Shown: piece after piece, positions 1-64,000 of the stretch | How the letters are laid out: each line of letters opens with the position of its first letter | Numbering within the stretch: the first letter of the stretch is position 1 | Assembly: GCA_016217965.1 (NCBI GenBank) | Contig: JACRFI010000016.1 | Coordinates: 1,837-65,836, forward strand | Reading direction: 5' to 3' | Source of the DNA: Candidatus Kaiserbacteria bacterium | Lineage (GTDB): Bacteria > Patescibacteriota > Minisyncoccia > Phycocordibacterales > UBA2100 | Length of the DNA stretch: 64,000 nucleotides | Position numbers and translations under genes: made by a program | Notes under the pieces: generated by a model | Told to the model about the DNA's origin: nothing | The model's database searches: none | What the model saw: the letters and a program-made list of their open reading frames with translations, nothing else

Positions 1-111
1 AAAAAGCGGCTTATTGCAGCGTTATCAGAAAGAATCCAAAAAGATCGAAAAGCATTTCTCTCTGCACTCACTGTGATGCTCGATAAGAAACGGAAAGACT
101 TGATACACTGA
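1..111 (+). CDS. 3' end of an upstream gene running off the window (hypothetical)
   Basis: Open frame from window edge, stop TGA at 109-111 (…KKRLIAALSERIQKDRKAFLSALTVMLDKKRKDLIH*); no recognisable domain. Confidence 0.25.
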   Translation, partial: KKRLIAALSERIQKDRKAFLSALTVMLDKKRKDLIH

Positions 112-115
112 CGAC

Positions 116-982
116 ATGCGAGAAGGAGAGAGGGCCGTACAACCAAAACGGCATGACGTCGCGGCGCACTGGGATCCTGGGCCGGATATGGCAGGGCCTA
201 TCTATGCGATGCTTAATACATCGGGAGTCGATGCAATCGATGAACTAGGGGAAAAGTTAAAGCATATAGCGGAGATCGATCATTTTCATGGCGGCAGTGA
301 CGAGACGACCGAGATTTTGAGATTGATGATGAATATCCCGCCTTCATACGATTTGCACGGTCTAGATGTCGGATGCGGCGTAGGCGGACCTATGCGTTGG
401 TTTGCCCACAAAACGGGCGCCAAGATGGAAGGGGTCGACATCACTTCCGATTTCGTTGCGATTGCGAACGGAATCTCGAATCGCCTCGGTATGCAGGGTG
501 CCTGCACTGCGCAGGAGGGCGATGCGACAAATCTACCGTACCCAGGAGCTTCCTTTGATTTCGCAACAATGATGGCGGTGAGTCCCAACGTAATCGACAG
601 GCCGAAGCTGTATCAGTCGATTGAACGAGTTATAAAGCCCGGTGGAATAATCGGCATGTTGGATTTAACGCAAGGGGCAGGAGGTCCGCCCATATTTCCT
701 GCACCTTGGTCTATCGACGGTTCACCAAAGACGAGCCTGCTGTTAACCCACGAGGATACGGTCGCGGAAGCTGGGAAAGCCGGACTTACTTTATCCGATA
801 CGCGAAACATAACCCCTGAAGTATTGAGATGGTTTCAGAAAGAGCAAAAAGAACTTAAGGTAGGTCGACGAGTAGGACGCGAGCAATACCTGGGACGCTA
901 CCAAGAGATGGTCGATAATCAGATACGGAATCTGAGCGAAGATCGGGTAAGATTCGAATGTCTCGTATTCAGAAAGCAATGA
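116..982 (+). CDS. class I SAM-dependent methyltransferase
   Basis: Glycine-rich motif I 'LDVGCGVGGP', acidic motif II 'VDIT'; 288 aa ORF. Confidence 0.7.
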   Translation: MREGERAVQPKRHDVAAHWDPGPDMAGPIYAMLNTSGVDAIDELGEKLKHIAEIDHFHGGSDETTEILRLMMNIPPSYDLHGLDVGCGVGGPMRWFAHKTGAKMEGVDITSDFVAIANGISNRLGMQGACTAQEGDATNLPYPGASFDFATMMAVSPNVIDRPKLYQSIERVIKPGGIIGMLDLTQGAGGPPIFPAPWSIDGSPKTSLLLTHEDTVAEAGKAGLTLSDTRNITPEVLRWFQKEQKELKVGRRVGREQYLGRYQEMVDNQIRNLSEDRVRFECLVFRKQ

Positions 983-1488
983 AAGAAATCCTTGTCCTCA
1001 ATCCTGAAAATGCGTCCGAGGACGAGGTAAAGACGTATCGGATACGGAATGCTGCGCGAGCTATCGTTACCGACGATGTAGGCTTGATTGCATTGCTCCA
1101 CGTGTCGAATCATGGGTATTACAAACTTCCAGGCGGCGGGTTTGAAGAGGGAGAAGGTACGGAAGCGGCGCTGCGACGAGAATGTTTAGAGGAAATTGGA
1201 TGCGAGATAGAGGTGTTGAACGAGATAGGGTCTGTCGTTGAACATCGGAAATTCAAGTCGCTGAAACAAATCTCATATTGCTACACGGCGCGAGTGAAGG
1301 GCGAAAAAGGTGTGTCGAATTTTACAGAGCATGAAATGAAAGGTGGCTTCGCGCTTGTATGGGTGACATACGATGAAGCGTTGCGTTTCATGGCAGAAAG
1401 CTCAAAAACGGCGAAAAATATAGAAGGGGAAAAATACATCGTTCCTAGGGATACGCGTGTGTTAAAGGAGGGCAAATCGCTGCTTTGA
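979..1488 (+). CDS. NUDIX hydrolase
   Basis: Nudix box 'GGGFEEGEGTEAALRRECLEEIG' (GX5EX7REUXEEXGU). ATG at 979 overlaps methyltransferase stop as ATGA; ORF track offers 958 as alternative start. Confidence 0.8.
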   Translation: MKEILVLNPENASEDEVKTYRIRNAARAIVTDDVGLIALLHVSNHGYYKLPGGGFEEGEGTEAALRRECLEEIGCEIEVLNEIGSVVEHRKFKSLKQISYCYTARVKGEKGVSNFTEHEMKGGFALVWVTYDEALRFMAESSKTAKNIEGEKYIVPRDTRVLKEGKSLL

Positions 1489-1518
1489 CCACGATGACAG
1501 TATTTCTCATGAGTATGC

Positions 1519-1887
1519 ATGTTCCGGGTCATGCGCGAGACATGTTACTGTGGGCGTATGACAACACGGCGCGTTCGGTCAGCAGAGTTTGGAGGTTACG
1601 ACAAGGCATTGGAAAAGCGGAAAGAAATAGAGCGGAAGCTTTCAGAAGCGGGTTGGCGATCAACAGGGGATTTGCCATATTTCTTTGGACATTCTCTCGG
1701 TTTGCAGAAGAAAACGGTGCATATAACAAGTCAGATAAAGGGTTTTCTCGGTGAGGTGATGGAAGGACGCGATGATGAATATCGAAACAATCATGTTAAG
1801 AAACTCGGACTCAAGACTTATGTGAGTCCCGAAGTTATTCAAGGACTCGAAATGAAGGTCAGGGAGAGATTTCTCACTTCTGAATAA
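1519..1887 (+). CDS. hypothetical protein
   Basis: 122-aa charged ORF between NUDIX and membrane protein; no domain recognised. Confidence 0.3.
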   Translation: MFRVMRETCYCGRMTTRRVRSAEFGGYDKALEKRKEIERKLSEAGWRSTGDLPYFFGHSLGLQKKTVHITSQIKGFLGEVMEGRDDEYRNNHVKKLGLKTYVSPEVIQGLEMKVRERFLTSE

Positions 1888-1890
1888 AAG

Positions 1891-2328
1891 TTGCTATCGT
1901 ATAATGTCCCTATAGCACTCACCGATATCAGCATGTTAAAAAGCATTTTCGCAGTAGTCGCAGGGTTTCTTACCGTCGTCGTTCTATCTATGGGTACAGA
2001 TATGGTTCTTGAAAAGACGGGCATCTTTCCTCCGCCATCTGAAATGGGACTCTTTGTAACGTGGATGCTCGCTCTCGCTCTTTTCTATCGCACCATCTAC
2101 ACGATACTCGGTGGGTATGTGACCGCGTGGCTCGCACCGCAGAATGCGATGAAGCATGTGTGGACCTTGGCTGCATTGGGGCAACTTGGTGGCATCGCGG
2201 GCGTTATCGCTGGATGGAATCTTTCTGCACACTGGTACCCGATAGCGCTCGCTGTCCTCGCTATCCCTTCCGTCTGGCTTGGCGGTTGGCTCAGAACTCG
2301 AAACGATTTGAACACTACTGCTCTGTAA
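1891..2328 (+). CDS. hypothetical polytopic membrane protein
   Basis: 145 aa with about 4 hydrophobic helices. Confidence 0.5.
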   Translation: MLSYNVPIALTDISMLKSIFAVVAGFLTVVVLSMGTDMVLEKTGIFPPPSEMGLFVTWMLALALFYRTIYTILGGYVTAWLAPQNAMKHVWTLAALGQLGGIAGVIAGWNLSAHWYPIALAVLAIPSVWLGGWLRTRNDLNTTAL

Positions 2329-3396
2329 CTACCCCTGTTTCTCAAGCCAATCCAAGACTTGTTCGTTGCGGAGGGCGTGCGAGAGGTGCGCGTGGAGCGC
2401 GTCGGGATCCGCTTGCGGATGATGTTTCTTGGCGTGCTCGAATTCGTGTGCCAATTTTTCTGGGTCGGCCTCTACCTTTTCTTGCCGAGCTATCTCACTG
2501 AGTACCAAGCGGATTTTCGCGCGCTTGTCTGCCGCGTCTTTCCACTCAGCGCGGAGCTGTTCACGTGTTTTTTTCGTTTCAGCGAGGTACGAGTCGAGTT
2601 TCTTGCCCATCCTTTCAACGTCGCTCTGGAGCCGTCCTTCCATGTCATCGAGCTCATACTCACGAAGCATCGAAGGGTAAGAGATACGTGAGTCTTTCAC
2701 GAGCGCCTCCAATAGCTCGGCGCGGAATTTGTTCTTCGCCCCCAATTCTTTTTCCGTCTTGATGTGTTCGCGCAGCTTGTTCGAGAAATCTTCTGCGCTC
2801 TCATAGCCTAGGCTTTTCACGAACTCGTCGTCGAGAGCGGGCAAGTCCTTTTCTTCTGCCTTCTGCGCTTCTTCGAGCGCTTTGTCCGGCGCTGCTCCCG
2901 CTTCTATCTTTTCTATGCGCGCTCGTTCGCGGCGCAAATGGATCGTGGTGTCCTTGTGTTCGTCGTCAGAAACGGTGATCACCTCTTTTTTTGCCACCAT
3001 TTTCTTCGCGATTCCTTTGTAGTCGGGAAGTTTTATTTCCGGCGCGAGGGGCGCACGGGCAGAGAATTTGAGAGGGGAGCCGGCGACGGGCGTATCGACA
3101 GATACTCGCGGCGCCTCGACGATATTCGCTTTCTCCTCCGCCAAAATTTCTGGCAACTCACTCTTCACGGCAAGTTCCGCGGCTTCATTCAAAATCGCGG
3201 TTTCACCGTACTGTTTTATCAAAACCGTTTCTGGTACATGTCCTGGCCTGAATCCGGCGATTTGGGCATTTCTCCCAATATCCTTCAGCGCCTCAGCTCG
3301 ATATTTCTGGACTACGTCCGCAGGCAACTCTGCTTCCAGGACGAATTCCCAGTTCTTCTCGTCGCGCGACACTTTAACGTTTTTTGCAGAAGACAT
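2329..3396 (-). CDS. tig: trigger factor (short form)
   Basis: N-terminal ribosome-binding signature 'GFRPGHVP', acidic C-terminal arm; 355 aa. Confidence 0.75.
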   Translation of the reverse strand: MSSAKNVKVSRDEKNWEFVLEAELPADVVQKYRAEALKDIGRNAQIAGFRPGHVPETVLIKQYGETAILNEAAELAVKSELPEILAEEKANIVEAPRVSVDTPVAGSPLKFSARAPLAPEIKLPDYKGIAKKMVAKKEVITVSDDEHKDTTIHLRRERARIEKIEAGAAPDKALEEAQKAEEKDLPALDDEFVKSLGYESAEDFSNKLREHIKTEKELGAKNKFRAELLEALVKDSRISYPSMLREYELDDMEGRLQSDVERMGKKLDSYLAETKKTREQLRAEWKDAADKRAKIRLVLSEIARQEKVEADPEKLAHEFEHAKKHHPQADPDALHAHLSHALRNEQVLDWLEKQG

Positions 3397-3534
3397 CGCG
3401 AGAGTCTACCCGGTAGTAGAATTTGAGCAAGGGGATAGTTAACATTTTTTGTCGTCAACGTTCAAATTTCACTCCGGGTCTACCAGAAAAAAGCGTTCCA
3501 GCACATACGGGAGCGCTTTACACGAACAGGAAAA

Positions 3535-3873
3535 CTAGAGCGAGGAATCGACTGCTTGCATGTCTGCTTCAACTCCACTTTCGAACGTATTCATATCTGT
3601 TGCCGCAACGTCCGCCTCGATATCTGCCATCGAATCTGACGAGCGTGTTGGCGGAAGCCCGGCCGAATCATCGCCCAATATCATCGGCGGCGCGTTATTC
3701 GCACGATCTTTATTCAGTTTTGCACCCCAAAAATAAAGCCCTCCTGCGGCGAGGATGACAAGGATGATAAGTGCGCCGACAATAGGGCCGACGGAGCTTT
3801 TCTCGGGCACAGATACCGATGGCTCTGGCGCTTGTGGTGCTCCGCTCTGAGGCGCTGTGTTCATTTGTTCCAT
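3535..3873 (-). CDS. small Pro/Ala-rich single-pass membrane protein
   Basis: One TM helix 'VGPIVGALIILVILAAGGLYFW'; same strand as neighbours. Confidence 0.35.
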   Translation of the reverse strand: MEQMNTAPQSGAPQAPEPSVSVPEKSSVGPIVGALIILVILAAGGLYFWGAKLNKDRANNAPPMILGDDSAGLPPTRSSDSMADIEADVAATDMNTFESGVEADMQAVDSSL

Positions 3874-3898
3874 GAAAAATGTGATTAATTAGTAATAA

Positions 3899-4789
3899 TT
3901 AGTTACCAGTATCCACTGACCCTTCTGCTTCGACTGATGCGGAAGCATCAACCGAAGGAATGATGCTCTTCAAGGTACGGACAGCTTCTTTCAGTGCAGC
4001 ATGTGCCTCCTTGACCGCATCAACGGCAGCGCGGACTGCTGCGCGCACTTCTTCCAGATGTTCTCGCGGCGTCTCGGAGGCTGCTGCAACATCTATTGCG
4101 GCTTTTGCATCTGCAACCGCGGCTGTTGCGACATCAATGGAGGCGCTTGCCTCTGCGCTAGCTGTTACGGCGGCGGCTACATCTACGCCATCTTCCTGAA
4201 GTTTCTCGATGCGCGAATCGATGCGAGCGAGGATTTGGTCGAATCTCTCAAGCGCGTTTACAAGGCGGCTCATTATCATGTGGAAACGTTCTGCCACGAG
4301 TTCTTTGGCGCTTGCTCGAACGCCCTTCCACTCTGCCTTGAAACCGGCGCGCATGTCAGCCGAATCCTCCTTCACCTGCATGCGGAATTCTGCGCGATCC
4401 TTTCGTGCATCTTGCAGGATTGCCTGTTTTTCCTCTGGTGTTGCTGCGGCATCGAGCTCTGCTTTTACGCCCGATTGCATTTGCATGCGATCGCCTTTCA
4501 CGCCAGACCAGAAGTCCATTCGCTCGGTTTTGATGCCCGCTTTTACGTCTTTAGCTCCCTCAATGAATGCTTTTTTATCATCGCGAAACTCTTGATTCTG
4601 CATCTGGATGTTGGCCTTGACCTGTCCCGCCTTGTCCTTCAGTGCTTTCAGAGGATTTCGGGGGAGCCCTACCGGCGTTATCTGTACCTCTGCTTCAGCA
4701 TCGACTGATACGTCTTGCGCGGCTGCAAATTGGAAGCCCACTGACGCTATAAGGGCGGAAACGAAGAGAACTAAGAATGATTTTTTCAT
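3899..4789 (-). CDS. secreted amphipathic-helix repeat protein (hypothetical)
   Basis: Signal peptide 'MKKSFLVLFVSALIASVGFQFAAA'; repeated 'KAG.K.E / DFWSGVKGDRMQMQSGVKAE' apolipoprotein/LEA-like units, Ala-rich C-terminus. Confidence 0.5.
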   Translation of the reverse strand: MKKSFLVLFVSALIASVGFQFAAAQDVSVDAEAEVQITPVGLPRNPLKALKDKAGQVKANIQMQNQEFRDDKKAFIEGAKDVKAGIKTERMDFWSGVKGDRMQMQSGVKAELDAAATPEEKQAILQDARKDRAEFRMQVKEDSADMRAGFKAEWKGVRASAKELVAERFHMIMSRLVNALERFDQILARIDSRIEKLQEDGVDVAAAVTASAEASASIDVATAAVADAKAAIDVAAASETPREHLEEVRAAVRAAVDAVKEAHAALKEAVRTLKSIIPSVDASASVEAEGSVDTGN

Positions 4790-4891
4790 ATGTTGAGATT
4801 AAAAACTGTTTCTACTAGAATAGCACGCAACAGATGCGTGCTACTCGCTTCAGACGGGCGAATATGGGGATTTCTTACTGTCCCGCTTACC

Positions 4892-5479
4892 TTAGTCTAC
4901 GAGCTTCGGCTTGTACTCTTTCTCGTACCGCTCAGCGCACTCTTTGATGATGTCGCGGGCCTCTTTCACATCGAAAAATCCGAGCACTTTGCACGTGCCG
5001 GGTTTCTTGAGGTCTTTGTAGTGCTCGAAATAGTGCTGCGTTTCTTTCTGCCAGTGCTCGCCCAGATCTTCGTACGAATCGATATGGTCCATCCGTTTGT
5101 CGTCCGAAAGAACGGTGATGACTTTGTCGTCACGCTCGCCGCCATCTTCAAATTTCATGATGCCAATGACTCGGACTTCTGCGAGAGAGCCGGGAACGAG
5201 CGGTTCCGTCACGTTCGCAATGATGAAATCAAGCATATCGTTGTCCTGGTCCCACGTCTGGGGGATAAGGCCGTATGCAACAGGGTAGGTGAGCGAGGAG
5301 TAGCCAACACGGTCCAATTTCAGCTGGCCTGATTCGGTGATGAATTCGTACTTATTGATGGAGTTCGTATTTATCTCCACAAGCCCGTTCAATACCCCTT
5401 TTTCCTCGTTCGCGTATGGCGGAAGGACGTGCAACAGGTTGTACGTGTATCTCGAGGGTTTGATATCTATGTTTGCCAT
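4892..5479 (-). CDS. ppa: inorganic pyrophosphatase (family I)
   Basis: Full-length similarity to soluble PPase, Asp-rich active-site segments 'DQDNDMLD', 'DDKV'. Confidence 0.9.
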   Translation of the reverse strand: MANIDIKPSRYTYNLLHVLPPYANEEKGVLNGLVEINTNSINKYEFITESGQLKLDRVGYSSLTYPVAYGLIPQTWDQDNDMLDFIIANVTEPLVPGSLAEVRVIGIMKFEDGGERDDKVITVLSDDKRMDHIDSYEDLGEHWQKETQHYFEHYKDLKKPGTCKVLGFFDVKEARDIIKECAERYEKEYKPKLVD

Positions 5480-5537
5480 ACGGGTGGGTTATAGGTACTA
5501 GCTTCTTGCTGCTAGGTAATGCACAGAGTGTACCAGA

Positions 5538-6743
5538 TTACGCAGCCTCTTTCTCGCTCTTTTCCTCAGGTTTTTCCGCCTCCGTCTCCGTTGGCTTTTC
5601 TTCCGGCAACGATTCAGGAGCTGCTTCTTTTTTCTCTAATGTTTCGCCGCTAGCAGAACGGATATCTATCTTCCATCCCGTGAGGCGGGCTGCGAGGCGC
5701 ACATTTTGTCCGCCACGGCCGATAGCGAGCGATTGCTGGTCTTCCGCGACTTGCACTTCCGCACGGTTTTCGTCTTCAAACAGTTGGATGCCCAGAACTT
5801 GTGCCGGTTTCAGCGCTTCTTTCACGAAGTCTCCCGGATTTTCGGACCATTCGACAACGTCTATTTTCTCGCCGCCGAGTTCCGACGTGACGACCGCGAC
5901 GCGTACGCCGCGTTGCCCGACGAGAGCGCCAACAGGGTCAACGTGCTCGTCCTTCGAAGAAACAGCTATCTTTGCGCGGCTTCCCGGCTCACGAACAATC
6001 CCCTTTGCTTCGACGATCTTGTTAGCCATCTCGGGGACCTCGACTTCAAAAAGTTTTTCGAGGAAGCGAGGATGAGAGCGGGAGAGGCGGATGAATGTGC
6101 CGCGTACGCCTTCGTCCACGCGAAGGAGAAGCGCGCGCACGCGCTCGCCCTGACGGTACCGCTCGCCCGGGATCTGTTCGTCATACGGAAGGATGGCGGT
6201 CGCGCGGCCGAGGTCAACATAGAGGTTGCCACGCTCGAAACGTTGTACGTGTCCCGTTACAATCTCGCCTTCGCGCTCGCCGTATTCGGAAATGATAGAG
6301 CTTCTCTCTGCTTCGCGGATCTTTTGCATGATGACCTGCTTTGCTGCTTGAGCCGCGATACGCCCGAAATCTTCTCGAGTTTCAAGGGGGAACGAAATCT
6401 CTTCATCGAGCTTCGCGTCTTTTTTGATGCGCTTGGCGTCCTCGAGCATGATGTGTTGCTCGGGATTGAAGCGAGAGCGATGGTCGTCATCACCTGTCGG
6501 CTCCTCGTCTTCCTTTCGGACCAGTGTTTCATCTACCACTATTTTTGCCTGGCGAAATTCGATGTCGCCAGTTTGTGCGTTGAACGTCGCACGGATTATT
6601 TGTCCGCGTTTGCCGTATTCGCGGCGATATGCGGCAGCGAGTGCCGTTGCGAGAGCATCGACGACGCTTTCGCGAGAGATGCCGCGCTCCTGTTGGAGCT
6701 CGTCTAGGGCTGCATTAAGAGTTTTGAGGTCGAATAACGCCAT
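5538..6743 (-). CDS. nusA: transcription termination/antitermination factor NusA
   Basis: NusA N-terminal domain, S1 and KH regions recognisable; acidic Lys/Glu-rich tail. Confidence 0.9.
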   Translation of the reverse strand: MALFDLKTLNAALDELQQERGISRESVVDALATALAAAYRREYGKRGQIIRATFNAQTGDIEFRQAKIVVDETLVRKEDEEPTGDDDHRSRFNPEQHIMLEDAKRIKKDAKLDEEISFPLETREDFGRIAAQAAKQVIMQKIREAERSSIISEYGEREGEIVTGHVQRFERGNLYVDLGRATAILPYDEQIPGERYRQGERVRALLLRVDEGVRGTFIRLSRSHPRFLEKLFEVEVPEMANKIVEAKGIVREPGSRAKIAVSSKDEHVDPVGALVGQRGVRVAVVTSELGGEKIDVVEWSENPGDFVKEALKPAQVLGIQLFEDENRAEVQVAEDQQSLAIGRGGQNVRLAARLTGWKIDIRSASGETLEKKEAAPESLPEEKPTETEAEKPEEKSEKEAA

Positions 6744-6856
6744 ATTATAGGTAGCTTCTAGTTGCTAGCTTCAAGTGATTAGTAAAGACAAAATGTACAG
6801 CCTTTTAAAAAAAACGTCCCGCAAGGCGGGACTAAATACATCGCTGTATTCAGCTG

Positions 6857-7408
6857 TTGTGCGAGTGTAGCAGGAAAAAGGTTCTTGTCAAATTTGGTGC
6901 TACACTTTTATGCATGATTAATTCTTCTGAGCCCAAACCACAGGGCGAAACAATTCCTGGCCTGCCGCAAGATTTACAGCTAGTTGGCCGGTATTTCCTA
7001 AGCAAAGTTAAAGACGTCGAATTTGAAATAGGTTACAGAGAAAGAGATAAACGAGCAATCGAGGTTGATCCTACGGAAGAAGAACTGGACATTGAAGAAG
7101 AGGCGAAGATCTTTGGCATGAATAAAAAAGAGCTTGCGGCAGAAAAAGAGCAACGTTTAAATCCGGACAAACTTCAAGAAGAAATCGATGACTTGCGAAA
7201 CGAGCGAGAGTATTATCTTGGGTTACTGGACGGATTAAAGAAGGGTGAGTTCAAGCCATGTATTGATTATTTAAGACAGAGCCTGGAAGCAAAAGAACTG
7301 GCGAAGTCGCTCATAACATTTGAACATACAAGCCCTCAGTACAAGGAGAAAAGTTTGGCAGAAACGCGAGTGTTACGCGAGTATATACGTTTACTAGAGA
7401 GTAAATAG
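6857..7408 (+). CDS. hypothetical acidic coiled-coil protein
   Basis: 183-aa ORF (start may be internal at MINSSEP…); no domain recognised. Confidence 0.35.
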   Translation: MCECSRKKVLVKFGATLLCMINSSEPKPQGETIPGLPQDLQLVGRYFLSKVKDVEFEIGYRERDKRAIEVDPTEEELDIEEEAKIFGMNKKELAAEKEQRLNPDKLQEEIDDLRNEREYYLGLLDGLKKGEFKPCIDYLRQSLEAKELAKSLITFEHTSPQYKEKSLAETRVLREYIRLLESK

Positions 7409-7517
7409 TGAAAATTCCACGCACATTGCCTGCTATACTGTTCATGCGTGCGATTCCACCTCACTGTATGTTGAATTTTCCTAGCAGCTAGAAGCTCGCA
7501 CCTAGAAGCTATCCAAT

Positions 7518-9254
7518 ATGTACATCTCCGACACACATCTAAAATCCTTTCTCGCCGACGCGAACTTAGTGTCGCAGAAAGATTTCGATGCAGCAGAAAC
7601 AGAGGCCAAATCAAGCGGCAAAACGATAGGTGATATTCTGACGGCGCGGGGCGCTATCGGGGAAGACGAGTTGCGCCGCACGTACGCATACATTCTCGGC
7701 ATACCATTCGTCTCTCTCGTTGGCACGAGCATCCCATATGACACGCTATCTCAGATACCGGAGCCGGTTGCCCGCCGCAACAATATTATTTCGTACAGCC
7801 GAAAAGGGGATGAGCTTGAGGTCGCCATGCTCGACACCGACGATCTGGCCGCAATCGATTTCATAAAGAAAAAAACACACCTCAAGATATTGCCGCGCCT
7901 CACTGATGCGGCATCCATCAAAACCGCGCTCAAACAGTACCAACAGGGGCTCAAAGATACGCTGGGCGATGTCATTAAACGCGAAACGACCGCGCTCGAG
8001 AAAGAAAAGGGAGGGGATGGGGAAGCGGCGCTGAAACAAATGGCAGAAGGCGTGTCTGCCGTGCGCATCGTAGACACGCTCCTGCGCCACGCGAGCGCAC
8101 AGAACGCGTCCGACATCCATATAGAACCGCTAGAAAATTCACTCCTTATTCGCTACCGAATCGACGGCATCCTCCACGACGCGATGGAATTGCCGAAACA
8201 TGCAGCTCCTGCGATAACTGCTCGCGTTAAAGTGCTTTCGAACATGCGCCTCGACGAGCATCGGCTGCCACAAGATGGGCGTTTCAGTGCCGAGTCGGCA
8301 GGCGAGAGGATATCGTTTCGTGTATCTATATTGCCGACTTACTACGGCGAGAAGATCGTCATGCGCCTCCTTCGCGATTCTATTTCCGGCTTCACACTGG
8401 AGGGCATTGGTTTTCACGGCACGGGATTGGAACGAATGCATGATGCGATGCGCCGCACGACGGGCATGATACTGACGACCGGCCCCACTGGCGCGGGTAA
8501 ATCGACGACGCTCTACACTCTTCTCGACATCATCAACACGCCGGATGTGAACATCTCAACTGTCGAAGATCCTATTGAATATCAAATGGCGAGAGTGAAC
8601 CAAACGCAAGTGCGTCCGGAGATAGGTTTCACTTTTGCCTCCGGCCTTCGCTCACTTGTTCGCCAGGACCCGGATATCATCATGGTCGGTGAAATTCGCG
8701 ACAAAGAAACTGCTTCCCTTGCTATCAATGCCGCGCTCACTGGCCACTTGGTGCTCTCCACGCTCCATACAAATTCCGCGTCCGGTGCCATTCCACGCCT
8801 TCTCGACATGGGCGTCGAGCCATTCCTTCTTGTCTCGACGCTTCGCGTTGTCATCGGGCAGCGCCTCGTGCGGAAACTTGCGGCGCACGATCCGTATGAA
8901 CTCTCGCGCGACGAACAGACGCAACTCGAGAAATTAGTTGACCCCGCAGCTGTCCTGAAGCATCTCAAAGAAGAAAAAGCCGTTGCAAAAGAAATGACCT
9001 GGAACAAGGTCCCGTTCTACAAGCCAAAACCCACCCCGACAAGCCAAGACGGATACGCTGGCCGCATCGGCATCTACGAAGTCTTGCCGGTCACGTCGAC
9101 GATAAAAGACCTCGTCATGAAAAATGCGACGGGGGATGAAATAGACAAGCAAGCAAAGAGCGAAGGCATGCTCACAATGGCGGAAGACGGGATATTTAAG
9201 GCCGTCCAGGGTATAACCACCATAGAGGAAGTTCTCCGCGTCATTTCAGAATAG
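7518..9254 (+). CDS. pilB: type IV pilus assembly ATPase PilB (GspE family)
   Basis: N-terminal GspII_E domain, Walker A 'TGPTGAGKST', Asp box, Walker B, tetracysteine-less CPR-type. Confidence 0.9.
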   Translation: MYISDTHLKSFLADANLVSQKDFDAAETEAKSSGKTIGDILTARGAIGEDELRRTYAYILGIPFVSLVGTSIPYDTLSQIPEPVARRNNIISYSRKGDELEVAMLDTDDLAAIDFIKKKTHLKILPRLTDAASIKTALKQYQQGLKDTLGDVIKRETTALEKEKGGDGEAALKQMAEGVSAVRIVDTLLRHASAQNASDIHIEPLENSLLIRYRIDGILHDAMELPKHAAPAITARVKVLSNMRLDEHRLPQDGRFSAESAGERISFRVSILPTYYGEKIVMRLLRDSISGFTLEGIGFHGTGLERMHDAMRRTTGMILTTGPTGAGKSTTLYTLLDIINTPDVNISTVEDPIEYQMARVNQTQVRPEIGFTFASGLRSLVRQDPDIIMVGEIRDKETASLAINAALTGHLVLSTLHTNSASGAIPRLLDMGVEPFLLVSTLRVVIGQRLVRKLAAHDPYELSRDEQTQLEKLVDPAAVLKHLKEEKAVAKEMTWNKVPFYKPKPTPTSQDGYAGRIGIYEVLPVTSTIKDLVMKNATGDEIDKQAKSEGMLTMAEDGIFKAVQGITTIEEVLRVISE

Positions 9255-9360
9255 TTCTCAATCGCACTCATCCTAGAGGGTTTTTAGAGTGAATTGCGAG
9301 CTTGCGTGCCAATAATCCAGCGCTATCATTACCGTATTACTTAACTAATCTGGCTAGAAT

Positions 9361-9678
9361 ATGAGCATGAGGGGAATGAATAAGATGAATCGGATGGATC
9401 CGGAGGAGAGGAAGGCTATGATGGATAAGTGGCGCAGCGACAGTGAATTTATAGATGAGTTCCACAAAAAACATGAAGAGGTAGTAAGGGCAACGCTGGA
9501 AAGAAGCGGAGAAGGAGTCGATGCAAAAAAAGTAACTAATATTTTGGCGAATCGTCATTTGAACAATCCGGATTTGCAACGAGAGGGGAATCTTCCAATT
9601 GCGGAAATTACAGCTGCGCAAGAGACATTGACGGCAAGACGTAAGCGAAAGGAGGATGATTTCTATAAAGATAAGTAA
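9361..9678 (+). CDS. hypothetical small charged protein
   Basis: 105 aa between pilB and pilC. Confidence 0.3.
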   Translation: MSMRGMNKMNRMDPEERKAMMDKWRSDSEFIDEFHKKHEEVVRATLERSGEGVDAKKVTNILANRHLNNPDLQREGNLPIAEITAAQETLTARRKRKEDDFYKDK

Positions 9679-9724
9679 TCTGTTGTTGTCGGACAATTCT
9701 GGCGGCTAAAATGTGCGATAATAC

Positions 9725-10948
9725 TTGTTAATGTCGCGGTTTACATACACCGCCGAGAAAGCGGACGGCGAGGTCTACAAAGGCGTTGCGGAAGCGCGCG
9801 ACCGTTTTGACCTCTATACCATCGTCCGGCGCGAAGGCGGGCGCATCATTGGCGTTGATGAGTCGAAGAGCCGTGATCTTCTCAGCCTTTCATATTGGAA
9901 TTCAAAGCTGACCACCGTTTCGGAATACGAGCGAATTCTTCTCGCGCGCAACCTTGGTGCAATGCTTTCGGCCGGCCTCGCTCTTTCCCGCGCGCTCGCC
10001 GTTTTGGAGCGGCAGACAAGGAACGCGAAACTATCGAATGTAGTATCGCAACTTGCGAGCGAAGTGAGGCGCGGCGACCCTCTGCACACTGCACTATCGA
10101 AATTTCCGAATATTTTCTCGAAACTGTTCGTCGCGATGGTGCGCTCGGGGGAAGAAGGGGGAGATTTGCCGCAGTCCCTCTCGGTCATCGCGGACCAAAT
10201 GGAGCGGATGTACAACCTGAAGAAAAAAGTGCGAGGCGCGCTCATCTATCCCGCTATCGTCCTCGGCGCGATAGTCGGCATCGGGGTTCTCATGATGATA
10301 AAAGTGGTGCCGACTCTGGCGCAGACATTTGCCGAAATGGGAGCGGAGTTGCCCGCTTCCACGCAAACCATCATTGCTATCAGTAATTTCCTCGTCCGCT
10401 ACACCATCCTTGCTGCAGCGCTTTTCATTTTTATCGTTGGAAGCATTTATTTTGCGGTTAAAACGCCAGTTGGGGGGCGGGTGCTCGATTTCATTTTCCT
10501 CAAGCTGCCTCTCATCGGAAAATTAGTGCGGGAAGTGAATGCTGCACGCACATCGCGCACGCTCTCCTCGCTCCTTTCATCTGGCGTGGACATGCTTACG
10601 TCCCTAGATATCACCACAGAAGTCATACAAAATAGTTATTTCAAAGAAGTCGTTCAGATTGCAAAAGCGAGCGTTGGAAAGGGCGAACCTCTTTCGGCGG
10701 CGTTCACCAGGCGCGAAGACCTCTATCCGGCGTTCGTGGGGGAGATGATGTCCGTCGGCGAAGAAACGGGGCAACTGACAGAAATGATGAAGCGCCTTGC
10801 TATCTACTATGAGGACGAAGTGGATAGGCAGACGAAAGATATGTCGACCGTTATCGAACCGTTCCTCATGGTATTCATCGGCGGCGCTGTCGGATTCTTT
10901 GCAGTCTCGATGATCTCTCCGATATATTCTCTTTCGCAGGCGATTTGA
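9725..10948 (+). CDS. pilC: type IV pilus inner-membrane platform protein PilC (GspF family)
   Basis: Two T2SS-F repeats, 3 TM segments, 407 aa. Confidence 0.85.
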   Translation: MLMSRFTYTAEKADGEVYKGVAEARDRFDLYTIVRREGGRIIGVDESKSRDLLSLSYWNSKLTTVSEYERILLARNLGAMLSAGLALSRALAVLERQTRNAKLSNVVSQLASEVRRGDPLHTALSKFPNIFSKLFVAMVRSGEEGGDLPQSLSVIADQMERMYNLKKKVRGALIYPAIVLGAIVGIGVLMMIKVVPTLAQTFAEMGAELPASTQTIIAISNFLVRYTILAAALFIFIVGSIYFAVKTPVGGRVLDFIFLKLPLIGKLVREVNAARTSRTLSSLLSSGVDMLTSLDITTEVIQNSYFKEVVQIAKASVGKGEPLSAAFTRREDLYPAFVGEMMSVGEETGQLTEMMKRLAIYYEDEVDRQTKDMSTVIEPFLMVFIGGAVGFFAVSMISPIYSLSQAI

Positions 10949-10951
10949 TGC

Positions 10952-13198
10952 ATGTCGGAGATGAAAGACAGCTTGGGAGGTGGGGAACATGCTCTTGAAC
11001 TTGAGGAGCAGGTAGAAAAACGGCACGGTGACATATACATAAATCTCTATGAGAAGAATAAAAAAAGAGAATGGGTCGAGGACCCGGAAGATAAAACAAA
11101 AAAAATCGAAAAACCAGCAGCATTTGCAAAGCTACACGAGTATGAAGATTTTTTTTACATCAAGTACATGTATGTGGATCCCGAATACCGGGAAAAGGGC
11201 ATCGGGAGTAAGTTTTTGCATCCAAAAATAAAGCGGTTCTTGGATGCTCAAACTGGTACAAAAAAGCTCGGACTTCGTTTTAGTGAGCGTTCCTATGACC
11301 ACGCTGAGCCTGAAATAGCGGCTGATCTCGGATGGAAGAAATTGTCTTCACGCCCTTGGTATATGTATGTGCCTGAGGGTGCCAGTATGCCCGATGAAGA
11401 ACGCGTCATGCAAATGATACTCACTGCGGCGCCAGAATACGAAGAGTATTTGGTTCGCTCTGGAGCGCGTGGAGTAACACTCATCGACACCATCGTCGGC
11501 ACGGCGCTTCTTGTGCTTGTCTTTGTTGGGATTACTGCCGCATTTCAGCTCTCTGTTGATGTCGTGACAAATAATAAAGCGAGGGCGGGGGCCATCGCGC
11601 TTGCGAACGAGCGTATCGAATACATCCGCAGCCTTCCGTATGATTCTGTCGGCACAACGGGCGGCGTTCCAGCGGGGACTATCGTCCAGACGGAAGCTGT
11701 GGAACTGAATGGCATTTCCTACACACGCCGCACCATCATTCTCTATCGTGACGACCCGAAAGACGGCACGGGCGCGGGGGATACCAATGCGAACACCGCC
11801 GATTACAAAGCGGCAAAAACTGAAGTTTCGTGGGTGCCGCGCCAGGGCGGGCTTCGCAAAATTTCGCTTACAACTCGCGTTTCTCCCATCGGCATCGAGC
11901 AGGCGGTGCCGGGTGGAACACTTGCGCTCAGTATCCTGAACGCTGGTGCCGCGCCTGTCCCCGACGCACAGGTATTCATACAGAACAACAGCACGTTTCC
12001 CACGATACAAATGACTCTGTTTTCAGATGCTAACGGGAACGTAACAGTCATCGGGGCCCCCGCCAGTGCTGGGTATCGAATAGTGGTATCGAAAAGCGGA
12101 TACTCGACGGCGCAAACGTACGATTCGTCCGCGGAGAATACGAATCCGACGCCGGGGCATCTCACTGTTGCGTTGAACCAGACGACATCGTTCCCATTTT
12201 CGATAGACGTTATATCAATTAAGAACGTAAGGACATTTTCTCCTGTCGAGTCGTCGACAACAACTGACCCGCTGAATGACTCATCAAGCATTGCGGATAT
12301 CGCAAATGTTGAGATCGTGGGGGGCAGCGCAAAACTTGTCGGGCCTGCGCCCCACTCGACGCCAGGGCATCTGCGCTCTACTGCGATCGCGCCGACATAT
12401 CTGCAGGCGTGGAGAATGTTCAATTGGAGCGATGTGAAGCCAGCTCAAACAAATATCCTGCACCGCCTATACTCAGGTGATGGAAGCCAGCTGATTCCAG
12501 ATGAGATGGTGCCGGGGAATAGTTTGGGGTTCAGCATGCCGCCTATCGATATTTCACTTGTTTCGACCACAACGTATCCATCACTCGCACTCCATGCAAC
12601 ACTTGGCACTGCAGACGAGAATACAACGCCTGAACTCTTGATGTGGGAAGTATCGTACGACGAAGGCCCGATCCCGCTTCCCAACATCACGTTTGGGTTG
12701 AAGGGTGCAAAGACAATCGGGAATGGCCCGGGCGGGCTTGTCTACAAATACAGTACGACCACACTCGCGACAGGAGCGACAGCAGGCGTCGGCGTCGGCA
12801 ATCTTGAGTACGACACATACACGACGACTGTTGATTCGGCGACGGGATACGACATTGCCTCGTCATGCGAGCCGCAACCAGAGAGCCTTCCCCCCAACAC
12901 CTACCAAGAAACAAAACTTATTCTTGTTCCCCACACAACTAATTCGCTTCTTGTGGACGTGAGAGCGAATAATGCGCTTGTCCCGAATGCAACGGTGCGC
13001 CTGTATCGGTCGCCCGGATACAACATCACGGAAACAGCAGATTATTGCGGCCAAGCGTTCTTTGAAGGTCTTGGAGTTGGGACGCAGGGGGGCGGAAACC
13101 CGTATTCAATAGAAGTATCGGCGCCCGGATATGCCACCTTTAATGCGGCGGATGTGAATGTGTCAGGGACTTCACGGCTGTCGGTAGTGCTAAATTAG
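10952..13198 (+). CDS. large pseudopilin-like protein with GNAT-like N-terminal extension
   Basis: Prepilin-type segment 'RG|VTLIDTIVGTALLVLVFVGITAAF' at residues about 165-190 preceded by about 145 aa containing GNAT motif-A-like 'YVDPEYREKGIGSKFL'; C-terminal about 560 aa beta-rich with CarboxypepD_reg-like end. Alternative internal starts at 11387/11408/11414. Confidence 0.55.
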   Translation: MSEMKDSLGGGEHALELEEQVEKRHGDIYINLYEKNKKREWVEDPEDKTKKIEKPAAFAKLHEYEDFFYIKYMYVDPEYREKGIGSKFLHPKIKRFLDAQTGTKKLGLRFSERSYDHAEPEIAADLGWKKLSSRPWYMYVPEGASMPDEERVMQMILTAAPEYEEYLVRSGARGVTLIDTIVGTALLVLVFVGITAAFQLSVDVVTNNKARAGAIALANERIEYIRSLPYDSVGTTGGVPAGTIVQTEAVELNGISYTRRTIILYRDDPKDGTGAGDTNANTADYKAAKTEVSWVPRQGGLRKISLTTRVSPIGIEQAVPGGTLALSILNAGAAPVPDAQVFIQNNSTFPTIQMTLFSDANGNVTVIGAPASAGYRIVVSKSGYSTAQTYDSSAENTNPTPGHLTVALNQTTSFPFSIDVISIKNVRTFSPVESSTTTDPLNDSSSIADIANVEIVGGSAKLVGPAPHSTPGHLRSTAIAPTYLQAWRMFNWSDVKPAQTNILHRLYSGDGSQLIPDEMVPGNSLGFSMPPIDISLVSTTTYPSLALHATLGTADENTTPELLMWEVSYDEGPIPLPNITFGLKGAKTIGNGPGGLVYKYSTTTLATGATAGVGVGNLEYDTYTTTVDSATGYDIASSCEPQPESLPPNTYQETKLILVPHTTNSLLVDVRANNALVPNATVRLYRSPGYNITETADYCGQAFFEGLGVGTQGGGNPYSIEVSAPGYATFNAADVNVSGTSRLSVVLN

Positions 13199-13229
13199 TC
13201 ACCAGTCATTAGTCATAAGTCACAAGAGC

Positions 13230-13862
13230 ATGCAATTCCCCAAAAACACTCATGACTGCAGACTCATGACCCATGACTGTTCGCGTTCACGCGGCATGAC
13301 ATTCATTGAGGTACTTGTTTCCATAGCGGTGTTCGTGTTCGCTATTATCGCCATCGTTTCTTCGGTTCTGTACTTCTATCGCACGAACACATATGCCATC
13401 GAGCAGGCGAGCGCTGTCTCAAGCGCGCAGCGCGGCATCGAGGAAACGGTGAAAACCATTCGTGAGGCGTCATATGCATCAAATGGCGCGTATCCTGTCG
13501 TGTCGATTGCGCCGAACGACTTTACGTTCTATGCGGACATTGATGCAGACCCATTCGTCGAACGTATCCGGTATTATGTGCAAGGGACATCGTTCTTCCG
13601 CGACGTTACGAACCCGGCGGGCGACCCGCCTACGTATGGCGCGCCACAAACGACCTCGGTCATCTCGGAGACAGTACGCAATATCGAACAGGGCATTCCG
13701 ACATTCCAATACTATAATTTAACTGGAGGGGAGATAACGAACTTTGCGCAGATAGCGGAAGTGCGGCTTGTCACAATGAATATCGTGGTCAACGTGGACC
13801 CGTACCGGTTGCCGAACCAATTAACACTGCGCTCGAATGCGGCACTCCGAAACCTGAAATAG
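13230..13862 (+). CDS. type IV pilin/pseudopilin (prepilin-type N-terminal cleavage/methylation domain)
   Basis: Canonical 'G|MTFIEVLVSIAVFVFAIIAIV'; leader 'MQFPKNTHDCRLMTHDCSRSRG' (alternative start 13266 gives 10-aa leader). Confidence 0.75.
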   Translation: MQFPKNTHDCRLMTHDCSRSRGMTFIEVLVSIAVFVFAIIAIVSSVLYFYRTNTYAIEQASAVSSAQRGIEETVKTIREASYASNGAYPVVSIAPNDFTFYADIDADPFVERIRYYVQGTSFFRDVTNPAGDPPTYGAPQTTSVISETVRNIEQGIPTFQYYNLTGGEITNFAQIAEVRLVTMNIVVNVDPYRLPNQLTLRSNAALRNLK

Positions 13863-13878
13863 TCCAAAGTCCAAAGTC

Positions 13879-15411
13879 ATGAGTCATAAGAAAATACAAA
13901 AGAATAGATTGCGTCCCACTGATGACTCAAGACTCATGACTCATGACTGCTCGCGAAGCTCGCGTGGTGTGACCATCATTCTCGTCGTTGCCTACATGGC
14001 AATTTTCGCGCTCGTCTTAGGCACTATCACGAGCTACTCCTTCATGCAGGCGCGCTACGGTAGGGCACTTTTTGCCAGGGAACAGGCCGTCCAAATTGCC
14101 GAAGCAGGGCTCGAATACTACCGATGGTTCCTCTCGCACACGGCAAGTGTCATGCAGAATGGGGTGGGACTCGAAACGCCGGTCACATATGTGGTGAGCG
14201 ATCCAGAAACGACGCGCATCGGTGATGCGACGGTGAGCGCAATCATCGCGTCTGCATGCGGCGTTCCGCAGTATGCCAATATCACATCGCTTGGCCGCTC
14301 CGACCAAAATCCGTCATTTACCCGCACGCTGCTCGCGCGTTACATGCGCCCGTCTGTTGCGGAATATTCGCACATCGTGAATCAGAACGTATGGGCTGGG
14401 TCAGATAGAAACATAACCGGCGCATACCATTCGAATGGCGGTGTGCGGATGGACGGCACGAACAATTCTGACGTGACGAGCGCGGTTTCTACGTGGATAT
14501 GCGATTCAGGCTTCGGGTGCGCACCGACGAATAACAGTGCTCCAGGCGTGTTCGGCTCCGGCTCCGGGAGCGCATTGTGGGACTACCCTGAGCCGCAGAT
14601 AAGCTTTGAAGGTATCGGCTCCAATTTTTCCGCGCTTCGCGGCTACGCGTATGTAGACGGCATTCTCTTATCCGGGACGACGACCCGCGTAAATGGCGCA
14701 CAGCAGGGGGGTTCGTATTCATCAGTTGCGGCGAGTGACCAGCGTGGATATCGGCTCGTATTCAATTCGAATGGCACAGTCAGCATCTACCGGGTGACTG
14801 GCACTTCATATGTTCGCGGATACAACAACATGCTTGGCTGGCATAACGATTACTCCATTATCTCGAGCTCGGTTTCTCTCGGCACATTCACACCGCCATC
14901 AGACTGTGCGCTCATCTATGTGAACGCTAAAACGTGGATAGAAGGAACTGTTTCCGGAAAAATAACGCTCGTCGCCGCAGACACCGGCTCGTACAGCCCG
15001 GATGTGATCTTCAATAACAACCTTACGTATGCCACAGCAGACGGCTCTACTGGGCTCACCGTTATCGCAGAGCGCTCGATCCAGGTGCCGCTCGTGTCGC
15101 CTGACACAATGACGATACGAGGTATCTTCGTCGCCCAAAGTGGCTTATTCGGGCGCAATCATTTCACCTCGTCTGGCTCGAATGAAGTGCCATCACAATA
15201 TGACCAGTATGTTTCGCAATCGACGCTGACAACGAACGGCTCCGTGGTATCGAATCTGCGCGTCGGGACAAAGTGGATCTGCGGCGGCACGTACTGCTCT
15301 GGGTATAATACGCGTGTCGACAATTACGACCGTGTGCTTGCGCTTGATCCGCCGCCATTTACGCCCGCTGCGTCGACGGACTACAAATTTGTACTATGGC
15401 GCGAGCAGTAA
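13879..15411 (+). CDS. large pilin-like (minor pilin/tip) protein
   Basis: 'RLMTHDCSRSSRG|VTIILVVAYMAIFALVLGTI' leader and hydrophobic N-terminus paralogous to 13230 gene but lacking Glu+5; about 480-aa beta-rich body. Confidence 0.6.
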   Translation: MSHKKIQKNRLRPTDDSRLMTHDCSRSSRGVTIILVVAYMAIFALVLGTITSYSFMQARYGRALFAREQAVQIAEAGLEYYRWFLSHTASVMQNGVGLETPVTYVVSDPETTRIGDATVSAIIASACGVPQYANITSLGRSDQNPSFTRTLLARYMRPSVAEYSHIVNQNVWAGSDRNITGAYHSNGGVRMDGTNNSDVTSAVSTWICDSGFGCAPTNNSAPGVFGSGSGSALWDYPEPQISFEGIGSNFSALRGYAYVDGILLSGTTTRVNGAQQGGSYSSVAASDQRGYRLVFNSNGTVSIYRVTGTSYVRGYNNMLGWHNDYSIISSSVSLGTFTPPSDCALIYVNAKTWIEGTVSGKITLVAADTGSYSPDVIFNNNLTYATADGSTGLTVIAERSIQVPLVSPDTMTIRGIFVAQSGLFGRNHFTSSGSNEVPSQYDQYVSQSTLTTNGSVVSNLRVGTKWICGGTYCSGYNTRVDNYDRVLALDPPPFTPAASTDYKFVLWREQ

Positions 15412-16283
15412 CCATTCTTGTTATAGTGTTGCTTGCGGGTATCGCATCCGCGGACCAATTTAATGACAATTATTTCCAACAGCCGGGGGATCCACCACTT
15501 GATCTCACACACGAAAGTGGGGAAAAGGGTGGATACATACCAGAACCGCCTCCCAGCAACGAAGATGATTCTGAGGAAGATGAGAAAACAAACGATGTTC
15601 CTGTCGTGCCTCCCCAGCAAACTGTAATAGAAACCGAAGAAGATGCGCTCCAGGTTCTTGTCGAAGAAGGGGCGGTGAGCGTCGAAGATGCGGGAGTAGC
15701 GGCAATCGGGATCGAGGAGGACGACGGCGGAGGGTACAGCATCGTAGTTGATGGCGACAAAGTGCGGGCCTCCGCAGGCAGCAATGTCGATATTGGAAGC
15801 GTTCTCAAATTCTGGAGAGGCATAAAAGGGAAATTCTCGACCAGTAAGGGAAAAAATGTCGCGAATAAGGGGCGACTGACAACAGGAGAGTACTATGCGC
15901 TCATCGCAAGCGAGCTTGCGGTCGATGACGAAAATCTTGATGAAGCAGCACTTTCGGCGTCCCGTTTCGAGATATCGTATCGTTCTCGGGGCAAACTGTT
16001 TGCGCTTATACCACTTTCGTTCCCCGTCCGTGTGGAGGTGACAGGTGCCGCAGAGATTTCGGCTGACCGCGTGCATATAAAACTACCGTGGTACCGGTGG
16101 TTTGTGCGCAAGTACTTCTCCGCAAGCTCGCTGGCCTCTGAAGTGGATGCAGTAGTCCTTAAAGAATTATCGGCGCTTCCACCGGAAGCGGAAGATGTGC
16201 AAGCCGTCCTATTCACTGCGGTCACGGACTTTTTACGCCAGAAAGTGCAGACTATTTCTGACTCGATCCTACTTGGTGCTTGA
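15396..16283 (+). CDS. secreted acidic protein (hypothetical, pilus-operon associated)
   Basis: Signal peptide 'MARAVTILVIVLLAGIASA', highly acidic Glu/Asp stretch. Confidence 0.4.
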   Translation: MARAVTILVIVLLAGIASADQFNDNYFQQPGDPPLDLTHESGEKGGYIPEPPPSNEDDSEEDEKTNDVPVVPPQQTVIETEEDALQVLVEEGAVSVEDAGVAAIGIEEDDGGGYSIVVDGDKVRASAGSNVDIGSVLKFWRGIKGKFSTSKGKNVANKGRLTTGEYYALIASELAVDDENLDEAALSASRFEISYRSRGKLFALIPLSFPVRVEVTGAAEISADRVHIKLPWYRWFVRKYFSASSLASEVDAVVLKELSALPPEAEDVQAVLFTAVTDFLRQKVQTISDSILLGA

Positions 16284-17318
16284 GATGGTACGAGCGATTT
16301 GTGTTTTCACAGAGAAATCGCGCCGCAGCTCTCTTTTTGTTACTTGAAATATGACATTCTCGATTTTGCGCATGAATCTCTCTACTACTTGGGCTGTATT
16401 GCCCGTACCATACTTGATTTGAAATTCGCGAGAAGGTTGATTCCCGAACTTCGTCACGTACGCATCAACCAACTCTGGATCGATGCCCGTATCCGCGAGT
16501 TGAGTCATAACACTGCTCCGAATGTCCTGGTTTCCAGAAAATAACTGGCGGAATACAGGCATCAGCAACTGTTCAATATCTGCTGTCCATCCATGTTCCG
16601 CCAGCGATTCTAAGAAATTTTTGGCATCTGATGAACGCATCATTGCGATGACACAATCTTCAGCACGATCTTCTGAATACACGAAGCCGAGTCTTTGCAG
16701 TTGTGCCGTCGCCATATCAATCTGCAGTCTACGAGCCTGTGCCCCGCGCTGATAGTCTTGGAAGAGAGACTGTAGATCAACTTCCACACGTTTCAGCTCG
16801 TCCTCGGTAAGTTTGAATTCGCGAAGCATGCGCTTTGTCGTCTTCCATGTGTTCTGTAAATGTTTGCTCATCAGTGCAGTCACAAGTGATTCAATCCCCC
16901 TGCGATCATGTGCAAGAAATATATTCGTATGTTTCGCCATAATGTTAATAGAAGGCCGTATTCGTTTTGAAGATAATGTGGCCAGATATTCTCTCGCAAT
17001 GTCTGCAGCCGGTTTTGATCGAGGGAACTCGTGTTCGAGGATGAACGGAAGAAATATCATACAGAAACGCAAGGCATTGTTTCCCATTTCTTGCACGAGA
17101 ATCTCATACTGTTTTACTGCTCGCTTAAATACAGGATCTTGTTCTCGTTCCATATCAGGCAACGTAAGAAGCCTATTAGCATCTGCGGGACCTACCAGAT
17201 CTATCATCCGTTGAACTTGCTTGCCTATGGCATCTGAAATTTCATCAGCAGAATCTACTCTGGCCTTGCCGACTCGTTCAATCACAGATTTCCGTGGTCT
17301 AGGAACGTCAATCGTCAT
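16269..17318 (-). CDS. hypothetical protein
   Basis: 349 aa, no recognisable motif. Confidence 0.45.
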   Translation of the reverse strand: MTIDVPRPRKSVIERVGKARVDSADEISDAIGKQVQRMIDLVGPADANRLLTLPDMEREQDPVFKRAVKQYEILVQEMGNNALRFCMIFLPFILEHEFPRSKPAADIAREYLATLSSKRIRPSINIMAKHTNIFLAHDRRGIESLVTALMSKHLQNTWKTTKRMLREFKLTEDELKRVEVDLQSLFQDYQRGAQARRLQIDMATAQLQRLGFVYSEDRAEDCVIAMMRSSDAKNFLESLAEHGWTADIEQLLMPVFRQLFSGNQDIRSSVMTQLADTGIDPELVDAYVTKFGNQPSREFQIKYGTGNTAQVVERFMRKIENVIFQVTKRELRRDFSVKTQIARTISSTK

Positions 17319-17413
17319 TCCTTAAGGGTATCTTGACTTGCCCGTAGCTTCAAATGCTGGCGTAGCATAATATTCCTATCTTTACCACGGGGAGGACATG
17401 CTACAATCGCGCC

Positions 17414-18166
17414 ATGTCGAAGGCGCTCATTGTGGCGAATTGGAAAATGAACCCGGCGACGTTCAAAGAAGCAAGAAAACTGCTCGACGAAACACAGAAA
17501 GCTGCGGAACGAACAAAAATCTCGGTTGTTATCGCGCCGCCCGCAATTTTCTTACGCGAATTTACCTCTCGCTCGAGAGGTGCGCGCATCTCCTTTGCGG
17601 CGCAGCATGCACACCAAGAGGCGGGCGGCGCACATACCGGCGAAATTTCTATCCAGCAAATGAGGGACGCGAAAGCAAAATACGTGCTCATCGGCCATGC
17701 GGAGCGCCGCGCTCGGGGAGAGACGAACGATGATACGAGGCTTAAAGTTGCCGCATCGCTCGCAAAGGGCCTTACGCCCATCCTGTGTGTTGGCGAAACA
17801 AAACGTACGCAGAGCGGCGAATATTTCAATGTGATAGCCGAGCAGCTACGAACGGCGCTCGCGGATGTTGCTGCGAACAAACTCGCTCACATCATCATCG
17901 TGTACGAGCCACTCTGGACGATAGGGTCGGACAAAACGATGGACCCTCGCGAGATGCAGATGATGGCGATTTTCATTCGAAAGACCATTGTGGATTCATT
18001 CGGCGAAGGCGGACACGATATAAGAATACTCTATGGAGGTTCGGTAGATGCGGCGAGTGCACCTGCAATGCTTCGGGATGGAGATGTCCACGGTCTCCTC
18101 GTCGGGCGGGCGAGTTGGAGTGCGGTAGAATTTGCGCATCTTTTAACCGCTGCAGAAAATGCATGA
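17414..18166 (+). CDS. tpiA: triosephosphate isomerase
   Basis: 'VANWKMN' N-terminus, catalytic 'IGHAERR', 'YEPLWTIG' (TIM signature). Confidence 0.9.
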   Translation: MSKALIVANWKMNPATFKEARKLLDETQKAAERTKISVVIAPPAIFLREFTSRSRGARISFAAQHAHQEAGGAHTGEISIQQMRDAKAKYVLIGHAERRARGETNDDTRLKVAASLAKGLTPILCVGETKRTQSGEYFNVIAEQLRTALADVAANKLAHIIIVYEPLWTIGSDKTMDPREMQMMAIFIRKTIVDSFGEGGHDIRILYGGSVDAASAPAMLRDGDVHGLLVGRASWSAVEFAHLLTAAENA

Positions 18167-19299
18167 AAATTATTACTGATCTTCCCGCGAGTGATTTGAA
18201 AGGAAAGCGGGTTGTTGTGCGTGCAGATTTTAATGTGCCTATTGGGCAGGATGGAGAAGTTGCGGAAGCCTTTCGCCTAAAACAAGGATGGAGCACCATC
18301 CAATATTTGAAAGAAAGGGGCGCGAAAGTCATCGTGCTTTCGCACATCGGCAGGAAGCCGGAAGAGACGCTCGCGCCAGTAGGGAGGGCGCTCAAGCACA
18401 TTGGACAGGCTGTGTATGTTCCGGATCTCTTGGGGCCAGCCGCGAGGGGCGCTGTCCAGTCGATCAAAGATGGCGAAGTGTTACTTTTGGAGAACGTGCG
18501 CAGTGACGCGAGAGAGACGGAAAATGATGAGTCGCTTGCGAAAGAGCTTGCCTCGTATGGAGAACTTTTTGTGAATGACGCTTTTGCAGCGGCGCATCGC
18601 GCACATGCCTCGACAGTCGGCATCGCGAAATTCCTACCATCGTACGCAGGACTCCTTGTCCGCGACGAAGTGTTGCAGCTTGAGGCAGCTTTGTCTCCCC
18701 AAAGTCCCTCGTTCGCAATCCTTGGAGGCGCGAAATTCGAAACAAAAGCGCCACTCATAAAATCCCTTCTGCAGAATTATGATCATTTGTTCATCACGGG
18801 TGCGCTTGCGAACGATGTTTTCAAGGCTCGAGGGCTTCCTGTTGGGCGCTCGCTTATCTCAAAAGAATTGCCGAGTGAAGATATCTTGAAACACCCGGGC
18901 TTTATTGCTCCTGTTGACGTGACCGCGGAACGCTCCGACGGGCAAGCGCGAGTAAAAGAACCGGAAGATGTCGAAGCTGACGATAAAATTGTCGATATAG
19001 GGCCGGATTCTTTGGCGCTCATCGCACCATACATTGAAAAAGCTAATTTTATTCTTTGGAACGGCCCCACCGGCCTCTACGAAGATGGCTACACGTCGTG
19101 GACGCATGCAATCGCTGTACTTGTTGCAAAGGCTCATGCGCGAGGCGCATCTGTAGTTATCGGTGGCGGCGATACTATCGCAGCTATCGAAGGGTCAGGC
19201 ATAAAACAGTCTGACCTTGGATTTCTCTCAACAGGTGGCGGCGCTATGCTTGAGTATCTTATGAAAGGAACACTTCCTGCGATTGAGGTTTTGGGGTAG
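18163..19299 (+). CDS. pgk: phosphoglycerate kinase
   Basis: 'KRVVVRADFNVP' N-terminal signature; ATG 18163 overlaps tpiA stop as ATGA (the track's 17785 start is a spurious upstream extension). Confidence 0.9.
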   Translation: MKIITDLPASDLKGKRVVVRADFNVPIGQDGEVAEAFRLKQGWSTIQYLKERGAKVIVLSHIGRKPEETLAPVGRALKHIGQAVYVPDLLGPAARGAVQSIKDGEVLLLENVRSDARETENDESLAKELASYGELFVNDAFAAAHRAHASTVGIAKFLPSYAGLLVRDEVLQLEAALSPQSPSFAILGGAKFETKAPLIKSLLQNYDHLFITGALANDVFKARGLPVGRSLISKELPSEDILKHPGFIAPVDVTAERSDGQARVKEPEDVEADDKIVDIGPDSLALIAPYIEKANFILWNGPTGLYEDGYTSWTHAIAVLVAKAHARGASVVIGGGDTIAAIEGSGIKQSDLGFLSTGGGAMLEYLMKGTLPAIEVLG

Positions 19300-19308
19300 T
19301 CTCGAAGC

Positions 19309-20001
19309 ATGCAGGCTGTTGTACTTGCCGCGGGTCTAGGAACGCGGATGGGGGAATGGACAAAAACGAAACCGAAATCGCTCGTTGAAATTGCTGGGAA
19401 GACGATTCTCGAGCATAAATTTGATGAGTTCCCGGAACCAATAGATGAACTGGTGCTTGTGATAGGTCATTTTGGCGAGCAAATTCGAGCGAAATTTGGC
19501 AATGTCTACAAAGGAAAAAAAATTACCTACGTCGATTGCCCGAACCCAGTGGGGGGGACGATGTATGCTCTCGCATGCGCGAGATCAGTTTTGCATGGAA
19601 GATTTCTTGCAACAAACGGGGACGATATCCATCTGAAAGGCGACATTGAGAACTGTTTGCAACACGAATGGGCACTTGCCATCATGCAATTGGCTGACCT
19701 GGGAACTGCTTCGAAAGTTGAAATTGACGCAAGTGGAAAGATTTTGAATATTGTCGAAGCGGACACACATGGGGGCGGTGCCGGGCTTGGTGGCGTTGGC
19801 CTGTACATTCTCGATCAAAGAGTTTTCGATGTACCGCCTGTTGTAGTGCGCGGACGCACCGAAACTGGTCTCCCACAGACGATGGTGGCCGCGTCCAAAG
19901 CGCTAGGTATACCAATAACGACTGTTAAGGTCTCGAAAGTTGTACACATCACAACACTTCGTGACGTGGTGGCCGCAGAAGCGGAGAAAATATTTGGGTA
20001 A
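19309..20001 (+). CDS. sugar-phosphate nucleotidyltransferase (NTP_transferase family)
   Basis: 'VLAAGLGTRMGEWTKTKPK' G-x-G-T-R signature. Confidence 0.7.
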   Translation: MQAVVLAAGLGTRMGEWTKTKPKSLVEIAGKTILEHKFDEFPEPIDELVLVIGHFGEQIRAKFGNVYKGKKITYVDCPNPVGGTMYALACARSVLHGRFLATNGDDIHLKGDIENCLQHEWALAIMQLADLGTASKVEIDASGKILNIVEADTHGGGAGLGGVGLYILDQRVFDVPPVVVRGRTETGLPQTMVAASKALGIPITTVKVSKVVHITTLRDVVAAEAEKIFG

Positions 20002-20069
20002 GAAATCCACACCCGTGGCGTCAGAGGGTGTATGATAACCGCATTACTTATTAGCGCCCTTTCATATCT

Positions 20070-21677
20070 ATGGCTAAAAAGACGATCGCGGGCCTCATAA
20101 TCGGCTCGGCTGTGTTTTTCTCCTTCGGCATCAGTGTTTTGCCGGCGTCCGCTCTTACAATCGACGAGGTCCAGTCCCAGATACAATCGCTTTTGCAGCA
20201 GATATCGAGCCTTACCAATATCCTCAATTCTCTCAAAGGGCAGACCAACGCATCTATACAATCATCGGTGAATTCAGCTATCTCGATAGCCCCATCACAG
20301 CATCGAATCTGCAATGTTCTCGCAAGAAATCTTGCGCAGGGCACACAGGGCGATGATGTGATGAGTCTGCAAGAGTTTCTAAAAGCAGAAGGATATCTCT
20401 CCGCAAATGCGACTGGCTATTTTGGTCCAATGACAGCACAAGCTGTTGCAAAGTGGCAGGCGAAAGAAGGAGTATCCGCGGTCGGGCATTTTGGCCCGAT
20501 GTCACGCGAGCGCATCAAAATTTGGTGTGGAGGCGGAGGATGGGGTAACCAAGAGCGATTCTCGGCATCTCCCGCGCGCGGCTCGGCGCCACTAACGGTG
20601 GTTTTCGACACGTGGCTATCGGGTTTCAGGGTGCAGAGCATCTACTACACCATCGATTTTGGTGATGGAACGAGCGAAAGAGCTGCTGACTGCTATGCGC
20701 CGGCAGATGCGTGTTTGTCTCCTGGACAGAATAAGCATACGTACTCGCAAAATGGAACGTATACGGCGACCTTGAACAAGATCAGCGATCCATGCCAGGG
20801 AAATCCGGCATGCATGGCGCCGATATCTTCAGAAGTTGTCGCAAAACAGCAGATACATGTGGGGCAAACGGCATGTACAAAAGAATATGTACCGATGTGT
20901 GGCTCCAAACAGATCTACTGCATCACGACACCGTGCAATCCTATCCAGCAAACGTACAGCAATCGCTGCATGATGGAGGCAGATGGTGCATCGTTCTTGC
21001 ATGACGGCCAGTGCCGATCAGATTGGGAGGACCCCGCAAACGACCCGCGGTGCAAGGCTTGGTATGATGGGTGCAATAGTTGTTCGCGTTCTGCACCCGG
21101 ACAGCCTGCGATGTGTACGCTCCGTGCATGTATGTCCGACATGATGGCGAAACCATACTGCACTGCGTACTTCGACGGCACTACAAACAAACCGCCAACG
21201 ATCTCTGGCTTTTCGGGGCCTACGACGCTCAGAGTAAATGAAGCAGGCACATGGACGATCAATGCATCGGACCCAGAAAACGGGCAGCTGAGCTACCAAG
21301 TGTGGTGGGGAGATGAAGGCTACGCGCCGATGGCGAACATGGCTTCGTATGCGCGTGAGTTCACACAGACTACGACGTTCACGCATGCGTATGTAAACTC
21401 GGGTACCTACACCGTGTCGATCATTGTGCGCGACTCATCTGGACAGGAAGCGAAAACTTCCGCGACGGTGAACGTGAACACCGATGTCGCATGCATCGCG
21501 ATATACGATCCAGTCTGCGGCAGGCCCACAGGATGCGCAAACACGTGTCCTCCTGGGCAGTACTGCACTATGATCTGCCAACTGAAACGTCCGGAAACGT
21601 ATTCAAACCGCTGCGCGCTCAATGCAGCAGGAGCAGAATTTCTCTACAACGGCAACTGTGCGAGCACGACGTACTAG
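20070..21677 (+). CDS. secreted peptidoglycan-binding-domain protein with PKD-like and Kazal-like modules
   Basis: Signal peptide, coiled coil 'IQSLLQQISSLTNILNSLKG', PG_binding_1-like 'DDVMSLQEFLKAEGYL…GYFGPMTAQAVAKWQ', 'FGDGTS' PKD-like, Cys patterns 'C..PMCG…TYSNRC…C' Kazal-like (twice). Confidence 0.65.
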   Translation: MAKKTIAGLIIGSAVFFSFGISVLPASALTIDEVQSQIQSLLQQISSLTNILNSLKGQTNASIQSSVNSAISIAPSQHRICNVLARNLAQGTQGDDVMSLQEFLKAEGYLSANATGYFGPMTAQAVAKWQAKEGVSAVGHFGPMSRERIKIWCGGGGWGNQERFSASPARGSAPLTVVFDTWLSGFRVQSIYYTIDFGDGTSERAADCYAPADACLSPGQNKHTYSQNGTYTATLNKISDPCQGNPACMAPISSEVVAKQQIHVGQTACTKEYVPMCGSKQIYCITTPCNPIQQTYSNRCMMEADGASFLHDGQCRSDWEDPANDPRCKAWYDGCNSCSRSAPGQPAMCTLRACMSDMMAKPYCTAYFDGTTNKPPTISGFSGPTTLRVNEAGTWTINASDPENGQLSYQVWWGDEGYAPMANMASYAREFTQTTTFTHAYVNSGTYTVSIIVRDSSGQEAKTSATVNVNTDVACIAIYDPVCGRPTGCANTCPPGQYCTMICQLKRPETYSNRCALNAAGAEFLYNGNCASTTY

Positions 21678-22102
21678 ATAACGCCCCGGATCTTTTCGGC
21701 GATTTTTGCAGCTTCTCCCGCACCGTATGGCTTTCCTTTCCATAGCTCATGCCCGTCGTTCTGGAAGCGAGGCATGATGTGAACGTGCGCGTGAAAAACA
21801 ACTTGCCCTGCTCCGCTTTTATTGTTCATACCAAGATTTATTCCCGTTGGTTGGAGTGCTTTTTCTACTGCTAGCGAAATTTTCTTGACTGCCCCCATTA
21901 CGGCATTCCACTCCTCTTCGTCTATCTCGAACACATCGACAGCGTGTTTTTTGGGCACTACCAGCGTGTGTCCCGGATTTACGGGATTGATATCGAGAAA
22001 CGCAAACGTCTTTTCATCCTCGTATATCTTATTTGTGGGCAATTCTCCGCGAATTATTTTGCAAAAAAGGCAATCAGGCATGGAACTCAGTATAGGATAC
22101 AA
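21674..22102 (-). CDS. HIT-family (histidine triad) nucleotide hydrolase
   Basis: 'HAHVHIMPR' histidine triad, 'CLFCKI' N-terminus. Confidence 0.85.
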   Translation of the reverse strand: MYPILSSMPDCLFCKIIRGELPTNKIYEDEKTFAFLDINPVNPGHTLVVPKKHAVDVFEIDEEEWNAVMGAVKKISLAVEKALQPTGINLGMNNKSGAGQVVFHAHVHIMPRFQNDGHELWKGKPYGAGEAAKIAEKIRGVI

Positions 22103-23790
22103 TGGTCGGAATGGAAGTTTCAGATTTGGTGCGCACGTTGCTTGGGAAACGAGGCATCATCGAGAAAGATACCGTCGATAGATTTTTGGTCCCGGATTTT
22201 TTACGGGACACGCACGATCCGTTCCTGTTAGAAGGAATGGAACGTGCGGTTGCCAGGATTTTCGCGGTGATGGCTCAGAATGAACGCATCGCGATATACG
22301 CCGACTTCGATTGTGACGGAATTCCGGGTGCGGCACTTTTGTCGGATTTTTTTAGGAAAATTGGTTACGAGAATGTTCAAGTCTATATTCCGCATCGGGA
22401 TAGAGAAGGGTATGGATTCCACATTGCCGCGATAGAAAAACTGAAGCAGCAAGGTGTGTCTCTTATCATCACCATAGACGTTGGCACGACTGCGATTGAG
22501 GCTGTAAAACGAGCGAAAGAACTTGGTATCGATGTCATTGTCACCGACCATCATGAATTGAAAGACATTCTTCCTGACGCGGTTGCCGTAATTAACCCTA
22601 AGAACGGTACATATCCCTTTAAAGATCTCTGTGGAGCGGCAGTTGCATGGAAATTAGCATGTGCGCTCCTTGTTGAAGGCCGGAAGCGGGGCGATGCGCG
22701 ATTCACTTCAATTCCGGAGGGATGGGAAAAATGGCTTTTGGATATGGTTGCGATTGCGACCGTTGCAGATCTCGTGCCTCTCGTCGGGGAAAATAGGACT
22801 CTCGCGCACTACGGGCTTAAGGTTCTTCGTAAATCTCCGCGGCTTGGCATAAAGGCGCTCTGTGCGCGTGCACGAGTGCGGCAATTCGAAATTACGGAAG
22901 ACGATATCGCTTTTTCTTTTGCGCCGCGCATCAATGCGGCATCCCGCATGGATGAGCCGGAAGCTGCTTTCAGGTTGTTGACGACGACTGATGGTGACGA
23001 GGCCGAAAAATGCGCGGCGCATCTTGAAAGTTTAAATACGAAACGTCGAGGCGTCGTGGGAGCGGTTGTTCGGGAGGCAAGAAATCGCATCAAGGCACGT
23101 TTTTCGACAGGTGAAAAAGTCATCGTGCTTGGAGATACTGCGTGGAAACCGGCGCTCATGGGACTCGCGGCGAATTCCATCATGGGAGAACGTGGCGGGG
23201 TCGTCTGTATGTGGGGCAGGGACGCAAATGGGCGTCTAAAAGGTTCATGTCGTTCCGACGGCAGCCTATCTGTTGTCGAACTGTTCACGCGCGCCAGTGT
23301 TTCATTTGAGGAATTCGGCGGGCACCATGCATCCGGTGGATTTTCCGTCTCGCATGAATCGGTACACACGCTACACGAATCCCTATCGCGCGCAGCCGGA
23401 GATTTACCGCCCGCAAACGACATCGAAAAGAGGGATCCAGATGCAGAACTCTCCCTCTCGCGCGTAACGAACGTACTCCTCAAAGAACTTTCACAGATGG
23501 CGCCATTCGGGATCGGGAATCCGAAACCGCTTTTTCGTGTCCGAAACACGCGCATTACATTTGCACGCCAATTTGGGAAAGATATGAATCACACCGAAGT
23601 GACATTGGTATGTCCCGATTCTGGCGCGCAGTGCCGCGGATTCCAATTTTTCAAAACCCCAATGGATTTTACTGTTGCACCGTCTCCCGACACACTTGTC
23701 GACGTCTTGGCAACTGTGGAAAGAGACACATTTCGGGGGCCGGATCGCCTAGCGCTCAGGCTCTCTGATATTGTTGCGCCTCTGCAATAG
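22102..23790 (+). CDS. recJ: single-stranded-DNA-specific exonuclease RecJ (DHH family)
   Basis: DHH motifs 'DFDCDG', 'ITIDVG', 'VTDHHE', DHHA1-like C-terminal part. Confidence 0.85.
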   Translation: MVGMEVSDLVRTLLGKRGIIEKDTVDRFLVPDFLRDTHDPFLLEGMERAVARIFAVMAQNERIAIYADFDCDGIPGAALLSDFFRKIGYENVQVYIPHRDREGYGFHIAAIEKLKQQGVSLIITIDVGTTAIEAVKRAKELGIDVIVTDHHELKDILPDAVAVINPKNGTYPFKDLCGAAVAWKLACALLVEGRKRGDARFTSIPEGWEKWLLDMVAIATVADLVPLVGENRTLAHYGLKVLRKSPRLGIKALCARARVRQFEITEDDIAFSFAPRINAASRMDEPEAAFRLLTTTDGDEAEKCAAHLESLNTKRRGVVGAVVREARNRIKARFSTGEKVIVLGDTAWKPALMGLAANSIMGERGGVVCMWGRDANGRLKGSCRSDGSLSVVELFTRASVSFEEFGGHHASGGFSVSHESVHTLHESLSRAAGDLPPANDIEKRDPDAELSLSRVTNVLLKELSQMAPFGIGNPKPLFRVRNTRITFARQFGKDMNHTEVTLVCPDSGAQCRGFQFFKTPMDFTVAPSPDTLVDVLATVERDTFRGPDRLALRLSDIVAPLQ

Positions 23791-23807
23791 GTTGTTACAC
23801 TTGCGCC

Positions 23808-24455
23808 ATGAATACCTTTTCAGTAGGTGAGGCGATCAGGTTCGGGTGGGAATTATTCAAGAAACGTCCCTGGCTCGTGATCGGTGCATTTGTGCTGACT
23901 GGAATGCTTAGTGTCAGTATCCAGTTCACTTTTGGCCCAGAAGAAGGAGCTCCCGTGAATATCCCCGCTATGGTCCTCATTGGCATTTTGTCGGTTGTCG
24001 TGGGCACGCTCGCAGAGATAGGCATGATCACCTTTTCGCTTCGAGCGCATGATGCTATCGATACAGTCGGGATCAGAGACATCTGGAACCCGAAACTGTT
24101 CCTTCCGTATGTATTCGGCAGGATTCTGGTGGGAATCGTCGTCATCGTCGGACTCATCCTTTTAATTGTACCGGGCGTGATCTTGTCATTCGGTTTCATG
24201 TTTACTTCCTACCTGATTGTCGATAAAGGTCTCGGGCCTGTTGCGGCGATGAAGGAGAGTTGGCGTATCACGAAAGGTCATAAGTGGCAGCTTGCTTTGC
24301 TTGGTCTTGCATTTGCAGGATTAAACATTCTCGGACTGCTAGCCTTGGTAGTCGGACTCCTCGTCACGATACCCGTTACTTTGCTTGCGGCTGTGCACGT
24401 GTATCGAACTCTCGAGCACAAAGCGAGCGAAATGGTTTCCTCAACGGGCGTATAA
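23808..24455 (+). CDS. polytopic membrane protein (DUF975/YciC-like, hypothetical)
   Basis: 215 aa, 5-6 TM helices. Confidence 0.55.
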   Translation: MNTFSVGEAIRFGWELFKKRPWLVIGAFVLTGMLSVSIQFTFGPEEGAPVNIPAMVLIGILSVVVGTLAEIGMITFSLRAHDAIDTVGIRDIWNPKLFLPYVFGRILVGIVVIVGLILLIVPGVILSFGFMFTSYLIVDKGLGPVAAMKESWRITKGHKWQLALLGLAFAGLNILGLLALVVGLLVTIPVTLLAAVHVYRTLEHKASEMVSSTGV

Positions 24456-24464
24456 ATTCGTGAT

Positions 24465-24527
24465 ATGTCGGTAGTCATTTACACCGACGGCGGAGCGCGC
24501 GGCAACCCTGAGCCGTCGTCGCAATGA
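24465..24527 (+). pseudogene. rnhA 5' fragment (20 codons, MSVVIYTDGGARGNPEPSSQ*)
   Basis: Encodes the RNase HI N-terminal motif (I-YTDGGARGNPGP) with GC-rich codons unlike the intact rnhA 116 bp downstream; followed by GC-rich hairpins 24528-24640. Confidence 0.5.
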
Positions 24528-24642
24528 ACTGCTCCTCCTTGAGAACCCTCGGTTCTCAACGGCTTCGCCTGCTCTCCGACACGGGGAACTCCCGTTCCCC
24601 GACCCTCTTCCCCGACCCCGGATTACCTGTAGACTGTTTCTG

Positions 24643-25077
24643 ATGTCAGCGACACAAAACATAATTATTTATACAGATGGAGGAGCAAGAGGTAATCCGG
24701 GACCGGCAGGTGCTGGGATTGTTGCTTATAATGACGAGAAGAAGATTTTTGAATTAAAGAAATATCTTGGCGATAACCGGACAAATAATTGGGCGGAATA
24801 CGAAGCGCTTATTCTTGCGCTAACTGAGGCAAAGAAGAAGGGTCTGGGAGGAAAAGAACTTGAAATTCGCATGGACAGCGAACTTATTGTGCGGCAGATG
24901 ACGAATGAATATCAAGTAAAAGAAGAAACTCTCTGGCCGCAGTACATGAAAGCGCACAATCTTCTTGTTGCCCATTTTCCGAATGTGAAGTTCGTTCACG
25001 TCCGTCGTGAAGAAAACAAAGAGGCAGACAAGTTGGTAAACGAGGCTATAGACACAATGTTACAGGTCACTGATTAA
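24643..25077 (+). CDS. rnhA: ribonuclease HI
   Basis: 'IIYTDGGARGNPGPAG', catalytic D/E/D, 'YEALILAL' motif. Confidence 0.9.
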   Translation: MSATQNIIIYTDGGARGNPGPAGAGIVAYNDEKKIFELKKYLGDNRTNNWAEYEALILALTEAKKKGLGGKELEIRMDSELIVRQMTNEYQVKEETLWPQYMKAHNLLVAHFPNVKFVHVRREENKEADKLVNEAIDTMLQVTD

Positions 25078-25833
25078 ACTCTTTAGTCTAGATTTCTGCT
25101 CCAGATCGAGTCTCGCAATGACAGCTCGCAGATATTCTTCTGAGAGCCGCACGCGAAAACCTTTTCTCATCTCGTACAGACCTTTTGCTACGTCGCTTAT
25201 TTTTACACCGGAAGATAAGGCCGATTGTTGTGTATCTATCTGAAGCGCAATTTGTTCCAGCACCTCGAATTTCCTGTGAGGGTTAGATGGGAGCAAAATA
25301 CCGATTTCCGACACACTCGACACAGTGTCAGCGGGGTCTCTCTCGATATTCTTTTTTCTGAAATCTCTTTTTTGCTTTCCGACCACGGTAACGCCAAATG
25401 CTTCTACAAGGCCTGGATATCGTTGATATAAATACTGGTAGATGGCCCCGGGCTTTTTCTCGATTCGAGTAGCATATTCAGTATAGGTTATAGTTTTTTC
25501 TTGCGTCTGCGCAGTCTCCCAAAGTGGTGTGCGGTAAATTTTGTAAATGGTAACGATGAGTTCAAATTTTTTTACGTGTTCTTCGAGCAAGTGGAGCAAA
25601 TCAGTGGCGTTGCTCATTGTGCAGACGGCTTCGAGTATGTCGAATGCGCGAGTTCCATCTCTCAGCTCTTCGGAGATAGCTTCTAGAGACACCCTCTCCC
25701 CCCTTCCTTCTAGGTTTGTGATGGCACCTTCGCACTTTTCATATGAGACCTCCCTGAAACCAGGCATTGTTATGTCTCGGTTGATATTCTCGTCTGGCGC
25801 GAGCGCAGGTTTGGGGTCCCAGATCTCTTTCAT
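25060..25833 (-). CDS. hypothetical protein
   Basis: 257 aa, no motif recognised; 3' end overlaps rnhA by 18 bp on opposite strand. Confidence 0.45.
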   Translation of the reverse strand: MKEIWDPKPALAPDENINRDITMPGFREVSYEKCEGAITNLEGRGERVSLEAISEELRDGTRAFDILEAVCTMSNATDLLHLLEEHVKKFELIVTIYKIYRTPLWETAQTQEKTITYTEYATRIEKKPGAIYQYLYQRYPGLVEAFGVTVVGKQKRDFRKKNIERDPADTVSSVSEIGILLPSNPHRKFEVLEQIALQIDTQQSALSSGVKISDVAKGLYEMRKGFRVRLSEEYLRAVIARLDLEQKSRLKSLISDL

Positions 25834-25890
25834 GTTGCTCAGTATATCGCAAGACGCATGCTACACTTTTTGCATTATGAGTAATGCTAC

Positions 25891-26352
25891 TTGCTAACAG
25901 CTACAAGCTATTTGCGTATGGAAATTCCAATTAACTATCTTGCCGTACTGGCAGCGGCGATATCAAACATGGTCCTTGGTTTTTTGTGGTATGGGCCTCT
26001 TTTCGGGAAAATGTGGTCTCAGCTCATGGGTTGGGGCGAGATGACGCCTGAAAAAATGGCGGAAATGCAGAAAAAGGCACGATCCGCCTATGCAGCGAGC
26101 TTCGTAGGAGCGCTTGTTATGAGTTACGTTCTGGCACACGCCATCATTTTTGGGACGACGTACACGCAGATGTTTGGTGTACTCGGAGGAATGACCGGGG
26201 CATTTTGGTACTGGCTTGGATTCGTTGCTCCCGTCACCGTCGGCTCTGTTCTGTGGGATGGGAAGCCGTGGAAATTGTGGTTCATAAATGCCGGCTATTA
26301 CCTAGCAGCAATGCTAGTGATGGGCGCTATTTTGGGAGGTTGGACGGCATAG
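25891..26352 (+). CDS. DUF1761-like membrane protein
   Basis: 'LGFLWYGPLFGKMW' N-terminal signature, 4 TM. Confidence 0.5.
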   Translation: MLTATSYLRMEIPINYLAVLAAAISNMVLGFLWYGPLFGKMWSQLMGWGEMTPEKMAEMQKKARSAYAASFVGALVMSYVLAHAIIFGTTYTQMFGVLGGMTGAFWYWLGFVAPVTVGSVLWDGKPWKLWFINAGYYLAAMLVMGAILGGWTA

Positions 26353-26353
26353 T

Positions 26354-26737
26354 ATGGCCGACGAAGAGATAAAAATTGTTCCTGATGAGCCGCGTCGAGG
26401 ATGGCGCGAGCGGGGACAAACCATTTTTGCCGCTCCGAGAAGCGGGCTTGTTGGATTTGCAGATTTTATACGCGAGCGCGGTGTGATGGGACTTGCGATA
26501 GGATTTGTCTTGGGTACCTCGGTGCAGAAAGTGGTGACGGCATTCGTGAACGACATTGTGACACCATTCATAAATATTTTCTTGGGGCGCACTGACGGGT
26601 TTGCAAAATTCACTGTGGGACCCTTCGCGATAGGGGATTTTTTGTCGGTGACTATCGATTTCCTCATCCTCCTTGCGATAATCTACTTTGTTTTTAAAGG
26701 CCTTGGTTTAGATCGGTTGGATAAGCAGAAGGAATGA
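26354..26737 (+). CDS. mscL: large-conductance mechanosensitive channel
   Basis: 'FIRERGVMGLAIGFVLGTSVQKVVTAFVNDIVTP' MscL signature. Confidence 0.85.
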   Translation: MADEEIKIVPDEPRRGWRERGQTIFAAPRSGLVGFADFIRERGVMGLAIGFVLGTSVQKVVTAFVNDIVTPFINIFLGRTDGFAKFTVGPFAIGDFLSVTIDFLILLAIIYFVFKGLGLDRLDKQKE

Positions 26738-26831
26738 TCTGTCCCGTTAGAGGCAGGTCGCGTTTTCGCCGAAATATTGCAAAGAATAAAATGTGGATGT
26801 TCGGTACTATGTCACTTAACTCTGATGACTT

Positions 26832-28352
26832 GTGACCGCGGCCTCTAACGGGATGCGTTCGCACTTATTTTGGGTGGCAGTACTTGGATTCTTAGTTGGT
26901 GTTTTTGTTCGTTCGTTTCTTCCGCTTGGTTGGTACGCAGGACTCTTCGTTTTGCTTCTCGCCGGAGCACTTTTTCTCCTTACTATCGCCACGCGCCGCA
27001 CCCCGGCGATTATCCTAGGAGTTGCACTTGCTTCCAGCAGTGTAGGGGTTGTTCGTATGCACGTTTCAACTCTCGTTCTCGCCCCGGAGTTGCATGCGCA
27101 ATTGGAGAAAAAAGTCACTCTGGAGGGATATATATTCGAAGAACCGGACGCACGCGAGAGTAACGCCCGCTTTTCTATCCGGGTCGATACATTGGTAACG
27201 AGAGCAGGAACAACAGCCATTTCTGCAGGAGTTCTCGCCATTGGCCCATTGCATGCGAGTGTCGAATACGGGGATCGCGTACGTGCGGAAGGAGAATTGC
27301 GGCTTCCCGAGAGTTTTGAATCCGGCACAGGGCGTGAATTCAATTACCCCGCATACCTTAAGAAAGATGGTATTGGATACGAGCTTGCGTTTGCCCAGAT
27401 AGAAAAAATCGGCGAAGGTAGACAGAACCCGATTAAAGCCGGTGCGATTTGGATAAAACAAATATATCTCGCGGGTATTGCACTTGCGCTGCCGGAGCCT
27501 CATGCAGGACTTGCTGGCGGTATCACTGCCGGAGACAAGCGTGCGCTCGGAGGAGAACTCACAGATATATTCCGGACCGTCGGGCTTATTCATATCATCG
27601 TTCTTTCCGGCTATAACATCATGGTCGTTATCGGTTTCATTGACCGCATATTCAGTCCACGGCCCGTCGTGTTGAAAGTTTTTGGCGGCGCGCACCGGTG
27701 GGTTCGATTCTCTCTTGGCATTCTAGTCGCTATATTTTTTGCGCTCATAACTGGGCTTGCCGCCGCATCGGTGCGCGCGGCGGCGATGGCAATCATTGCA
27801 ATATTGGGGAAAGCGAGCGGCCGAACGTATCTTGCGCTCCGCGCACTGGCTCTCGTTGCATTCGGAATGGTGTTGTGGAACCCGTGGATACTCGCGTTCG
27901 ATCCTGGCTTTCAACTCTCCATTATCGCAACGTGGGGAATCATCTCTATTTCGCCTCTTATCGCTTCGCGGCTAGGTTTCGTCACGGAAAGACTGGGGCT
28001 CAGAGAGATTGCTGCGACAACAATCGGTACGCAAATTGCCGTACTACCGCTTCTGCTATATCAAAGCGGCACGTTATCCCTCGTTTCGCTGCCTGCGAAC
28101 TTGCTCACGCTCATCGTGGTTCCTTGGGCGATGCTCGCCTCTTTTATTGCAGGGGTTTTTGGAATACTTGCTGGACCGCTTGCGCCTATCGTCGGCTTTC
28201 CCGCATACGTTTTGCTCTCGTACATTCTTTTCGTCGCCGACTTGGCAGCACGCCTGCCGTTCGCGTCAATCTCGGTGGGCATCGTTGGCTTCTGGGTGTT
28301 GGTCCTGTCCTATGCATTGATAGGTGCCGTGTTTGCGAAAAGAGAAAAGTAA
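26832..28352 (+). CDS. comEC: ComEC/Rec2 competence membrane channel domain (DUF4131 + Competence), no MBL domain
   Basis: Multi-TM, 'IIVLSGYNIMVV' competence-domain signature. Confidence 0.75.
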   Translation: MTAASNGMRSHLFWVAVLGFLVGVFVRSFLPLGWYAGLFVLLLAGALFLLTIATRRTPAIILGVALASSSVGVVRMHVSTLVLAPELHAQLEKKVTLEGYIFEEPDARESNARFSIRVDTLVTRAGTTAISAGVLAIGPLHASVEYGDRVRAEGELRLPESFESGTGREFNYPAYLKKDGIGYELAFAQIEKIGEGRQNPIKAGAIWIKQIYLAGIALALPEPHAGLAGGITAGDKRALGGELTDIFRTVGLIHIIVLSGYNIMVVIGFIDRIFSPRPVVLKVFGGAHRWVRFSLGILVAIFFALITGLAAASVRAAAMAIIAILGKASGRTYLALRALALVAFGMVLWNPWILAFDPGFQLSIIATWGIISISPLIASRLGFVTERLGLREIAATTIGTQIAVLPLLLYQSGTLSLVSLPANLLTLIVVPWAMLASFIAGVFGILAGPLAPIVGFPAYVLLSYILFVADLAARLPFASISVGIVGFWVLVLSYALIGAVFAKREK

Positions 28353-28372
28353 CCGTATTGCTGCTGCGCTCC

Positions 28373-28708
28373 CTACCATTTCTTTTTTTGATCAGGATCA
28401 GAGTTCAATAGGTCTTCAAGCATTTCACCAACATCCATTTCTTGAGGCACAGTCGTGAGTTTGTTGATGACGCCAAGTTCCTGGGCTTTTTCAAGAACAG
28501 CTTCGAGTGCGGCAACCTTCGCATCATGTTCAAGAGCCGAATCGAATGTTTGTTGGCCTATGTTGTGCAATGCTTCCACCGCATTTGAATCTTCCTTTGT
28601 GATCTTGCCGAGAGCGGCACTGATCTCTTCGGGGGCCGTCCCCCCAGCGATGTTTTTTCTTTCTACCGATCTTTTTGATGGAGACACGTCTCGATCATCA
28701 AGATTCAT
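28373..28708 (-). CDS. hypothetical protein
   Basis: Track ORF 28373..28936 trimmed to internal ATG (MNLDDRD…) whose start overlaps sodA stop (ATGA). Confidence 0.4.
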   Translation of the reverse strand: MNLDDRDVSPSKRSVERKNIAGGTAPEEISAALGKITKEDSNAVEALHNIGQQTFDSALEHDAKVAALEAVLEKAQELGVINKLTTVPQEMDVGEMLEDLLNSDPDQKKKW

Positions 28709-29292
28709 ATATGTACCGTTGCGAACCTCTTTTCGATCACACCCCAATTCAAATTCTTGAAGAACGCGTCGATGTATTTTCCTTTGCCCGTTGCGCCATA
28801 GTCGAGGATAAATGCGTGTTCCCATACATCCATAGCGAGAATAATAGGGAGCGTAACGAAATGCCCCTGATGTTGCTCGCCCGTGAATCCGGCGAGAAAT
28901 TGCTCCGCCTCGGGATCCCAGTACAGGATAGCCCACCCTGGTCCGCGCATATTTCCTATCGCTTTGAAATACTGCTCGAAGTAACCCATGTATTCTTTCT
29001 GCAATTGCTTGGCGAGCGCACTCTCTGAGCCTAGTCCTTTTGCGCCACCTTCGAATTGCGAGAAATATAATTCGTGCAGGCGCATGCCACCGAATTCAAA
29101 CGAGCGGCGGCGGATCAATTCAGAGAGTGCGTGGGCATTTTTTTCGGTGTCAGCCGCATATTCGATTAGTTTCGCCGATATCGCATTGAAATTTTTTACA
29201 TAGCCTTGGTACAACCCCAGGTGTTCGTCCATCGTCTTTTTCGAGATGCCTTCTGTTTCGGGGAGGTTGAATGTTTTTGCAGTGTAGTCCAT
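28705..29292 (-). CDS. sodA: Fe/Mn superoxide dismutase
   Basis: 'HH..HH' N-terminal metal ligands, 'DVWEHAF' C-terminal signature (DxWEHAYY). Confidence 0.9.
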   Translation of the reverse strand: MDYTAKTFNLPETEGISKKTMDEHLGLYQGYVKNFNAISAKLIEYAADTEKNAHALSELIRRRSFEFGGMRLHELYFSQFEGGAKGLGSESALAKQLQKEYMGYFEQYFKAIGNMRGPGWAILYWDPEAEQFLAGFTGEQHQGHFVTLPIILAMDVWEHAFILDYGATGKGKYIDAFFKNLNWGVIEKRFATVHI

Positions 29293-29378
29293 AAGAAGAT
29301 TCGTATTTGGTATTCAGTATACGGTATGCGGTATGAAATGCGAAGGAAGACCGAGCAATAGAGCAGTATAATTTCCAA

Positions 29379-30242
29379 ATGCAAAAAAGCACGAAAGTTC
29401 TACTCCTCGTGCTCGCGATACTTGTTCTCATCAACGCGGTTATCTGGTATGCGGTTATCCGGAATCAACGAGACGGCACGCTCACCGTTTCATTTCTCAA
29501 TATTGGGCAAGGGGACGCGACATTCATTGAATCGCCCAGTGGCGTACAGGTCCTCATCGACGGCGGCAAAGGGCGTGCGGTACTTCGTGAACTGTCTGGC
29601 GTCATGCCATGGTTCGATCGTTCAATCGATGTTGTTATCGGCACTCATCCGGACCAAGACCACATCGGCGGGCTTCCTGATGTGCTTGCACGGTATCGCG
29701 TTTCGACGGTACTACGCTCGAGCGTTTTGGACGAAGAGGGTTCGGATTTTGCCGCATTCAACGAGGCAATCGCCAAAGAAAAAGAATCCGGCGGAGTGGA
29801 AATGATAGCTGAGCGCGGACAGGTATTTGACCTTGGAGATGGGGCCACGCTCACCATTTTATTTCCTGATCGAGATGTTCCTGGACTCGAAACAAATACA
29901 GGCTCTGTCGTCGCGCGGCTCAAATACGGAAACACATCGTTCATGCTGACGGGGGATTCGCCGCAAAGTATTGAAGAATATTTAGTGCGGCTCGATGGTG
30001 AGGCACTGCACTCGAGCGTCCTCAAAGCGGGACACCATGGTTCTCGCACGTCGTCATCGCCGCTTTTCGTGGGGTTTGTGGATCCGGAATACGCCGTGTT
30101 TTCTCGCGGATGCGACAATTCATACGGTCATCCGCATGAAGAAGTCGTGGAATTATTCAAACGGTTCGAAGTGCAAACGCGTGACACCTGCGATGGCAGG
30201 GTCACGTTCGTATCAGACGGGCAGAGTGTGCGGACTAGATGA
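29379..30242 (+). CDS. MBL-fold metallo-hydrolase (ComEC C-terminal beta-lactamase-like domain as separate gene)
   Basis: N-terminal TM, 'VSFLNIGQGDA', 'GTHPDQDHIGG' HxHxDH motif. Confidence 0.75.
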   Translation: MQKSTKVLLLVLAILVLINAVIWYAVIRNQRDGTLTVSFLNIGQGDATFIESPSGVQVLIDGGKGRAVLRELSGVMPWFDRSIDVVIGTHPDQDHIGGLPDVLARYRVSTVLRSSVLDEEGSDFAAFNEAIAKEKESGGVEMIAERGQVFDLGDGATLTILFPDRDVPGLETNTGSVVARLKYGNTSFMLTGDSPQSIEEYLVRLDGEALHSSVLKAGHHGSRTSSSPLFVGFVDPEYAVFSRGCDNSYGHPHEEVVELFKRFEVQTRDTCDGRVTFVSDGQSVRTR

Positions 30243-30477
30243 GTCCGGCTTTCTTGAGAGTCAAAAACGCACCTCTTTTTTGCATGGTCTTCAGGGCCTT
30301 TGCGGAAACAGTAACAGTGACTTTTCTTCCGAGTTCTGGAATGAAAAGCGTCTTTTTCTGCATGTTTACCTGTCGGCGGCGTGCACCGGTAGGGTTGAAT
30401 TTGGTCGCACGTGTGCGATTAGAATAGCCACCTCCGACGCGGCTTCTTTTCCCTGTGATGTCGCAAACTCGTGACAT
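30235..30477 (-). CDS. rpmB: 50S ribosomal protein L28
   Basis: 'MSRVCDITGKR' L28 N-terminus; ORF track start 30507 is an upstream extension. Confidence 0.75.
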   Translation of the reverse strand: MSRVCDITGKRSRVGGGYSNRTRATKFNPTGARRRQVNMQKKTLFIPELGRKVTVTVSAKALKTMQKRGAFLTLKKAGLI

Positions 30478-30515
30478 AGCGCCGCGAATACTAGCATTAG
30501 CGGGCATTCAAAGCA

Positions 30516-31163
30516 ATGTGCTACCATGCAGCGATGGAAATTTTCGACTCCATATTTGTTGTCGCCATCATCATGTTCTCTGCGGTCATTCATGAGGTGA
30601 TGCATGGCGTCGCAGCAGACAAATTGGGTGATCCGACCGCACGGTATGCGGGGCGCCTTACCTTGAACCCGATAAAGCACCTCGACCCGTTTGGTTCCGT
30701 TCTCCTTCCGGTCATTCTTGTGCTCACCAATTCTCCGATACTGTTTGGTTGGGCGAAACCCGTTCCCTACAATCCCTACAATCTCGTGCGTTCGCCAAAG
30801 TGGGGGGAAGCGATAGTCGCGGGAGCGGGGCCTGCCTCTAACTTTGCAATTGCACTCATCGCATCGGTGTTTATCCGCGCAAATTTTTTCTCGTCGGAAC
30901 TCGACAGCGTTCTTTTCCTAATAGTTTCCGTAAATGTGATGCTCGGCATATTCAATCTGATACCGATACCGCCCCTCGATGGCTCCAAAGTTCTTTCTGC
31001 ACTATTGCCCCGTGGCCTCGCGCGGGCGTATGACGAATTCCGGGTCCGCCTCGAATACAATCCGTTTCTTGGGTTCGGGCTCGTCCTCGTCATTATCATG
31101 GTCTTCGGCGGTGCGTTCGGGAGCCTGATCTATAGCGTTGCGAGGTTTCTTGCGGGAATGTAG
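30516..31163 (+). CDS. site-2 protease family (peptidase M50) membrane metalloprotease
   Basis: 'HEVMH' zinc motif in TM helix, 'PLDGSKV' second motif. Confidence 0.7.
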   Translation: MCYHAAMEIFDSIFVVAIIMFSAVIHEVMHGVAADKLGDPTARYAGRLTLNPIKHLDPFGSVLLPVILVLTNSPILFGWAKPVPYNPYNLVRSPKWGEAIVAGAGPASNFAIALIASVFIRANFFSSELDSVLFLIVSVNVMLGIFNLIPIPPLDGSKVLSALLPRGLARAYDEFRVRLEYNPFLGFGLVLVIIMVFGGAFGSLIYSVARFLAGM

Positions 31164-31236
31164 CCCTAATCTTGCATTCCGGGGTTCTCCATAGTACATT
31201 TCTCGGTACCCCGCACAGGGGTTTTAGTTTGCTTTC

Positions 31237-31653
31237 ATGGCCACAATCAACCAATTGATCAAACGCGGCAGGCACGACAAAATACGCCGCACAAAGACCA
31301 TCGCCCTGGGGCGCGGTTTCAATACGCTCAAAAACAGGCCTACGTTCTATCCTGCGCCCTTCAAACGCGGTGTGTGCACTCGCGTCACCACGAAAACCCC
31401 TCGTAAACCGAACTCGGCTATCCGAAAGATCGCCCGCGTCCGCCTCACGAACGGCATGGAGATCACCGCATACATTCCAGGAGAGGGACACAATTTGCAG
31501 GAACACTCGGTTGTCTTGGTACGCGGAGGTCGCGTGAAGGACATCGGACTTCGATACACAATAGTACGTGGCAAGCTTGATACCGCAGGCATCGAGAAGC
31601 GCCGACGTGGCCGTTCGCTCTATGGTGCAAAGCGCCCGAAAGGAGATAAATAA
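31237..31653 (+). CDS. rpsL: 30S ribosomal protein S12 (with about 14-aa N-terminal insertion)
   Basis: 'KRGVCTRV…PNSA(I)RK…RVRLTNG…[10 protein letters not shown](V)RGGRVKD' conserved core. Confidence 0.9.
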
Positions 31654-31656
31654 TCT

Positions 31657-32118
31657 ATGAGACGCGCCGTAAAAAACAGAAAGCAACCGGAACCAGATCC
31701 TGTATACGGATCATTCAAAGTCGCGAAGCTCGTCAATTACGTGATGGAGCGCGGCAAGAAGGATACGGCGCGCAAGATTGTGTACAAAGTGATGGAAGAG
31801 TTGAAGAAAGAAGGGGACCCTGTCCTCATTCTTGAAGATGCGCTTGATAAGGCATCTCCGACGGTGGAAGTCCGCTCTCGCCGCGTTGGTGGTGCGAACT
31901 ACCAGGTTCCGCGCGAAGTTCGTCCTGAAAGGCGTCTCGCGCTCGGTATGCGTTGGATTGTTGAAGCTGCGGAATCAAAAAAAGGAGTCCCGATGGCAGA
32001 AGCGCTTCTCGTAGAATTGAAAGCGGCTCACAAAGGAGAGGGTGAGGCAGTCACGAAGAAAGAAACGACTCATAGGATGGCAGAGGCAAACAAAGCGTTT
32101 GCGCACTTTGCGTGGTAA
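31657..32118 (+). CDS. rpsG: 30S ribosomal protein S7
   Basis: S7 core 'VEVRSRRVGGANYQVP'. Confidence 0.9.
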   Translation: MRRAVKNRKQPEPDPVYGSFKVAKLVNYVMERGKKDTARKIVYKVMEELKKEGDPVLILEDALDKASPTVEVRSRRVGGANYQVPREVRPERRLALGMRWIVEAAESKKGVPMAEALLVELKAAHKGEGEAVTKKETTHRMAEANKAFAHFAW

Positions 32119-32164
32119 TTTCGGGTACCTGAGCGCACTCTAGGCGCGTGCTAGTATTTTTCGC

Positions 32165-32482
32165 ATGGTGAAAGGCATTGCGATCATTGCCGCCGTTATT
32201 GTTGTCTCGTTTTATTTTCTTTTCCGGCCGGCCTTTATCAATGGCACGGTGCTAGAGAACGGGACGGCGATTCAGACACATTTTGGCTTCTGTTACCACC
32301 CATTAGGGATGCCGATACCGTTCAGGACGACACTCGTCAAGATACCGAAGAACGTCGAGCCTATCCAAAATGCAGATACACGCGGGACGAATTGGACATC
32401 ATGTAAGGATCGATACGGTATTGTTTTCGGGCTTCTCTTGCCGCTGCGCGAAACAATAGTGGTTGAGGTAAGATACCAGTAA
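32165..32482 (+). CDS. small hypothetical membrane protein (possibly spurious, in rpsG-fusA spacer)
   Basis: 105 aa, one TM; unusual position inside str operon. Confidence 0.25.
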   Translation: MVKGIAIIAAVIVVSFYFLFRPAFINGTVLENGTAIQTHFGFCYHPLGMPIPFRTTLVKIPKNVEPIQNADTRGTNWTSCKDRYGIVFGLLLPLRETIVVEVRYQ

Positions 32483-32563
32483 GTTCGCGGATTAGTACGC
32501 TCCGTGAAAGTCCCCTTGTTTCTTGCATTTCCCCTAGTTTCCGCTACATTATGAGGCGCTAGG

Positions 32564-32590
32564 GCTCCGCCAGAAAGGCGGATATTTTTT
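32564..32590 (+). terminator. hairpin + T-run immediately upstream of fusA (attenuator/terminator-like)
   Basis: 'ctccgccagaaaggcggatatttttt'. Confidence 0.35.
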
Positions 32591-32598
32591 GAAAAATC

Positions 32599-34740
32599 AT
32601 GGCAAGAGACTATCCACTAGAAAAAGTCCGTAACTTTGGGATTGTCGCGCACGTGGACGCGGGCAAAACAACCACATCCGAACGAATTCTGTACTACACC
32701 GGAGAGAGCCATAAGATCGGCGAAGTGCACGAAGGGAACACGGTCACAGACTGGATGGAACAAGAGAGGGAGCGCGGCATCACCATCACCGCCGCTGCCA
32801 TCACATGCTTCTGGAACCCAACGTACATGGGGACGGATATATCGCAGAAAGTCCGCTTCAACATTATTGATACCCCAGGACACATCGACTTTACGTCTGA
32901 AGTGAAGCGTTCGATGCGTGTTCTCGACGGAGCGGTTGTCGTGTTTGACGGCGTTGCAGGCGTTGAACCGCAGTCAGAGACGAACTGGCGCTACGCAGAA
33001 GAAGCAGAAGTGCCGAGAATTTGTTACATCAACAAATTGGACCGCACCGGAGCGTCTTTTGAGAAGTCCTATGCGTCCATTCTTGATAGGCTTTCTACCA
33101 AGGCAGTTCGCCTGCAGATCCCAATCGGCGCTGAGGGAGATTTTGAAGGTGTCGTGGATGTTTTGGAAATGAAAGCGTTCAAATTCGAAGGCGAGATGGG
33201 GAAGAATGTCGTTGCATACGATATCCCGGATAGCCTCAAGGCCGATGCGCAGAAATATCACGATGAGGTGGTAGAACGAATTGTTGAGACTGATGATGCG
33301 ATGATGACGGAATTTCTCGAGGGGAAGAAGCCGTCGCTTGAGGCGCTCAAGAAGCAATTGCGCGCTGCCGTCTGCACGAACAAGCTCTTTCCAGTCCTCA
33401 CGGGATCGTCTCTCAAGAACAAGGGGGTGCAGCGCGTTCTTGATGCGGTTGTTGACTATCTGCCGTCGCCTCTCGATCTTCCATCGGCGAAGGGAATCAA
33501 TACTGATACTGGTGCCGAAGAAACTCGCCCAGCAACCGACGATGGACCGTTTGCTGCGCTTGTATTCAAGCTCCAAGTTGACCCATTCGTCGGCGCTCTC
33601 ACATTCTTCCGCGTATATTCTGGGCATGTTGCTGCGGGGGACACTGTATACAATTCTGCGAACAACAAGAAAGAACGCATTGGGCGCATGGTGCGTTTGC
33701 AGGCGGACAAGCGCGAGGACGTGAAAGAAGTTTTTGCGGGCGAAATTGCTGCATTCGTCGGCATGAAAGAAGTAAAAATTGGAAATACGGTCTGCGACGC
33801 AGAGCATCCAATTGCGCTCGAGAAAATAATCTTCCCGGAACCCGTTGTTTCGATGCGCATCGAGCCGAAGACAAAGGCAGACCAGGAGAAAATGGGCATC
33901 GCACTCTCGCGCCTTTCGGACGAGGACCCGACATTCCGCATCAAATCTGATCCGGAGACCGGAGAGACCATCATTTCCGGAATGGGTGAGCTGCACCTAG
34001 AGATAATCGTCGATCGCATGAAGCGCGAATTTGCAGTTGAAGCGACGACAGGAAAACCGCAAGTTGCGTACCGCGAGACGATAACAGGTACGGCGGATGT
34101 CGAATACAAGCACATCAAGCAGACAGGCGGTCGCGGCCAGTACGGCCATGTGAAGATCCGCATGAAGCCGCTCGAACCAGTCGAGGAGGGAAAAAAGGTG
34201 AAGAACAACGTCGAGCGCGAAGACCATTTCGAATTCATCAACAACATCAAAGGCGGCGTCATCCCGCAGGAATACATCCAGCCCATCAAGAAGGGACTCA
34301 AAGAAGCGATGGATCGCGGCGTTCTCGCGGGCTTTCCCGTTGTTGATGTATCAGTCGATCTCTACGACGGTTCATATCACGAAGTTGACTCGTCCGAGAT
34401 CGCATTCAAACTCGCTGCCATTAATGCATTCCAAGATGCGGCTAAACTCGCGAAGCCTGCACTTCTCGAGCCGATCATGAAATTGGAAGTCGTCACGCCG
34501 GAAAAATTCATGGGCGATGTGACGGGCATGATAAATAGTAAGCGTGGTTCCATAGAGGCTATGGGCGAGCGCGGCCAAGCGCGAGTCATCACCTCCAAAG
34601 TCCCACTTTCGGAGCTTTTCGGATTCACCACACAGCTTCGCTCCGCGACCGAAGGCCGCGGTGTTCCCAACGTCGAATTCTCGCATTACGCCGTTGTACC
34701 GCGGAATGTGGCAGACGAAGTTATTGCAAGCAGAAAGTAG
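32599..34740 (+). CDS. fusA: elongation factor G
   Basis: G-domain 'AHVDAGKTT', 'DTPGH', full five-domain EF-G length 713 aa. Confidence 0.95.
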   Translation: MARDYPLEKVRNFGIVAHVDAGKTTTSERILYYTGESHKIGEVHEGNTVTDWMEQERERGITITAAAITCFWNPTYMGTDISQKVRFNIIDTPGHIDFTSEVKRSMRVLDGAVVVFDGVAGVEPQSETNWRYAEEAEVPRICYINKLDRTGASFEKSYASILDRLSTKAVRLQIPIGAEGDFEGVVDVLEMKAFKFEGEMGKNVVAYDIPDSLKADAQKYHDEVVERIVETDDAMMTEFLEGKKPSLEALKKQLRAAVCTNKLFPVLTGSSLKNKGVQRVLDAVVDYLPSPLDLPSAKGINTDTGAEETRPATDDGPFAALVFKLQVDPFVGALTFFRVYSGHVAAGDTVYNSANNKKERIGRMVRLQADKREDVKEVFAGEIAAFVGMKEVKIGNTVCDAEHPIALEKIIFPEPVVSMRIEPKTKADQEKMGIALSRLSDEDPTFRIKSDPETGETIISGMGELHLEIIVDRMKREFAVEATTGKPQVAYRETITGTADVEYKHIKQTGGRGQYGHVKIRMKPLEPVEEGKKVKNNVEREDHFEFINNIKGGVIPQEYIQPIKKGLKEAMDRGVLAGFPVVDVSVDLYDGSYHEVDSSEIAFKLAAINAFQDAAKLAKPALLEPIMKLEVVTPEKFMGDVTGMINSKRGSIEAMGERGQARVITSKVPLSELFGFTTQLRSATEGRGVPNVEFSHYAVVPRNVADEVIASRK

Positions 34741-34784
34741 GTTGCGCTGGCAAAAATCCACAGTTATCGCTCAAATAGACTTGC

Positions 34785-34809
34785 ATTATCGCTCATAATG
34801 AGCGATAAT
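34785..34809. promoter_or_regulatory. perfect 12+1+12 palindrome ATTATCGCTCAT-a-ATGAGCGATAAT (operator-like) upstream of fic-like gene
   Basis: Half-site 'TTATCGCTCA' also at 34764-34774 and as 'ATGAGCGATA' overlapping the ATG at 34820. Confidence 0.5.
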
Positions 34810-34819
34810 GTGATTTAAT

Positions 34820-35875
34820 ATGAGCGATAGTAATCTCAGTCAAAGACAGGCTTCCATACTTGCCAGTATGGGACTTGATACAGACTATTCAGCAGAAAGC
34901 TTGGCGAACTTGTTCGACATTGCTCCTGCCCCAGCGACATTGCGCAGAGACATGCAAAAATTGGAATTACACGGCTACGTAACTCGGCGAGGAGAAAAAA
35001 GGGGAAGGAAATATGCAAAGACGGAACTTGGTGCCCTCTTGAGCCCCTTGGATGCACACGCGTACTTCCTCAAAGAAACAGATGTGCGCCGCGGATTAAA
35101 GACGTATCGTCACGGACTCTGGAATGCCGTACCTGAATCTCTTTTCACCACAGGTGAGCGAGCCGCATTCGCTGCTGCTACCGACATCTATCACGCGCGA
35201 TCGCGCGATATTTCCGAGGTCGTGCGTGCGAAGGAGCTTGAACGCTTCGTGATCGAGCTTTCGTGGAAATCTTCGAGGATCGAAGGCAATACGTATACGC
35301 TTCTTGATACCGAGCGCCTTCTGCGTGAGGGAGTGGAGGCACCCGGGCATGGGAAAGGCGAGGCTATGATGATTCTCAACCACAAGAAAGCGTTCCAGTA
35401 TATCTTGGAATCAAAAAATAAGCGTGAGTTTGTGAATAAGCATTTTGTCGAGGATGTGCATGGCATTCTTGTCGAGAATCTCGGCGTATCACGAGGATTC
35501 AGAAAGGGCGTTGTCGGGGTCACCGGCTCTTCGTATCGGCCTCTCGACATTCCCGCGCAACTGGAAGAAGAGACTGGCGTCTTGTGCCAGGCTGCGGCAC
35601 AGATCAAAGACGCGTATTCGCAAGCACTTCTCATGCTCGTTGGAATAAGTTATATACAGCCTTTTGAAGATGGCAATAAGCGCACCGCGCGACTCATTGC
35701 AAATGCGGTTCTCATTGCGCACGAGAAGGCGCCGCTCTCATATCGAAGCGTCGATGAAACGCTCTATCGCGAAAGTATGCTTACGTTCTACGAACAACTC
35801 TCCATCGTCCCAATGAAAAAGATATTCTCTGATCAATATCTTTTCGCCTGCGAACAGTATCTGAAAAGTTCGTAA
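34820..35875 (+). CDS. Fic/Doc-family protein with N-terminal wHTH-like region and degenerate motif [12 protein letters not shown]
   Basis: Fic/Doc core '[20 protein letters not shown]' (canonical HxFx[DE]GN[GK]R; His replaced by Gln). Confidence 0.7.
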
Positions 35876-35933
35876 AAACGGGTTTTCCGTCAAACACTCC
35901 AGTAGAATCTGCCAGCTTCAAGAGCCTGACCAT

Positions 35934-36081
35934 TGCCAAAGTGCCGCTTTCGGAGCTTTTCGGATTCACCACACAGCTTCGCTCCGCGACCGAAGGCCGC
36001 GCCGTCCCGAACCTTGAGTTCTCGCACTACGTCGTAGTACCACGTAATGTGCAGGAGGAGATAATTGCGTCTCGTAAGTAA
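35934..36081 (+). repeat. fusA 3'-end remnant copy 1 (encodes …[47 protein letters not shown])
   Basis: About 56 nt identical to 34601-34656 of resident fusA then diverged; ends with in-frame stop. Confidence 0.85.
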
Positions 36082-36129
36082 TTCCCAAATACCTGTCCCC
36101 ACCGCGGCCGCCCTGAGCGAAGTCGAAGG

Positions 36130-38412
36130 GTGGCCGCGTGTCATGATGTGTGCATGAACAAAAGCGTTGTAGCGTTTGTGGCAGTCGTCGCGTCGTTTTT
36201 CGTCCCCTTTTTCGCCTCGGCACAAGTTCCTACACCGTCTGCCGGAGGACCGTATTCTGGCGGCGTAAATCCAACCATCAGTTCCCAAAGTGGTACTTCC
36301 GTCGGCGTGTCTATCTCTTCTGTCGGGTCGAACACGTCTATTTCACAATCTTTTGTATGTCCGACGTTGATTCGCACCCTTGTCCGCGGTTCTCGAGGCG
36401 GTGATGTCGCTGGAGTACAAAATTTTCTCATCGCCCAAAAAGATTTGGCGGCAGGCAACAACACCGGCTACTTCGGTACTCTCACTGAAACGGCAGTGAA
36501 ATCGTTCCAGCGAAGAAATAATATAGTCTCAAGTGGCACACCAGGAACGACGGGGTATGGCCTCGTCGGCGCAAAGACACGTGCGGCGATCCAAAGAGCA
36601 TGTGCTGGATCAATGGCCGCACCAACCAATTCGTACTCGTCTCCATCACTAGGTTCGAATTCAGAAATAGACAAACTCCTCGCGCAGATTCAATCGCTTC
36701 AGGCGCAAATGAACCAGGAAGCTAACAAGAGCACTGGAAATTCTTCGGGGACAACGTATGTGCAAGGCTCGTACGCACAAACAAACGCGCCTGTGTATTC
36801 GGAAACGAATTATTACAATCAGGGATCATATACACCCACAGACGACCAGGTCCGACCAGCTTCACCACCGTACTATGGGGTTAACTATTTCGCATCTGGA
36901 TACGGGAATTTCCTCACGGACCAGTTCGATGTGTCAAGGACGCGCATCCAGAACGACATCGGACTCATGCAAAGCATGGGAATCAACGTCGTACGTATAA
37001 GCGTCGCCGGTTTCGCCAACGGGCTTGTGCCATGGACCTACAACCAACCGCGGGGACGAGAATATTTCGACACAGCAAATTGGGAGCTTGCCGGAAACAA
37101 CCTTGCAAAGTTGATCAAGCAATTTAAAGCAGCCCGCATAAAAGTTATTGTGGATTTTGTATCGATAAATTATTTCTTGTTCGCACCGAGCGCGACTGAA
37201 CTCGCCATCCACCCAGTAAGCCAGGCATGCAAAGACGGGTTTGCGTCCGGTTCGATGGGCGTATGGTGGCAGTGCCGGTATCCGAACAGATGGGATGATT
37301 TTGTATGGGACTATACGACCTGGGTGAACGGCATCGTGTGGCTCGTCGAGAATGATTCCGAGGCAGCGTCAAACGTCCTCTACTACGATCCGATCGGAGA
37401 ACTCCAATTTTCGGACCGGACAGGCACCGACATGAAGGCATTCGCGAACATCATTATCGCAAACAACAACATTCCGGCAGGGAAACTTGGCATATCGGTA
37501 CTTAATCCTGAATCGACCACTCCCGCCTCAATCGCGCTTCCGAACCTTAAAACTCTTCTCGATGCGGCAGGCAAAAAACTTTCGTTCATTGATGTGCATT
37601 GTTATCCTGGTATCTCTTGTGCGTTTGGTAGCCAGACTGTTGCCCAGTGGTTTACGGACGCATATACAAATGCGCGGAGATCATTTCCCGCATCTGAAAC
37701 AAAGTTTGTCGTGGGAGAATGGGGCTCCAATTATGATGGTGGAAAAGGCTTGGGCCAAGCGAATTACGATGCACAAGTTGTCAATTGGGCGAAATCCAAC
37801 GGCGATGTCACGGCGCTCGTGCACTGGAATCTCTATGATGACAATCCGAGTTACAACGAATATCACATCGGAGTTGCGCCGACGGCCGGCGTTGCGCAAG
37901 GTACACGAAATACCTATATGGTCCTCGGGACGATGCGCGGGGACTTAATCGATGGTGATTTTGAAAGTGGTATTTCGAAGTGGTTTAACGGCGGCAGTGG
38001 GTCGAACCTAAAGCAGATGCCCATCGAAGCAGTGACGGGTTCGTACTATGGACGCATGCAGGTGACGGCACCCGGACAAAATTGGTTCTGCACGCCAAAT
38101 TTCGTGCTCGCCAATGGCACGCATGTCGCGACCGGCGGTTTCATTCGGACAGCACTTGCAAATGTGACGCTTTCGACCCGATATTTCGATTCAAATTGGA
38201 AACTGATCGGGCAAGATGACATCACGCTTACACAACCAGCGGCTTGGCAGTGGCGGCAAATACAAGAGCAATCGCTGTCAAAACGCGCTACTACGTGGAC
38301 GGGTGCCCCTTATGCTGCACAGGTTTGCTTCGTTTTGAACGGTCCAGCTGGCACATCCGCTACAAATCCGCAGTATCTTGATTTGGATTCGATCACGGTG
38401 CACGATTATTAG
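36130..38412 (+). CDS. secreted peptidoglycan-binding-domain protein with GH5-like TIM-barrel glycoside hydrolase domain
   Basis: Probable true start ATG 36154 (MNKSVVAF…, signal peptide); PG_binding_1-like 'GDVAGVQNFLIAQKDL…GYFGTLTETAVKSFQ'; 'GINVVRISV' and 'VVGEWGSNYDGG' GH5-like strands. Confidence 0.6.
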   Translation: MAACHDVCMNKSVVAFVAVVASFFVPFFASAQVPTPSAGGPYSGGVNPTISSQSGTSVGVSISSVGSNTSISQSFVCPTLIRTLVRGSRGGDVAGVQNFLIAQKDLAAGNNTGYFGTLTETAVKSFQRRNNIVSSGTPGTTGYGLVGAKTRAAIQRACAGSMAAPTNSYSSPSLGSNSEIDKLLAQIQSLQAQMNQEANKSTGNSSGTTYVQGSYAQTNAPVYSETNYYNQGSYTPTDDQVRPASPPYYGVNYFASGYGNFLTDQFDVSRTRIQNDIGLMQSMGINVVRISVAGFANGLVPWTYNQPRGREYFDTANWELAGNNLAKLIKQFKAARIKVIVDFVSINYFLFAPSATELAIHPVSQACKDGFASGSMGVWWQCRYPNRWDDFVWDYTTWVNGIVWLVENDSEAASNVLYYDPIGELQFSDRTGTDMKAFANIIIANNNIPAGKLGISVLNPESTTPASIALPNLKTLLDAAGKKLSFIDVHCYPGISCAFGSQTVAQWFTDAYTNARRSFPASETKFVVGEWGSNYDGGKGLGQANYDAQVVNWAKSNGDVTALVHWNLYDDNPSYNEYHIGVAPTAGVAQGTRNTYMVLGTMRGDLIDGDFESGISKWFNGGSGSNLKQMPIEAVTGSYYGRMQVTAPGQNWFCTPNFVLANGTHVATGGFIRTALANVTLSTRYFDSNWKLIGQDDITLTQPAAWQWRQIQEQSLSKRATTWTGAPYAAQVCFVLNGPAGTSATNPQYLDLDSITVHDY

Positions 38413-38419
38413 TCTTCGC

Positions 38420-38485
38420 TTCGTTCTCGCACTATGCGATTGTCCCAAAAACGTTGCAGATGAAGTGATCGCCTCGCGCAAATAG
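38420..38485 (+). repeat. fusA 3'-end remnant copy 2 (…FSHYAIVPKNVADEVIASRK*, 1-nt frameshift)
   Basis: Matches last about 22 codons of fusA. Confidence 0.75.
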
Positions 38486-38554
38486 AAAACGTCACATGGC
38501 ATAGCCTGAACAATGTCCACAGGCGTCTCCGCTGCCCCATTGAAAAAAGCAAGA

Positions 38555-38562
38555 GGGGGGGG
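38555..38562 (+). repeat. G8 homopolymer tract 13-20 nt upstream of ATG 38575
   Basis: 'aagaGGGGGGGGtagcattgggacATG'. Confidence 0.8.
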
Positions 38563-38574
38563 TAGCATTGGGAC

Positions 38575-39858
38575 ATGAAAAACATCCCACGGGTTGGTGT
38601 GCTTATCAGTGCTATTCTCCTTGCGCCTGCGTTCGCGGCAGCTCAAGACGCGCTCGGAAGTCCTATGCCTTCAATGGGTCCGGGAATAATTTGCCAAGCG
38701 GAAATGAATGCCGCCATTGCGGTCGGTCTGCAAAATAGGGAAAAGGCCGAGGTAAAGGCGCTCGATGCGTGCCTAAAAAATAACGCGTCGACACTACCCA
38801 TGCCCTCAATGACCTCTGAGGCAAGCGACTCTGGCAGCGTAACATCGGGTATTACCCCGAACACGAATGGCAGCGGCGCTTCATGCCCCAAAATTCTTCG
38901 TACGCTTTTCGTCGGCAGCACTGGGGATGACGTGGTGGCATTGCAGGTATTCCTTATTGCGCAAGGCGATCTTGCCGCAGGCAATACCACCGGCTACTTT
39001 GGCGTTCTTACGGAAGCGGCGGTAAAAGCATTTCAGTCGGCGCATGGTATAGAGAACGCTGGCATGGTGGGTCCGAAGACTCGCGCGGCGATCGCGCAAA
39101 TATGCGGCGGTACCGTTTCCACGAACACCCCTTCCTCTAGCGGCGGTTCAACGGGCAATCAATCGCTCATTGATTCGCTTCTACAGCAGATAAAAGTTCT
39201 GCAGGAGCAGATAAAGAATATCTCAGGGAACACAAACACAAACACAAATACGAATACAACGTCAACCAACACCAATACGACATCAACCAATATCAACACA
39301 ACTTCTTCGACTGCCGCGACTCCGCAAACTTTCGACTACATGGCGTCATTCCATTCCGGCCCGCAATCTGGGGGCGACCAGAGCCTGGCGCCGTACTTCG
39401 GCCAGAACCCGTCGGGACCATGGTGGTATGGGTATGCGGATTCCGTAACCGGCGCGACGAAGTTCATGTCGTGGGACGGGACCGTCCCCTCATGGATCGG
39501 CGGCTATGGAGGATTCCCGCGTCTCTACAACTGGGGTGGGTACGTCTACGGCTCGTCGGCAATAATCGTTTGGGTGGCACCGCGTGCGGGTACCGTCACG
39601 ATAGCCGGAAGTGTCTCGCGACAAGGGATTGGCGGGGCTGATGCGACGTGCTCAGGCGCGACGCCGATCGTCGCGTATGTCTATCAGGATGGAAAGGCTT
39701 TGTGGTCGGCGAGCATGATGCCGGGAGATGCTGGCAAAGCGTATTCACTCTCCGGCACAGTGAATCAGGGCAGCAACGTGTCGTTCATCATGCAGCCGGC
39801 AGGTGCAAGCCCGGCCTGCAACATCGTGTACTGGAATCCGACTGTCGTGCTTAAATAA
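38575..39858 (+). CDS. secreted peptidoglycan-binding-domain protein with (TN)n linker
   Basis: Signal peptide 'MKNIPRVGVLISAILLAPAFAAA', PG_binding_1-like 'DDVVALQVFLIAQGDL…GYFGVLTEAAVKAFQ', 'NTNTNTNTNTTSTNTNTTSTN' linker, C-terminal beta domain. Confidence 0.65.
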   Translation: MKNIPRVGVLISAILLAPAFAAAQDALGSPMPSMGPGIICQAEMNAAIAVGLQNREKAEVKALDACLKNNASTLPMPSMTSEASDSGSVTSGITPNTNGSGASCPKILRTLFVGSTGDDVVALQVFLIAQGDLAAGNTTGYFGVLTEAAVKAFQSAHGIENAGMVGPKTRAAIAQICGGTVSTNTPSSSGGSTGNQSLIDSLLQQIKVLQEQIKNISGNTNTNTNTNTTSTNTNTTSTNINTTSSTAATPQTFDYMASFHSGPQSGGDQSLAPYFGQNPSGPWWYGYADSVTGATKFMSWDGTVPSWIGGYGGFPRLYNWGGYVYGSSAIIVWVAPRAGTVTIAGSVSRQGIGGADATCSGATPIVAYVYQDGKALWSASMMPGDAGKAYSLSGTVNQGSNVSFIMQPAGASPACNIVYWNPTVVLK

Positions 39859-39879
39859 AAAGTTCGCATACCCACTAAC

Positions 39880-39945
39880 CCAAAGTTTGATGCTGGGTGC
39901 TGAATTTGGAATTCTCTCACTACGCTATCGTCCCCAGAAATGCCT
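39880..39945 (+). repeat. fusA 3'-end remnant copy 3 (internally deleted; …EFSHYAIVPRN…)
   Basis: 'ccaaagt' junction plus 'gaattctctcactacgctatcgtccccagaaatg'. Confidence 0.65.
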
Positions 39946-40044
39946 GCCCCGTTAGAACTTTAGTTTCTAATGGGGTTGCTAACTAAGTGATAGGCGCGAG
40001 GACGCTCGTATTGACGAATTGGCTAATTGGGCTACTATTGGCGC

Positions 40045-40314
40045 ATGAGCAAGATAACCATGCCTACATTTGCGGCGAGCGAGGCGAAGAATAACTTCGG
40101 GAGGCTTATCGATGCCGCGCAGCGCTCGCCTGTCGCGATCAAGCGGCGCGGCCGCTCCGTTGCGTTCGTCATCTCGCCGTCAGACATGGAGACGATTGAG
40201 GATCTATGGCTGGGTATGCAAGCGCATAAAGCGATGCGGCGAGGTAAATTCTTGAGCGCTGAGGAAACGAAGAAATATATGGACGGTGTGCTGAAGCACC
40301 ATGCTCGACGTTAG
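40045..40314 (+). CDS. Phd/YefM-family antitoxin
   Basis: 'MPTFAASEAKNNFGRLIDAAQRSPVAIKRRGRSVAFVISPSDMETIEDL' YefM fold signature; overlaps toxin gene by 14 nt. Confidence 0.7.
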   Translation: MSKITMPTFAASEAKNNFGRLIDAAQRSPVAIKRRGRSVAFVISPSDMETIEDLWLGMQAHKAMRRGKFLSAEETKKYMDGVLKHHARR

Positions 40315-40576
40315 GATACTCGACGAGGCGCAGGAAATCCTGGATGCGCTATCAGAAAAACATCGGCATCAAATTGTCAAAAAGATCGCACTGCTCGCGC
40401 AGCAGCCATATCACCCGCGTTCGAAACAGTTGGAAGGATATGCGCCGCTTCGACGCATGTCTTCTGGAGAATATCGCATTGTGTATTTCATTGAGGGCAA
40501 AGTTCTGAAAGTTCCGCTTATCGATAAGCGAGGGGATAACAAAGTATACCGACGACTTAAGCAGTTATTCGGATGA
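40301..40576 (+). CDS. RelE/ParE-family toxin
   Basis: 91 aa, 'PLRRMSSGEYRIVYFIEGKVLKV' RelE/ParE C-terminal core. Confidence 0.75.
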   Translation: MLDVRILDEAQEILDALSEKHRHQIVKKIALLAQQPYHPRSKQLEGYAPLRRMSSGEYRIVYFIEGKVLKVPLIDKRGDNKVYRRLKQLFG

Positions 40577-40605
40577 TAAATTGCTTTGAACGTCGTTATC
40601 GAAAA

Positions 40606-40773
40606 AAAGCCTGCTCTCCGAAATGTTCGGATTTACAACACAATTACGGTCGTTGACGGAGGGAAGATCTGTCCCAAACCTCGAGTTTTCTCACTACCCC
40701 AGTAGGTGATTGTACTCAATCAGCTGTTGTCCCTCGAAATGTTGCGGATGAAGTTATTGCGGCGAGGAAATAG
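40606..40773 (+). repeat. fusA 3'-end remnant copy 4 (…[26 protein letters not shown]-[28-bp insert]-VVPRNVADEVIAARK*)
   Basis: Translated similarity to EF-G C-terminus ending in in-frame TAG. Confidence 0.8.
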
Positions 40774-40785
40774 AAAAATCCTCTC

Positions 40786-40836
40786 CACACACTGCCGCGC
40801 TTAATGCGCGGCAGTGTGTCATGATTACCGCATTAC
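40786..40836 (+). promoter_or_regulatory. 14-bp perfect hairpin (CACACACTGCCGCGC-ttaat-GCGCGGCAGTGTGT) followed by GTGTCATGATTACCGCATTAC box
   Basis: Same architecture at 20008-20048, 36103-36147, 42595-42636 upstream of paralogous genes. Confidence 0.55.
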
Positions 40837-42577
40837 ACATCACCCATCTCTATTCATGCTAAAAAAAGTCGCATTCAGCAGCATCGGATTACTCCTCCTA
40901 ATCTCTCCGTTCGCAGCATCTGCAGATCTCCTTAGCGACCTCCAAGCGCAGATACAAGCACTTCTTGCGCAGATTGCGGCATTGCAGGGGACATCAATGA
41001 TCCCTGACTCGGACACTCCGACAGAGCATCCGACATCATCATGCCCACATCTGACAGTCGCTCTCCAACGGGGCAGTCGCGATGCAAATACGGGAGGACA
41101 AGTCTCAGAACTTCAAATATTTCTCGCAAATCGTTACGGTCTCAACGACGATGATATCGTGAGCGGATTCTTCGGCGCAATGACAGAGAAATACGTCATC
41201 AAATTCCAACAAGAACAAGGACTTCCCGTGTTCGGCCTCGTAGGTCCTATGACCAGGGCGAAGATCGCAGAGGTGTGCGGGGGCATCATCTCTCCGTCGA
41301 ATGCCGCATCCGAGGCAAACCCGGTACTTGTCTTTCCGCCTCGTAGAATCACGAGCGACACAAACAGCTTCTCCAACAGCTTCTCCGCGTCGCCGATGTC
41401 AGGAAGTGCGCCACTCACCGTAACGTTCTCCATGACTCAATACGGGGCGAGATCCCTACTGATAGATTTCGGAGACGGTGCGGTACAAAAAACCGACGAC
41501 TCTTGCCTTGTCGGCCCGGATTGTAAAGAACCGTACGTACGTTCGCACACTTACATCTCACCAGGCACGTATATTGTCCGACTCTCAAATGCATCCGTCT
41601 GCGACGCGCCACCCGGGGTACTGTGTTCACTCGCCCCCGATCAGATTGTCGGTACGGTGACGATCACCGTCACGGACGGGACCCGCAAATGTGGTGTAAA
41701 TTCATTTAAAGTAGTGAACCAATGTGGCACAAGCGAATACAGAAATGCGTACTTCCAGTGTTATGACGGGTATGAGCAGACCATCGGTGAGAGCAGTTCG
41801 TGCAAACCGCCCTCGGTATGGGAAGAATATGCCCGCGATGCGTGTGCCAAACATTGTTCGAACACTGCAAGCAGTATTACCGTCACATCACCCAATGGCG
41901 GAGAGCAGATCGAAATCGGACAGCCACATAAAATTACTTGGAAACAAGTCGGGCTCTCGAATGTATCCATTGCACTGTACAGAGACGATCAAGTGAAACA
42001 GTGGATTGCGCGAGATATTAGCTTGGAGAAAGATGCCGTTGACACATATGCGTACGTCTGGACACCGGCGCAAACCGACACTAACATTAATGCGTTCACA
42101 ATCTACATCACCGGCCCAAAAGCCGACGGCACAGGCTCCATCGACGACAAAAGTGACGCTCCATTCAGTTTTGCCAGTGATGCAAGCGGAGTGTGTCAAG
42201 TTGTTGACCTCTACGCCACGCAAGTCCCGGGGTATGTCTACTCTGATCTCTTTATGGTCGTGCGCGGACTGCCGACAGGATCTGGTCAGGTTAGTATCAC
42301 CGGAGCAGATTCATGGAACAATTTGATGTTCTCTTCCCAGGGGCTTGATTCTGCGGGAAATCTCCTCTTGCAAGCAAATCAAACGATTAATTCGACGGGT
42401 GTCTCGTATATTCTTGAGCGCGAGAATGCCATCACGCCAATTTCCTACGGCGGTGTATCAATATCGTGTCAATCTATTTCTGGCACGACCGCATCCGCAC
42501 AGAGTACGCAATTAGCATCAGCACTCGTTGCACTCGAATCAGCCCTCAAAGCAATGCTGAAATTGTTGGGGCAATAG
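40814..42577 (+). CDS. secreted peptidoglycan-binding-domain protein with PKD-like domains
   Basis: Probable true start ATG 40856 (MLKKVAFSS… signal peptide); coiled coil; 'GQVSELQIFLANRYGL…GFFGAMTEKYVIKFQ'; 'FGDGAVQKTDDSC' PKD-like. Confidence 0.65.
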   Translation: MCHDYRITHHPSLFMLKKVAFSSIGLLLLISPFAASADLLSDLQAQIQALLAQIAALQGTSMIPDSDTPTEHPTSSCPHLTVALQRGSRDANTGGQVSELQIFLANRYGLNDDDIVSGFFGAMTEKYVIKFQQEQGLPVFGLVGPMTRAKIAEVCGGIISPSNAASEANPVLVFPPRRITSDTNSFSNSFSASPMSGSAPLTVTFSMTQYGARSLLIDFGDGAVQKTDDSCLVGPDCKEPYVRSHTYISPGTYIVRLSNASVCDAPPGVLCSLAPDQIVGTVTITVTDGTRKCGVNSFKVVNQCGTSEYRNAYFQCYDGYEQTIGESSSCKPPSVWEEYARDACAKHCSNTASSITVTSPNGGEQIEIGQPHKITWKQVGLSNVSIALYRDDQVKQWIARDISLEKDAVDTYAYVWTPAQTDTNINAFTIYITGPKADGTGSIDDKSDAPFSFASDASGVCQVVDLYATQVPGYVYSDLFMVVRGLPTGSGQVSITGADSWNNLMFSSQGLDSAGNLLLQANQTINSTGVSYILERENAITPISYGGVSISCQSISGTTASAQSTQLASALVALESALKAMLKLLGQ

Positions 42578-42649
42578 TTTCAATGGGATCTATCCACACA
42601 AAGCTGCCTCGATCGAGGCGGCTTTGTGTCATGATGAGGGTATAACGGC

Positions 42650-43276
42650 ATGGCTTCTTTCATCATGTTTAAAAAGGTAGCGTGTGGCCTCGGATTATTT
42701 CTGCTCGTTACCCCGCTCGCTGCATCAGCGGCTCCGGTGGACGAACTCTACCTGGAATCACAATTGCACGTGTCAGAGATACTCGCTCTTCAAGTACGTT
42801 TGAACGCATTATTGACGCAGCTTGCGATATTGCAGGGACAACAGACCAACCAAGTGCCACTGCATCCAACCACGTGCCCCAAGCTCACTGTTTCTTTTTC
42901 ATTCGGTGCGTACGGCAATGATGTCTTAGAACTCCAGCGATATTTGGTCACCAACGGCTATTTAACCGCAGATTCAGTCACAGGGTTTTTTGGCGATACA
43001 ACCGATGCCGCTGTCAGGCGTTTTCAACTGGACCGAGGCATTGTGCATGGAGGAACGACGCGAACGACCGGGATCGGGATAGTGGGCCCTGCGACGAGGT
43101 TGGCGATCGCGACAAGTTGCAGTTATGGAACAGACGGCAATTACGCAACATCAACCATCGCCGCTTCGACATCGCCATCAACTACGAATACGGATCTAGT
43201 GTCGCAACTCACGATCATCTCGCAACAATTGCAGATATTGCGCGAACAAGTTCTTAACCTGCAGGCGCAGCATTGA
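42650..43276 (+). CDS. secreted peptidoglycan-binding-domain protein (short paralog)
   Basis: Signal peptide, 'NDVLELQRYLVTNGYL…GFFGDTTDAAVRRFQ', C-terminal coiled coil; RBS 'gaggg' 9 nt upstream. Confidence 0.65.
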   Translation: MASFIMFKKVACGLGLFLLVTPLAASAAPVDELYLESQLHVSEILALQVRLNALLTQLAILQGQQTNQVPLHPTTCPKLTVSFSFGAYGNDVLELQRYLVTNGYLTADSVTGFFGDTTDAAVRRFQLDRGIVHGGTTRTTGIGIVGPATRLAIATSCSYGTDGNYATSTIAASTSPSTTNTDLVSQLTIISQQLQILREQVLNLQAQH

Positions 43277-43336
43277 AAAGAGTATCCCCACTGCAGCCGC
43301 CCAATAGGGCAGTCGCGTTCGTTTTGGCTGTACACT

Positions 43337-44857
43337 GTGTCCATGCTTTCGCGCGCACGTGCATTTGGGAGGATGATGCTTCGTATCCTGTTACTCTTAG
43401 TAATATTTGGCGTGTTCGCGCCGAACTTTACATTCGCGCAGTCCTGTTCCATTTCAATTTCGCCCCAGACGGGCGTTGCGGGTTCGGGAAGGACGTTGTA
43501 TTGGTCCGTCAGCGATTATGTCGGGACGCTCGACATCAGTGGTATCGGACGTGTGGTTACAACATGTTATGCATCGGGAGAGGGTAACGGCGGTTGTACC
43601 ATGCCCCCAGTTTCCGGATCTCTCGGTATTTCGCCGTCCTATTCCACAACCTACACTGGTACAGCAGTAGACGTCTGGGGGACGGATACCTACTGCTCCG
43701 ACACCGCATACGCCACGCCCGCATACTCCCAGGCTAGTTACTACGCCCAATCCTACTACCAATCCTCATACTACAGCCCCGCCTCCTGCTCCGTCTCCCT
43801 CTCGCCAAACCCCAAATCATACGCCGGCAGCGCCACGCTCTCATGGTCCTCCTCGCAGGCACACTACTGGGTCTACATCAATAACGTCGGCTATGTGGGA
43901 GGGAGCGGCTCCATTTCAGTCTCACCATCATCAAGCACCGACTATTCCTGCTACGCGAATGGCTACGGCGGCTCTGACGGCTGGCACAGCTACACACTCA
44001 CGGTGAATCCGCCTGCCAACTGTTCCTTCAACGGCTCGACAGTCAATCACGGCAGTTCAGTCACGGCATACCAAGCAGCCACCGTCCCATACGGGCAGTC
44101 ATGTGCTTCACAATCACAATCACGCAGCTGCTCAAACGGCACGCTCTCGGGCACATACCAGTACGAAAGCTGTACCGTCGACAACCCAGCGCCTACTTGC
44201 TCTATTGCTGTCGCACCAACCACCATCACATCAGGAGAGTCTTCAACACTCACCTGGTCCTCATCAAACGCTACGACTTGCACCGGCACCAATTTCTCAA
44301 CTGGTGGTGCGACATCAGGCTCCACATCGGTCTCTCCTTCATCTAGCACCAACTACTCTGCAAGTTGCACTGGTACTGGTGGCACGACAGCATGCACTGA
44401 CACGAGCAGTGGAGGAGGGGGCGACACCACAGCCACTCTGTCAGTTGCTTGCACCGAAAGCTGGGCATGCACCGGTTCTCCAAGCAACACCATCACACAC
44501 ACCTTAGCGAATTGCTCGACAGAAACCGTTGACACCTGCGTCACGCCAGAGTTTTGTACCACAGGCTCCGCCACCTGCCTCTACAACGCGGTCTCAGGCT
44601 CCATCAGCGCTTCCCCCCGCTTGGTACGATCCGGCGCCACCACACAAGTCTCGTGGAGCACTGACGATGCGTCCTCGTGCACCGTCACAGGCAATGGAGA
44701 CACGTGGACCGGCACCACAGGCTCACAAACATCAAGCCCGATCACCGAACTCACCACCTACACCATCCATTGTGATGATGGTGATCCTGACAGTACACAA
44801 GATGATTTCACAGACAGGGTGATTGTGGTGAGGTTGCCGGGGTGGTTGGAGTTATAA
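43337..44857 (+). CDS. secreted Cys-rich Ig-like repeat surface protein (paralog of 47073 gene)
   Basis: Signal peptide, repeated 'C…SLSPNPK…TLSWSS…', Ser/Thr/Gly-rich; last about 360 aa about 85-90% identical to 47073 product; C-terminal 'VRLPGWLEL'. Confidence 0.6.
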   Translation: MSMLSRARAFGRMMLRILLLLVIFGVFAPNFTFAQSCSISISPQTGVAGSGRTLYWSVSDYVGTLDISGIGRVVTTCYASGEGNGGCTMPPVSGSLGISPSYSTTYTGTAVDVWGTDTYCSDTAYATPAYSQASYYAQSYYQSSYYSPASCSVSLSPNPKSYAGSATLSWSSSQAHYWVYINNVGYVGGSGSISVSPSSSTDYSCYANGYGGSDGWHSYTLTVNPPANCSFNGSTVNHGSSVTAYQAATVPYGQSCASQSQSRSCSNGTLSGTYQYESCTVDNPAPTCSIAVAPTTITSGESSTLTWSSSNATTCTGTNFSTGGATSGSTSVSPSSSTNYSASCTGTGGTTACTDTSSGGGGDTTATLSVACTESWACTGSPSNTITHTLANCSTETVDTCVTPEFCTTGSATCLYNAVSGSISASPRLVRSGATTQVSWSTDDASSCTVTGNGDTWTGTTGSQTSSPITELTTYTIHCDDGDPDSTQDDFTDRVIVVRLPGWLEL

Positions 44858-45405
44858 ATGCTTATTCAATTAAAAAATGTATGGACCACATGTCACTTCG
44901 AACGCAGATAGGGCTTCTCGCGCTTCTCCTTGCATGCGTTTTTATACTGTACTTATTTACAAAAGGCGGCTCGCGCGAACTTGGCAATGCAAGCAATACT
45001 TCTCAACGACAGATGGAAAGTTCTCTATCGGAGAGCATTCGGGAGGGGAAGGTGCCGCTTCCGGAATTTACGGACGAGACCAAGGCGAAACTCGATGCAA
45101 GCAAAGGCTTCCAACACTTGGTGTCCTACACGGATGGTGGCTTCGAACCCAGGGCGCTCGCGATGTCACGAGGCGAAAGTGTACGATTTACGAATAATTC
45201 TTCAATGAATCTTTGGATAGCTGCAGATGGATCAGAGGTGCAGATATATCCGCGTACGAAAGAAGTGTGTGGTTCAAGTGATCTCGATTCTTGTGAGCCA
45301 TTCATGCCGCAAGATTTTTGGGAGTTCACATTCGAGAATGCGGGGACATGGGGCATCGTGAATAATTTGGACAAAGCGAAGAGCGGGATAATCATCGTCG
45401 AATAG
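44842..45405 (+). CDS. membrane-anchored protein with cupredoxin-like domain (hypothetical)
   Basis: TM 'IGLLALLLACVFILYLF' (likely start about 44890); beta-sandwich-like 'RGESVRFTNNSS…GTWGIVNN…GIIIV'. Confidence 0.4.
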   Translation: MVGVINAYSIKKCMDHMSLRTQIGLLALLLACVFILYLFTKGGSRELGNASNTSQRQMESSLSESIREGKVPLPEFTDETKAKLDASKGFQHLVSYTDGGFEPRALAMSRGESVRFTNNSSMNLWIAADGSEVQIYPRTKEVCGSSDLDSCEPFMPQDFWEFTFENAGTWGIVNNLDKAKSGIIIVE

Positions 45406-45411
45406 GCTTCG

Positions 45412-46938
45412 CTACGTAGCACGTGCCGCTTTCTTGAACCACGAGAGCAGCCTCTCCACATCTGCCTTCCGATCCTCCGAACCGAGGACGATGATAGCGA
45501 CAGTTGCAGTTTCGTTGTGCGTAAGAACTTCAAAAATAGTTACCATTGTTTCGCGCGCTTCGTCCGTGTAGCCCGTCTTGCCACCAAGGAAGCCTTCTTT
45601 GCCGGCGAACACATTGAAGTTATTCAGCGTGTAATTGCGGCCGCTCTCCGCGCGTATCTCTTTGGTTTTCTCACGGCTGATATTGAGAATGTACGATTGG
45701 TTGTCATGAATATAGCGGGTGAGAAGAAAGAGGTCGTTTGCGGTAGACGTATTGTGGGGCGAAATGCCTGATGGGTCTTCGAGCGATGTGTTCTTCATCC
45801 CTATCGCTTGTGCCTTATCATTCATCCAGCGCAGAAAATTATCCGCTCCGTAATATCGCGACAGTGCGTACGCGACGGAATTATTCGATTCCATGAGAAG
45901 GGGATACAGAAGATTGCCGACTGCGAACGAATCATTTGCGGCGATAGAGCCTGGCGTGCCCTCTGTTTGCCTGCGGTCTTCTGCCGTAATGGCTAGTGTG
46001 CGGTCGTACTGTATTGTCTCATTCGCGACGAGCGCGGTGAGGAGTTTTGAGAGCGATGCGATCGCGCGCGGCCCATCAGTATCCCGCTCGGCGAAAACCT
46101 GGCCGCTATGTACATCGGCGATGAGAAATGCTCTTGCCGAGATTTTCGGCAGTGGCACGCCGCTCAAATTTATGACCTGCTCGTCCCTCGCGGGATCGAG
46201 GGAACCACCTGCGGTGAGCGTAGACGACTTGTCCTGAGTGGAGTCGAAGGAACTGTTCCACACAAAAATCGGCGTTCCGTTCGCAGCGAAATCGAATATC
46301 GCGGTCGCATCTTCGTTTGAGAGCCGGATGCAGCCGCCGGAATATCCTTCGGATACGGGCGTGCCATTCGGGTAGTACGGCCAGCCGTGGATGAAAAAGT
46401 TGCCGAAGAATTGCATTGAGTGAGGCATATGCACTTCACCGATTGATGAAAAATGATCATCCTCTTTCGATTGGATTTTATAGAGACCGGTCGGCGTTTC
46501 CCAGCGACTGCCGCGTTTGCCTTTGGAAAGAATGTCATATTCGGCTACGGCCTCGCCATGTTCAAAAAGGTACAGCTTCATCGCGGAAAGATCCGCTCCG
46601 ATGAGCCGCTCGTGCGCCATCTTCAGCGTTTCTATTGAAGCGGTTCCGATGGTGCGCGTTGCCAACTTGCGTTCATATTCGTTCAGTTCCTGCAAAAGCT
46701 GCACTTCGCCGACAGAGCGCATCGTGCGTTTCGCTTTTATTTCCTCAATTTGCAGCTCCAGGTTTGCTATTTCAGGGTTAAGAGCGGCGGCGATCACCAT
46801 CTCGGAACCGAACGCGGTGCCAAAGTGCGCGATAGAAACCAACACAAGGAAGCCCGCGGTGAATTTCGTAATAAATCGGAGTCCGTGCGAATCGTACGAA
46901 ATGCCCGCTTCCGAATCGCGCTCTTTTGAATCGAACAT
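45412..46938 (-). CDS. bifunctional L,D-transpeptidase (YkuD) / D-Ala-D-Ala carboxypeptidase (S11) fusion
   Basis: YkuD catalytic 'HGWPYYPNGTPVSEGYSGGCIRL'; S11 'ASLSKLLTA' SxxK motif; N-terminal membrane anchor. Confidence 0.75.
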   Translation of the reverse strand: MFDSKERDSEAGISYDSHGLRFITKFTAGFLVLVSIAHFGTAFGSEMVIAAALNPEIANLELQIEEIKAKRTMRSVGEVQLLQELNEYERKLATRTIGTASIETLKMAHERLIGADLSAMKLYLFEHGEAVAEYDILSKGKRGSRWETPTGLYKIQSKEDDHFSSIGEVHMPHSMQFFGNFFIHGWPYYPNGTPVSEGYSGGCIRLSNEDATAIFDFAANGTPIFVWNSSFDSTQDKSSTLTAGGSLDPARDEQVINLSGVPLPKISARAFLIADVHSGQVFAERDTDGPRAIASLSKLLTALVANETIQYDRTLAITAEDRRQTEGTPGSIAANDSFAVGNLLYPLLMESNNSVAYALSRYYGADNFLRWMNDKAQAIGMKNTSLEDPSGISPHNTSTANDLFLLTRYIHDNQSYILNISREKTKEIRAESGRNYTLNNFNVFAGKEGFLGGKTGYTDEARETMVTIFEVLTHNETATVAIIVLGSEDRKADVERLLSWFKKAARAT

Positions 46939-47072
46939 GTATCACTATTGTAATGGACAAAAGTTCACGCAGTCTGTCCTTTTCCCCACCACAAGGCCGC
47001 ATGTTTCGTACACTCAAGCGTACCTGGGGATAGCGCACCGACGCAGCCCATCCCGACGCTATACTTTCTCAT

Positions 47073-48680
47073 ATGTCGGGGACGCGTTCCTATGTCGTCG
47101 TTCTTACGTTTGTGGCGCTCTCTATCGCCCCGTATTTTGCGCACGCTGCGTCGCTGCCGGGCGGTGTCTTCAACCTCATCATGCGCTCCGACGGCCTGTG
47201 CATGGACGTGTACGCCAACCAGGCCGTGAGCGGCCAAAACATCGACAACTGGCACTGCAACGGTACGACAGCTCAGACGTTCCGCGCCGAGTCGCTCGGC
47301 GGCGATGTGTACCGCATCATCAACACAAATTCCGGCATGTGCGTGGACGTCTACGGAAACGACACCAGTGAAGGAGCAGATGTGGTCCAAGCGTGGTGCA
47401 ATGGGTCCAGCGCGCAATCGTTCCAGGCTGCTGATGCTGGCAGCGGGTATGTGTATCTCGTCAACACCAATAGCGGCAAGTGCGTAGGATTCGGCGGCAC
47501 GTTCCAGTGGCAAAATACCGACCAAGGCAATTGGCAGTGGGTTCCGGACGTGCGGATGTATTCGTGTAATGGCGCCGCCGACCGGCAGTGGTATCCGGCA
47601 GCGCCCGCATCGTGTTCCATCTCCCTCTCACCGAATCCGAAAGACTATGCCGCAGCGGCGACGCTTTCCTGGTCAAGCTCATACGCAAACTCCTGGCTCT
47701 ACATCAATAACGTGGGATACGTGGGGGCTTCCGGCGCAGTTACCGTCGCGCCAACTTCAAATACCGACTATTCATGCGTCGCCTACGGTTCCGGCGGCAG
47801 CGACGGCTGGCACAGCGCAATCTTGTACGTGAATGCTCCTTCCAATTGCACCGCGCCGTGGGGAAGCGCAGTCTCGCACGGCTCGTCTGTCATCGCATAC
47901 CAAGCAGCAACGGTGCCATATGGTTCCTTGTGCGTTTCCCAAACACGCTCTTGTTCTAACGGAAGCCTCAGCGACTCATACGAGTATCAATCCTGCTCCG
48001 TGGATAATCCTGCACCCACCTGCTCCATCTCTGTCGCTCCAACCACAATTACCTCAGGAGAATCATCAACACTCACCTGGTCCTCATCAAATGCCACGAC
48101 CTGTACCGGTACCAATTTCTCCACAGGAGGCGCCACCTCCGGCTCGACATCAGTATCTCCCTCATCCAGCACCAACTACTCTGCAAGTTGCACAGGTACC
48201 GGGGGCACAACAGCATGCACTGACACGAGCAGTGGAGGAGGAGGCGACACCACCGCCACTCTGTCAGTTGCATGCACTGAAAGTTGGGCTTGCACCGGCG
48301 CAGGCGGAAGCACCATCACACACACCTTAGCGAATTGCTCAACAGAAACCATCGACACCTGCGTCAGCCCTGAGTTCTGCACCACAGGCTCTGCCCTCTG
48401 CCTCTACGACGCCGTCACCGGTTCCATCACTGCTTCCCCCCGCCTCGTCACCTCAGGCAAGACGACAACCGTCTCCTGGTCTACTGACGATGCCGTCTCC
48501 TGCACTGTCACAGGAAACGGAGACACCTGGATTGGTACCTCAGGCTCACAGACATCAAGCCCCATCACCGAACTCACTACGTACACCATCCGCTGTGATG
48601 ATGGCGACCCTGATACCACACAAGACGATTTCACAGACAAAGTGCATATCGTGCGGTTGCCGGGGTGGTTGGAGTTATAA
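47073..48680 (+). CDS. secreted ricin-B-lectin + Ig-like repeat surface protein
   Basis: Signal peptide; beta-trefoil repeats with Q-x-W ('AQTF','AQSF','RQWY') and 'CMDVY/CVDVY'; C-terminal about 360 aa paralogous to 43337 gene. Confidence 0.7.
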   Translation: MSGTRSYVVVLTFVALSIAPYFAHAASLPGGVFNLIMRSDGLCMDVYANQAVSGQNIDNWHCNGTTAQTFRAESLGGDVYRIINTNSGMCVDVYGNDTSEGADVVQAWCNGSSAQSFQAADAGSGYVYLVNTNSGKCVGFGGTFQWQNTDQGNWQWVPDVRMYSCNGAADRQWYPAAPASCSISLSPNPKDYAAAATLSWSSSYANSWLYINNVGYVGASGAVTVAPTSNTDYSCVAYGSGGSDGWHSAILYVNAPSNCTAPWGSAVSHGSSVIAYQAATVPYGSLCVSQTRSCSNGSLSDSYEYQSCSVDNPAPTCSISVAPTTITSGESSTLTWSSSNATTCTGTNFSTGGATSGSTSVSPSSSTNYSASCTGTGGTTACTDTSSGGGGDTTATLSVACTESWACTGAGGSTITHTLANCSTETIDTCVSPEFCTTGSALCLYDAVTGSITASPRLVTSGKTTTVSWSTDDAVSCTVTGNGDTWIGTSGSQTSSPITELTTYTIRCDDGDPDTTQDDFTDKVHIVRLPGWLEL

Positions 48681-48920
48681 CTCAAGCCGCACAAAGAATT
48701 TCGATGTAGCGAGAATCGTGAGAATTTTACTTGCACTCCAGAAGTCTTTTGATACTATGCCGGTACGCACGCTCTGTGCGTATTTCTTTGCCTAATTTCT
48801 TCTGTGTGGAGTAGCGACCCACCATCAAGCAGGGAGGGGCGGCAAGAAACTACCGGAGCACCGAGGCGTTCGCCTCACTCGCGTTGGCAATTATCATTAC
48901 TAGTTAATTTATTTTTTGCG

Positions 48921-48953
48921 GCTGCTAGCTACAAGCTACCAGCTACAAGCTAA
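48921..48953 (+). promoter_or_regulatory. CTAGCT/AGCTAC-type repeat block upstream of tuf
   Basis: 'gctgctagctacaagctaccagctacaagcta'; related blocks at 5505-5530, 6749-6775, 7481-7512, 25884-25912, 50161-50205. Confidence 0.4.
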
Positions 48954-48958
48954 TCTAT

Positions 48959-50158
<1,200 letters not shown>

Positions 50159-50160
50159 AA

Positions 50161-50205
50161 TAGCTTCTAGCTTCTAGCTTCTAGCTTCTAGGTGCTAGCT
50201 GCTAG
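50161..50205 (+). repeat. tandem octamer (CTTCTAGC)x4 plus degenerate units directly after tuf stop
   Basis: 'tagcttctagcttctagcttctagcttctaggtgctagctgctag'. Confidence 0.85.
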
Positions 50206-50210
50206 AAAAG

Positions 50211-50236
50211 AAAACCCGCCGAGAGGCGGGTTTTCT
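50211..50236 (+). terminator. rho-independent terminator of tuf
   Basis: 'aaaacccgcc-gagag-gcgggtttt'. Confidence 0.75.
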
Positions 50237-50298
50237 CGTGCTTGACAGCCTTTACACCCTGATTAGAATGTTGTTATAACAAAAATAAGCATCACGAT

Positions 50299-50529
50299 AT
50301 GACTCAAAAAGTTCTTAAGGTCGGCTCTTCGGCAGCGGTCACGATACCAAAGAAGTCTCTTGCCGAACTCGGCCTCAAGATCGGCGATCGCGTGACTTTG
50401 ACCGTCAATAGGGAGCATAAGAGTATCGTGGTTCAGCCATCTGTGTCTGTGGACGCCGAGACGGTGCAATGGGCGCGAGATTTCATCGAAAAATATCGCT
50501 CTGCGCTCGAGGCGTTGGCGCGTCAGTAG
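50299..50529 (+). CDS. AbrB/MazE/SpoVT-type antitoxin (Phd-equivalent for Doc)
   Basis: 'KVLKVGSSAAVTIPKKSLAELGLKIGDRVTL' swapped-hairpin motif; 2-nt spacing to toxin gene. Confidence 0.65.
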   Translation: MTQKVLKVGSSAAVTIPKKSLAELGLKIGDRVTLTVNREHKSIVVQPSVSVDAETVQWARDFIEKYRSALEALARQ

Positions 50530-50530
50530 C

Positions 50531-50932
50531 ATGCGATACCTCTCAGCGGAGGAATTACTAGTCCTCCATGCGCTCGTTGTTGATGAGACAGGCGGTTCGC
50601 ATGGCGTGCGTGATACGGCGCTTCTCGCGTCAATTGCGCACAAGCCGCAAGCAAAATTTGATGGGAAAGATCTATACCCAACTATTTTTCTGAAAGCGGC
50701 GATACTTCTCGAAGCGGTTGCTAATTACCACGTTTTTATCGACGGGAACAAACGTACGTCGTTCATTGCGGCTGCGAGATTCTTGTTCGTGAATGGATAT
50801 AACATTACGGCAGACAACGTAGATGTCGAGAAGATTGTAGTTGCTGTCGCAATGAAGAAGTTAGCGATTGGGGAGCTTGCGGAATGGCTTAAAGAAAATA
50901 GTTCGAGTATCTACATCCATGCCAAAAAATGA
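50531..50932 (+). CDS. doc: Doc (death-on-curing) Fic-family toxin
   Basis: 'HVFIDGNKRTSF' Doc motif HxFxDGNKR. Confidence 0.8.
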   Translation: MRYLSAEELLVLHALVVDETGGSHGVRDTALLASIAHKPQAKFDGKDLYPTIFLKAAILLEAVANYHVFIDGNKRTSFIAAARFLFVNGYNITADNVDVEKIVVAVAMKKLAIGELAEWLKENSSSIYIHAKK

Positions 50933-51304
50933 TGCCGGACACGTTATCTCTCGGCACTCATCGAGAGTTGGGTTTTCAACACCGTTATGCACTCATTTTC
51001 CACAGAATCGCCTCGATTTGCTTCATCTAAGCATAATCTGTGGTTGATATAGTCACTCTTGTAACGCTTTACGGCGCTACAGCGAAGAAGGAAACCTTTC
51101 GCAAGTCAGGATTCCTTCTCTCGCTTCCCAGATTCGCTAGATGGCGCTTACGTCTAGCCACTCGGGAGATTTGGATCAGAGAGTCAAGTGAACGCGTAGA
51201 GGGATGTCGAAGAGATTCGGAATCCCAGATACCAGAGCCACGGTGTTAAGCAGCCTATTCATCTCTGGAATCGCAGCTAAACCGAATCGTAATGATCCAT
51301 AGCA

Positions 51305-51335
51305 GAAGCCTCCCGTAAGGGAGGCTTCTTGCTTT
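51305..51335 (+). terminator. hairpin 'gaagcctccc-gtaa-gggaggcttc' + T-rich tail
   Basis: 10-bp perfect stem. Confidence 0.4.
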
Positions 51336-51478
51336 ACGGCACTGTTTGCTATAGCGCTTCCATTATATGCGCTAGGGGGCAATAGTTGAGATCCCGGTGG
51401 GGATAGCGAATTCTCCTGGAGAAGATGAGATACATCGGTGACACCTCAGACGTCCAGATTTGAGGCAGAATTGGCGGC

Positions 51479-52726
51479 GTGATTAGCAGCCTCACGCACC
51501 CATATATGGCACTCGCAGCCTCTGTTCGGCAGGTTAACCTGTGGCTCGTCCCAGAGGTCACACTCCTCTCCACTCATGAGCGTTGGAGAAAGCAGGCAGA
51601 GATACTAAGGCTCTCCAAAGAAGCCCGCATACGTCTCGAGTGGTTCATCTGGCACAAAGAACACGGAAAGAATGCCTCCAAGACCGCGCGTCACTTCGGC
51701 ATCTCACGTCAGTGCTTCCACACGTGGAAGAAGAGATTCGATGCAGTCAATCTTCGCTCGCTCGAGACACACGATCGCGCTCCGAGGCGGGTGAGGCAGA
51801 AAGAGATCACTCCGGAAGAGGAAGGCAGGGTCATCATGCTCCGACACGCGCACATCCGCTGGGGCAAGATGAAGATCGCGAAGGTGTACGAGGCAACATA
51901 CAGAAAGAAGATCTCTGCATGGAAGGTACAGTACACGATCAAGAAGAATGCTCTGTACTATCATCCGAAAAAGAACGCACAGACACACGCCAAACGGAAA
52001 CGTTCGAAAGAGAAGAAGCGCATCACAACACTCCACAAGAAGCCCTTCCCCGGCTTCCTCATTGCACTCGATACCATCGTCCTGTGGATCGGCAACCAGA
52101 GGCGGTACGTGTTCACGGCGATCGATACGGTCTCCAAGATCGCCTTTGCGCGAATGTATACGACCAAAAGCTCGAAGAACGCAGCGGATTTCGTGAAGCG
52201 CATGGTGTATCTCTTGGATCATGAGGTCTGGAATGCGGGGCATGACAACGGGAGCGAGTTCCACAAACATTTCCAAGCAACGGTCACACAGCTCGGTCTT
52301 GGCGACTATTGGAGCCGTGTGAAGACCCCCACCGACAACCCGATCAACGAACGCTTCAACAGGACACTGCAAGAAGAGTTCATCGCACTCGGACATCTCA
52401 CTGACGACACCGAGAGATTCAATCACGAACTCACAAACTGGCTCATCGAGTACACATTCGTGCGTCCGCATCAGTCGCTTGGATACGAAACTCCTTGGCA
52501 GTATTATTCCAAGGCCGCCAAAGTGTCACCGATGTACTCGTCTCGTACATCTCCTTGTTTTTTGCGGGAAGATAGTGCATACTCCCTCGCGTTCCTTTAC
52601 ATATGCCTGCAGCAAAGACGAAAAAAACAGCGAAGTCTCCGCGCGCTAAGAAAGGCGATGCAGGAGCACATCGTCTGCGCATCAAAGTGCGCGCGTATGA
52701 ACATGGGGTTCTCGATACGTCGGTGA
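51479..52726 (+). mobile_element. IS481-like (IS3-superfamily) DDE transposase gene; 3' boundary uncertain, ORF overlaps rpsJ start
   Basis: N-terminal HTH, rve core with D ('ALDTIV'), D ('AGHDNGSEF'), E ('NERFNRTLQEE'); last about 40 codons are probably read-through. Confidence 0.65.
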
Positions 52727-52971
52727 AGCAGATAATCGATACAGCGGCTCGCTACAGCGCGACTGTTGTGGGTCCAGTTCCTCTTCCTATAGACATAAAA
52801 AAGTACACGGTGAATCGCGCGGCATTTATCGACAAAGATTCTCGCGAGCAATTTGAAATGCGCATCCACAAGCGCATGATAGACATTTTAAATCCAGCGC
52901 CGAAAGTCATCGAAGCGCTCACAAATATCGACCTTCCTTCAGGAGTTTCAATAGACGTGAAGATGATGTAG
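52603..52971 (+). CDS. rpsJ: 30S ribosomal protein S10 with Lys-rich N-terminal extension
   Basis: 'HRLRIKVRAYEH…GPVPLP…[12 protein letters not shown]' S10 core. Confidence 0.85.
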   Translation: MPAAKTKKTAKSPRAKKGDAGAHRLRIKVRAYEHGVLDTSVKQIIDTAARYSATVVGPVPLPIDIKKYTVNRAAFIDKDSREQFEMRIHKRMIDILNPAPKVIEALTNIDLPSGVSIDVKMM

Positions 52972-52977
52972 CAGGTG

Positions 52978-53646
52978 CTACTTTATAATGCTTTGCGCCA
53001 GTGTTTTTGCTTCTGCTTGACAAAATGTGCGCCATTCCTTTGGATCCAAAGCGTTGATCATTCTCGGCAAATCCTCGGCTCCTTCGGATTTTAGAAGTTG
53101 CGCACTCATCTGCAGCGGATCAAGATGATGATCAAATTTGATCTGCGCTTTACGCATGAGGTCGGACATGCTCCACTCTGGCTTCTCGCGTAAGATGAAA
53201 TAGAGATCGATAAAATCGCGCGCGCGGGGCTTCTGATAGATCGTAAACACTTTATTCACTGCGATATCCAAAAGGCTATCGACGCGAAGGGCCCCGATCG
53301 TCGGCCCCTTTTCTATAGCTGGGAATGGGAAATAGGTGAATTCTGTCTTAATGACATCATCGCCGATATGGAGGAAGAAGAGGTTGCGGTTGAAACTTTG
53401 TTCAAAGGTGAACGAATCGATACTAAGGGAACCCTGCAATTTCTTGAGGAAGACCGATATCGCCTGCGGGTCGAATTCGTGTTCCGTGAAAAAATCGAGA
53501 TCTTCAGAATAACGATGATGCAAGTAAAATTCAGCAAGAGCCGTTCCGCCGGAGAGAATAAATGCAGCTGTAATCGCTCTCTCGCGGGCAATTGCTGAGA
53601 GAACTTTCTGTTGGTTCGCAGAAAGAATTGTGGGCATGCTACTCAA
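52978..53646 (-). CDS. AbiEii/DUF1814-family nucleotidyltransferase (type IV TA toxin-like)
   Basis: 'FILSGGTALAEFYLHHRYSEDLDFF' (GGTAL + S-x-D-L-D-F signature). Confidence 0.65.
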   Translation of the reverse strand: MSSMPTILSANQQKVLSAIARERAITAAFILSGGTALAEFYLHHRYSEDLDFFTEHEFDPQAISVFLKKLQGSLSIDSFTFEQSFNRNLFFLHIGDDVIKTEFTYFPFPAIEKGPTIGALRVDSLLDIAVNKVFTIYQKPRARDFIDLYFILREKPEWSMSDLMRKAQIKFDHHLDPLQMSAQLLKSEGAEDLPRMINALDPKEWRTFCQAEAKTLAQSIIK

Positions 53647-53824
53647 GCGCGAGTGCGAGCGCCTTGCGTTTCCACGGATCTATAATGATTGCATCCCATT
53701 CACTACGCAGCACTTCAGCGGATATTTTTTCATCCCCGATACCGAAGTTTATCCGCTGTTCGAGGCTCCACGTAGAGCTTGGGGCATTTTGAACCGACCA
53801 GTGTTTTTTTATCATTACCCGCAT
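53639..53824 (-). CDS. small ORF upstream of AbiEii-like gene (possible truncated partner/antitoxin)
   Basis: 61 aa overlapping toxin start by 8 nt; no domain. Confidence 0.25.
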   Translation of the reverse strand: MRVMIKKHWSVQNAPSSTWSLEQRINFGIGDEKISAEVLRSEWDAIIIDPWKRKALALALE

Positions 53825-53854
53825 TATACCACATATTGAGCCGTCTTTTCCGGA

Positions 53855-54586
53855 TTATTCTCTCGCAAGTTTCAGGAGCGGCTCTTGCCAATCAAAGCAG
53901 GTCTCTCGGTCTTCGAGAATTTTGAACTGCCCTAGACATGAAGGTTCGAGCGCAGCGAATTGCTCCAACATCTTTACCGCAGACTCGATAAATCCGCCTA
54001 CAGTGCCGTCTGAATCATCAACGCCGCCTTGGCACAATTTCTTATCGAGCTTGAGTAGGGTTTGTATAACCATTCGTGCCGCTTCTTCACAGACGGGAAG
54101 TTTGGAGAAGACAGCTGACAGGCGGTTGCATCCTTCGGCGAGTCCGCCTTGATACGCGAACCACATTCGCGAAGGTCCGCGATATGCTTTGATGAATTTC
54201 ATTACGACTTTGATGGCGGATTGCGTTGAAAGCAATTCGTCTTTGCTTAGTGGTCCGATTCTCCCGCTGCAGAGAGGTTCACTTTGCATTTCCTTGTCGG
54301 TCTCTGAGAGAGGTTGGCCTGCTGCGGCAGCATGTATGGCAACTGCGACCATATGCTTACAGAGCTCTTCTTTTTGACCGACATAGCAATTACATTCTCC
54401 CACATCGAATTTCTCACTCGACACCCATACTTCGTATGAGTTACTGCCAATTACAACAGCAGAGAAAATGCCGTCAGTTTTCTTGCATTGTGTGACCTTG
54501 CCAAGCTCATACAAATAAACAGCCCTCGACCATGTGGGGTTTCCCGTTGCGAACTTTATCTTTGGCACGTCATATGCGGGAACCAT
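53855..54586 (-). CDS. SWIM zinc-finger domain protein
   Basis: '[15 protein letters not shown]' CxCx9CxH SWIM signature. Confidence 0.55.
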
Positions 54587-54619
54587 ACTGTCAATCTACC
54601 AGCACTTTGCACATTCTCC

Positions 54620-54763
54620 ATCAATAAAGATTCGCGCGAACAATTCGAAATGCGCATCCACAAGCGCATGACAGATATTTTAAATCCAGCGCCGAAAGTC
54701 ATCGAAGCGCTCACAAATATAGATCTCCCATCAGGTGTTTCAATCGACGTCAAGATGATGTAG
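54620..54763 (+). repeat. rpsJ 3'-end remnant (…[47 protein letters not shown]), direct repeat of 52828-52971
   Basis: About 90% nt identity over 144 bp. Confidence 0.85.
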
Positions 54764-54790
54764 CTGTTCCCACAGAGCAACCCAGTCCAT

Positions 54791-56647
54791 CTATTCGGTG
54801 GGTGCTACGTACATGCCAAACATTCCCATAGCACCTCGTATAGGCACCTCAAACCCATTGTCATACACGGCCTCTATTGAGAGCACGTCTTCCTTTTTAA
54901 GAGCGATCTCAGTTGCGTAGTGAGGAGTGTCATAACGATAGGGATTATCATTTGATCTTACCGTCTCGAAGACGGACAAAAGTTCACCGTTACGTCTTAT
55001 GGCAACGTTCTTGCCGCTTTGCCAACCATGCAAATGAGCTCCCATATACACAATTGTCGCATTGTGCTCGATGATCATCCGGTTTTGGCCCTTCTCTACC
55101 CAACCAGGACCGCCATATACATATCCTTTCGAATGCGGCGGCACTGTGAACACATGAGTCTGGGAAGCACACGCATCCTCGTCAAGCTTGAGGACGTGAA
55201 AATAAACCGGAGTTGCTCGCTCAGGGTTGCTAACGCTCTTTAGTTTAACGGTGGCAAACACGTCCTCAAAGGTTCCGCCTGGTCCGATGGGGGGTAGTGG
55301 ATTGTGCAGCGCTACGGCGAGCTGGAGCCGAGTGCCTTTTATGATCGTAAGCGCATAATCTTGCGGAAGAGAAATCTTTCTCGTGTGCATCTGATCCTGG
55401 CCGACGGCAGCGAGTTCCCTCCCGTAAAACTGCGGGCAAATGACGTCCGGTTTATCGATGTCAACCAATAGAGCATGATGCAGAATAATATCCGGCGCAT
55501 TATGTATCTCAAACTCTATCTCTGAGACGTTTACATCATCCGGAACCGTATATATGGGAGAATATATTTCATAATGGTGGCCTTTATCTATTGCTGAATC
55601 TCCAGCAACGTGGGGATGTGAAGATAGCTCTGGCAGATGTTGCGTTTCTAGAACGATTGTCGGACGGTGAGAGACGAAAAAACCGCTAAGAATTACGATT
55701 GCCAGGACACATGTTCCCATCAGTACGTACGCCAACTTCCTCGTGGACCGGCTAAACTCGGAGATGTGCTTCCAAATAGCATCTGGTATCCAACGTGAGT
55801 CGAACAGGAAGAGGAAGTATAGCAGCATCCCCAGGACGACTTCCGTAAGATCAAGAGTGGCCAGCACATATATAAACATGAGTACCCAAAGCAGCCATAT
55901 GATGCTCCGGGTTCTCTCCCAGAATATCAGTGGAAGTGAGAGTGTGTATGTTGATGCGGCGGCCCATGTTTGCCCGGCGATGGTCCAGTGTGGAAGTGAT
56001 TGAAGATAGTGCACGAACCAATAGTCGAATGCGATCGGTTGATGAAGGATATAATACATTGCCGTCCCGTTTTGCCACGTCTCTGAAAATAACCTATCGA
56101 TGCCGCTTGCAGTAAACGAGAGCCCAAGCACGAACCATGCGCCCCAATACACGCCCCACGGCATATACCATTCCTCTGGACCTCTCCTTCCAAAAAGAAA
56201 TCGATCGGTCGACAAAGGCTCTCTGGACGGAATGATGCAAAGGAATATGAGAAGCAATCCCGTAAAAGGAAGCGAGGGGTCTTCGGTTAGTACATTCCGC
56301 CCGAAGAGCATGGAGAGTATCAGCCACGTAATAAGTGCATTCGGAAGCCGAAAAAAGCCGATAATTATGCAGATCACGCTCAAAAACAGGACGGCAAATA
56401 CGAGAGTGATCGTTTCAGGAGAATCGAATACGTTAAGAAAATTCGGAAGGTAACCGTATATGTAACTGATGACTGGGTCTGGCAACATGCCGACGGATGT
56501 ATACAATTCGTATCGGTAGGGAAACTCTCGGATCGCGTAGAAGAGAAGGTAGATGCCGAACAGGGCGCGCCACAAAGAGAATTGTACTGGAGCGTATGTT
56601 GCTACAAGGGGTATCGTCATGAAGCGCATGCGATCTCGTATTGCCAC
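54791..56647 (-). CDS. polytopic membrane protein, HTTM-like N-terminal domain + extracytoplasmic C-terminal domain
   Basis: About 8 TM helices in first 300 aa, Trp/Tyr-rich loops; beta-rich C-terminus. Confidence 0.45.
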
Positions 56648-57102
56648 ACACGGGCGTCCATAAATTCAGGTAGATATCTGATCGAGACCGAAATACTATC
56701 CAGATCCTGTAATTTCGCAACGTATGTATCGTGCACGTCTCCTTTGCAGAACATGTATGATAGCGTCGCAAGCACCATTGGACGGGGGAAGCGGGGAGCA
56801 AACCGGAGTATTTGCAAGTAAGGGATCTTTCTACGATGAGGCCCGGTTAAGGTTTCCATGAGAAAAGTGTCGAGTTCAACGTCTTGGCTTTCACCATTCC
56901 TGAAATGCAATGTATATGTGCGATATGCCAATATGCTGTCATATCCTCGTATGCCCGAGAAAGGGAACGGAAACGGAGCGAACATCAGCGACTTGGCGAA
57001 GAATTTGATATGGTCCGACCCAATGGCATATCCAAAAAGTTGGGAACAAGCCAAGAGCGTGACGACTCCCGCAGCAATGTTTATTCTCAGTTTGGCACTC
57101 AC
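56617..57102 (-). CDS. hypothetical protein
   Basis: 161 aa; N-terminal hydrophobic segment; overlaps downstream gene by 31 nt. Confidence 0.35.
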   Translation of the reverse strand: MSAKLRINIAAGVVTLLACSQLFGYAIGSDHIKFFAKSLMFAPFPFPFSGIRGYDSILAYRTYTLHFRNGESQDVELDTFLMETLTGPHRRKIPYLQILRFAPRFPRPMVLATLSYMFCKGDVHDTYVAKLQDLDSISVSIRYLPEFMDARVWQYEIACAS

Positions 57103-57157
57103 ACGGTAAATTCTAGCAATAATTCCAGGCGAAAAAGAGACGCTCTATCGTGATACG

Positions 57158-58624
57158 ATGCGTGAAATGCGTGTTCTGACGAGTGTGCTTGTTGTCTTGT
57201 TCGCTGGCATTGTTCTTGGGTGTACGACATTTACGTCCTGGCTTTGGCCCATCGCGCCTCTTTCCATAGCTTTGCTTCTCTACCTTCTTGCCGGCTCCGA
57301 GCGCGTTAATGCATTCTGGCTCGGACAAAGTTTTGGGTTTGGCGTTTTGGGAGCCTCATTTTTCTGGGGATTTGACGCATTACCCCTGGATTGGCTCGGC
57401 ATAACACAACCTCTCATTGGTTTTTTGATCGTAGGATTCTTATGGTTTTTTTATTCGTTTGTTATCGGATCCTCGATCGGCTTTTTTGCGCTTTGTATCT
57501 TGCCTCTTGCACGAAGCTTCTGGCTTCTTGCGGCTGCACCTGTCTTGTGGGTGGCCTTCGAATTTTTGCGCGCATTTGCATACTCCGCCATATCCTGGGG
57601 GCCAGGATCCGTGCTAGGCGTGGACTTCTCCGTCGGTTTTGCCGGATATGCAGCCGCTTGGTCAAGCGGCTTATTATGGTTTTCAAAATTTGGTGGTGTG
57701 GCAGCCTTGAGCGCGACAGTTGTAGTGATTGCATCCACCTTGTCCCTGCTATCGACGGGTGCCACTTCGCACAAGCGCGTAGCAACGATCTGGGTGCTGT
57801 TTGTTGCCTTTTGTTTTATCGCATGGATCGTGCCCAGTCCCATTATACTCGTCATGAACCCCGGGTTGGTCACGGTGAATGGGCTTCGCATTGTCCCCGT
57901 GTCTACACATATCAAACCAGCGATCATTATTTCTCCAGAAAAGCGCAGGACTGACTCAACTGCAATCGCGAATGCTCTTCGGCAAGCGCTGGAACAGAGG
58001 CCGGATATCGTCATCTTGCCGGAATATGCGCGCTACGTGCGCAGAGAGGGGCAGATACCGGAGGCATTAGCAGCGGATATACGGAAGAGCCTCAAAGAGA
58101 CAAAAACTCTGGTCGTTGATTCAGAGCCAGGATACCAGAATCTGAATGGTGGACATCCATCGATCATCCTCATCGATGGCGAATCAGGCGAAGTACTCAA
58201 AAGGCAACACAAACGGTATCTCATCCCGCTTGGAGAATTTCTCCCGTACTTTGTCGAGAGAGCGTTGCGCTTGTTTGGCCTCGGTCCCACTATTGATGTC
58301 GTTCGAGAAAATAGGACGTATGCTCCCTCACTCGAATCGTATGCGTCCCGCGTTGTCGAGTGGCATGGTATCAAATTCGCGGCACTTCTTTGCTCGGAAT
58401 CGTTCTCCCCGTTCGGATACCGAAGCGTATCGGATGGCGGCGCAGACGTGCTCATCAATCTCGCATCGCATGCATTCTTTAGAGAACGATCAAGCATTAT
58501 CTTTGGCGAGACGCTCGCGATGGCCCTCGTTCATTCTGCATTTACCGGGAAAGTATATGTGCAAGCAACTAACTACGGCCCGTCGCTTGCCATATATCCG
58601 CGTGGCAAAGTGCCCGCGCCCTGA
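57158..58624 (+). CDS. apolipoprotein N-acyltransferase-like (polytopic N-domain + CN-hydrolase domain)
   Basis: About 6-8 TM N-terminus; nitrilase-fold 'IVILPEYA' (Glu), 'ALLCSESF' (Cys). Confidence 0.6.
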   Translation: MREMRVLTSVLVVLFAGIVLGCTTFTSWLWPIAPLSIALLLYLLAGSERVNAFWLGQSFGFGVLGASFFWGFDALPLDWLGITQPLIGFLIVGFLWFFYSFVIGSSIGFFALCILPLARSFWLLAAAPVLWVAFEFLRAFAYSAISWGPGSVLGVDFSVGFAGYAAAWSSGLLWFSKFGGVAALSATVVVIASTLSLLSTGATSHKRVATIWVLFVAFCFIAWIVPSPIILVMNPGLVTVNGLRIVPVSTHIKPAIIISPEKRRTDSTAIANALRQALEQRPDIVILPEYARYVRREGQIPEALAADIRKSLKETKTLVVDSEPGYQNLNGGHPSIILIDGESGEVLKRQHKRYLIPLGEFLPYFVERALRLFGLGPTIDVVRENRTYAPSLESYASRVVEWHGIKFAALLCSESFSPFGYRSVSDGGADVLINLASHAFFRERSSIIFGETLAMALVHSAFTGKVYVQATNYGPSLAIYPRGKVPAP

Positions 58625-58668
58625 TCGCGGCTCGTGACAGCGCAGGGCGCATTGCATACACTGGCAGG

Positions 58669-60489
58669 GTGAAGTGCGCAGATTACATAGCTGAGTTTCT
58701 CGCGAAGCGAGGGTTTAAAGATGTTTTCGCAGTTACTGGTGGGGCCATCGCGCACACTATTGATGCCATCGGCAGAAGATCGGCCTCACGCGGTGATGTT
58801 TCCTACACCTGTGTCGTACACGAACAAGCAGGAGCGATGGCGGCTGAAGCGTACTCGCGGCTTTCGCAGGGTATAGGAGTGGTGATGGCCACGAGCGGGC
58901 CAGGCGCGACAAACCTCATTACCGGCATCTGTGGAAGCTGGTTTGACTCAATACCGGCGCTTTTCATTACTGGGCAAGTTGGTAGAAGAGAATCAGTTGC
59001 TGCTTCAGATGCAAATCCGCGCCAAGTCGGATTTCAAGAAACTGATATTATTTCAATTGCGAAGCCTGTGACGAAGTACGCACGCGCTGTCGAATATCCT
59101 GAAGATATACGATATGTCCTGGAAGAAGCGATTTATATCGCGAGAAGCGGCCGACCGGGCCCCGTGCTCGTCGATATCCCGATAGATGTGCAGATGGCAA
59201 ACATCGAACCTTCCAAACTCAAAAGTTTCTCCCCAAAGGATACGCCGAAATTACATCCTTCCGCTACGGTGTTCAAAAAGAAAGTAAAGAGGATAGTTGC
59301 GTTACTTGCACAAGCGAAGCGGCCAGTGATTCTTCTTGGCGGAGGTGTCCGTATTGCGGGTGCAGAGAATGCGGCGCGAGATCTTTCCCTCCGGATAGGC
59401 GCGCCCGTTGTTTTGTCATGGAGTGGTTTCGATCTCCTGCCAGATAATTTTCCCTTGCTCGTAGGGCATGTGGGCATCTATGGCAGTCGCGGCGCGAACT
59501 TCACGGTACAAAACGCCGATCTCGTCCTTTCGATTGGTTCGCGGCTCGATACGAGGCAAACCGGCTCACGTCCGGAGTCTTTTGCGCGCGCGGCGAAGAT
59601 TGTTATGGTCGATATTGATGCGAATGAGATAAAAAAAGGAAGAGGGCTTTCGGTGGACGTCGGGGTTGTTGCCGAGGCGGGAGCGTTCATAAAAGAGCTC
59701 AGATCTCGGCTCCCAAAAAGATCCCCACGGCGTGACGATTGGTTTTTGCATGTACGGGCGTGGCAAGAATATCGCTATCCCGAGAGCTTATGTTCCAAAC
59801 GGGACAATCCGATGAGCGCGTATCCTGCCCTGCGCGCGTTGTCCGACTCACTCGCCAAGAATGATGTCGTTATTGCCGACGAGGGCGGAAATCTTGTGTG
59901 GACGATGCAGTCGTTTCGGATCAAAGACGGACAGCGGCTCATCTCGACCTTCGGCAATTCTCCGATGGGGTACGCGCTTCCCGCCGCAATCGGTGCGGCG
60001 CGCGCTCTTCCAGGGAAACGCATCGTTTGCATCGACGGTGACGGCGGATTCCAGCTCAACATCCAGGAATTACAGACAATTAGGTATTACGATCTGCCGA
60101 TTAAGATCTTCATCATCAATAATGAGAGCATGGGAATCATCAAGCAATTCCAAGAGCAGTATTTTGACGGAAGATTCCATGCCTCTTCTCCTGATCATGG
60201 CTATCGTGCTCCTGATTTCGTGAAGATAGCGAGGGCATATGGCATTCCTGCGCTACGAGCGCGCCGATTATCAGAAATCAAAGCCGTTATCCGAAAGGCG
60301 CTTGCGCAAAAAGGGCCAGTCTTGGTAGATGTGCGGGTTGATGAGAAACAAGAATTGCTGCCGAAAGTCGAATTCGGGCGCCCTATCGAAGACATGTCGC
60401 CGTATCTTGATCGAGACGTGCTGAAAAAACTAATGCTCATCGATCTACTGCCCGAATCAAAAGATATTCCGAGAAAAAAGCCTCGGTAG
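58669..60489 (+). CDS. thiamine-pyrophosphate-dependent enzyme (acetolactate-synthase-like)
   Basis: Pyr, central and PP domains; 'GDGGFQLNIQELQT' TPP-binding motif. Confidence 0.75.
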   Translation: MKCADYIAEFLAKRGFKDVFAVTGGAIAHTIDAIGRRSASRGDVSYTCVVHEQAGAMAAEAYSRLSQGIGVVMATSGPGATNLITGICGSWFDSIPALFITGQVGRRESVAASDANPRQVGFQETDIISIAKPVTKYARAVEYPEDIRYVLEEAIYIARSGRPGPVLVDIPIDVQMANIEPSKLKSFSPKDTPKLHPSATVFKKKVKRIVALLAQAKRPVILLGGGVRIAGAENAARDLSLRIGAPVVLSWSGFDLLPDNFPLLVGHVGIYGSRGANFTVQNADLVLSIGSRLDTRQTGSRPESFARAAKIVMVDIDANEIKKGRGLSVDVGVVAEAGAFIKELRSRLPKRSPRRDDWFLHVRAWQEYRYPESLCSKRDNPMSAYPALRALSDSLAKNDVVIADEGGNLVWTMQSFRIKDGQRLISTFGNSPMGYALPAAIGAARALPGKRIVCIDGDGGFQLNIQELQTIRYYDLPIKIFIINNESMGIIKQFQEQYFDGRFHASSPDHGYRAPDFVKIARAYGIPALRARRLSEIKAVIRKALAQKGPVLVDVRVDEKQELLPKVEFGRPIEDMSPYLDRDVLKKLMLIDLLPESKDIPRKKPR

Positions 60490-60509
60490 GCCTTCCGCGG
60501 CCTCGACGC

Positions 60510-61454
60510 ATGAAAAAGATATTGATAACAGGGGCGAGCGGATTTATTGGCTCTCATCTAGCGCGCACCCTCTCAAGGCGTGATCGCGTGCATGTGTGGC
60601 TACGCCCGACATCGAATACATGGAGGCTGCGGGACGTGCTTTCGAATGTTCGTGTTCACTACGTAGACATTACCGATTCGGCGGCGGTCTGGTCCTCGAT
60701 AGGTGAGGTTAAGCCCGACGTGATATATCACACGGCGAATGTCGGCGTGTATGCTGGAATTCCAACGTCTTCCTTAATGGATGCGGTAAATAGGGTCGGG
60801 TTTACGAACCTCATAGAAGCGGCATCTGCTACTTCGTGTTCAGCGTTCATCAACATTGGCAGCGTGTCAGAATATGGCCCAAAGAATACACCGATGTCGG
60901 AAGATGATGTCTGTGAGCCGGTGACCGAATACGGCCGTTCAAAATTGGCTGCGACGCTAGCAGCAGTGCAGTTGGGGGAAAGCGGATTTCCGATTGCTAC
61001 ATTTCGGCTTTTTTCTCCCTATGGTCCCTTTGATGACGAACGCCGCATCATCGCAAAAACGATACTCTCCATTGCCTCCGGTACTATGATGTGGCTTCCT
61101 TCGGAGCGCTTAGTTCGTGATTATCTTTTTGTGGAAGATGCGATTGATTTCCTTGCAGAAGTCTCAGGCCATATCAAATATCACGCTGGAGAAATATTTA
61201 ACTTGTCTGGTGGAGCGGAGATAAGAGCCATTGATGTAATGCGGGAGATCGCGAGAGAAATGGGAAAGGAGATTTCGTGGCCTAAAAAAGATGTGCCCCT
61301 CGAGGCGGAATCACCTACAGTTCAGGCGGATATGTCCAAGACCTTTAGCGCCTTTCCGTGGCGTCCCAAAGTGCCGCTTGAAACTGGCATCACAAAGACG
61401 ATTGATTGGTTCGTTCGGGAATATCCGGCGATTCGGCCCGCGCATTCGCGTTGA
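60510..61454 (+). CDS. NAD-dependent epimerase/dehydratase (SDR extended)
   Basis: 'ILITGASGFIGSHL' Rossmann motif, 'YGRSK' catalytic YxxxK. Confidence 0.8.
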   Translation: MKKILITGASGFIGSHLARTLSRRDRVHVWLRPTSNTWRLRDVLSNVRVHYVDITDSAAVWSSIGEVKPDVIYHTANVGVYAGIPTSSLMDAVNRVGFTNLIEAASATSCSAFINIGSVSEYGPKNTPMSEDDVCEPVTEYGRSKLAATLAAVQLGESGFPIATFRLFSPYGPFDDERRIIAKTILSIASGTMMWLPSERLVRDYLFVEDAIDFLAEVSGHIKYHAGEIFNLSGGAEIRAIDVMREIAREMGKEISWPKKDVPLEAESPTVQADMSKTFSAFPWRPKVPLETGITKTIDWFVREYPAIRPAHSR

Positions 61455-61481
61455 TGCCCGTCGTTATGCTACCTTTCCCAC

Positions 61482-62198
61482 ATGAAAAGAAAAGTAGGAG
61501 CGGTTATCCTTGCTGCAGGCCTCGGCTCGCGAATCGGAAAGAACTTACCGAAGCAGTTTTTGGAGATCGGCGGCAAAGAAATCTACATCTATTCTGTTGA
61601 AACATTCCTCGCTCACGAGGATATATCGAATGTGGTCGTTGTCGCGCCGCCTGCGAAATTGGGCCACGTGCGGCATACGATGTTGAAGTCATTCGGCGCA
61701 AAGGCTCGGCTGCGGGTTGTCGCGGGCGGCGCGACAAGGCGTGCATCATGCCTTGCAGGCATTCGCGCGATGGATCGCACTTTACGCGGCAATGATCTTG
61801 TTGTTTTTCACGATGCTGTCCGTCCGTTTATGACGGAGAGGCACCTTTCTGTTGTGATCAGAGCAGCTGCGAAACACGGCAGTGCCATCATCGGTACGAA
61901 GCCGCCAGAATTACTGGTCGTGGTCGAGGGCGGGCGCGTTACGCACTCAACGCACAGGAAGATACCGTATTTCTTATACCAAACTCCTGAATGTTTTCAT
62001 TTCCGCGCAATCCGCGATGCGCACGCGCGCATGCCATCCGGCGTCGATGCGACGAATCTCGAACTGATGCTACACGCTGGAAAGACGGTCCCATTTGTTT
62101 TGATTGATGATTTCAATACAAAACTGACATACGCAGGAGACATTCCCGTGTTTCGGACTTTGCTTCGGGGCCAGAAAGGACTCAGAGCCGCTTCATGA
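61482..62198 (+). CDS. IspD/TarI-family cytidylyltransferase
   Basis: 'GAVILAAGLGSRIGKNLPKQFLEIGGKEI' signature. Confidence 0.75.
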   Translation: MKRKVGAVILAAGLGSRIGKNLPKQFLEIGGKEIYIYSVETFLAHEDISNVVVVAPPAKLGHVRHTMLKSFGAKARLRVVAGGATRRASCLAGIRAMDRTLRGNDLVVFHDAVRPFMTERHLSVVIRAAAKHGSAIIGTKPPELLVVVEGGRVTHSTHRKIPYFLYQTPECFHFRAIRDAHARMPSGVDATNLELMLHAGKTVPFVLIDDFNTKLTYAGDIPVFRTLLRGQKGLRAAS

Positions 62199-62559
62199 AC
62201 TCTTCTGGGGTGGCTAGCACTTCGCGAAACAGCACATGGCGGCAAATTTCGTCGTCCTCCGAGAGAGCATAAAGTGGTTTTCCTGATGCAACCGCGAAGC
62301 CAATTTCTAGGGTGGTGCTGTTTCCGCAGTATCTGTCCTTGTTGTACACGAACACAACATCGGCAACACGGATCTTGTAAAAATGATCATGCGTGAGCCC
62401 CAGAGCCACGAACTTCTTTTCATCGCTTGATAAATGTTTCGCCTCGTTATCGTAGAGGTATGGCTCATGGACGACGGCGCCTAAGTCTTTGAGGCGTTTT
62501 GCGAATGCGCGTATTTCCTGTTTGAAGCGGCGGCTGCCGCAGATCGCGACTGATTTCAT
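62182..62559 (-). CDS. nucleoside 2-deoxyribosyltransferase-like protein
   Basis: Trimmed to internal ATG (MKSVAICGSRRF…); 'ADVVFVY…TTLEIGFAVASGKP' pattern. Confidence 0.4.
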   Translation of the reverse strand: MKSVAICGSRRFKQEIRAFAKRLKDLGAVVHEPYLYDNEAKHLSSDEKKFVALGLTHDHFYKIRVADVVFVYNKDRYCGNSTTLEIGFAVASGKPLYALSEDDEICRHVLFREVLATPEEFMKRL

Positions 62560-62630
62560 CGCACCACTGTACAATATTTTCTGCGCAGGCGTAATTGTGC
62601 ACGGCTCATAGTGTGATGTAATTGCGTTAC

Positions 62631-64000
62631 ATGGATTCGAACAATAATCGTGTGTACGATGGAAAACCGAATCCGCATGCACGTATCGGCTTCGTTGTAT
62701 TCTATCCGTTTCATTTCTACGTATATAAGAACATTTTTGCCAAACTCCGAGACGAAGCCGAATTCATAGTTGATCTCGGGGCTTATCGTCCGATGCGGCA
62801 GCCTCCTCAGCTACTGCACGACATTTGTCAGCTTCTCGACATGCATGACGTGCCGTATCGTATCCTGAACCACGACGATTATTTCTTCTCGAATTATCTT
62901 TCTAGTTTCTTCAAGCAATACGAAGCATTGGTCGGCGTGTGGGAGAGGGGCTGTATGTCAATCAAGGAAACGAGCAGGATAAAGAAGATTGATGTCGCTT
63001 ACGGCGCAGGCAAAGAGCTTACGATGGCGCGGCCTTCGCTCAGCATCTTCGATCTTGTCCTCGCGTTTGGTCCTCGTGATGCGAAACTTTGTTCGCATCA
63101 GACGAATGTTGCGATAGTGGGGAATTCAAAGTTCGACGATTGGTTCACCGGCACGGTTGATATCGGGGTGGCGAAGGATATCGCATCCCGCCTTCATCCT
63201 GAGAAGAAAACTGTTCTCTATCTTCCCACACACGGGGATTTATCATCTATTGATCTTCTGGCGCGCGATCTCATATCTCTTTCGCGCGAATATAACGTCA
63301 TCGTGAAAATGCACTATTTCACTCCGAGGGAAGAGCCAGAGCGCGTGAAGCTCCTTACACATAATTCAATCATTCTGTGCGCCGATGATACGGATCTTCT
63401 CCCGCTCTTAAAGCTTGCGGACGTGGTCGTAAGCGATAATTCGAGCGCGATATTCGACGCAATCCTAGCGGATAAGCCGCTCGTGGTGGCAGATTTCTGG
63501 GACGAACGGTATCTCGATGAGGTGCACAGAGAGCCAACGCTTTTACGCCGCGGACCGCAAGGGGCATTAACGTACTCACAGAGTATTGAGCAAGTTATCA
63601 AGCGCGAAGGAAAAGTGATAACGCTTAGGAAACGCGATTCTCTGAAGGAAAAAATTGCAGAGGCGCTTAGGGACGAGGAGAGGTACAAAAGTGCGCGCGC
63701 AGAAATTCGACAGAGCACATTCGCATTCAATGACGGAAGGTGCGCAGAGCGCGCTGCGAAAGCGATTGTTAGCTTCCTTGTGGATGTATCGGCAACTCAG
63801 CGTCCCATCATGTTCCATGTGTTCGAGTCTTTTAAGCGCCGCATCGGAATACTGTCGTATGCGAAAGAACGGGAGTTGAATAGGAAGGTAGCAGAATACC
63901 AAGCGTTTCTCTCTAAGAGTGAAGTTGAAAACGGCGAGGGCGTACTTTTCAGCATCATTCTCTTTGGAGATTTGCGCGGCTCAGGCCTCCTTTCGCTGCG
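62631..64000 (+). CDS. CDP-glycerol/ribitol glycerophosphotransferase (TagB/TagF family), 3' end beyond window
   Basis: Not in ORF track (no stop in window); open from ATG 62631 to window end; 'KKTVLYLPTHGD' and 'VVSDNSSAIFDAILADKPLVV' TagF motifs. Confidence 0.6.
   Translation, partial: MDSNNNRVYDGKPNPHARIGFVVFYPFHFYVYKNIFAKLRDEAEFIVDLGAYRPMRQPPQLLHDICQLLDMHDVPYRILNHDDYFFSNYLSSFFKQYEALVGVWERGCMSIKETSRIKKIDVAYGAGKELTMARPSLSIFDLVLAFGPRDAKLCSHQTNVAIVGNSKFDDWFTGTVDIGVAKDIASRLHPEKKTVLYLPTHGDLSSIDLLARDLISLSREYNVIVKMHYFTPREEPERVKLLTHNSIILCADDTDLLPLLKLADVVVSDNSSAIFDAILADKPLVVADFWDERYLDEVHREPTLLRRGPQGALTYSQSIEQVIKREGKVITLRKRDSLKEKIAEALRDEERYKSARAEIRQSTFAFNDGRCAERAAKAIVSFLVDVSATQRPIMFHVFESFKRRIGILSYAKERELNRKVAEYQAFLSKSEVENGEGVLFSIILFGDLRGSGLLSL

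Follow-up and report, generated by a model that had tools for sequence, protein, structure and literature searches.

Displaced fusA 3' ends point to probable serial gene capture between fusA and tuf in a Candidatus Kaiserbacteria genome

The interval between fusA and tuf in the DNA analyzed here is read, with a probability of roughly 0.6, as a hotspot of gene capture in which one insertion after another entered at the fusA 3' end, with recombination anchored in conserved gene ends. A displaced copy of the fusA end seems to mark each of at least four insertions. The sequence belongs to a metagenome-assembled genome (MAG) of an uncultured Candidatus Kaiserbacteria bacterium (Patescibacteria/CPR) assembled from short reads, and "the window" is the whole stretch of 64 kb that was analyzed. 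The upstream part of the str cluster comprises rpsL (31237-31653; Pfam Ribosom_S12_S23) and rpsG (31657-32118; Ribosomal_S7), followed by fusA (32599-34740), all on the + strand; fusA is assigned by Pfam and encodes an EF-G of 713 aa, identical to a protein annotated in a Ca. Kaiserbacteria MAG. The tuf gene (48959-50158, + strand; EF-Tu, Pfam) has a canonical terminator 3' of the gene and begins after a gap of 14,218 nt carrying 11 accessory genes (Pfam analysis). A preliminary description had reported rpsL-rpsG-fusA to be parted from tuf by about 14.2 kb, and the Pfam-confirmed coordinates bear this out. The compositional checks that it proposed (GC, codon usage, tetranucleotides) gave no signal: GC is flat across the gap at about 0.51, and neither GC3 nor tetranucleotide distance leaves the range seen elsewhere in the window. 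No tRNA gene was found in the gap.

Comparison with relatives identifies the region as an insertion. In genomes L174 and L175, whose EF-G is 91% identical and whose upstream gene order agrees over more than 10 kb, tuf follows fusA after 214 nt, a space that holds a canonical terminator and promoter-like sequence. This empty site in a 91% relative with the same upstream synteny therefore supports the view that the region is inserted accessory DNA, as had been suggested; remnant repeats, the absence of which had been named as a mark of an ancestral arrangement, are present (R1-R4, below). The rpsL/rpsG stretch (31237..32118) is syntenic in L171, L173, and L174, and the L171 tuf gene is 93% identical to that of the window. 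Between the conserved core genes fusA and tuf, the same interval thus occurs with differing gene sets and in an empty state, as in core-gene hotspots: among relatives with 91-92% EF-G identity it holds no gene in L174/L175, one in the P0024 contig, two in L171, and unrelated surface genes in L173, while in L172 (92%) fusA itself has been relocated. Contrary to what was first stated, the junction is not conserved in this lineage: Paceibacteria gaps measure 83 nt at the least and exceed 10 kb at the most, and fusA lies apart from tuf in some of the 91-92% relatives. Genes with PG_binding_1 domains recur between fusA and tuf in L001, L003, L011, L029, L031, L171, and the P0024 contig, and part of the content is therefore lineage-typical rather than foreign.

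The region had been taken for a single 14-kb island; it is instead a composite of at least five modules parted by displaced fusA 3' ends. Four to five such pseudo-copies were found, each 11-60 nt after complete cargo gene(s) (Fic, two PG-binding genes, and a Phd/ParE pair) and covering the last 15-58 fusA codons, so that, as in classical islands, direct repeats of the target gene 3' end (R1-R4) mark the boundaries. The left ends of the remnants are scattered, at codons -58, -49, -38, -29, -26, -21, and -16. R1 (35935..36081, + strand; tblastn E=2e-25) retains 49 codons in frame up to a TAA stop and shares with fusA a block of 67 nt with 3 differences (34594..34660, + strand), of which 55 nt are perfectly identical (34606-34660 = 35947-36001). 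R1 departs from the working fusA end at 29 bases, 26 of which lie in the last 80 nt (Fisher p=1.6e-5, uncorrected and for the best of about 110 split points), and the differing codons comprise 14 synonymous and 7 non-synonymous changes. The 11-residue tail of R1 matches L001 and the Q-type alleles of the clade; the current right arm of fusA is 69% identical to the L001 fusA end, compared with 80% for R1. Because the R1 tail is closer to the working alleles of relatives, R1 is probably the native fusA end, and the last 27 codons of the present gene (about 34661-34740) were probably imported.

The remaining copies in the gap are more damaged. R2 (38424..38485, + strand; about 21 codons, with tblastn matches to PKNVADEVIASRK plus stop and to FSHYAIVPK) carries a 1-nt deletion in an A run. 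R3 (39897..39986, + strand; tblastn) reads VLNLEFSHYAIVPRN and then VAN plus stop, the two parts being split by a 33-nt palindrome (39943-39975). L006 and L023 have a palindrome at this very nucleotide, and the arms of the L006 copy are identical to those of R3; in the three genomes the palindrome measures 33-43 nt and occupies an Asn-Val codon junction. R4 (40596..40773, + strand; about 56 codons, tblastn E=1.5e-15) holds a 25-nt insertion (40698-40722) and differs from the working end by 19 synonymous and 9 non-synonymous codons. The synonymous bias of the remnants indicates that the copies therefore diverged as working gene ends, although gene conversion from the working gene could also give a synonymous-only pattern, which would weaken any dating. 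A near-identical block beside a diverged arm is seen in three remnants, namely R1 (the 55 perfect nt), L003 (95 nt, 1 difference), and L171, where the remnant is identical through the stop codon plus 18 nt and its 6 differences all fall at third positions (6/6, by eye).

The scar is not confined to this locus. A displaced fusA end also occurs in four other Paceibacteria genomes (L003, L006, L023, and L171), and within the window a second scar lies at rpsJ (52603-52971, + strand), where AbiEii (52978-53646) and a SWIM protein (53855-54586), both on the - strand, are followed on the far side by a displaced rpsJ 3' end (54616-54763, + strand). Nucleotide identity between the two rpsJ ends is 90%; of the 19 base differences, 14 fall at third codon positions, and the last 50 codons include 11 synonymous and 4 non-synonymous changes; working and displaced ends thus differ mainly synonymously in R1, R4, and rpsJ alike. 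No such scars were seen after tuf, rpsL, or rpsG in 45-73 loci.

The four proximal modules measure 0.8-2.4 kb, are compact and co-oriented, and all lie on the + strand. Module 1 carries an HTH-Fic protein of 351 aa (34820..35875, + strand; Pfam Fic and HTH_DeoR, FICD-like matches in PDB) with the motif QPFEDGNKR instead of HPFx[D/E]GNGR. Ahead of the gene stands a palindromic operator-like inverted repeat, I1 (TTATCGCTCAT/ATGAGCGATAA; 34765..34829, + strand; fold z-score -5.3), which also precedes the Fic gene of L081 (73% identical); the unit 34777-35873 is homologous to L081, and that copy has no fusA context. Module 2 encodes a secreted PG_binding_1 protein, PG760 (36154..38412, + strand; 752 aa, Pfam), which exactly matches an NCBI "peptidoglycan-binding protein" and has a C-terminal domain without family assignment; a 52% homolog resides in an MGE-like region. 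Its 5' region contains a hairpin with a TGTGTCATGAT motif (copy H1, 36095..36147, + strand; motif search and folding), an element that recurs upstream of PG587, PG208, and a paralog outside the gap. Module 3 encodes a second secreted PG_binding_1 protein, PG427 (38575..39858, + strand; 427 aa, Pfam E=2e-13), and module 4 a Phd/YefM antitoxin with a ParE/RelE-like toxin (40060..40576, + strand; Pfam, and gene calls in a Logan contig).

The distal block begins after a further copy of the hairpin and TGTGTCATGAT motif (H2, 40787..40825, + strand; fold z-score -8.1 and motif search) with PG587 (PG_binding_1, weak PKD/Ig matches) and PG208 (PG_binding_1) at 40856..43276 on the + strand (Pfam), between which folding places hairpin H3 (42596-42635, + strand). 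These are followed (43337..45405, + strand) by a secreted protein of 506 aa rich in Ser/Thr/Cys and a membrane-anchored one of 187 aa, neither with a Pfam family match, the latter with weak cupredoxin-like matches; L001 holds two pairs of this kind, each gene being 33-44% identical to its counterpart. The block ends with a YkuD (L,D-transpeptidase) and Peptidase_S11 (D-Ala-D-Ala carboxypeptidase) fusion (45412..46938, - strand; Pfam, NCBIfam) and a ricin-B lectin protein, Ricin535 (47073..48680, + strand; Pfam). The C-terminal 357 aa of Ricin535 are 82% identical to the 506-aa protein, and the corresponding DNA repeat (43774-44857 / 47599-48680) is 77% identical; on sequence grounds these two genes are a genuine local duplication.

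The gene content first described holds for the Fic protein, the RelE/Phd pair, the ricin lectin, and the wall-enzyme fusion. Instead of the five PG-binding paralogs listed for the gap, four proteins carry PG_binding_1 there; a fifth paralog lies outside (20070-21677), 14 kb away, with the same 5' element (20005-20050) and no fusA remnant. The lectin part of the "lectin/Ig-like" label stands (ricin-B), while "Ig-like" has as its sole basis weak PKD/Big_7 matches in PG587. By inspection, 8 of the 11 gap proteins carry a signal peptide or membrane helix at the N terminus. The PG genes have the 5' hairpin/promoter element in common, as well as an N-terminal module that is 37-46% identical, while their C-terminal domains are unrelated to one another. 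In addition, the cargo is far more diverged than the remnants (PG582 and PG742 are 30% identical as proteins, while the remnant is 93% identical in nucleotides), and neither Fic nor the TA pair has paralogs among nearby genes; simple local duplication is thereby excluded.

We propose that incoming DNA would consist of its own fusA end followed by compact cargo, one gene or a TA pair, under its own promoter. Through recombination in the final ~60 fusA codons, the resident gene body would be joined to the incoming end, so that EF-G stays intact and the former end, now dead, comes to lie beyond the cargo. The closer a module lies to fusA, the newer it would be, in the order Fic, PG760, PG427, and Phd/ParE, and the distal 8 kb from PG587 to the ricin lectin may be an older, lineage-typical surface and cell-wall cluster that was duplicated internally. 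The recombination would be of the RecA type, anchored in highly conserved genes, and could take the form of homology-facilitated illegitimate recombination (HFIR) or of single-crossover integration of a circularised fragment; an element-encoded integrase would be unnecessary. For the varied left ends of the remnants and the scar at rpsJ, a homology anchor is a better fit than a single att site. The DNA probably came from related strains, taken up via type IV pilus/ComEC competence machinery, and the native-like composition is as expected for exchange among relatives. PilB, PilC, ComEC (MBL domain separate), and RecJ are encoded within the window, as would suit an HFIR-like process, while recA is absent from these 64 kb. 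The hotspot may serve to vary secreted peptidoglycan-binding, lectin, and wall-remodelling proteins together with addiction/defence modules. Transfers in Patescibacteria have been found to be mostly within the phylum, with competence as a likely route and with tuf, rpsL, and ribosomal proteins among the frequently transferred genes (PMC12455944).

Searches for a mobile element or donor gave the following results. Pfam detected no integrase or transposase on the gap ORFs, and no phage or conjugation genes are present in the gap; no integrase, transposase, or tyrosine/serine recombinase occurred in the 34 larger ORFs chosen for scanning in the gaps of 10 relatives, and no match to an IntI-type Phage_integrase occurred on the ORFs scanned across the 64 kb, which were all but a few smaller ones. 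The only mobility gene nearby is an rve (DDE) transposase (51479-52726), 1.3 kb beyond tuf and outside the gap. By inspection rather than with an attC model, the H1-H3 and R3 palindromes lack RYYYAAC/GTTRRRY boxes in attC order. Remnant starts and identity blocks in R1, R2, R3, R4, L003, L171, and L006 differ and share no fixed crossover core. Viral contigs that were scanned contained only host fusA-tuf fragments and no isolated fusA 3' fragment, and, as a point against the capture model, no donor locus was found, the Fic homologs in 80 metagenome loci being neither beside fusA nor accompanied by fusA fragments.

An assembly or binning artefact, in which strain variants or unrelated contigs were joined via repeated fusA ends, is very improbable and largely refuted. 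The source is a short-read MAG, and an independent k=31 assembly (Logan, run SRR12113407) does break at the perfect repeat of 55 nt and at the 1.1-kb repeat of 77% identity, but its contigs break only at internal repeats, including inside the fusA/R1 identity block, and reproduce 34631-35976, 35972-41412, and 44389-48239 at 100% identity. Each matching contig carries a cargo gene with an attached fusA fragment, and the remnants therefore exist on real molecules. The same architecture in four further MAGs of other studies, the independent connection in L001 of fusA with homologs of the distal genes, and uniform GC and codon usage likewise speak against an artefact. Less readily dismissed, yet still unlikely, are site-specific integrative elements with an att site inside the fusA 3' end, which would carry a substitute end and accrete in tandem, their integrase acting in trans or having been lost. 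Such elements would account for the direct repeats of the target 3' end flanking each module and for the intact R1 frame, from which precise excision would restore a working fusA. The identity block plus diverged arm in R1, L003, and L171 resembles attL/attR but could equally reflect later gene conversion, and the k=31 assembly graph closes the Fic module into a 1341-bp loop, where the contigs fit a tandem fusA-Fic-R1 and an empty site plus a 1341-bp circle alike. The palindrome at one nucleotide in three genomes points to some site-specific process outside the capture model. Against integrative elements stand the lack of a tyrosine/serine recombinase in the 14 kb and the relatives' 34 ORFs, the case-by-case positions of left ends and identity blocks, the same scar at rpsJ with cargo on the opposite strand, Fic homologs elsewhere without an adjoining fusA fragment, and the viral contigs.

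We regard as improbable an ancestral array, in which the fusA 3' end, hairpin, and PG gene were duplicated locally, gene conversion kept the remnants alike, and relatives lost genes. The shared 5' element and N-terminal module of the PG genes, their recurrence between fusA and tuf in the relatives named above, native composition, and the 506-aa/Ricin535 duplication would all agree with it; however, Fic and Phd/ParE have no nearby paralogs and yet are each followed by their own remnant, the PG C-terminal domains are unrelated, contents differ wholly among genomes with 91-92% EF-G, including an empty site, and the PG 5' element also precedes the distant paralog that lacks a remnant. It is similarly doubtful that Kaiserbacteria-like CPR possess a dedicated platform for reversible cassette insertion whose anchors are the fusA and rpsJ 3' ends, both from essential translation genes: small circular cassettes would use a gene-end fragment as attachment site, and a putative recombinase would insert and excise them, possibly at the conserved Asn-Val palindrome, the intact R1 frame and the 1341-bp Fic loop then reflecting ongoing excision and integration. 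If true, this would be an integron-like system without IntI/attC that diversifies surface and defence genes beside highly expressed genes.

Serial capture, as we favor it, shares traits with several known systems. Hotspots between core genes mostly lack recognisable self-mobile elements, and recombination between homologous flanking sequences has been proposed as the cause of their turnover (Oliveira et al., 2017; PMC5635113). The fusA-tuf locus resembles them in its core flanks, fast content turnover, and accessory, surface, and defence genes, but here insertions accumulate rather than replace one another, each displaces a 3' end of the flanking gene, so that crossover falls inside the core coding end, and the core genes involved are members of the str/S10 translation cluster in a CPR genome. 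In E. coli, phage 21 and e14 integrate in the 3' end of icd and supply a substitute end, and islands at tRNA/tmRNA genes act likewise. As there, the target stays functional through an incoming alternative 3' end, the old end is a partial direct repeat (~150 nt) on the far side, and differences are largely synonymous; unlike there, the locus has no integrase, phage, or conjugation genes, modules are single-gene and 0.8-2.4 kb long, junction positions vary, and fusA and rpsJ are the genes targeted. In Streptococcus thermophilus, ICE/CIME accretion places tandem integrative elements at one att site. SGI1 tandem arrays are likewise integrative elements stacked at one att site (PMC2297512). Our modules too stand in a row parted by attachment-repeat copies, while the known integrase and fixed core sequence of those arrays are not seen at fusA. 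Integron arrays likewise have compact, mostly single-gene, co-oriented modules beside a fixed entry point, here inferred to be proximal, and hairpin-forming sequences near junctions, but the locus has no IntI, does not match the RYYYAAC...GTTRRRY attC consensus, is bounded by pieces of an essential gene, and holds cassettes with their own promoters, with cargo at rpsJ on the opposite strand.

Classical HFIR usually deletes recipient DNA without duplicating it, which counts against the capture model. One homologous anchor suffices to trap foreign DNA in natural transformation, and when an essential gene is hit in S. pneumoniae, selection favors products in which an intact copy stands next to the disrupted one; the reported products are insertion-deletions or duplications of 100-900 kb (PMC3240628, PMC3784515). 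The fusA locus shares with HFIR and merodiploidy the trapping of DNA by a single anchor and an essential gene kept intact next to a disrupted copy, and differs in its serial gene-end duplications of 40-170 nt. To our knowledge, serially stacked duplications of this kind have not been described.

CPR/Patescibacteria have tiny genomes with few recognisable mobile elements, and most lineages have no genetics, which gives weight to any sign of how they gain the surface proteins presumed to act in host attachment. The fusA locus is a readable stack of acquisitions, each time-stamped by a displaced essential-gene end, and records gene uptake without visible mobile-element machinery, while close relatives show the site empty or holding one cassette or two. 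Pseudo-copies of gene ends that lie a few kb downstream of their genes are a searchable signature that can serve to map recent gain in uncultured bacteria, and the "universal" marker synteny rpsL-rpsG-fusA-tuf-rpsJ is not safe to assume for this group. The locus suggests that conserved translation genes serve as landing pads for DNA of relatives, a role that would explain why tuf, rpsL, and ribosomal protein genes appear among the "transferred" genes in phylum surveys.

Pfam annotation confirmed that accessory DNA separates fusA (encoding EF-G; 32599-34740) from tuf (EF-Tu; 48959-50158), with the genes for an M50 protease, rpsL, rpsG, and fusA on one flank of the gap and tuf on the other. The gap of 14,218 nt encodes eleven proteins: an HTH-Fic protein (34820-35875, + strand), four secreted proteins, each bearing a single PG_binding_1 domain (36154-38412, 38575-39858, 40856-42577, and 42650-43276, all +, assigned by Pfam like the Fic protein), a Phd/ParE-type pair (40060-40576, +), a Ser/Thr/Cys-rich 506-aa protein with a membrane-anchored 187-aa partner (43337-45405, +), a fusion of YkuD and Peptidase_S11 (45412-46938, -), and a ricin-B lectin protein (47073-48680, +). 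The preliminary description had counted five PG-binding paralogs here; five exist in the window, only four of them in the gap, and the fifth is at 20070-21677. It had also named composition as a check on the island, and the GC, GC3, and tetranucleotide usage of the gap proved to be the same as in the rest of the window. No tRNA genes were found in the gap. No match in the window reached the Rfam gathering score and none within 34.6-43.4 kb was credible, and promoter and terminator scans of the sequence showed no enrichment over shuffled sequences.

The window's EF-G and the PG_binding_1 protein PG760 (36154-38412) are each identical to a protein annotated on a 197-kb contig of a Candidatus Kaiserbacteria MAG, and the EF-G relatives are all Patescibacteria of the Paceibacteria type. 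The synteny of the relatives bears out the proposed insertion: in L174 and L175 (EF-G 91% identical) tuf starts 214 nt after fusA, the spacer contains a canonical terminator and a promoter-like sequence, and the upstream order RecJ, DUF975, RNase H, ComEC, Sod, MBL, M50, rpsL, rpsG, and fusA is common to these two loci and the window. At the same evolutionary distance, the P0024 contig carries a single PG_binding_1 gene at the fusA-tuf site; L171 has two such genes with a fusA remnant in between, in L173 unrelated surface proteins fill at least 9.5 kb, and in L172 fusA is separated from rpsL, rpsG, and tuf alike. In the 31 CPR loci where tuf is in range, the fusA-tuf gap measures between 83 nt and 6.6 kb, and six further CPR loci have no tuf within 10 kb of fusA. 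The same search returned non-CPR loci, most of which have a gap of 34-390 nt, with three larger exceptions. PG_binding_1 is the commonest family among the ORFs in the relatives' gaps, and a selection of 34 larger ORFs taken from ten relatives' gaps contained no integrase or transposase. What had been read as an island splitting a conserved junction is thus an inserted region, but one best described as a serially built hotspot at a junction that is fluid in this lineage, without a compositional signal.

Marker-gene synteny in the clade is unusually fluid. In L172 (jgi Ga0172278_1813; EF-G 91-92% identical) the genes around fusA are unrelated, rpsJ is found 9 kb upstream, and rpsL, rpsG, and tuf are absent from the vicinity; in L173 (jgi Ga0268264_10000209; EF-G 91-92% identical) 8 kb of signalling genes separate rpsG and fusA. 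The rpsG-fusA interval varies among the relatives too, up to 8 kb; in the window it holds a 105-aa ORF (32165-32482) that has a hydrophobic segment near its N-terminus and matches no family, and then a terminator-like hairpin (32566-32582), one of the canonical U-tract terminators, another of which follows tuf.

A repeat search, together with tblastn of the EF-G C-terminus, revealed four displaced pseudo-copies of the fusA 3' end in the gap. R1 (35935-36081), after the Fic gene, comprises 49 codons in frame with TAA at the end; R2 (38424-38485), after the PG_binding_1 gene PG760, has about 21 codons with one 1-nt deletion; R3 (39897-39986), after a second such gene, PG427, has 15 + 3 codons with a 33-nt palindrome between them; and R4 (40596-40773), after ParE, has about 56 codons with one 25-nt insertion. 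In every case a complete cargo gene precedes the remnant, which begins 11-60 nt past that gene's stop codon. Displaced fusA ends were also present in L003, L006, L023, and L171, and a control search for gene-end remnants past the 3' ends of tuf, rpsL, and rpsG (45-73 loci) gave none that was credible. Compared with the working fusA end, the ratio of synonymous to non-synonymous codon differences is 14 to 7 in R1 and 19 to 9 in R4, and in the L171 remnant 6 of 6 differences, read by eye, are at third positions. An independent Logan assembly of run SRR12113407 gave three contigs with 100% identity to 34631-35976, 35972-41412, and 44389-48239, which end solely within internal repeats, and in L001, a separate MAG (EF-G 87% identical), fusA is linked to homologs of the distal genes. 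A chimera cannot make the fusA fragments, since each shares a contig with a cargo gene.

Of the differences between R1 and the current end, 3 lie in the first 67 nt against 26 in the final 80 nt (Fisher p=1.6e-5 for this split, uncorrected and the best of ~110 split points); 8 of 9 differences in L003 fall within the last 19 of 114 nt. The fusA-specific left flank of the 55-nt repeat (34594-34606) reads TCCAAAGTCCCAC and the Fic tail ends in …GACCATTGCCAAAGTGCCGC; the R1-specific right arm, from 36002, reads CCGTCCCGAACCTTGAG, and the right arm of the current fusA GTGTTCCCAACGTCGAA. Identity to the working fusA end of L001 is 80% for the R1 right arm and 69% for the current one. Two C-terminal allele types, GRA…NVA(D/E)EVIASRK and GRG…NVQEEI(I/V)ASRK, dominate 120 EF-G sequences of the clade; the R1 tail is of the Q-type, and the current fusA has an A-type tail on a GRG background. 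The simplest reading of these alignments is that R1 was once the native end and the present one came with the Fic module.

A comparable pair was found at rpsJ (52603-52971), which was located by comparison with L174. Its last ~49 codons are copied at 54616-54763, and the copies, 90% identical in nucleotide sequence with 14 of 19 base differences at third codon positions, flank AbiEii and a SWIM protein, both on the - strand. The rpsJ pair is the same type of scar as that at fusA, and the scar is not fusA-specific. The tuf-rpsJ interval, too, has been replaced: it contains MazE-Doc and an rve transposase in the window versus a 366-aa protein and PrkA in L174. With accessory modules around fusA, tuf, and rpsJ, the core translation genes stand isolated across 34.7-54.8 kb. 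Within 50299-52726, MazE-Doc lies behind a near-consensus promoter (TTGACA-16-TAGAAT) and is followed by the transposase, which is IS481-like and whose ORF overruns the rpsJ start. Short tandem heptamers occur just before tuf (AGCTACA-like, 48926-48950) and just after it (AGCTTCT x4, 50163-50195), and a related 33-nt stretch in inverted orientation is found upstream of the PilB-like gene (7480-7512).

Local duplication fails to account for the array: Fic and the toxin-antitoxin pair have no relation to neighbouring genes, the sole shared part of the PG proteins is an N-terminal anchor module (37-46% identity), and in L171 the two PG proteins are 30% identical whereas the intervening remnant and the gene end show 93% DNA identity. 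The Fic gene as a dedicated fusA-targeting cassette was dropped too: a metagenome scan found the family widespread at ~50% identity, and none of its 80 loci had fusA or a fusA fragment beside Fic, so Fic is not dedicated to this target. The Fic gene unit (34777-35873, including a palindromic operator) occurs elsewhere without fusA context. When viral contigs were searched with an EF-G C-terminus profile for attP-like isolated fragments, only host fusA-tuf stretches were returned. The remnants show a series of events at the 3' coding ends of strongly conserved genes; every one of them restored the gene it hit and displaced the old end. We infer that the anchor is homology and not a dedicated att site, because the junction positions differ, two genes were hit, no recombinase accompanies the cargo, and the Fic unit is found away from fusA. 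PilB, PilC, ComEC, and RecJ are encoded within 25 kb upstream. Natural transformation is reported from Saccharibacteria. Transfer in Patescibacteria is reported to be mostly within-phylum, with competence as a likely route and tuf, rpsL, and ribosomal proteins among the frequently transferred genes (PMC12455944), and transformation that hits an essential gene selects products retaining an intact copy (PMC3784515).

Several points speak against anchoring by homology. R1, L003, and L171 show a block-plus-arm pattern that is also typical of attL/attR sites, gene conversion could blur the record, and classical homology-facilitated illegitimate recombination yields deletions, not duplications. A reversible cassette platform in the fusA and rpsJ ends, with an unrecognised recombinase perhaps acting at a palindrome, stays alive chiefly through one observation: R3, L006, and L023 carry a 33-43-nt GC-clamped palindrome (CCCCGTTAGAAC…GTTTCTAATGGGG; window 39943-39975, L006 12169-12211, L023 about 4523-4562) at the identical nucleotide, after the G of the Val codon in Asn-Val-Ala, and all three are back in frame once it is deleted. 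EF-G of the window is only 70% identical to that of L006, yet the palindromes of the two agree in 12 + 16 arm bases, and similar palindromes (CCCCGT(T)AG…CTA(A)CGGGG) occur in other CPR loci (L134, L126, L082, and L088). The palindrome hints at a REP-like or att-like site-specific process. We consider serial insertion with end replacement a very probable history and the homology-anchored, integrase-free mechanism a tentative proposal, at slightly under even odds; for the statement combining the two we put the probability at roughly 0.6. Core-gene-flanked hotspots and substitute-3'-end integration are known kinds. Literature searches for islands at the fusA end or for fusA-tuf synteny in CPR returned nothing relevant, and as far as they show, a stacked form lacking an integrase, as seen here in CPR bacteria at fusA and rpsJ, is undescribed.

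Ahead of the str genes, a gene cluster for DNA uptake and processing (PilB-like ATPase, PilC-like platform protein, RecJ, and ComEC) occupies 7518-10948, 22102-23790, and 26832-30242; the metallo-beta-lactamase part of ComEC is a separate ORF with Sod between the two, in the same order as in L174/L175. Downstream of the pilus genes, a 39-nt stretch recurs with 87% identity near the 5' ends of two adjacent genes (13247-13285 and 13917-13955) and may encode a common prepilin-like N-terminus. Four PG_binding_1 genes are preceded by a conserved 5' element (36095-36147, 40787-40825, 42596-42635, and, before the out-of-gap paralog, 20005-20050), consisting of a strong hairpin with a variable stem and a conserved CACAC/GTGTG base, then TGTGTCATGAT(T/G)A.CGCATTAC; this last part could be an extended -10 promoter. 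The three hairpins within the gap were at one point considered part of the fusA junction, which was dropped as the same element precedes the out-of-gap paralog; they therefore belong to the PG gene units.

The Fic protein reads QPFEDGNKR in place of the expected catalytic HPFx[D/E]GNGR (His to Gln); a search with QPFEDGNK found hundreds of metagenome homologs, and the substitution therefore seems family-conserved. The start codon of the gene is overlapped by the preceding palindromic operator. The closest homolog of PG760 (52% identity; L168, ena ERZ25039548 contig_18307) is near AbiEii, Replic_Relax, DUF3768, Ku, and a UvrD-like helicase, a region that looks like a mobile element or plasmid remnant. 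A 1.1-kb internal duplication (43774-44857 and 47599-48680; 77% nt identity, 82% aa identity over 357 residues) links the 506-aa and ricin-lectin proteins, which share the C-terminal end …VRLPGWLEL; its apparent extension past the stop codons in tblastx was spurious. L001 has two such pairs, in each of which a small membrane protein follows a large one. The fusion on the - strand joins YkuD (L,D-transpeptidase) and Peptidase_S11 (D,D-carboxypeptidase) in one polypeptide with an N-terminal membrane helix ahead. Pfam, NCBIfam, and PDB sequence searches left the C-terminal domains of PG760 and PG427 and the 506-aa protein without assignment and gave only weak, cupredoxin-like matches for the 187-aa protein; most of the gap proteins have C-terminal domains that these searches did not assign. 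A signal peptide or membrane anchor is present in 8 of the 11 gap proteins. The Phd/ParE pair and Fic, with MazE-Doc and AbiEii nearby, are probably addiction or defence modules. The domains encoded in the gap would bind or remodel peptidoglycan or bind sugars, and together they resemble a variable repertoire of proteins for the surface and wall interactions of an episymbiotic CPR cell.

Follow-up and report, generated by a model that had tools for sequence, protein, structure and literature searches.

The gene lying directly behind fusA in the 64-kb window, that is, the whole stretch of Candidatus Kaiserbacteria DNA analysed here, is best read as an acquired, self-repressed cassette whose product joins a winged helix-turn-helix (wHTH) to a class II Fic domain of non-canonical type, with Gln in place of the catalytic His, and which arrived by insertion with long target duplication. 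We give this joint reading a probability of about 0.55. The features on which it is built are collected in Table 1.

Table 1. Coordinates of the Fic cassette, its flanks and the fusA-to-tuf interval in the 64-kb window.
Feature	Position	Strand	Details
fusA (EF-G)	32599-34740	+	713 aa, intact; Pfam EF-G domains
Copy A of the duplicated target	from ~34582	+	last ~146-158 nt of fusA
Inserted cassette	34741-35923	+	~1183 bp; 79-bp promoter/operator leader, ORF, ~48-bp tail
Operator, symmetric	34764-34829	.	four half-sites: palindrome and two outer half-sites
Outer half-site TTATCGCTCA	34764-34773
Putative promoter (sequence reading)	34781-34809	+	TTGCAT 34781-86 (-35-like), 17-bp spacer, GATAAT 34804-09 (-10)
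Perfect palindrome ATTATCGCTCATaATGAGCGATAAT	34785-34809		25 bp
Outer half-site ATGAGCGATA	34820-34829		over ATG
wHTH-Fic(Gln) ORF	34820-35875	+	ATG, 351 aa
Winged helix-turn-helix	34832-35044	+	residues ~5-75; recognition helix region PATLRRD
Class II inhibitory-helix motif (S/T)xxxE(G/N)	35270-35290	+	SSRIEGN, residues 151-157; Glu155 invariant
Fic motif, QPFEDGNKR type	35657-35692	+	Gln280 for catalytic His, Lys287 for second Gly
R1, displaced fusA 3' remnant	35924-36081	+	158 bp; 48 in-frame codons and stop
PG_binding gene	36130-38412
R2, older fusA 3' remnant	38424-38485	+	1-nt frameshift; after PG_binding gene 36130-38412
PG_binding gene	38575-39858
R3, fusA 3' remnant fragment	39897-39941	+	after PG_binding gene 38575-39858
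Phd/YefM antitoxin and ParE toxin	40045-40314 and 40301-40576	+	cassette between R3 and R4
R4, fusA 3' remnant	40596-40773	+	internal insertion; before PG_binding gene 40814-42577
PG_binding gene	40814-42577
tuf (EF-Tu)	48959-50158	+	normal downstream partner of fusA; end of ~14-kb variable interval
Canonical Doc of Phd/Doc	50531-50932		HVFIDGNKRTSF

We placed the start of the gene at 34820, in preference to the 335-aa database call, because the 335-aa reading would leave out the invariant R9 and Q10 as well as the MSD encoded by the operator, all of them upstream of its start. Residues 207-298 of the product match the Pfam family Fic/DOC (PF02661) with 43.2 bits against a cut-off of 24 bits, which assigns the protein to the Fic/DOC superfamily. 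The sequence-only reading had seen here a Doc-type motif with Gln at the catalytic His and, at the N-terminus, a wHTH-like region. The position of the Gln was borne out: in the Fic/Doc HMM alignment and in phmmer alignments to PDB sequences (FICD, 7xux) Gln280 falls on the catalytic His of HPFxDGNGRxxR, and neither the alignments nor the translation offer an alternative His-containing motif anywhere in the 351-aa protein. The wHTH was recovered as well, with HTH_DeoR matching the N-terminus at E 4.8e-4 (slightly short of the cut-off) and residues 8-67 of the AlphaFold model arranged as H-H-H-beta-beta with pLDDT of about 90 (90.3 for the whole model). What stands of the Doc assignment is the Doc-like Lys in GNKR; the model does have a Fic fold, but its best structural matches are FICD, BT_2513, CdFic and SoFic, with TM of about 0.6 (Foldseek E 2e-9). 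Moreover, SSRIEGN aligns with the inhibitory helix of FICD and precedes the Fic core in the same chain, the arrangement of class II. The Lys notwithstanding, the fold is predicted to be that of class II Fic proteins and not that of Doc, the inhibitory helix being in cis.

Measured against the canonical Fic AMPylase motif HxFx(D/E)GNGRxxR, the protein lacks the catalytic His (Gln280) and the GNG anion nest, whose second Gly is Lys287, and has the final Arg, R291, which is invariant. With the class II enzymes human FICD/HYPE, Clostridioides CdFic, Bacteroides BT_2513 and Shewanella SoFic it shares the predicted fold, the N-terminal cis inhibitory helix, the final Arg and the flap region; it departs from them in the Gln, in the Lys for the second Gly of GNGR, in that AMPylation is not expected, and in its N-terminal wHTH, theirs being C-terminal or replaced by TPR. 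Doc of Phd/Doc is similar in the Lys of GNKR, in the logic of an autoregulated selfish module and in its association with translation-factor loci, but has about 130 aa without inhibitory helix, flap or final Arg, possesses the His and needs a separate antitoxin. We rejected assignment to the Doc toxins of type II toxin-antitoxin systems (Hxxx[D/E]GNKRxx[not R]), given the absent His, the Arg as last residue, the length of 351 aa, the wHTH with inhibitory helix and the lack of a partner gene. The mobile mystery proteins A/B (TIGR02612 / TIGR02613) also combine HTH and Fic in a small sporadic unit, as two genes (an HTH protein and a Fic protein) where there is one here, and membership in TIGR02613 was rejected as well, at 16.4 bits against a cut-off of 124.4.

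The Gln is kept in 119 of 120 close homologues and in all 131 representatives with a detectable motif, while the inhibitory SSxIEGN is present in 120 of 120. The family comprises about 290 clusters at E<=1e-30, with identities of 48-73%, and includes the motif variants QPFEDVNKR and QAFIDVNKR; in fact, the first Gly of the anion nest varies among G, V, L, C and W. Homologues on plasmids and in prophages (Bacteroides, Aromatoleum, Thiothrix, Helicobacter) carry the Gln too, one of them within a Helicobacter prophage. These alignments mark the His-to-Gln change as an invariant trait of a large family and not as a one-off lesion of the present gene. The 2015 in-silico survey of Khater & Mohanty (PMC4454073) had already noted such a clade, named D2 and defined by Qx[F/Y]x[D/E][G/V]NKR, in which 45 sequences, mostly single-domain, were grouped with Doc. 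QPFEDGNKR fits this motif, whose alternation of G and V recurs in the plasmid homologues. The protein departs from D2 as described in its predicted class II Fic fold, in the wHTH fused to it and in the operator conserved with its gene; the family, too, is much larger, with a concentration in CPR. Our literature search on the exact motif and on Fic in CPR found nothing specific past the 2015 survey; the family is large and barely studied, and the Gln-Fic type itself is not unprecedented.

The cassette leader had been described as bearing a 25-bp perfect palindrome and two further half-sites, one on the ATG, with tight autoregulation suggested. The arrangement was confirmed and lies far above chance. 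The 9-mer TATCGCTCA occurs four times in 64 kb, always inside the same 66-bp operator stretch, against a chance expectation of 0.53, and four copies were reached in none of 100 shuffles. Half-sites of the same orientation are spaced by 22 bp, and no further half-site was found elsewhere in the 64-kb window, the right end of the cassette included. The palindrome occupies the spacer and the -10 of the putative promoter, and TTG stands ahead of it in most homologues. The -35 of this plus-strand promoter matches at 3 of 6 positions and fails the 4-of-6 rule of a simple scan, so the promoter is one that we infer; with the ATG 10 nt past the putative -10, the mRNA would be nearly leaderless.

Upstream of the gene, 66 of 78 homologous loci (about 85%) have a palindrome whose arms measure at least 10 nt, versus 30 of 560 random windows. 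Of the two outcomes named beforehand as refuting the sequence-only reading, an intact His in a motif elsewhere and a palindrome missing from homologous loci, neither was observed. Moreover, the half-site classes TCGCTCA, TCGTATCA and TCGTGCCA pair with the recognition helices xATLRRD, SL(V/I)T(V/I)KR and SERT(L/I)KRD, respectively. By sequence comparison, the operator lies across the putative promoter of the gene itself, is conserved along with it and varies in step with the DNA-binding domain. Because half-site and recognition helix covary, autorepression is well supported, and the gene product is very probably the repressor of this promoter. Winged-helix dimers would bind the palindrome over the -35/-10 spacer and the -10 hexamer and also occupy the flanking half-sites, one of them on the ATG, which would leave the gene tightly self-repressed and insulated from fusA read-through. 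Of the regulatory or immunity role proposed from the sequence, this self-regulation is the part that finds support. Since the palindrome scored as terminator-like in the scan and, as RNA, forms a strong fold, it could act in part at the RNA level; its stem is AT-rich, with 5 GC pairs of 15.

The phosphate-binding residues F, D, N, K, R and R and the cis inhibitory Glu helix have been kept under strong purifying selection. Since the His that acts as general base is absent, canonical His-dependent AMPylation or phosphorylation is not expected, and on this motif a protein hydroxyl could not, we infer, be modified in that way. The two most likely modes of the domain are a nucleotide-binding, auto-inhibited effector or sensor that would couple ligand state to DNA binding, and a catalyst of base-independent transfer. 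Either would suit a module of one chain that works like a toxin-antitoxin system or in defence. Catalysis without the His is conceivable, as a His-to-Ala mutant of IbpA with residual activity is cited in PMC4454073. Fic enzymology rests on the catalytic His, and a family of hundreds of clusters that retains the rest and the inhibitory Glu implies an unexplored activity of the fold, whether as sensor, as pseudo-enzyme or through new chemistry. A directly testable handle is given by the operator, which is conserved and covaries with the protein.

It is possible, if doubtful, that the protein is an active single-chain toxin or abortive-infection enzyme, in which the Gln-Fic domain would be competent through another base or a nucleophile needing none (phosphate, a nucleic-acid end). 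Equally tentative is the control that goes with it, the cis Glu helix and self-repression holding the activity off until phage attack or gene loss releases it. The invariance of the active-site-like residues and of the inhibitory Glu, the position of a solitary mobile cassette amid TA and Abi-type genes, and the homologue in the Helicobacter prophage speak for such a toxin. Also in its favour, two single-gene Fic candidates of PADLOC, PDC-S04 (4e-16) and SoFic (1e-13), resemble the protein, as does the phage family phrog_11900, but the PADLOC matches are partial, span the Fic core only and reflect general Fic homology. A defence or addiction role would draw on this weak resemblance and on context, namely mobility and the neighbouring TA and Abi-type genes. 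Moreover, the general base is His in all characterised Fic/Doc enzymes (PMC4454073), and a variable first Gly of the anion nest would be odd at a nucleotide-transfer site.

We consider it unlikely that the protein is a housekeeping transcription factor, a ligand-sensing regulator of host genes with the Fic domain as mere sensor. A wHTH beside a ligand-type domain, both confidently predicted in structure, would suit such a regulator, as would the DNA-dependent activity of Coxiella Fic2 (PMC10628234). However, its own promoter holds all four half-sites of the 64 kb, the gene is sporadic with differing contexts and no conserved neighbour, and operator specificity diversifies together with the protein, as expected of a self-contained module. 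Coxiella burnetii Fic2 (8cil; PMC10628234) likewise combines Fic with a DNA-binding domain and couples its activity to DNA, but it is a secreted effector and active (de)AMPylase with a canonical His motif, and its structural similarity to the present protein is weak.

As for the arrival of the self-repressed Gln-Fic cassette, the earlier observation that it is the first cassette after fusA was right in a stronger sense than stated, for the gene has the fusA 3' end on one side and a displaced copy of that end on the other. The direct repeat 34595-34727 / 35936-36068 has 84% identity and a period of 1341 bp, and in the relative L085 the site is empty, the fusA end and the DNA downstream of it aligning with 35924-36222 of the window. 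Copy A and R1 differ at 29 of 147 nt, 19 of them third codon positions, and 7 non-synonymous codons were seen versus 18.8 expected under random mutation (P<2e-4). Judged by this pattern, both copies are natural EF-G alleles, and we rejected an in-situ duplicate decaying neutrally, the differences being mostly synonymous. The cassette was inserted directly past the fusA stop codon with long target duplication, and a second natural allele of the fusA 3' end either came with it or stayed behind. A fusA remnant is present in only one of three close relatives inspected. R2, R3 and R4 are three older fusA remnants which separate further cassettes before tuf, and the Fic cassette is the newest of at least four such insertions.

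At other loci the gene is sporadic, with a differing context in every genome. No conserved partner (antitoxin or second) gene lies beside it, the commonest neighbour family being present at 5 of 78 loci. Homology between related cassettes is confined to about -72 to +28 around the ORF, with its limits about 50-70 nt ahead of the ATG and about 0-30 nt past the stop, and no conserved cassette termini or inverted repeats were found. Direct repeats of unrelated target sequence flank 15 of 65 homologous loci versus 3 of 216 control intervals. Compared across loci, the gene is a solitary, horizontally acquired one-gene cassette.

It is improbable that a tyrosine or serine integrase acted in trans with the fusA 3' end as attB, like the tandem genomic islands at tRNA genes. 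The same gene end has been used repeatedly, and R1 and R4 begin at similar fusA positions, about 50 codons before the stop; yet the other remnants differ in length (20-28 codons), the same Fic cassette elsewhere duplicates many unrelated targets, and the fusA-to-tuf interval encodes no integrase. The sole transposase (rve) lies at 51479-52726, beyond tuf. No tuf 3' remnants were found, and the Rfam scan of the region returned one sub-threshold chance match only. An integron gene cassette, which needs IntI with attI and a terminal attC recombination site, was also rejected, the cassette ends being not conserved and the separators being fusA remnants, not attC.

Very unlikely is a self-mobilising element with the wHTH-Fic(Gln) protein as recombinase and the operator as end-recognition site. 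The cassette has no other cargo, flanking target duplications are enriched, and DNA binding is presumed at one cassette end, but the cassette ends are not conserved, the right end has no half-site, unrelated cassettes of the same array (PG_binding, Phd/ParE) left like fusA remnants, and the divergence of copy A and R1 is that of donor and recipient alleles, not of a fresh staggered cut. A dead Fic toxin being lost, whose palindrome is merely the fusA terminator, is scarcely credible and effectively refuted by conservation: the missing His and the terminator-like score would fit, but about 290 clusters keep the Gln invariant at 48-73% identity, the stem is AT-rich, and the palindrome moves with the gene from one unrelated setting to another, its sequence changing along with the HTH.

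Insertion with long target duplication was reportedly described for restriction-modification (RM) genes by Nobusato in 2000. It was described for RM genes by Furuta in 2010, with flanking direct repeats of >30 bp that are single-copy in an empty-site genome and an insert without a mobility gene (PMC2853133). Here the repeat is 146-158 bp, the site is empty in L085, and the insert is the Fic gene alone. A gene 3' end as frequent target and competent hosts are further common points with the RM genes. The present case stands apart from the RM genes in that CPR bacteria are the hosts, a Fic gene together with PG-binding and TA genes has been inserted, one gene end has received an array of insertions one after another, and the repeat copies are differing natural alleles.

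The fusA-to-tuf interval records serial gene acquisition beside an essential, highly conserved gene, its fusA relics being time-stamps, one per acquisition. Should this prove general, it would show how CPR bacteria, with their reduced genomes and natural competence, can take up accessory genes though no dedicated integrase is at work. We suggest tentatively, as a wider reading that we hold to be less than probable, that Gln-Fic cassettes are widespread one-protein, self-repressed selfish or defence modules with a His-independent activity, spread in CPR by recombinase-free capture at gene-end anchors into relic-separated arrays; the activity may be ligand-gated DNA binding or transfer onto a nucleophile needing no base. 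Our guess is that the recombination step followed DNA uptake and was probably illegitimate recombination facilitated by homology, with the conserved fusA as anchor. Natural competence has been demonstrated in Patescibacteria (PMC10633639), and ComEC is encoded in the window.

The Fic gene of the window (Gln-Fic, a winged helix joined to a Fic domain with Gln280 at the catalytic His) is best explained as an imported cassette with a long target duplication, a reading to which we assign a probability of about 0.85. The last ~146 nt of fusA are repeated after the Fic gene (34595-34727 vs 35936-36068, 84% identity, period 1341 bp). In the related locus L085 (GCA_964623775.1), whose EF-G is 91% identical, a PG_binding_1 gene lies 62 bp after fusA, and the fusA end with its downstream DNA aligns with 35924-36222 of the window, which is the fusA remnant R1 and the DNA following it. 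Judged by this alignment, L085 has an empty site. The insert therefore extends from 34741 to ~35923 and consists of the operator/promoter and the Fic ORF only. It starts directly after fusA, where the sequence-only reading had placed the first cassette.

Between the 3' end of the intact fusA (copy A) and R1, 29 of 147 nt are different, 19 of them at third codon positions. At the codon level there are 14 synonymous and 7 non-synonymous differences, while random mutation of the same extent gave a mean of 18.8 non-synonymous codons and a minimum of 11 in 5000 trials. Moreover, each of the two C-termini (one being NVADEVIASRK) is a natural EF-G allele that is common in the 119 relatives compared. 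The mostly synonymous differences and the two natural alleles show that the copies have separate histories as functional fusA ends, each in its own lineage, and one of them came in together with the cassette or a recombined fusA segment. A fresh staggered-cut duplicate decaying afterwards is ruled out by the same two observations.

Between fusA and tuf, the Fic gene, three PG_binding_1 proteins and a toxin-antitoxin pair are split by four fusA relics, and no integrase is present in this interval. It resembles an array built up by serial insertion at a single gene end without an integrase, in which R1 is the most intact remnant, fitting the Fic cassette as the newest insertion. Since unrelated cargos left the same scar, the Fic gene does not encode the insertion mechanism. 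L085 has a single fusA relic of its own (9015-9098).

Features of the window around the Fic gene (window coordinates)
Feature	Position	Remarks
ComEC domains, first ORF	26832-28352	Competence and DUF4131
ComEC domains, second ORF	29379-30242	metallo-beta-lactamase
rpsL	31237-31653	
rpsG	31657-32118	
105-aa ORF	32165-32482	between rpsG and fusA; without Pfam match
fusA	32599-34740	
Outer half-sites	34764-34773 and 34820-34829	latter covers ATG
Perfect palindrome ATTATCGCTCATaATGAGCGATAAT	34785-34809	upstream of Fic ORF
R1	35924-36081	48-codon in-frame fusA remnant, stop at 36081
R2	38424-38485	fusA remnant, 1-nt frameshift; after PG_binding gene 36130-38412
R3	39897-39941	fusA remnant; after PG_binding gene 38575-39858
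Phd/YefM-ParE pair	40045-40576	cassette between R3 and R4; 89-aa antitoxin, 91-aa ParE/RelE-type toxin, genes overlap
R4	40596-40773	fusA remnant, disrupted; before PG_binding gene 40814-42577
ORF	43337-44857	no Pfam match
ORF	47073-48680	ricin-type lectin domains
tuf	48959-50158	
AbrB/SpoVT-like antitoxin	50299-50529	directly after tuf, precedes Doc 50531-50932

Homologous loci give a similar picture. No neighbouring gene is conserved, and the commonest neighbour family occurs at 5 of 78 loci; recurrent neighbours, on our reading of their sequences, are presumably AbiEii/AbiEi-like proteins, an AAA ATPase, RelE-like proteins, GIY-YIG proteins and another Fic. Nucleotide homology between related cassettes ends ~53-72 nt before the ATG (~129 nt in one of four pairs) and 0-48 nt past the stop, and conserved cassette termini do not exist among the loci compared. 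Flanking direct repeats were found at 15 of the 65 loci with both flanks, against 3 of 216 control intervals at the same score threshold. They are 21-96 bp long, 74-100% identical and unrelated in sequence between loci. Among them are a probable metG 5' end (L045, 81 bp, 100% identical), the start of a different gene (L039, 59 bp of its 5' end, 100% identical), several gene 3' ends and terminator hairpins. Because they differ from locus to locus and include gene ends and hairpins, the repeats are target-derived. Two further loci place the gene near fusA. The contig of L093 (Fic 67% identical) begins within a fusA 3' end (...NVQEDIVASRK*), after which come the Fic gene and PG_binding genes, and in L072 (Andersenbacteria) the Fic gene is one ORF downstream of fusA. 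Comparison of these loci shows the Fic gene to be a solitary mobile unit. In two Paceibacterota loci, short-repeat arrays, direct and inverted, flank the Fic gene (L009, 5238-5537 / 7099-7296; L012, 5384-5647 / 7051-7414); these are complex, not simple target duplications.

The pattern agrees with the 'insertion with long target duplication' reported for restriction-modification genes, mostly in competent bacteria (PMC2853133). As a working mechanism we propose homology-facilitated illegitimate recombination, a process already described (PMC3240628): the incoming DNA would use homology to the conserved fusA as an anchor at one end and, at the other, would join illegitimately a short way upstream of the recipient fusA stop. 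The ComEC domains in the window and the natural competence demonstrated in Patescibacteria (PMC10633639) bear on how such DNA could arrive. These domains are split over two ORFs ~1 kb apart and do not form a single polypeptide. The organism is Candidatus Kaiserbacteria (CPR/Patescibacteria), a name borne by identical database proteins, and the window covers its str-operon region.

The Fic ORF (34820-35875) encodes 351 aa and matches Pfam Fic/DOC over residues 207-298 (43.2 bits against a cut-off of 24 bits). In phmmer alignments with FICD and 7xux, Gln280 falls on the catalytic His of HPFxDGNGRxxR, and SSRIEGN (residues 151-157) is paired with the (S/T)xxxE(G/N) helix by which class II Fic proteins are inhibited. 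The AlphaFold model, built from a 31-sequence alignment (pLDDT 90.3, pTM 0.91), has a winged helix (H8-16, H25-29, H38-50, strands 54-57 and 64-67) and, after it, a Fic core made up of helices only. The replaced His noticed by the sequence-only reading is thereby confirmed, and its N-terminal wHTH-like region is supported. Its Doc-type motif holds in part: the Lys is Doc-like, but the predicted fold is that of class II Fic rather than Doc, since class II proteins rank first in Foldseek (FICD, E 2e-9, TM 0.60; then BT_2513, CdFic, SoFic and Coxiella Fic2). The canonical Doc of the window (133 aa, motif HVFIDGNKRTSF) has an intact His, whereas the Fic protein has Gln. Public annotation (P0001) has a 335-aa protein whose start lies 16 codons further downstream; R9 and Q10, which are invariant, and the MSD start encoded within the operator favour the 351-aa form.

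Gln at this position is not a lesion of a single gene, because 119 of the 120 best homologues (48-100% identity) carry it; SSxIEGN is kept in all 120. Among 1.84 billion cluster representatives searched, 2987 match at E<=1e-3, of which 1131 reach E<=1e-10 and 290 reach E<=1e-30, and among the best 150 all 131 sequences with a detectable motif have Gln. Ten full-length sequences missed by the motif pattern were checked individually: seven are Q variants (e.g. QPFEDCNKR, QPFNDWNKR, QxFEDLNKR), and no motif was found in P0330, P0365 and P0385. In cultured bacteria, Q-type motifs also occur in plasmid relatives of Bacteroides finegoldii, Aromatoleum EbN1 (QPFEDVNKRVSR) and Thiothrix (QAFIDVNKRTSR), and in a Helicobacter prophage relative without HTH (QFFEDCNKRTAR); relatives from Streptococcus satellite phages are of the usual His type. 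These comparisons show a family under strong purifying selection with Gln fixed. The proteobacterial homologues on Aromatoleum EbN1 plasmid 2 (L082) and the Thiothrix plasmid (L083), of 465 and 429 aa, have an extra C-terminal region. Upstream of the L082 gene (2400-2520) GCGCGCCACATAAAA occurs twice, and GGCNGATAAC repeats lie upstream of the L083 gene (2840-2955); a partial integrase gene adjoins the former.

At the promoter, the palindrome and two further half-sites, one over the ATG, were found as previously described, with same-orientation half-sites spaced by 22 bp. The 9-mer half-site has four copies in the 64 kb, all at the Fic promoter (0.53 expected by chance), a number reached in 0 of 100 shuffles. 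We compared the 90 nt 5' of the gene at 80 homologous loci, which come from genome assemblies and belong nearly all to CPR. The common architecture is a -35-like TTG, then a palindrome whose right arm is the -10, with an extra half-site at or just before the ATG. Homologous loci share the palindrome, so the refuting outcome named by the sequence-only reading, its absence there, did not occur. With arms of 10 nt or more and no more than one mismatch, it turned up in 66 of 78 upstream windows, compared with 30 of 560 windows drawn at random from these loci; looser criteria raise the former count to 77 of 79. The half-site varies by clade and tracks the recognition helix, as direct recognition predicts: TCGCTCA pairs with xATLRRD (14 loci, including the window), TCGTATCA with SL(V/I)T(V/I)KR(D/E) (55 loci) and TCGTGCCA with SERT(L/I)KRD (4 loci). 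By comparison, the operator is conserved and covaries, and autoregulation of the Fic gene is very probable. TTGCAT (34781-86) and GATAAT (34804-09) of the window are 17 bp apart, and the palindrome takes up this spacer; the -35 is weak and fails a simple promoter scan. As read from the sequence, the ATG lies only 10 nt past the -10, which would leave the transcript almost without a leader. In fusA read-through transcripts the nested repeats have a predicted fold of -37.7 kcal/mol (z = -5), which would bury the ATG, so the element may also insulate the gene from upstream transcription. No Rfam family matched the region.

Established Fic biochemistry leads us to expect neither canonical AMPylation nor Doc-type phosphorylation of a protein hydroxyl from a protein that lacks the general base. 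The retained F, D, N, K, R, R and inhibitory Glu argue that a phosphate or nucleotide pocket still functions. The whole package is somewhat better read than not as a self-repressed, self-contained toxin-antitoxin- or defence-type module, in which Gln-Fic either partners the winged helix in a ligand-gated way or is a non-canonical transferase; any specific physiological role is tentative. Rival readings weighed against this one are an active toxin, a housekeeping regulator, a dead gene, a self-mobilising element and a trans-acting integrase. A 2015 in-silico survey described 45 sequences of 'clade D2' sharing the pattern Qx[F|Y]x[D|E][G|V]NKR, with which our gene agrees, and pointed out the change of the essential His to Gln without proposing a function (PMC4454073). 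As this clade is on record, the replacement itself is not new. New, as far as the literature was searched, are the assignment of the fold to class II, the fusion to a winged helix together with an operator at the promoter that is conserved and covaries, the size of the family and its concentration in CPR, and the mobile-cassette behaviour, including the fusA-anchored relic array.

The known target of Doc is EF-Tu. The position of Doc next to tuf, which encodes this target, is probably a coincidence, though a striking one beside a Gln-Fic after fusA; a search for a tuf relic found none. The rpsG-fusA junction is also variable, since L085 has several small unassigned ORFs there. Segments of 0.2-0.3 kb are repeated between 43778-44413 and 47604-48236 (71-80% identity, 3.8 kb apart), within the ORF 43337-44857 and the lectin-domain ORF 47073-48680, which probably encode paralogous surface proteins. 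Finally, an IS-type DDE transposase (rve core and HTH) lies at 51479-52726, near a 154-nt direct repeat pair (52828-52981 / 54620-54773, 88% identity, 1.8 kb apart).

Follow-up and report, generated by a model that had tools for sequence, protein, structure and literature searches.

The DNA studied is a 64,000-nt stretch of Candidatus Kaiserbacteria (GCA_016217965.1, JACRFI010000016.1, positions 1,837-65,836 of the forward strand), referred to here as the window, and all coordinates are those of the window. It and the sequences compared with it are all metagenome assemblies. The core of the locus is an intact fusA gene preceded by rpsL and rpsG. Passing downstream of fusA, cassettes of one or two genes alternate with four fragments of the fusA 3' end, and 14,219 nt separate fusA from tuf, compared with 35 nt to 6.6 kb in relatives. 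The features are as follows.

31237-31653: rpsL, str operon, before fusA
31657-32118: rpsG, str operon, before fusA
32599-34740, + strand: intact fusA (EF-G, 713 aa; ORF list)
34606-34660, + strand: 55-nt identity tract, repeated at 35947-36001 (pairwise comparison)
34661-34740, + strand: working fusA 3' end following the identity tract (nearest neighbours, codon use)
34765-35875, + strand: cassette 1, palindromic operator and promoter (34765-34829) and HTH-Fic gene (34820-35875) (Pfam; inverted repeat I1)
35935-36081, + strand: remnant 1, fusA aa 666-713 and stop, intact 46-codon frame (tblastn, nhmmer)
36130-38412, + strand: cassette 2, 760-aa secreted protein with a PG_binding_1 domain (Pfam)
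38414-38485, + strand: remnant 2, fusA aa ~690-713 and stop, left-truncated, 1-nt frameshift (tblastn, nhmmer)
38575-39858, + strand: cassette 3, 427-aa PG_binding_1 protein (Pfam)
39880-40002, + strand: remnant 3, left part (39880-39942), 34-nt palindrome (39943-39976) and degenerate right part (39977-40002) (tblastn, nhmmer)
40011-40576, + strand: cassette 4, promoter (40011-40038), Phd antitoxin (40027-40314) and ParE/RelE toxin (40301-40576) (Pfam, promoter scan)
40596-40773, + strand: remnant 4, fusA aa 664-713 and stop, with a 25-nt palindrome inside (40698-40722) (tblastn, nhmmer)
40787-40819, + strand: perfect 14-bp stem-loop 3' of remnant 4 (inverted repeat I20)
40814-43276: resident PG_binding gene run beyond the stem-loop
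48959-50158, + strand: tuf (EF-Tu), the usual fusA neighbour (Pfam)

The fusA remnants and their cassettes

The remnants were located by tblastn with the FusA encoded in the window. Remnant 1 matches aa 666-714 with 85.7% identity (E 3.6e-21), remnant 2 is split over two frames (38421-38485, E 1e-3), remnant 3 is matched at 39897-39947 (E 7e-3), and remnant 4 in two segments, 40596-40697 (aa 664-697) and 40708-40773 (aa 693-714) (E 4.8e-15). With nhmmer, a nucleotide profile of 80 fusA ends hits these same sites (E 4.7e-26, 7.8e-18, 2.8e-5 and 0.017), and an independent repeat search regains them as families D1-D4 and D7. The initial annotation had thus placed all four at or near their true positions, while the start of the second (~38414), the end of the third (~40002) and the start of the fourth (~40596) extend them. 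It had also called them progressively more diverged, which is only roughly so: copy 1 is intact and the other three are all disrupted, yet in length copy 4 ranks second.

Read from its 5' side, copy 1 has 19 nt diverged from resident fusA, then exactly 55 identical nt (annotated initially as about 56 bp), and then falls to 70% identity over 73 nt; taken over the last 87 nt, identity is likewise 70%. The identical tract coincides with the part of the fusA end that is best conserved among 37 relatives, and we interpret it as the product of a crossover or of gene conversion. On its 3' side the two copies have different affinities. In its last 74 nt, remnant 1 is nearest to the resident fusA ends of the closest relatives (L001 81%, L182 82%). 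The working end is only 70% identical to the L001 fusA end, where copy 1 reaches about 80-81%, and its closest matches are cassette-linked termini (L177 remB 87%, L171 T2 82%); it also has the Ser AGC and Arg AGA codons of the Fic-linked termini of L171 and L085. To judge from these affinities, remnant 1 is the displaced former fusA end, and the present working end probably came in along with the Fic cassette. Each unit would therefore bring its own fusA terminus, as was first proposed, but on its 5', fusA-proximal side, the 3' remnant being the end that was displaced.

Remnants 2-4 have the resident fusA end of L087 as their nearest terminus. Compared with the resident end, the four remnants show 128 mismatches in all, distributed over codon positions 1, 2 and 3 as 26, 18 and 84 (chi-square p = 6e-14). 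This excess at third positions indicates that each fragment diverged as a working fusA end in a separate lineage. The codon pattern and the different nearest neighbours uphold the earlier proposal that the termini derive from different donor alleles; by this measure the remnants are not decayed local copies, and each terminus has a once-functional, foreign origin. Remnant 4 is the oldest, distal terminus. The stem-loop that follows it is read as the probable former fusA terminator; hairpins of comparable kind follow fusA in L001, L085 and L152, and the genes distal to remnant 4 have homologues in L087 and L001.

Each cassette consists of one gene or one toxin-antitoxin pair and has a promoter of its own. 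The initial annotation likened the array to tandem genomic islands; the units themselves are not islands. The gene of cassette 1 matches Fic (Pfam, E 7e-11) and HTH_DeoR, and the same operator and Fic gene are found in L171 with fusA termini on both flanks. A GH5 assignment made earlier for the 760-aa protein of cassette 2 is not supported, as Pfam, NCBIfam and PDB sequence searches yield PG_binding_1 only. Phd/ParE homologues lie at fusA termini in L173 (72% and 76% aa identity) and L177 (70% and 54%). In the L177 array the pair occupies the proximal position, in the window the distal one, and in L173 it comes after the second remnant.

Variation among relatives and the position of breakpoints

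The FusA of the window is 87% identical to that of L001 and 86% to that of L087, within a range of 86-87% for L001, L087 and L152. These nearest relatives lack the remnants and all four cassettes, but possess homologues of the genes that lie distal to remnant 4. L087 carries the same type of scar in two places, the 3' end of rpsG and the 5' end of fusA. Other Kaiserbacteria have similar arrays with other cargo, chiefly toxin-antitoxin pairs, Fic genes and peptidoglycan-binding proteins.

L177-180: Phd/ParE, Fic and PIN cargo, three or four remnants
L173-176 and L183: two remnants around two Fic genes
L181: DUF4258/DUF2283
L182: Phd pair
L003: PG_binding gene
L171: Fic between termini

A diversity-generating retroelement adjoins the array in L173-176, as a separate unit. 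L173 and L183 match at 99.9% over 3867 nt, and the identity stops inside a remnant, 77 nt before its stop; beyond this strain-level breakpoint the DNA is unrelated, and Phd/ParE is present in L173 only. The initial annotation had expected variable cassette content at the fusA end, and took identical arrays in all relatives as evidence against its reading; content in fact differs strongly between relatives, and so does not tell against it. The evidence supports repeated integration of foreign units at a single hotspot, which is a protein-coding gene's 3' end.

Positions of edges and tracts are counted in nt before the fusA stop. The left edges of the remnants lie at -222, -189, -166, -154, -145, ~-143, -137, -132, -114, ~-75, ~-70, -45 and ~-30, every one of them inside the last 75 fusA codons, and no common motif was found at the left junctions among the edges compared. 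Tracts of identity between neighbouring copies extend from -135 to -81 in the window, -166 to -78 for L177 remA, -90 to -58 in L181, -105 to -20 in L003, and -62 to 0 between L177 remA and remB. Mosaic copies, whose parentage changes where a run of identity lies, occur in the window, L181, L182, L003 and L177, at differing positions. Conservation of the fusA end (37 relatives) peaks from -135 to -95 with troughs at ~-160 and ~-77, and the tracts track this profile, the pattern expected from crossovers between diverged sequences. In three independent comparisons (window, L177 remA and L173/L183) the identity stops at -77 to -81; such ends would be equally expected from a fixed crossover site and from the conservation trough. 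The breakpoint comparison draws on a small base of about eight events. Between the two options first offered, site-specific and homology-anchored integration, these data favour the latter, as edges and tracts have no fixed position.

In four lineages (window, L177, L006 and L023) displaced termini carry, at one and the same codon, a conserved palindrome of 34-42 nt. It is confined to displaced termini and lies at the same nucleotide in four of five cases, inserted at the Val codon of a ..RNV^AD.. motif. In L006 and L023 the sole 'cargo' is a new terminus with a spacer of 23-31 nt. In the window remnant 3 alone carries it; it is absent from remnants 1, 2 and 4 and from most remnants elsewhere. 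It matched no Rfam family, was absent from the viral contigs searched, and has no associated transposase. Its recurrence at one codon in four lineages points to some sequence-specific activity at the fusA-end locus, and weighs against the homology-anchored reading. The shorter, 25-nt palindrome of remnant 4 is found also in the distal remnant of L177.

Routes of cassette insertion

We lean towards serial insertion anchored by homology, every cassette arriving with a foreign fusA end that displaces the existing one. This reading sets out from the observed order of the parts, the once-functional, foreign origin of the termini, the variation among relatives, the breakpoint inside a remnant of L173/L183, and the variable edges and tracts. 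The fusA 3' end would act as a gene-capture hotspot for DNA from related Kaiserbacteria, with recombination anchored in its conserved last 150-220 nt. The incoming piece would comprise a foreign fusA terminus, a short promoter/operator spacer, and one gene or toxin-antitoxin pair. The geometry would be of Campbell type (insertion-duplication), with the crossover in the most conserved fusA nucleotides. With the body of the resident gene joined to the terminus that comes in, fusA would stay intact, while the prior terminus would be moved downstream of the new cargo and decay. Four rounds would give the order fusA, Fic, remnant 1, PG-binding, remnant 2, PG-binding, remnant 3, Phd/ParE, remnant 4 and the old genes, with the youngest cassette adjoining fusA. 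The remnants might later serve as portable homology arms for cassette swaps between strains.

A dedicated integrase would be unnecessary, the enzyme presumably being the host homologous recombination system, although recA was not seen in the 64-kb window. DNA would probably enter by natural transformation, and the window encodes DNA-uptake apparatus, which is counted in favour of homology-anchored insertion: a split ComEC (26832-28352 and 29379-30242), type IV pilus genes (7518-15411) and RecJ (22102-23790). Since natural transformation brings in DNA as linear single strands, Campbell geometry requires a further step, for instance circularisation or sister-chromosome bridging, and a circular or tandem intermediate is envisaged. 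Homologous recombination does not explain the origin of the first left junction of each cassette, and the first junction of each cassette family may have come from illegitimate joining. The confinement of left edges to the last 75 codons is put down to a putative instability of long direct repeats. Toxin-antitoxin cargo may be kept because its loss is counter-selected.

Site-specific accretion by a tyrosine or serine recombinase acting in trans, from the genome, a phage or a plasmid, is possible though we think it unlikely. The cassettes would be integrase-less elements like CIMEs or IMEX, with an att site in the conserved fusA block and fusA rebuilt each time. Toxin-antitoxin cargo is typical of integron-like platforms, and fits. 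So do the three independent tracts stopping at -77 to -81, seven left edges grouped between -132 and -166, and a conserved palindrome at one precise codon in four lineages. Tandem direct repeats with a reconstituted target gene are likewise as in such systems (PMC7563491; 10.1101/2020.12.28.424599). However, the Pfam search, covering all sizeable ORFs of the window and, through precomputed annotations, arrays L173-L183, found no integrase or resolvase there or at the other loci examined, in agreement with the initial annotation for the entire 64 kb; the sole recombinase-like gene of the window encodes an IS481-family transposase (51479-52726), downstream of tuf. The left edges spread from -30 to -222 with no motif common to the junctions, the tracts of L003, L181 and L177 remB overlap no single core, and remnants 2 and 3 wholly lack the presumed core. 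The edge at -77 coincides with a trough of general fusA conservation, and the scars of L087 at rpsG and at the fusA 5' end would not be explained by one fusA-specific integrase.

It is improbable that the palindrome itself drives accretion, as a small mobile element (PATE/MITE-like or site-seeking) that damages EF-G, which is then rescued by a foreign fusA end together with the next gene. Its restriction to displaced termini, mostly at the same nucleotide, and the near absence of cargo in L006 and L023 are as this would predict. Against it, three of the four window remnants and most of those at other loci lack the palindrome, which has neither transposase, Rfam match nor viral occurrence, and insertion into dead remnants would give the same picture.

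Local tandem duplication of the fusA end with a PG-binding gene, followed by divergence and decay of the paralogues, is very improbable. Three of the four remnants do precede PG_binding_1 genes, whose shared domain is 37-52% identical, and remnants 1 and 4 are alike in being followed by a hairpin and then the motif GTGTCATGAT. The third-position bias contradicts this reading, however, as it reflects divergence under selection as working genes; moreover remnant 1 is nearer to relatives' fusA ends than the resident end is, and the Fic and Phd/ParE units have no paralogous relation to the remaining ones and turn up again at the fusA termini of other genomes. Concatenation of fusA-end strain variants by a metagenome assembler is scarcely credible: contigs L085 and L171 start within the fusA end, so the repeat does break assemblies, but remnants 2-4 are frameshifted, truncated or interrupted and so cannot be live alleles, the left side of every remnant joins unique cargo, and the same architecture is present in independent NCBI, ENA, JGI and Logan assemblies, some from several samples.

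CPR/Patescibacteria have tiny genomes with few recognisable mobile elements, and their surface and defence genes are highly variable. The fusA locus would offer them a concrete route of gene acquisition, by single-gene cassettes at the end of an essential gene; since each cassette carries a replacement gene end the host would survive insertion, and the displaced ends would record the order of arrival. If homologous recombination alone suffices, a conserved gene end could be a universal docking site across diverged lineages with no integrase, a simple and possibly widespread mechanism. Free-standing EFG_C mini-ORFs would be a practical marker for such hotspots in metagenomes, and the assembly breaks at the fusA repeat bear on the quality of metagenome-assembled genomes.

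Comparison with known systems

In streptococci, ICEs, IMEs and integrase-less CIMEs accrete in tandem at gene 3' ends such as those of fda and tRNA-Lys (PMC7563491). The fusA array is similar in its tandem stack at the 3' end of a housekeeping gene, the gene-end direct repeats between units, and the many units lacking recombination genes, with decayed units among them (PMC7563491). In streptococci, however, the repeats are defined att sites cut by a known integrase that one or more of the partner elements encodes, and the units, of ICE or IME descent, measure kilobases. The fusA array shows no integrase, its repeat edges and crossover tracts differ from case to case, and a unit is one gene or one toxin-antitoxin pair. 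Direct repeats of the target and a rebuilt target gene (fusA intact, 713 aa) are present as in site-specific islands and CIMEs, whereas a recombinase in or near the array and a common att core and edge are lacking.

Prochlorococcus tycheposons integrate serially, pushing older elements inward and trailing partial copies of the target gene (10.1101/2020.12.28.424599). The array shares such a trail, and adaptive or defensive cargo. Tycheposons differ in targeting tRNA genes with tyrosine recombinases; here the target is protein-coding and no recombinase is present, and ARAGORN found no tRNA or tmRNA in the 64-kb window.

In Escherichia coli, in a manner comparable to the fusA array, e14 and phage 21 supply a substitute 3' end to the protein gene icd; the old end stays as a pseudo-copy at the far junction, and the ends differ mostly at synonymous sites. 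These prophages are single and large, with their own integrase and a fixed att core, unlike the fusA cassettes.

The compact single-gene arrays at one site, promoter-poor or self-promoted, rich in toxin-antitoxin pairs and with the newest cassette nearest the anchor, are like integron cassettes. Unlike an integron, the array has no IntI, no attI and no attC per cassette, and its separators are copies of a coding-gene end; the sole palindrome counted in it (39943-39976) does not follow a cassette in attC orientation. A hitherto undescribed integron-like capture platform of Kaiserbacteria and related CPR bacteria, tied to an essential gene's coding end, with fusA termini as recombination sites, the palindrome as mark of a dedicated sequence-specific activity, and toxin-antitoxin and cell-surface cassettes circulating between lineages, is a speculative reading that we consider rather doubtful. 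A diversity-generating retroelement was also considered; Pfam gives no RVT_1 match in the window, and the mismatches are of every kind and concentrated at third codon positions, not confined to adenine.

In Campbell-type integration, homology-facilitated illegitimate recombination and transformation merodiploids one short homologous anchor is enough. The target segment is duplicated in the product, crossovers occur where the identical runs are longest, and one junction may be illegitimate. These insertion-duplication mechanisms are known chiefly from laboratory constructs and as single events, and no natural capture site that is used time and again and spares an essential gene has, to our knowledge, been ascribed to them. 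At fusA the target segment is found on both sides of the inserts and the copies are mosaic, as in Campbell-type integration.

The fusA-end remnants and the genes between them

The genome is patescibacterial, of the Kaiserbacteria type. The genes that follow fusA, itself part of the str operon, are separated by partial copies of the fusA 3′ end, termed remnants 1–4:

31237–31653, rpsL (str operon)
31657–32118, rpsG (str operon), followed by a small ORF before fusA
32599–34740, fusA (str operon)
34820–35875, HTH-Fic gene, the first after fusA
35935–36081, remnant 1
36130–38412, 760-aa PG_binding_1 protein
38414–38485, remnant 2
38575–39858, 427-aa PG_binding_1 protein
39880–40002, remnant 3
40027–40576, Phd/ParE pair
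40596–40773, remnant 4
48959–50158, tuf

The tuf gene lies 14.2 kb beyond fusA, compared with a fusA–tuf gap of 35 nt to 6.6 kb in 93 related loci. Beyond remnant 4 there are more PG_binding genes and other secreted proteins. The 760-aa protein had been labelled GH5, for which Pfam, NCBIfam and PDB sequence searches provide no support. A 506-aa gene (43787–44854) and a 535-aa ricin-lectin gene (47613–48677) have a common C-terminal segment of 357 aa with 82% identity, which is a recent segmental duplication inside the fusA–tuf region. Directly 3′ of tuf are an AbrB-type antitoxin (50299–50529) and a Doc toxin (50531–50932); Doc phosphorylates EF-Tu. The region (50299–53646) continues with an IS481-family transposase (51479–52726) and an AbiEii toxin on the minus strand (52978–53646).

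The four remnants proposed in the initial annotation are real. They are found by tblastn with the window FusA (E = 4e-21, 5e-15, 1e-3 and 7e-3), by a profile of nucleotide sequences from 80 fusA ends (E = 5e-26, 8e-18, 3e-5 and 0.02) and by a repeat search of the window. Remnant 1 has an exact run of 55 nt in common with the resident gene (34606–34660, identical to 35947–36001), with 19 nt of diverged homology to its left and 73 nt of ∼70% identity to its right. Remnant 3 is longer than first noted, being split by a 34-nt palindrome (39943–39976) after which homology resumes to ∼40002, and a 25-nt palindrome (40698–40722) interrupts remnant 4. The window contains no remnants of tuf, rpsG, rpsL or the fusA 5′ end. 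The downstream flanks of the five fusA termini gave no blastn matches to the flanks of 160 fusA loci, and an Rfam scan of 34500–41000 returned one sub-threshold miRNA-family match only, with nothing credible.

Origin of the termini and related arrays

Where the remnants differ from the resident end, 26 mismatches are at codon position 1, 18 at position 2 and 84 at position 3 (p = 6e-14), and the peptides encoded by the remnants retain 70–87% identity. Decay of a local duplicate would affect all positions evenly, so the third-position excess indicates that each copy diverged as the end of a functional fusA. In-situ duplication is thus rejected. So is a template/variable repeat pair of a diversity-generating retroelement, since the window encodes no reverse transcriptase and the mismatches show no restriction to adenines.

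Over its last 74 nt, remnant 1 is nearest to the resident fusA ends of the most closely related organisms (81% for locus L001 and 82% for L182), while the working fusA end of the window is nearest to termini linked to cassettes elsewhere (87% for remB of L177 and 82% for T2 of L171). These differing neighbours indicate that the working end was imported and displaced the former one, now remnant 1. The nearest match of remnants 2–4 is the resident end of L087. The initial reading, of repeated integration at one hotspot by units that each carry their own fusA terminus, is largely right, except that the nearest neighbours place this terminus on the fusA side of the unit and not on its 3′ side. The serine codon family (AGC versus TCN) is only suggestive of a Fic-linked terminus: about one in five fusA ends encoding …SRK has an AGY codon.

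The closest genomes (L001, L087 and L152; FusA 86–87%) lack the remnants and all four cassettes. The genes lying beyond remnant 4 do have homologues in these genomes. A protein-database search for matches to the 46-aa reading frame of remnant 1 found 13 other free-standing EFG_C mini-ORFs, in the context of similar arrays.

Cassette arrays in related loci and contigs
L177–180, proximal part: fusA, Phd/ParE, remnant, Fic, remnant, further genes
L177–180, distal part: short remnant, PIN toxin–antitoxin pair, palindrome-bearing remnant, PG_binding genes
L173–176 and L183: two Fic genes bracketed by two remnants, then Phd/ParE
L181: DUF4258/DUF2283 pair between fusA and remnant
L182: Phd pair
L003: PG_binding gene
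L171: Fic between fusA termini, 70% identical to the window Fic and with the same palindromic operator

The Phd/ParE cassette takes a different position in each of three arrays. Array interiors differ between strains of the single Kaiserbacteria population represented by L177 and L178–180 (∼10183–11865); the gene calls include a 434-aa gene in three of these contigs and not in L177, and no ParE in L180. Two independent metagenome contigs start inside the last fusA codons (L085 1–36 and L171 1–24); assemblies evidently break at this repeated or variable terminus. In Kaiserbacteria GW2011_GWB1_52_6 a diversity-generating retroelement (RVT_1, bAvd and Lcl_C target genes) with three more Fic genes (L173 926–5964, also L174–176) lies directly upstream of two fusA remnants, fusA itself being >10 kb distant or located on a different contig.

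The Fic cassettes have a common palindromic operator, TTATCGCTCAT-N-ATGAGCGATAA, which overlaps the start of the Fic gene (window 34765–34829, L171 ∼125–175 and L085 ∼170–215). Its position suggests autoregulation by the N-terminal HTH domain of the Fic protein. Fic is not tied to fusA, since homologues occur there (L085 and L171) but also in unrelated chromosomal contexts (L081–084, L167–170 and L172). The homologues were accordingly rejected as a guide to a donor element.

Crossover positions, palindromes and mechanism

The left edges of the remnants lie at −222, −189, −166, −154, −145, ∼−143, −137, −132, −114, ∼−75, ∼−70, −45 and ∼−30 relative to the stop codon, and comparison of the left-junction sequences reveals nothing in common. 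Identity tracts between neighbouring copies extend from −135 to −81 in the window, −166 to −78 (remA) and −62 to 0 (remA versus remB) in L177, −90 to −58 in L181 and −105 to −20 in L003. They track the nucleotide conservation of the fusA end in 37 relatives, which peaks between −135 and −95 and dips at ∼−160 and −77. Between contigs L173 and L183, 99.9% identity extends over 3867 nt and ends inside a remnant, 77 nt before its stop; past that point the DNA is unrelated. This marks a recombination breakpoint within the remnant at the population level.

A conserved palindrome of 34–42 nt (TGCCTGCCCCGTTAGAA, loop, TTTCTAATGGGGT) occurs only inside displaced fusA termini, in five cases:

window 39943–39976
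L177 ∼12519–12561
L006 12173–12211
L023 ∼4527–4562
L171 34–63

In four of the five it splits the same Val codon after AAT G (AAT G^T NGC). A single compensatory stem change is present, in L177. The loop of the window copy, which was matched by nhmmer, is shorter than the fixed spacing of the search pattern. The palindrome matches no Rfam family and is absent from the viral contigs searched; it may have arisen by targeted insertion of a miniature element or as a scar of recombination. The palindrome in remnant 4 is of a second, smaller kind (GGTGATTGTACTCAATCAGC), found also in the distal remnant of L177 (∼12485–12503). This common scar was therefore in place before the two lineages (FusA 85% identical) diverged. 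The proximal cassettes differ between window and L177, a polarity that fits addition at the fusA side.

Action of a site-specific enzyme at the fusA end, in place of homology-anchored insertion, is favoured by the palindrome and its recurrent codon, by the stopping of three identity tracts at −77 to −81, and by the clustering of seven left edges between −132 and −166. The absence of an integrase noted initially is borne out, as Pfam and NCBIfam searches of essentially all window ORFs found no integrase or resolvase and Pfam annotation revealed none in the related arrays; apart from the transposase of the IS481 family beyond tuf, only an HTH_38 protein in L173 was matched. The close relative L087 (FusA 86%) carries scars of this kind elsewhere. 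At 6941–8816 rpsG is followed by a minus-strand gene for a 318-aa secreted protein and then an rpsG 3′ remnant ∼90% identical to its own end, and at 10001–10203 the first 17 codons of fusA recur 200 nt upstream of the gene. These scars point to a general process more than to one integrase specific for fusA. That the array reflects a dedicated capture system not yet described is unlikely.

Homology-anchored insertion with Campbell-type geometry is favoured, based upon the lack of an integrase, the variable left edges, the identity tracts that follow conservation and the L173/L183 breakpoint. DNA would enter by natural transformation and, as a circular or tandem intermediate, cross over in the conserved block of the fusA end through the host homologous recombination system. 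The incoming end would complete fusA and displace the old one, the left junctions presumably being illegitimate joins. Long repeats would recombine the cargo out, so that short, diverged ones alone would persist, and the excess of toxin–antitoxin and Fic genes would fit with losses between direct repeats being counter-selected. Type IV pilus genes (T2SSE, T2SSF and pseudopilins; 7518–15411) and RecJ (22102–23790) are located just upstream of the str operon, as is a split ComEC comprising a Competence-domain gene and a metallo-beta-lactamase gene (26832–28352 and 29379–30242). Together they make DNA uptake plausible.

Comparison with known systems

A literature search found no paper on fusA as an integration site or on such hotspots in CPR bacteria. 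The array resembles e14 and phage 21 in icd, prophages that bring a substitute gene end. It is also like tandem accretion at the 3′ end of a gene, as in the ICE, IME and CIME arrays found at fda and at tRNA-Lys (PMC7563491) and the tycheposons at tRNA genes (10.1101/2020.12.28.424599). It differs from all of these in having neither a recombinase nor a fixed att core, and from integrons in having neither IntI nor attC. The array behaves like laboratory insertion-duplication or homology-facilitated recombination, here repeated in nature at one site.
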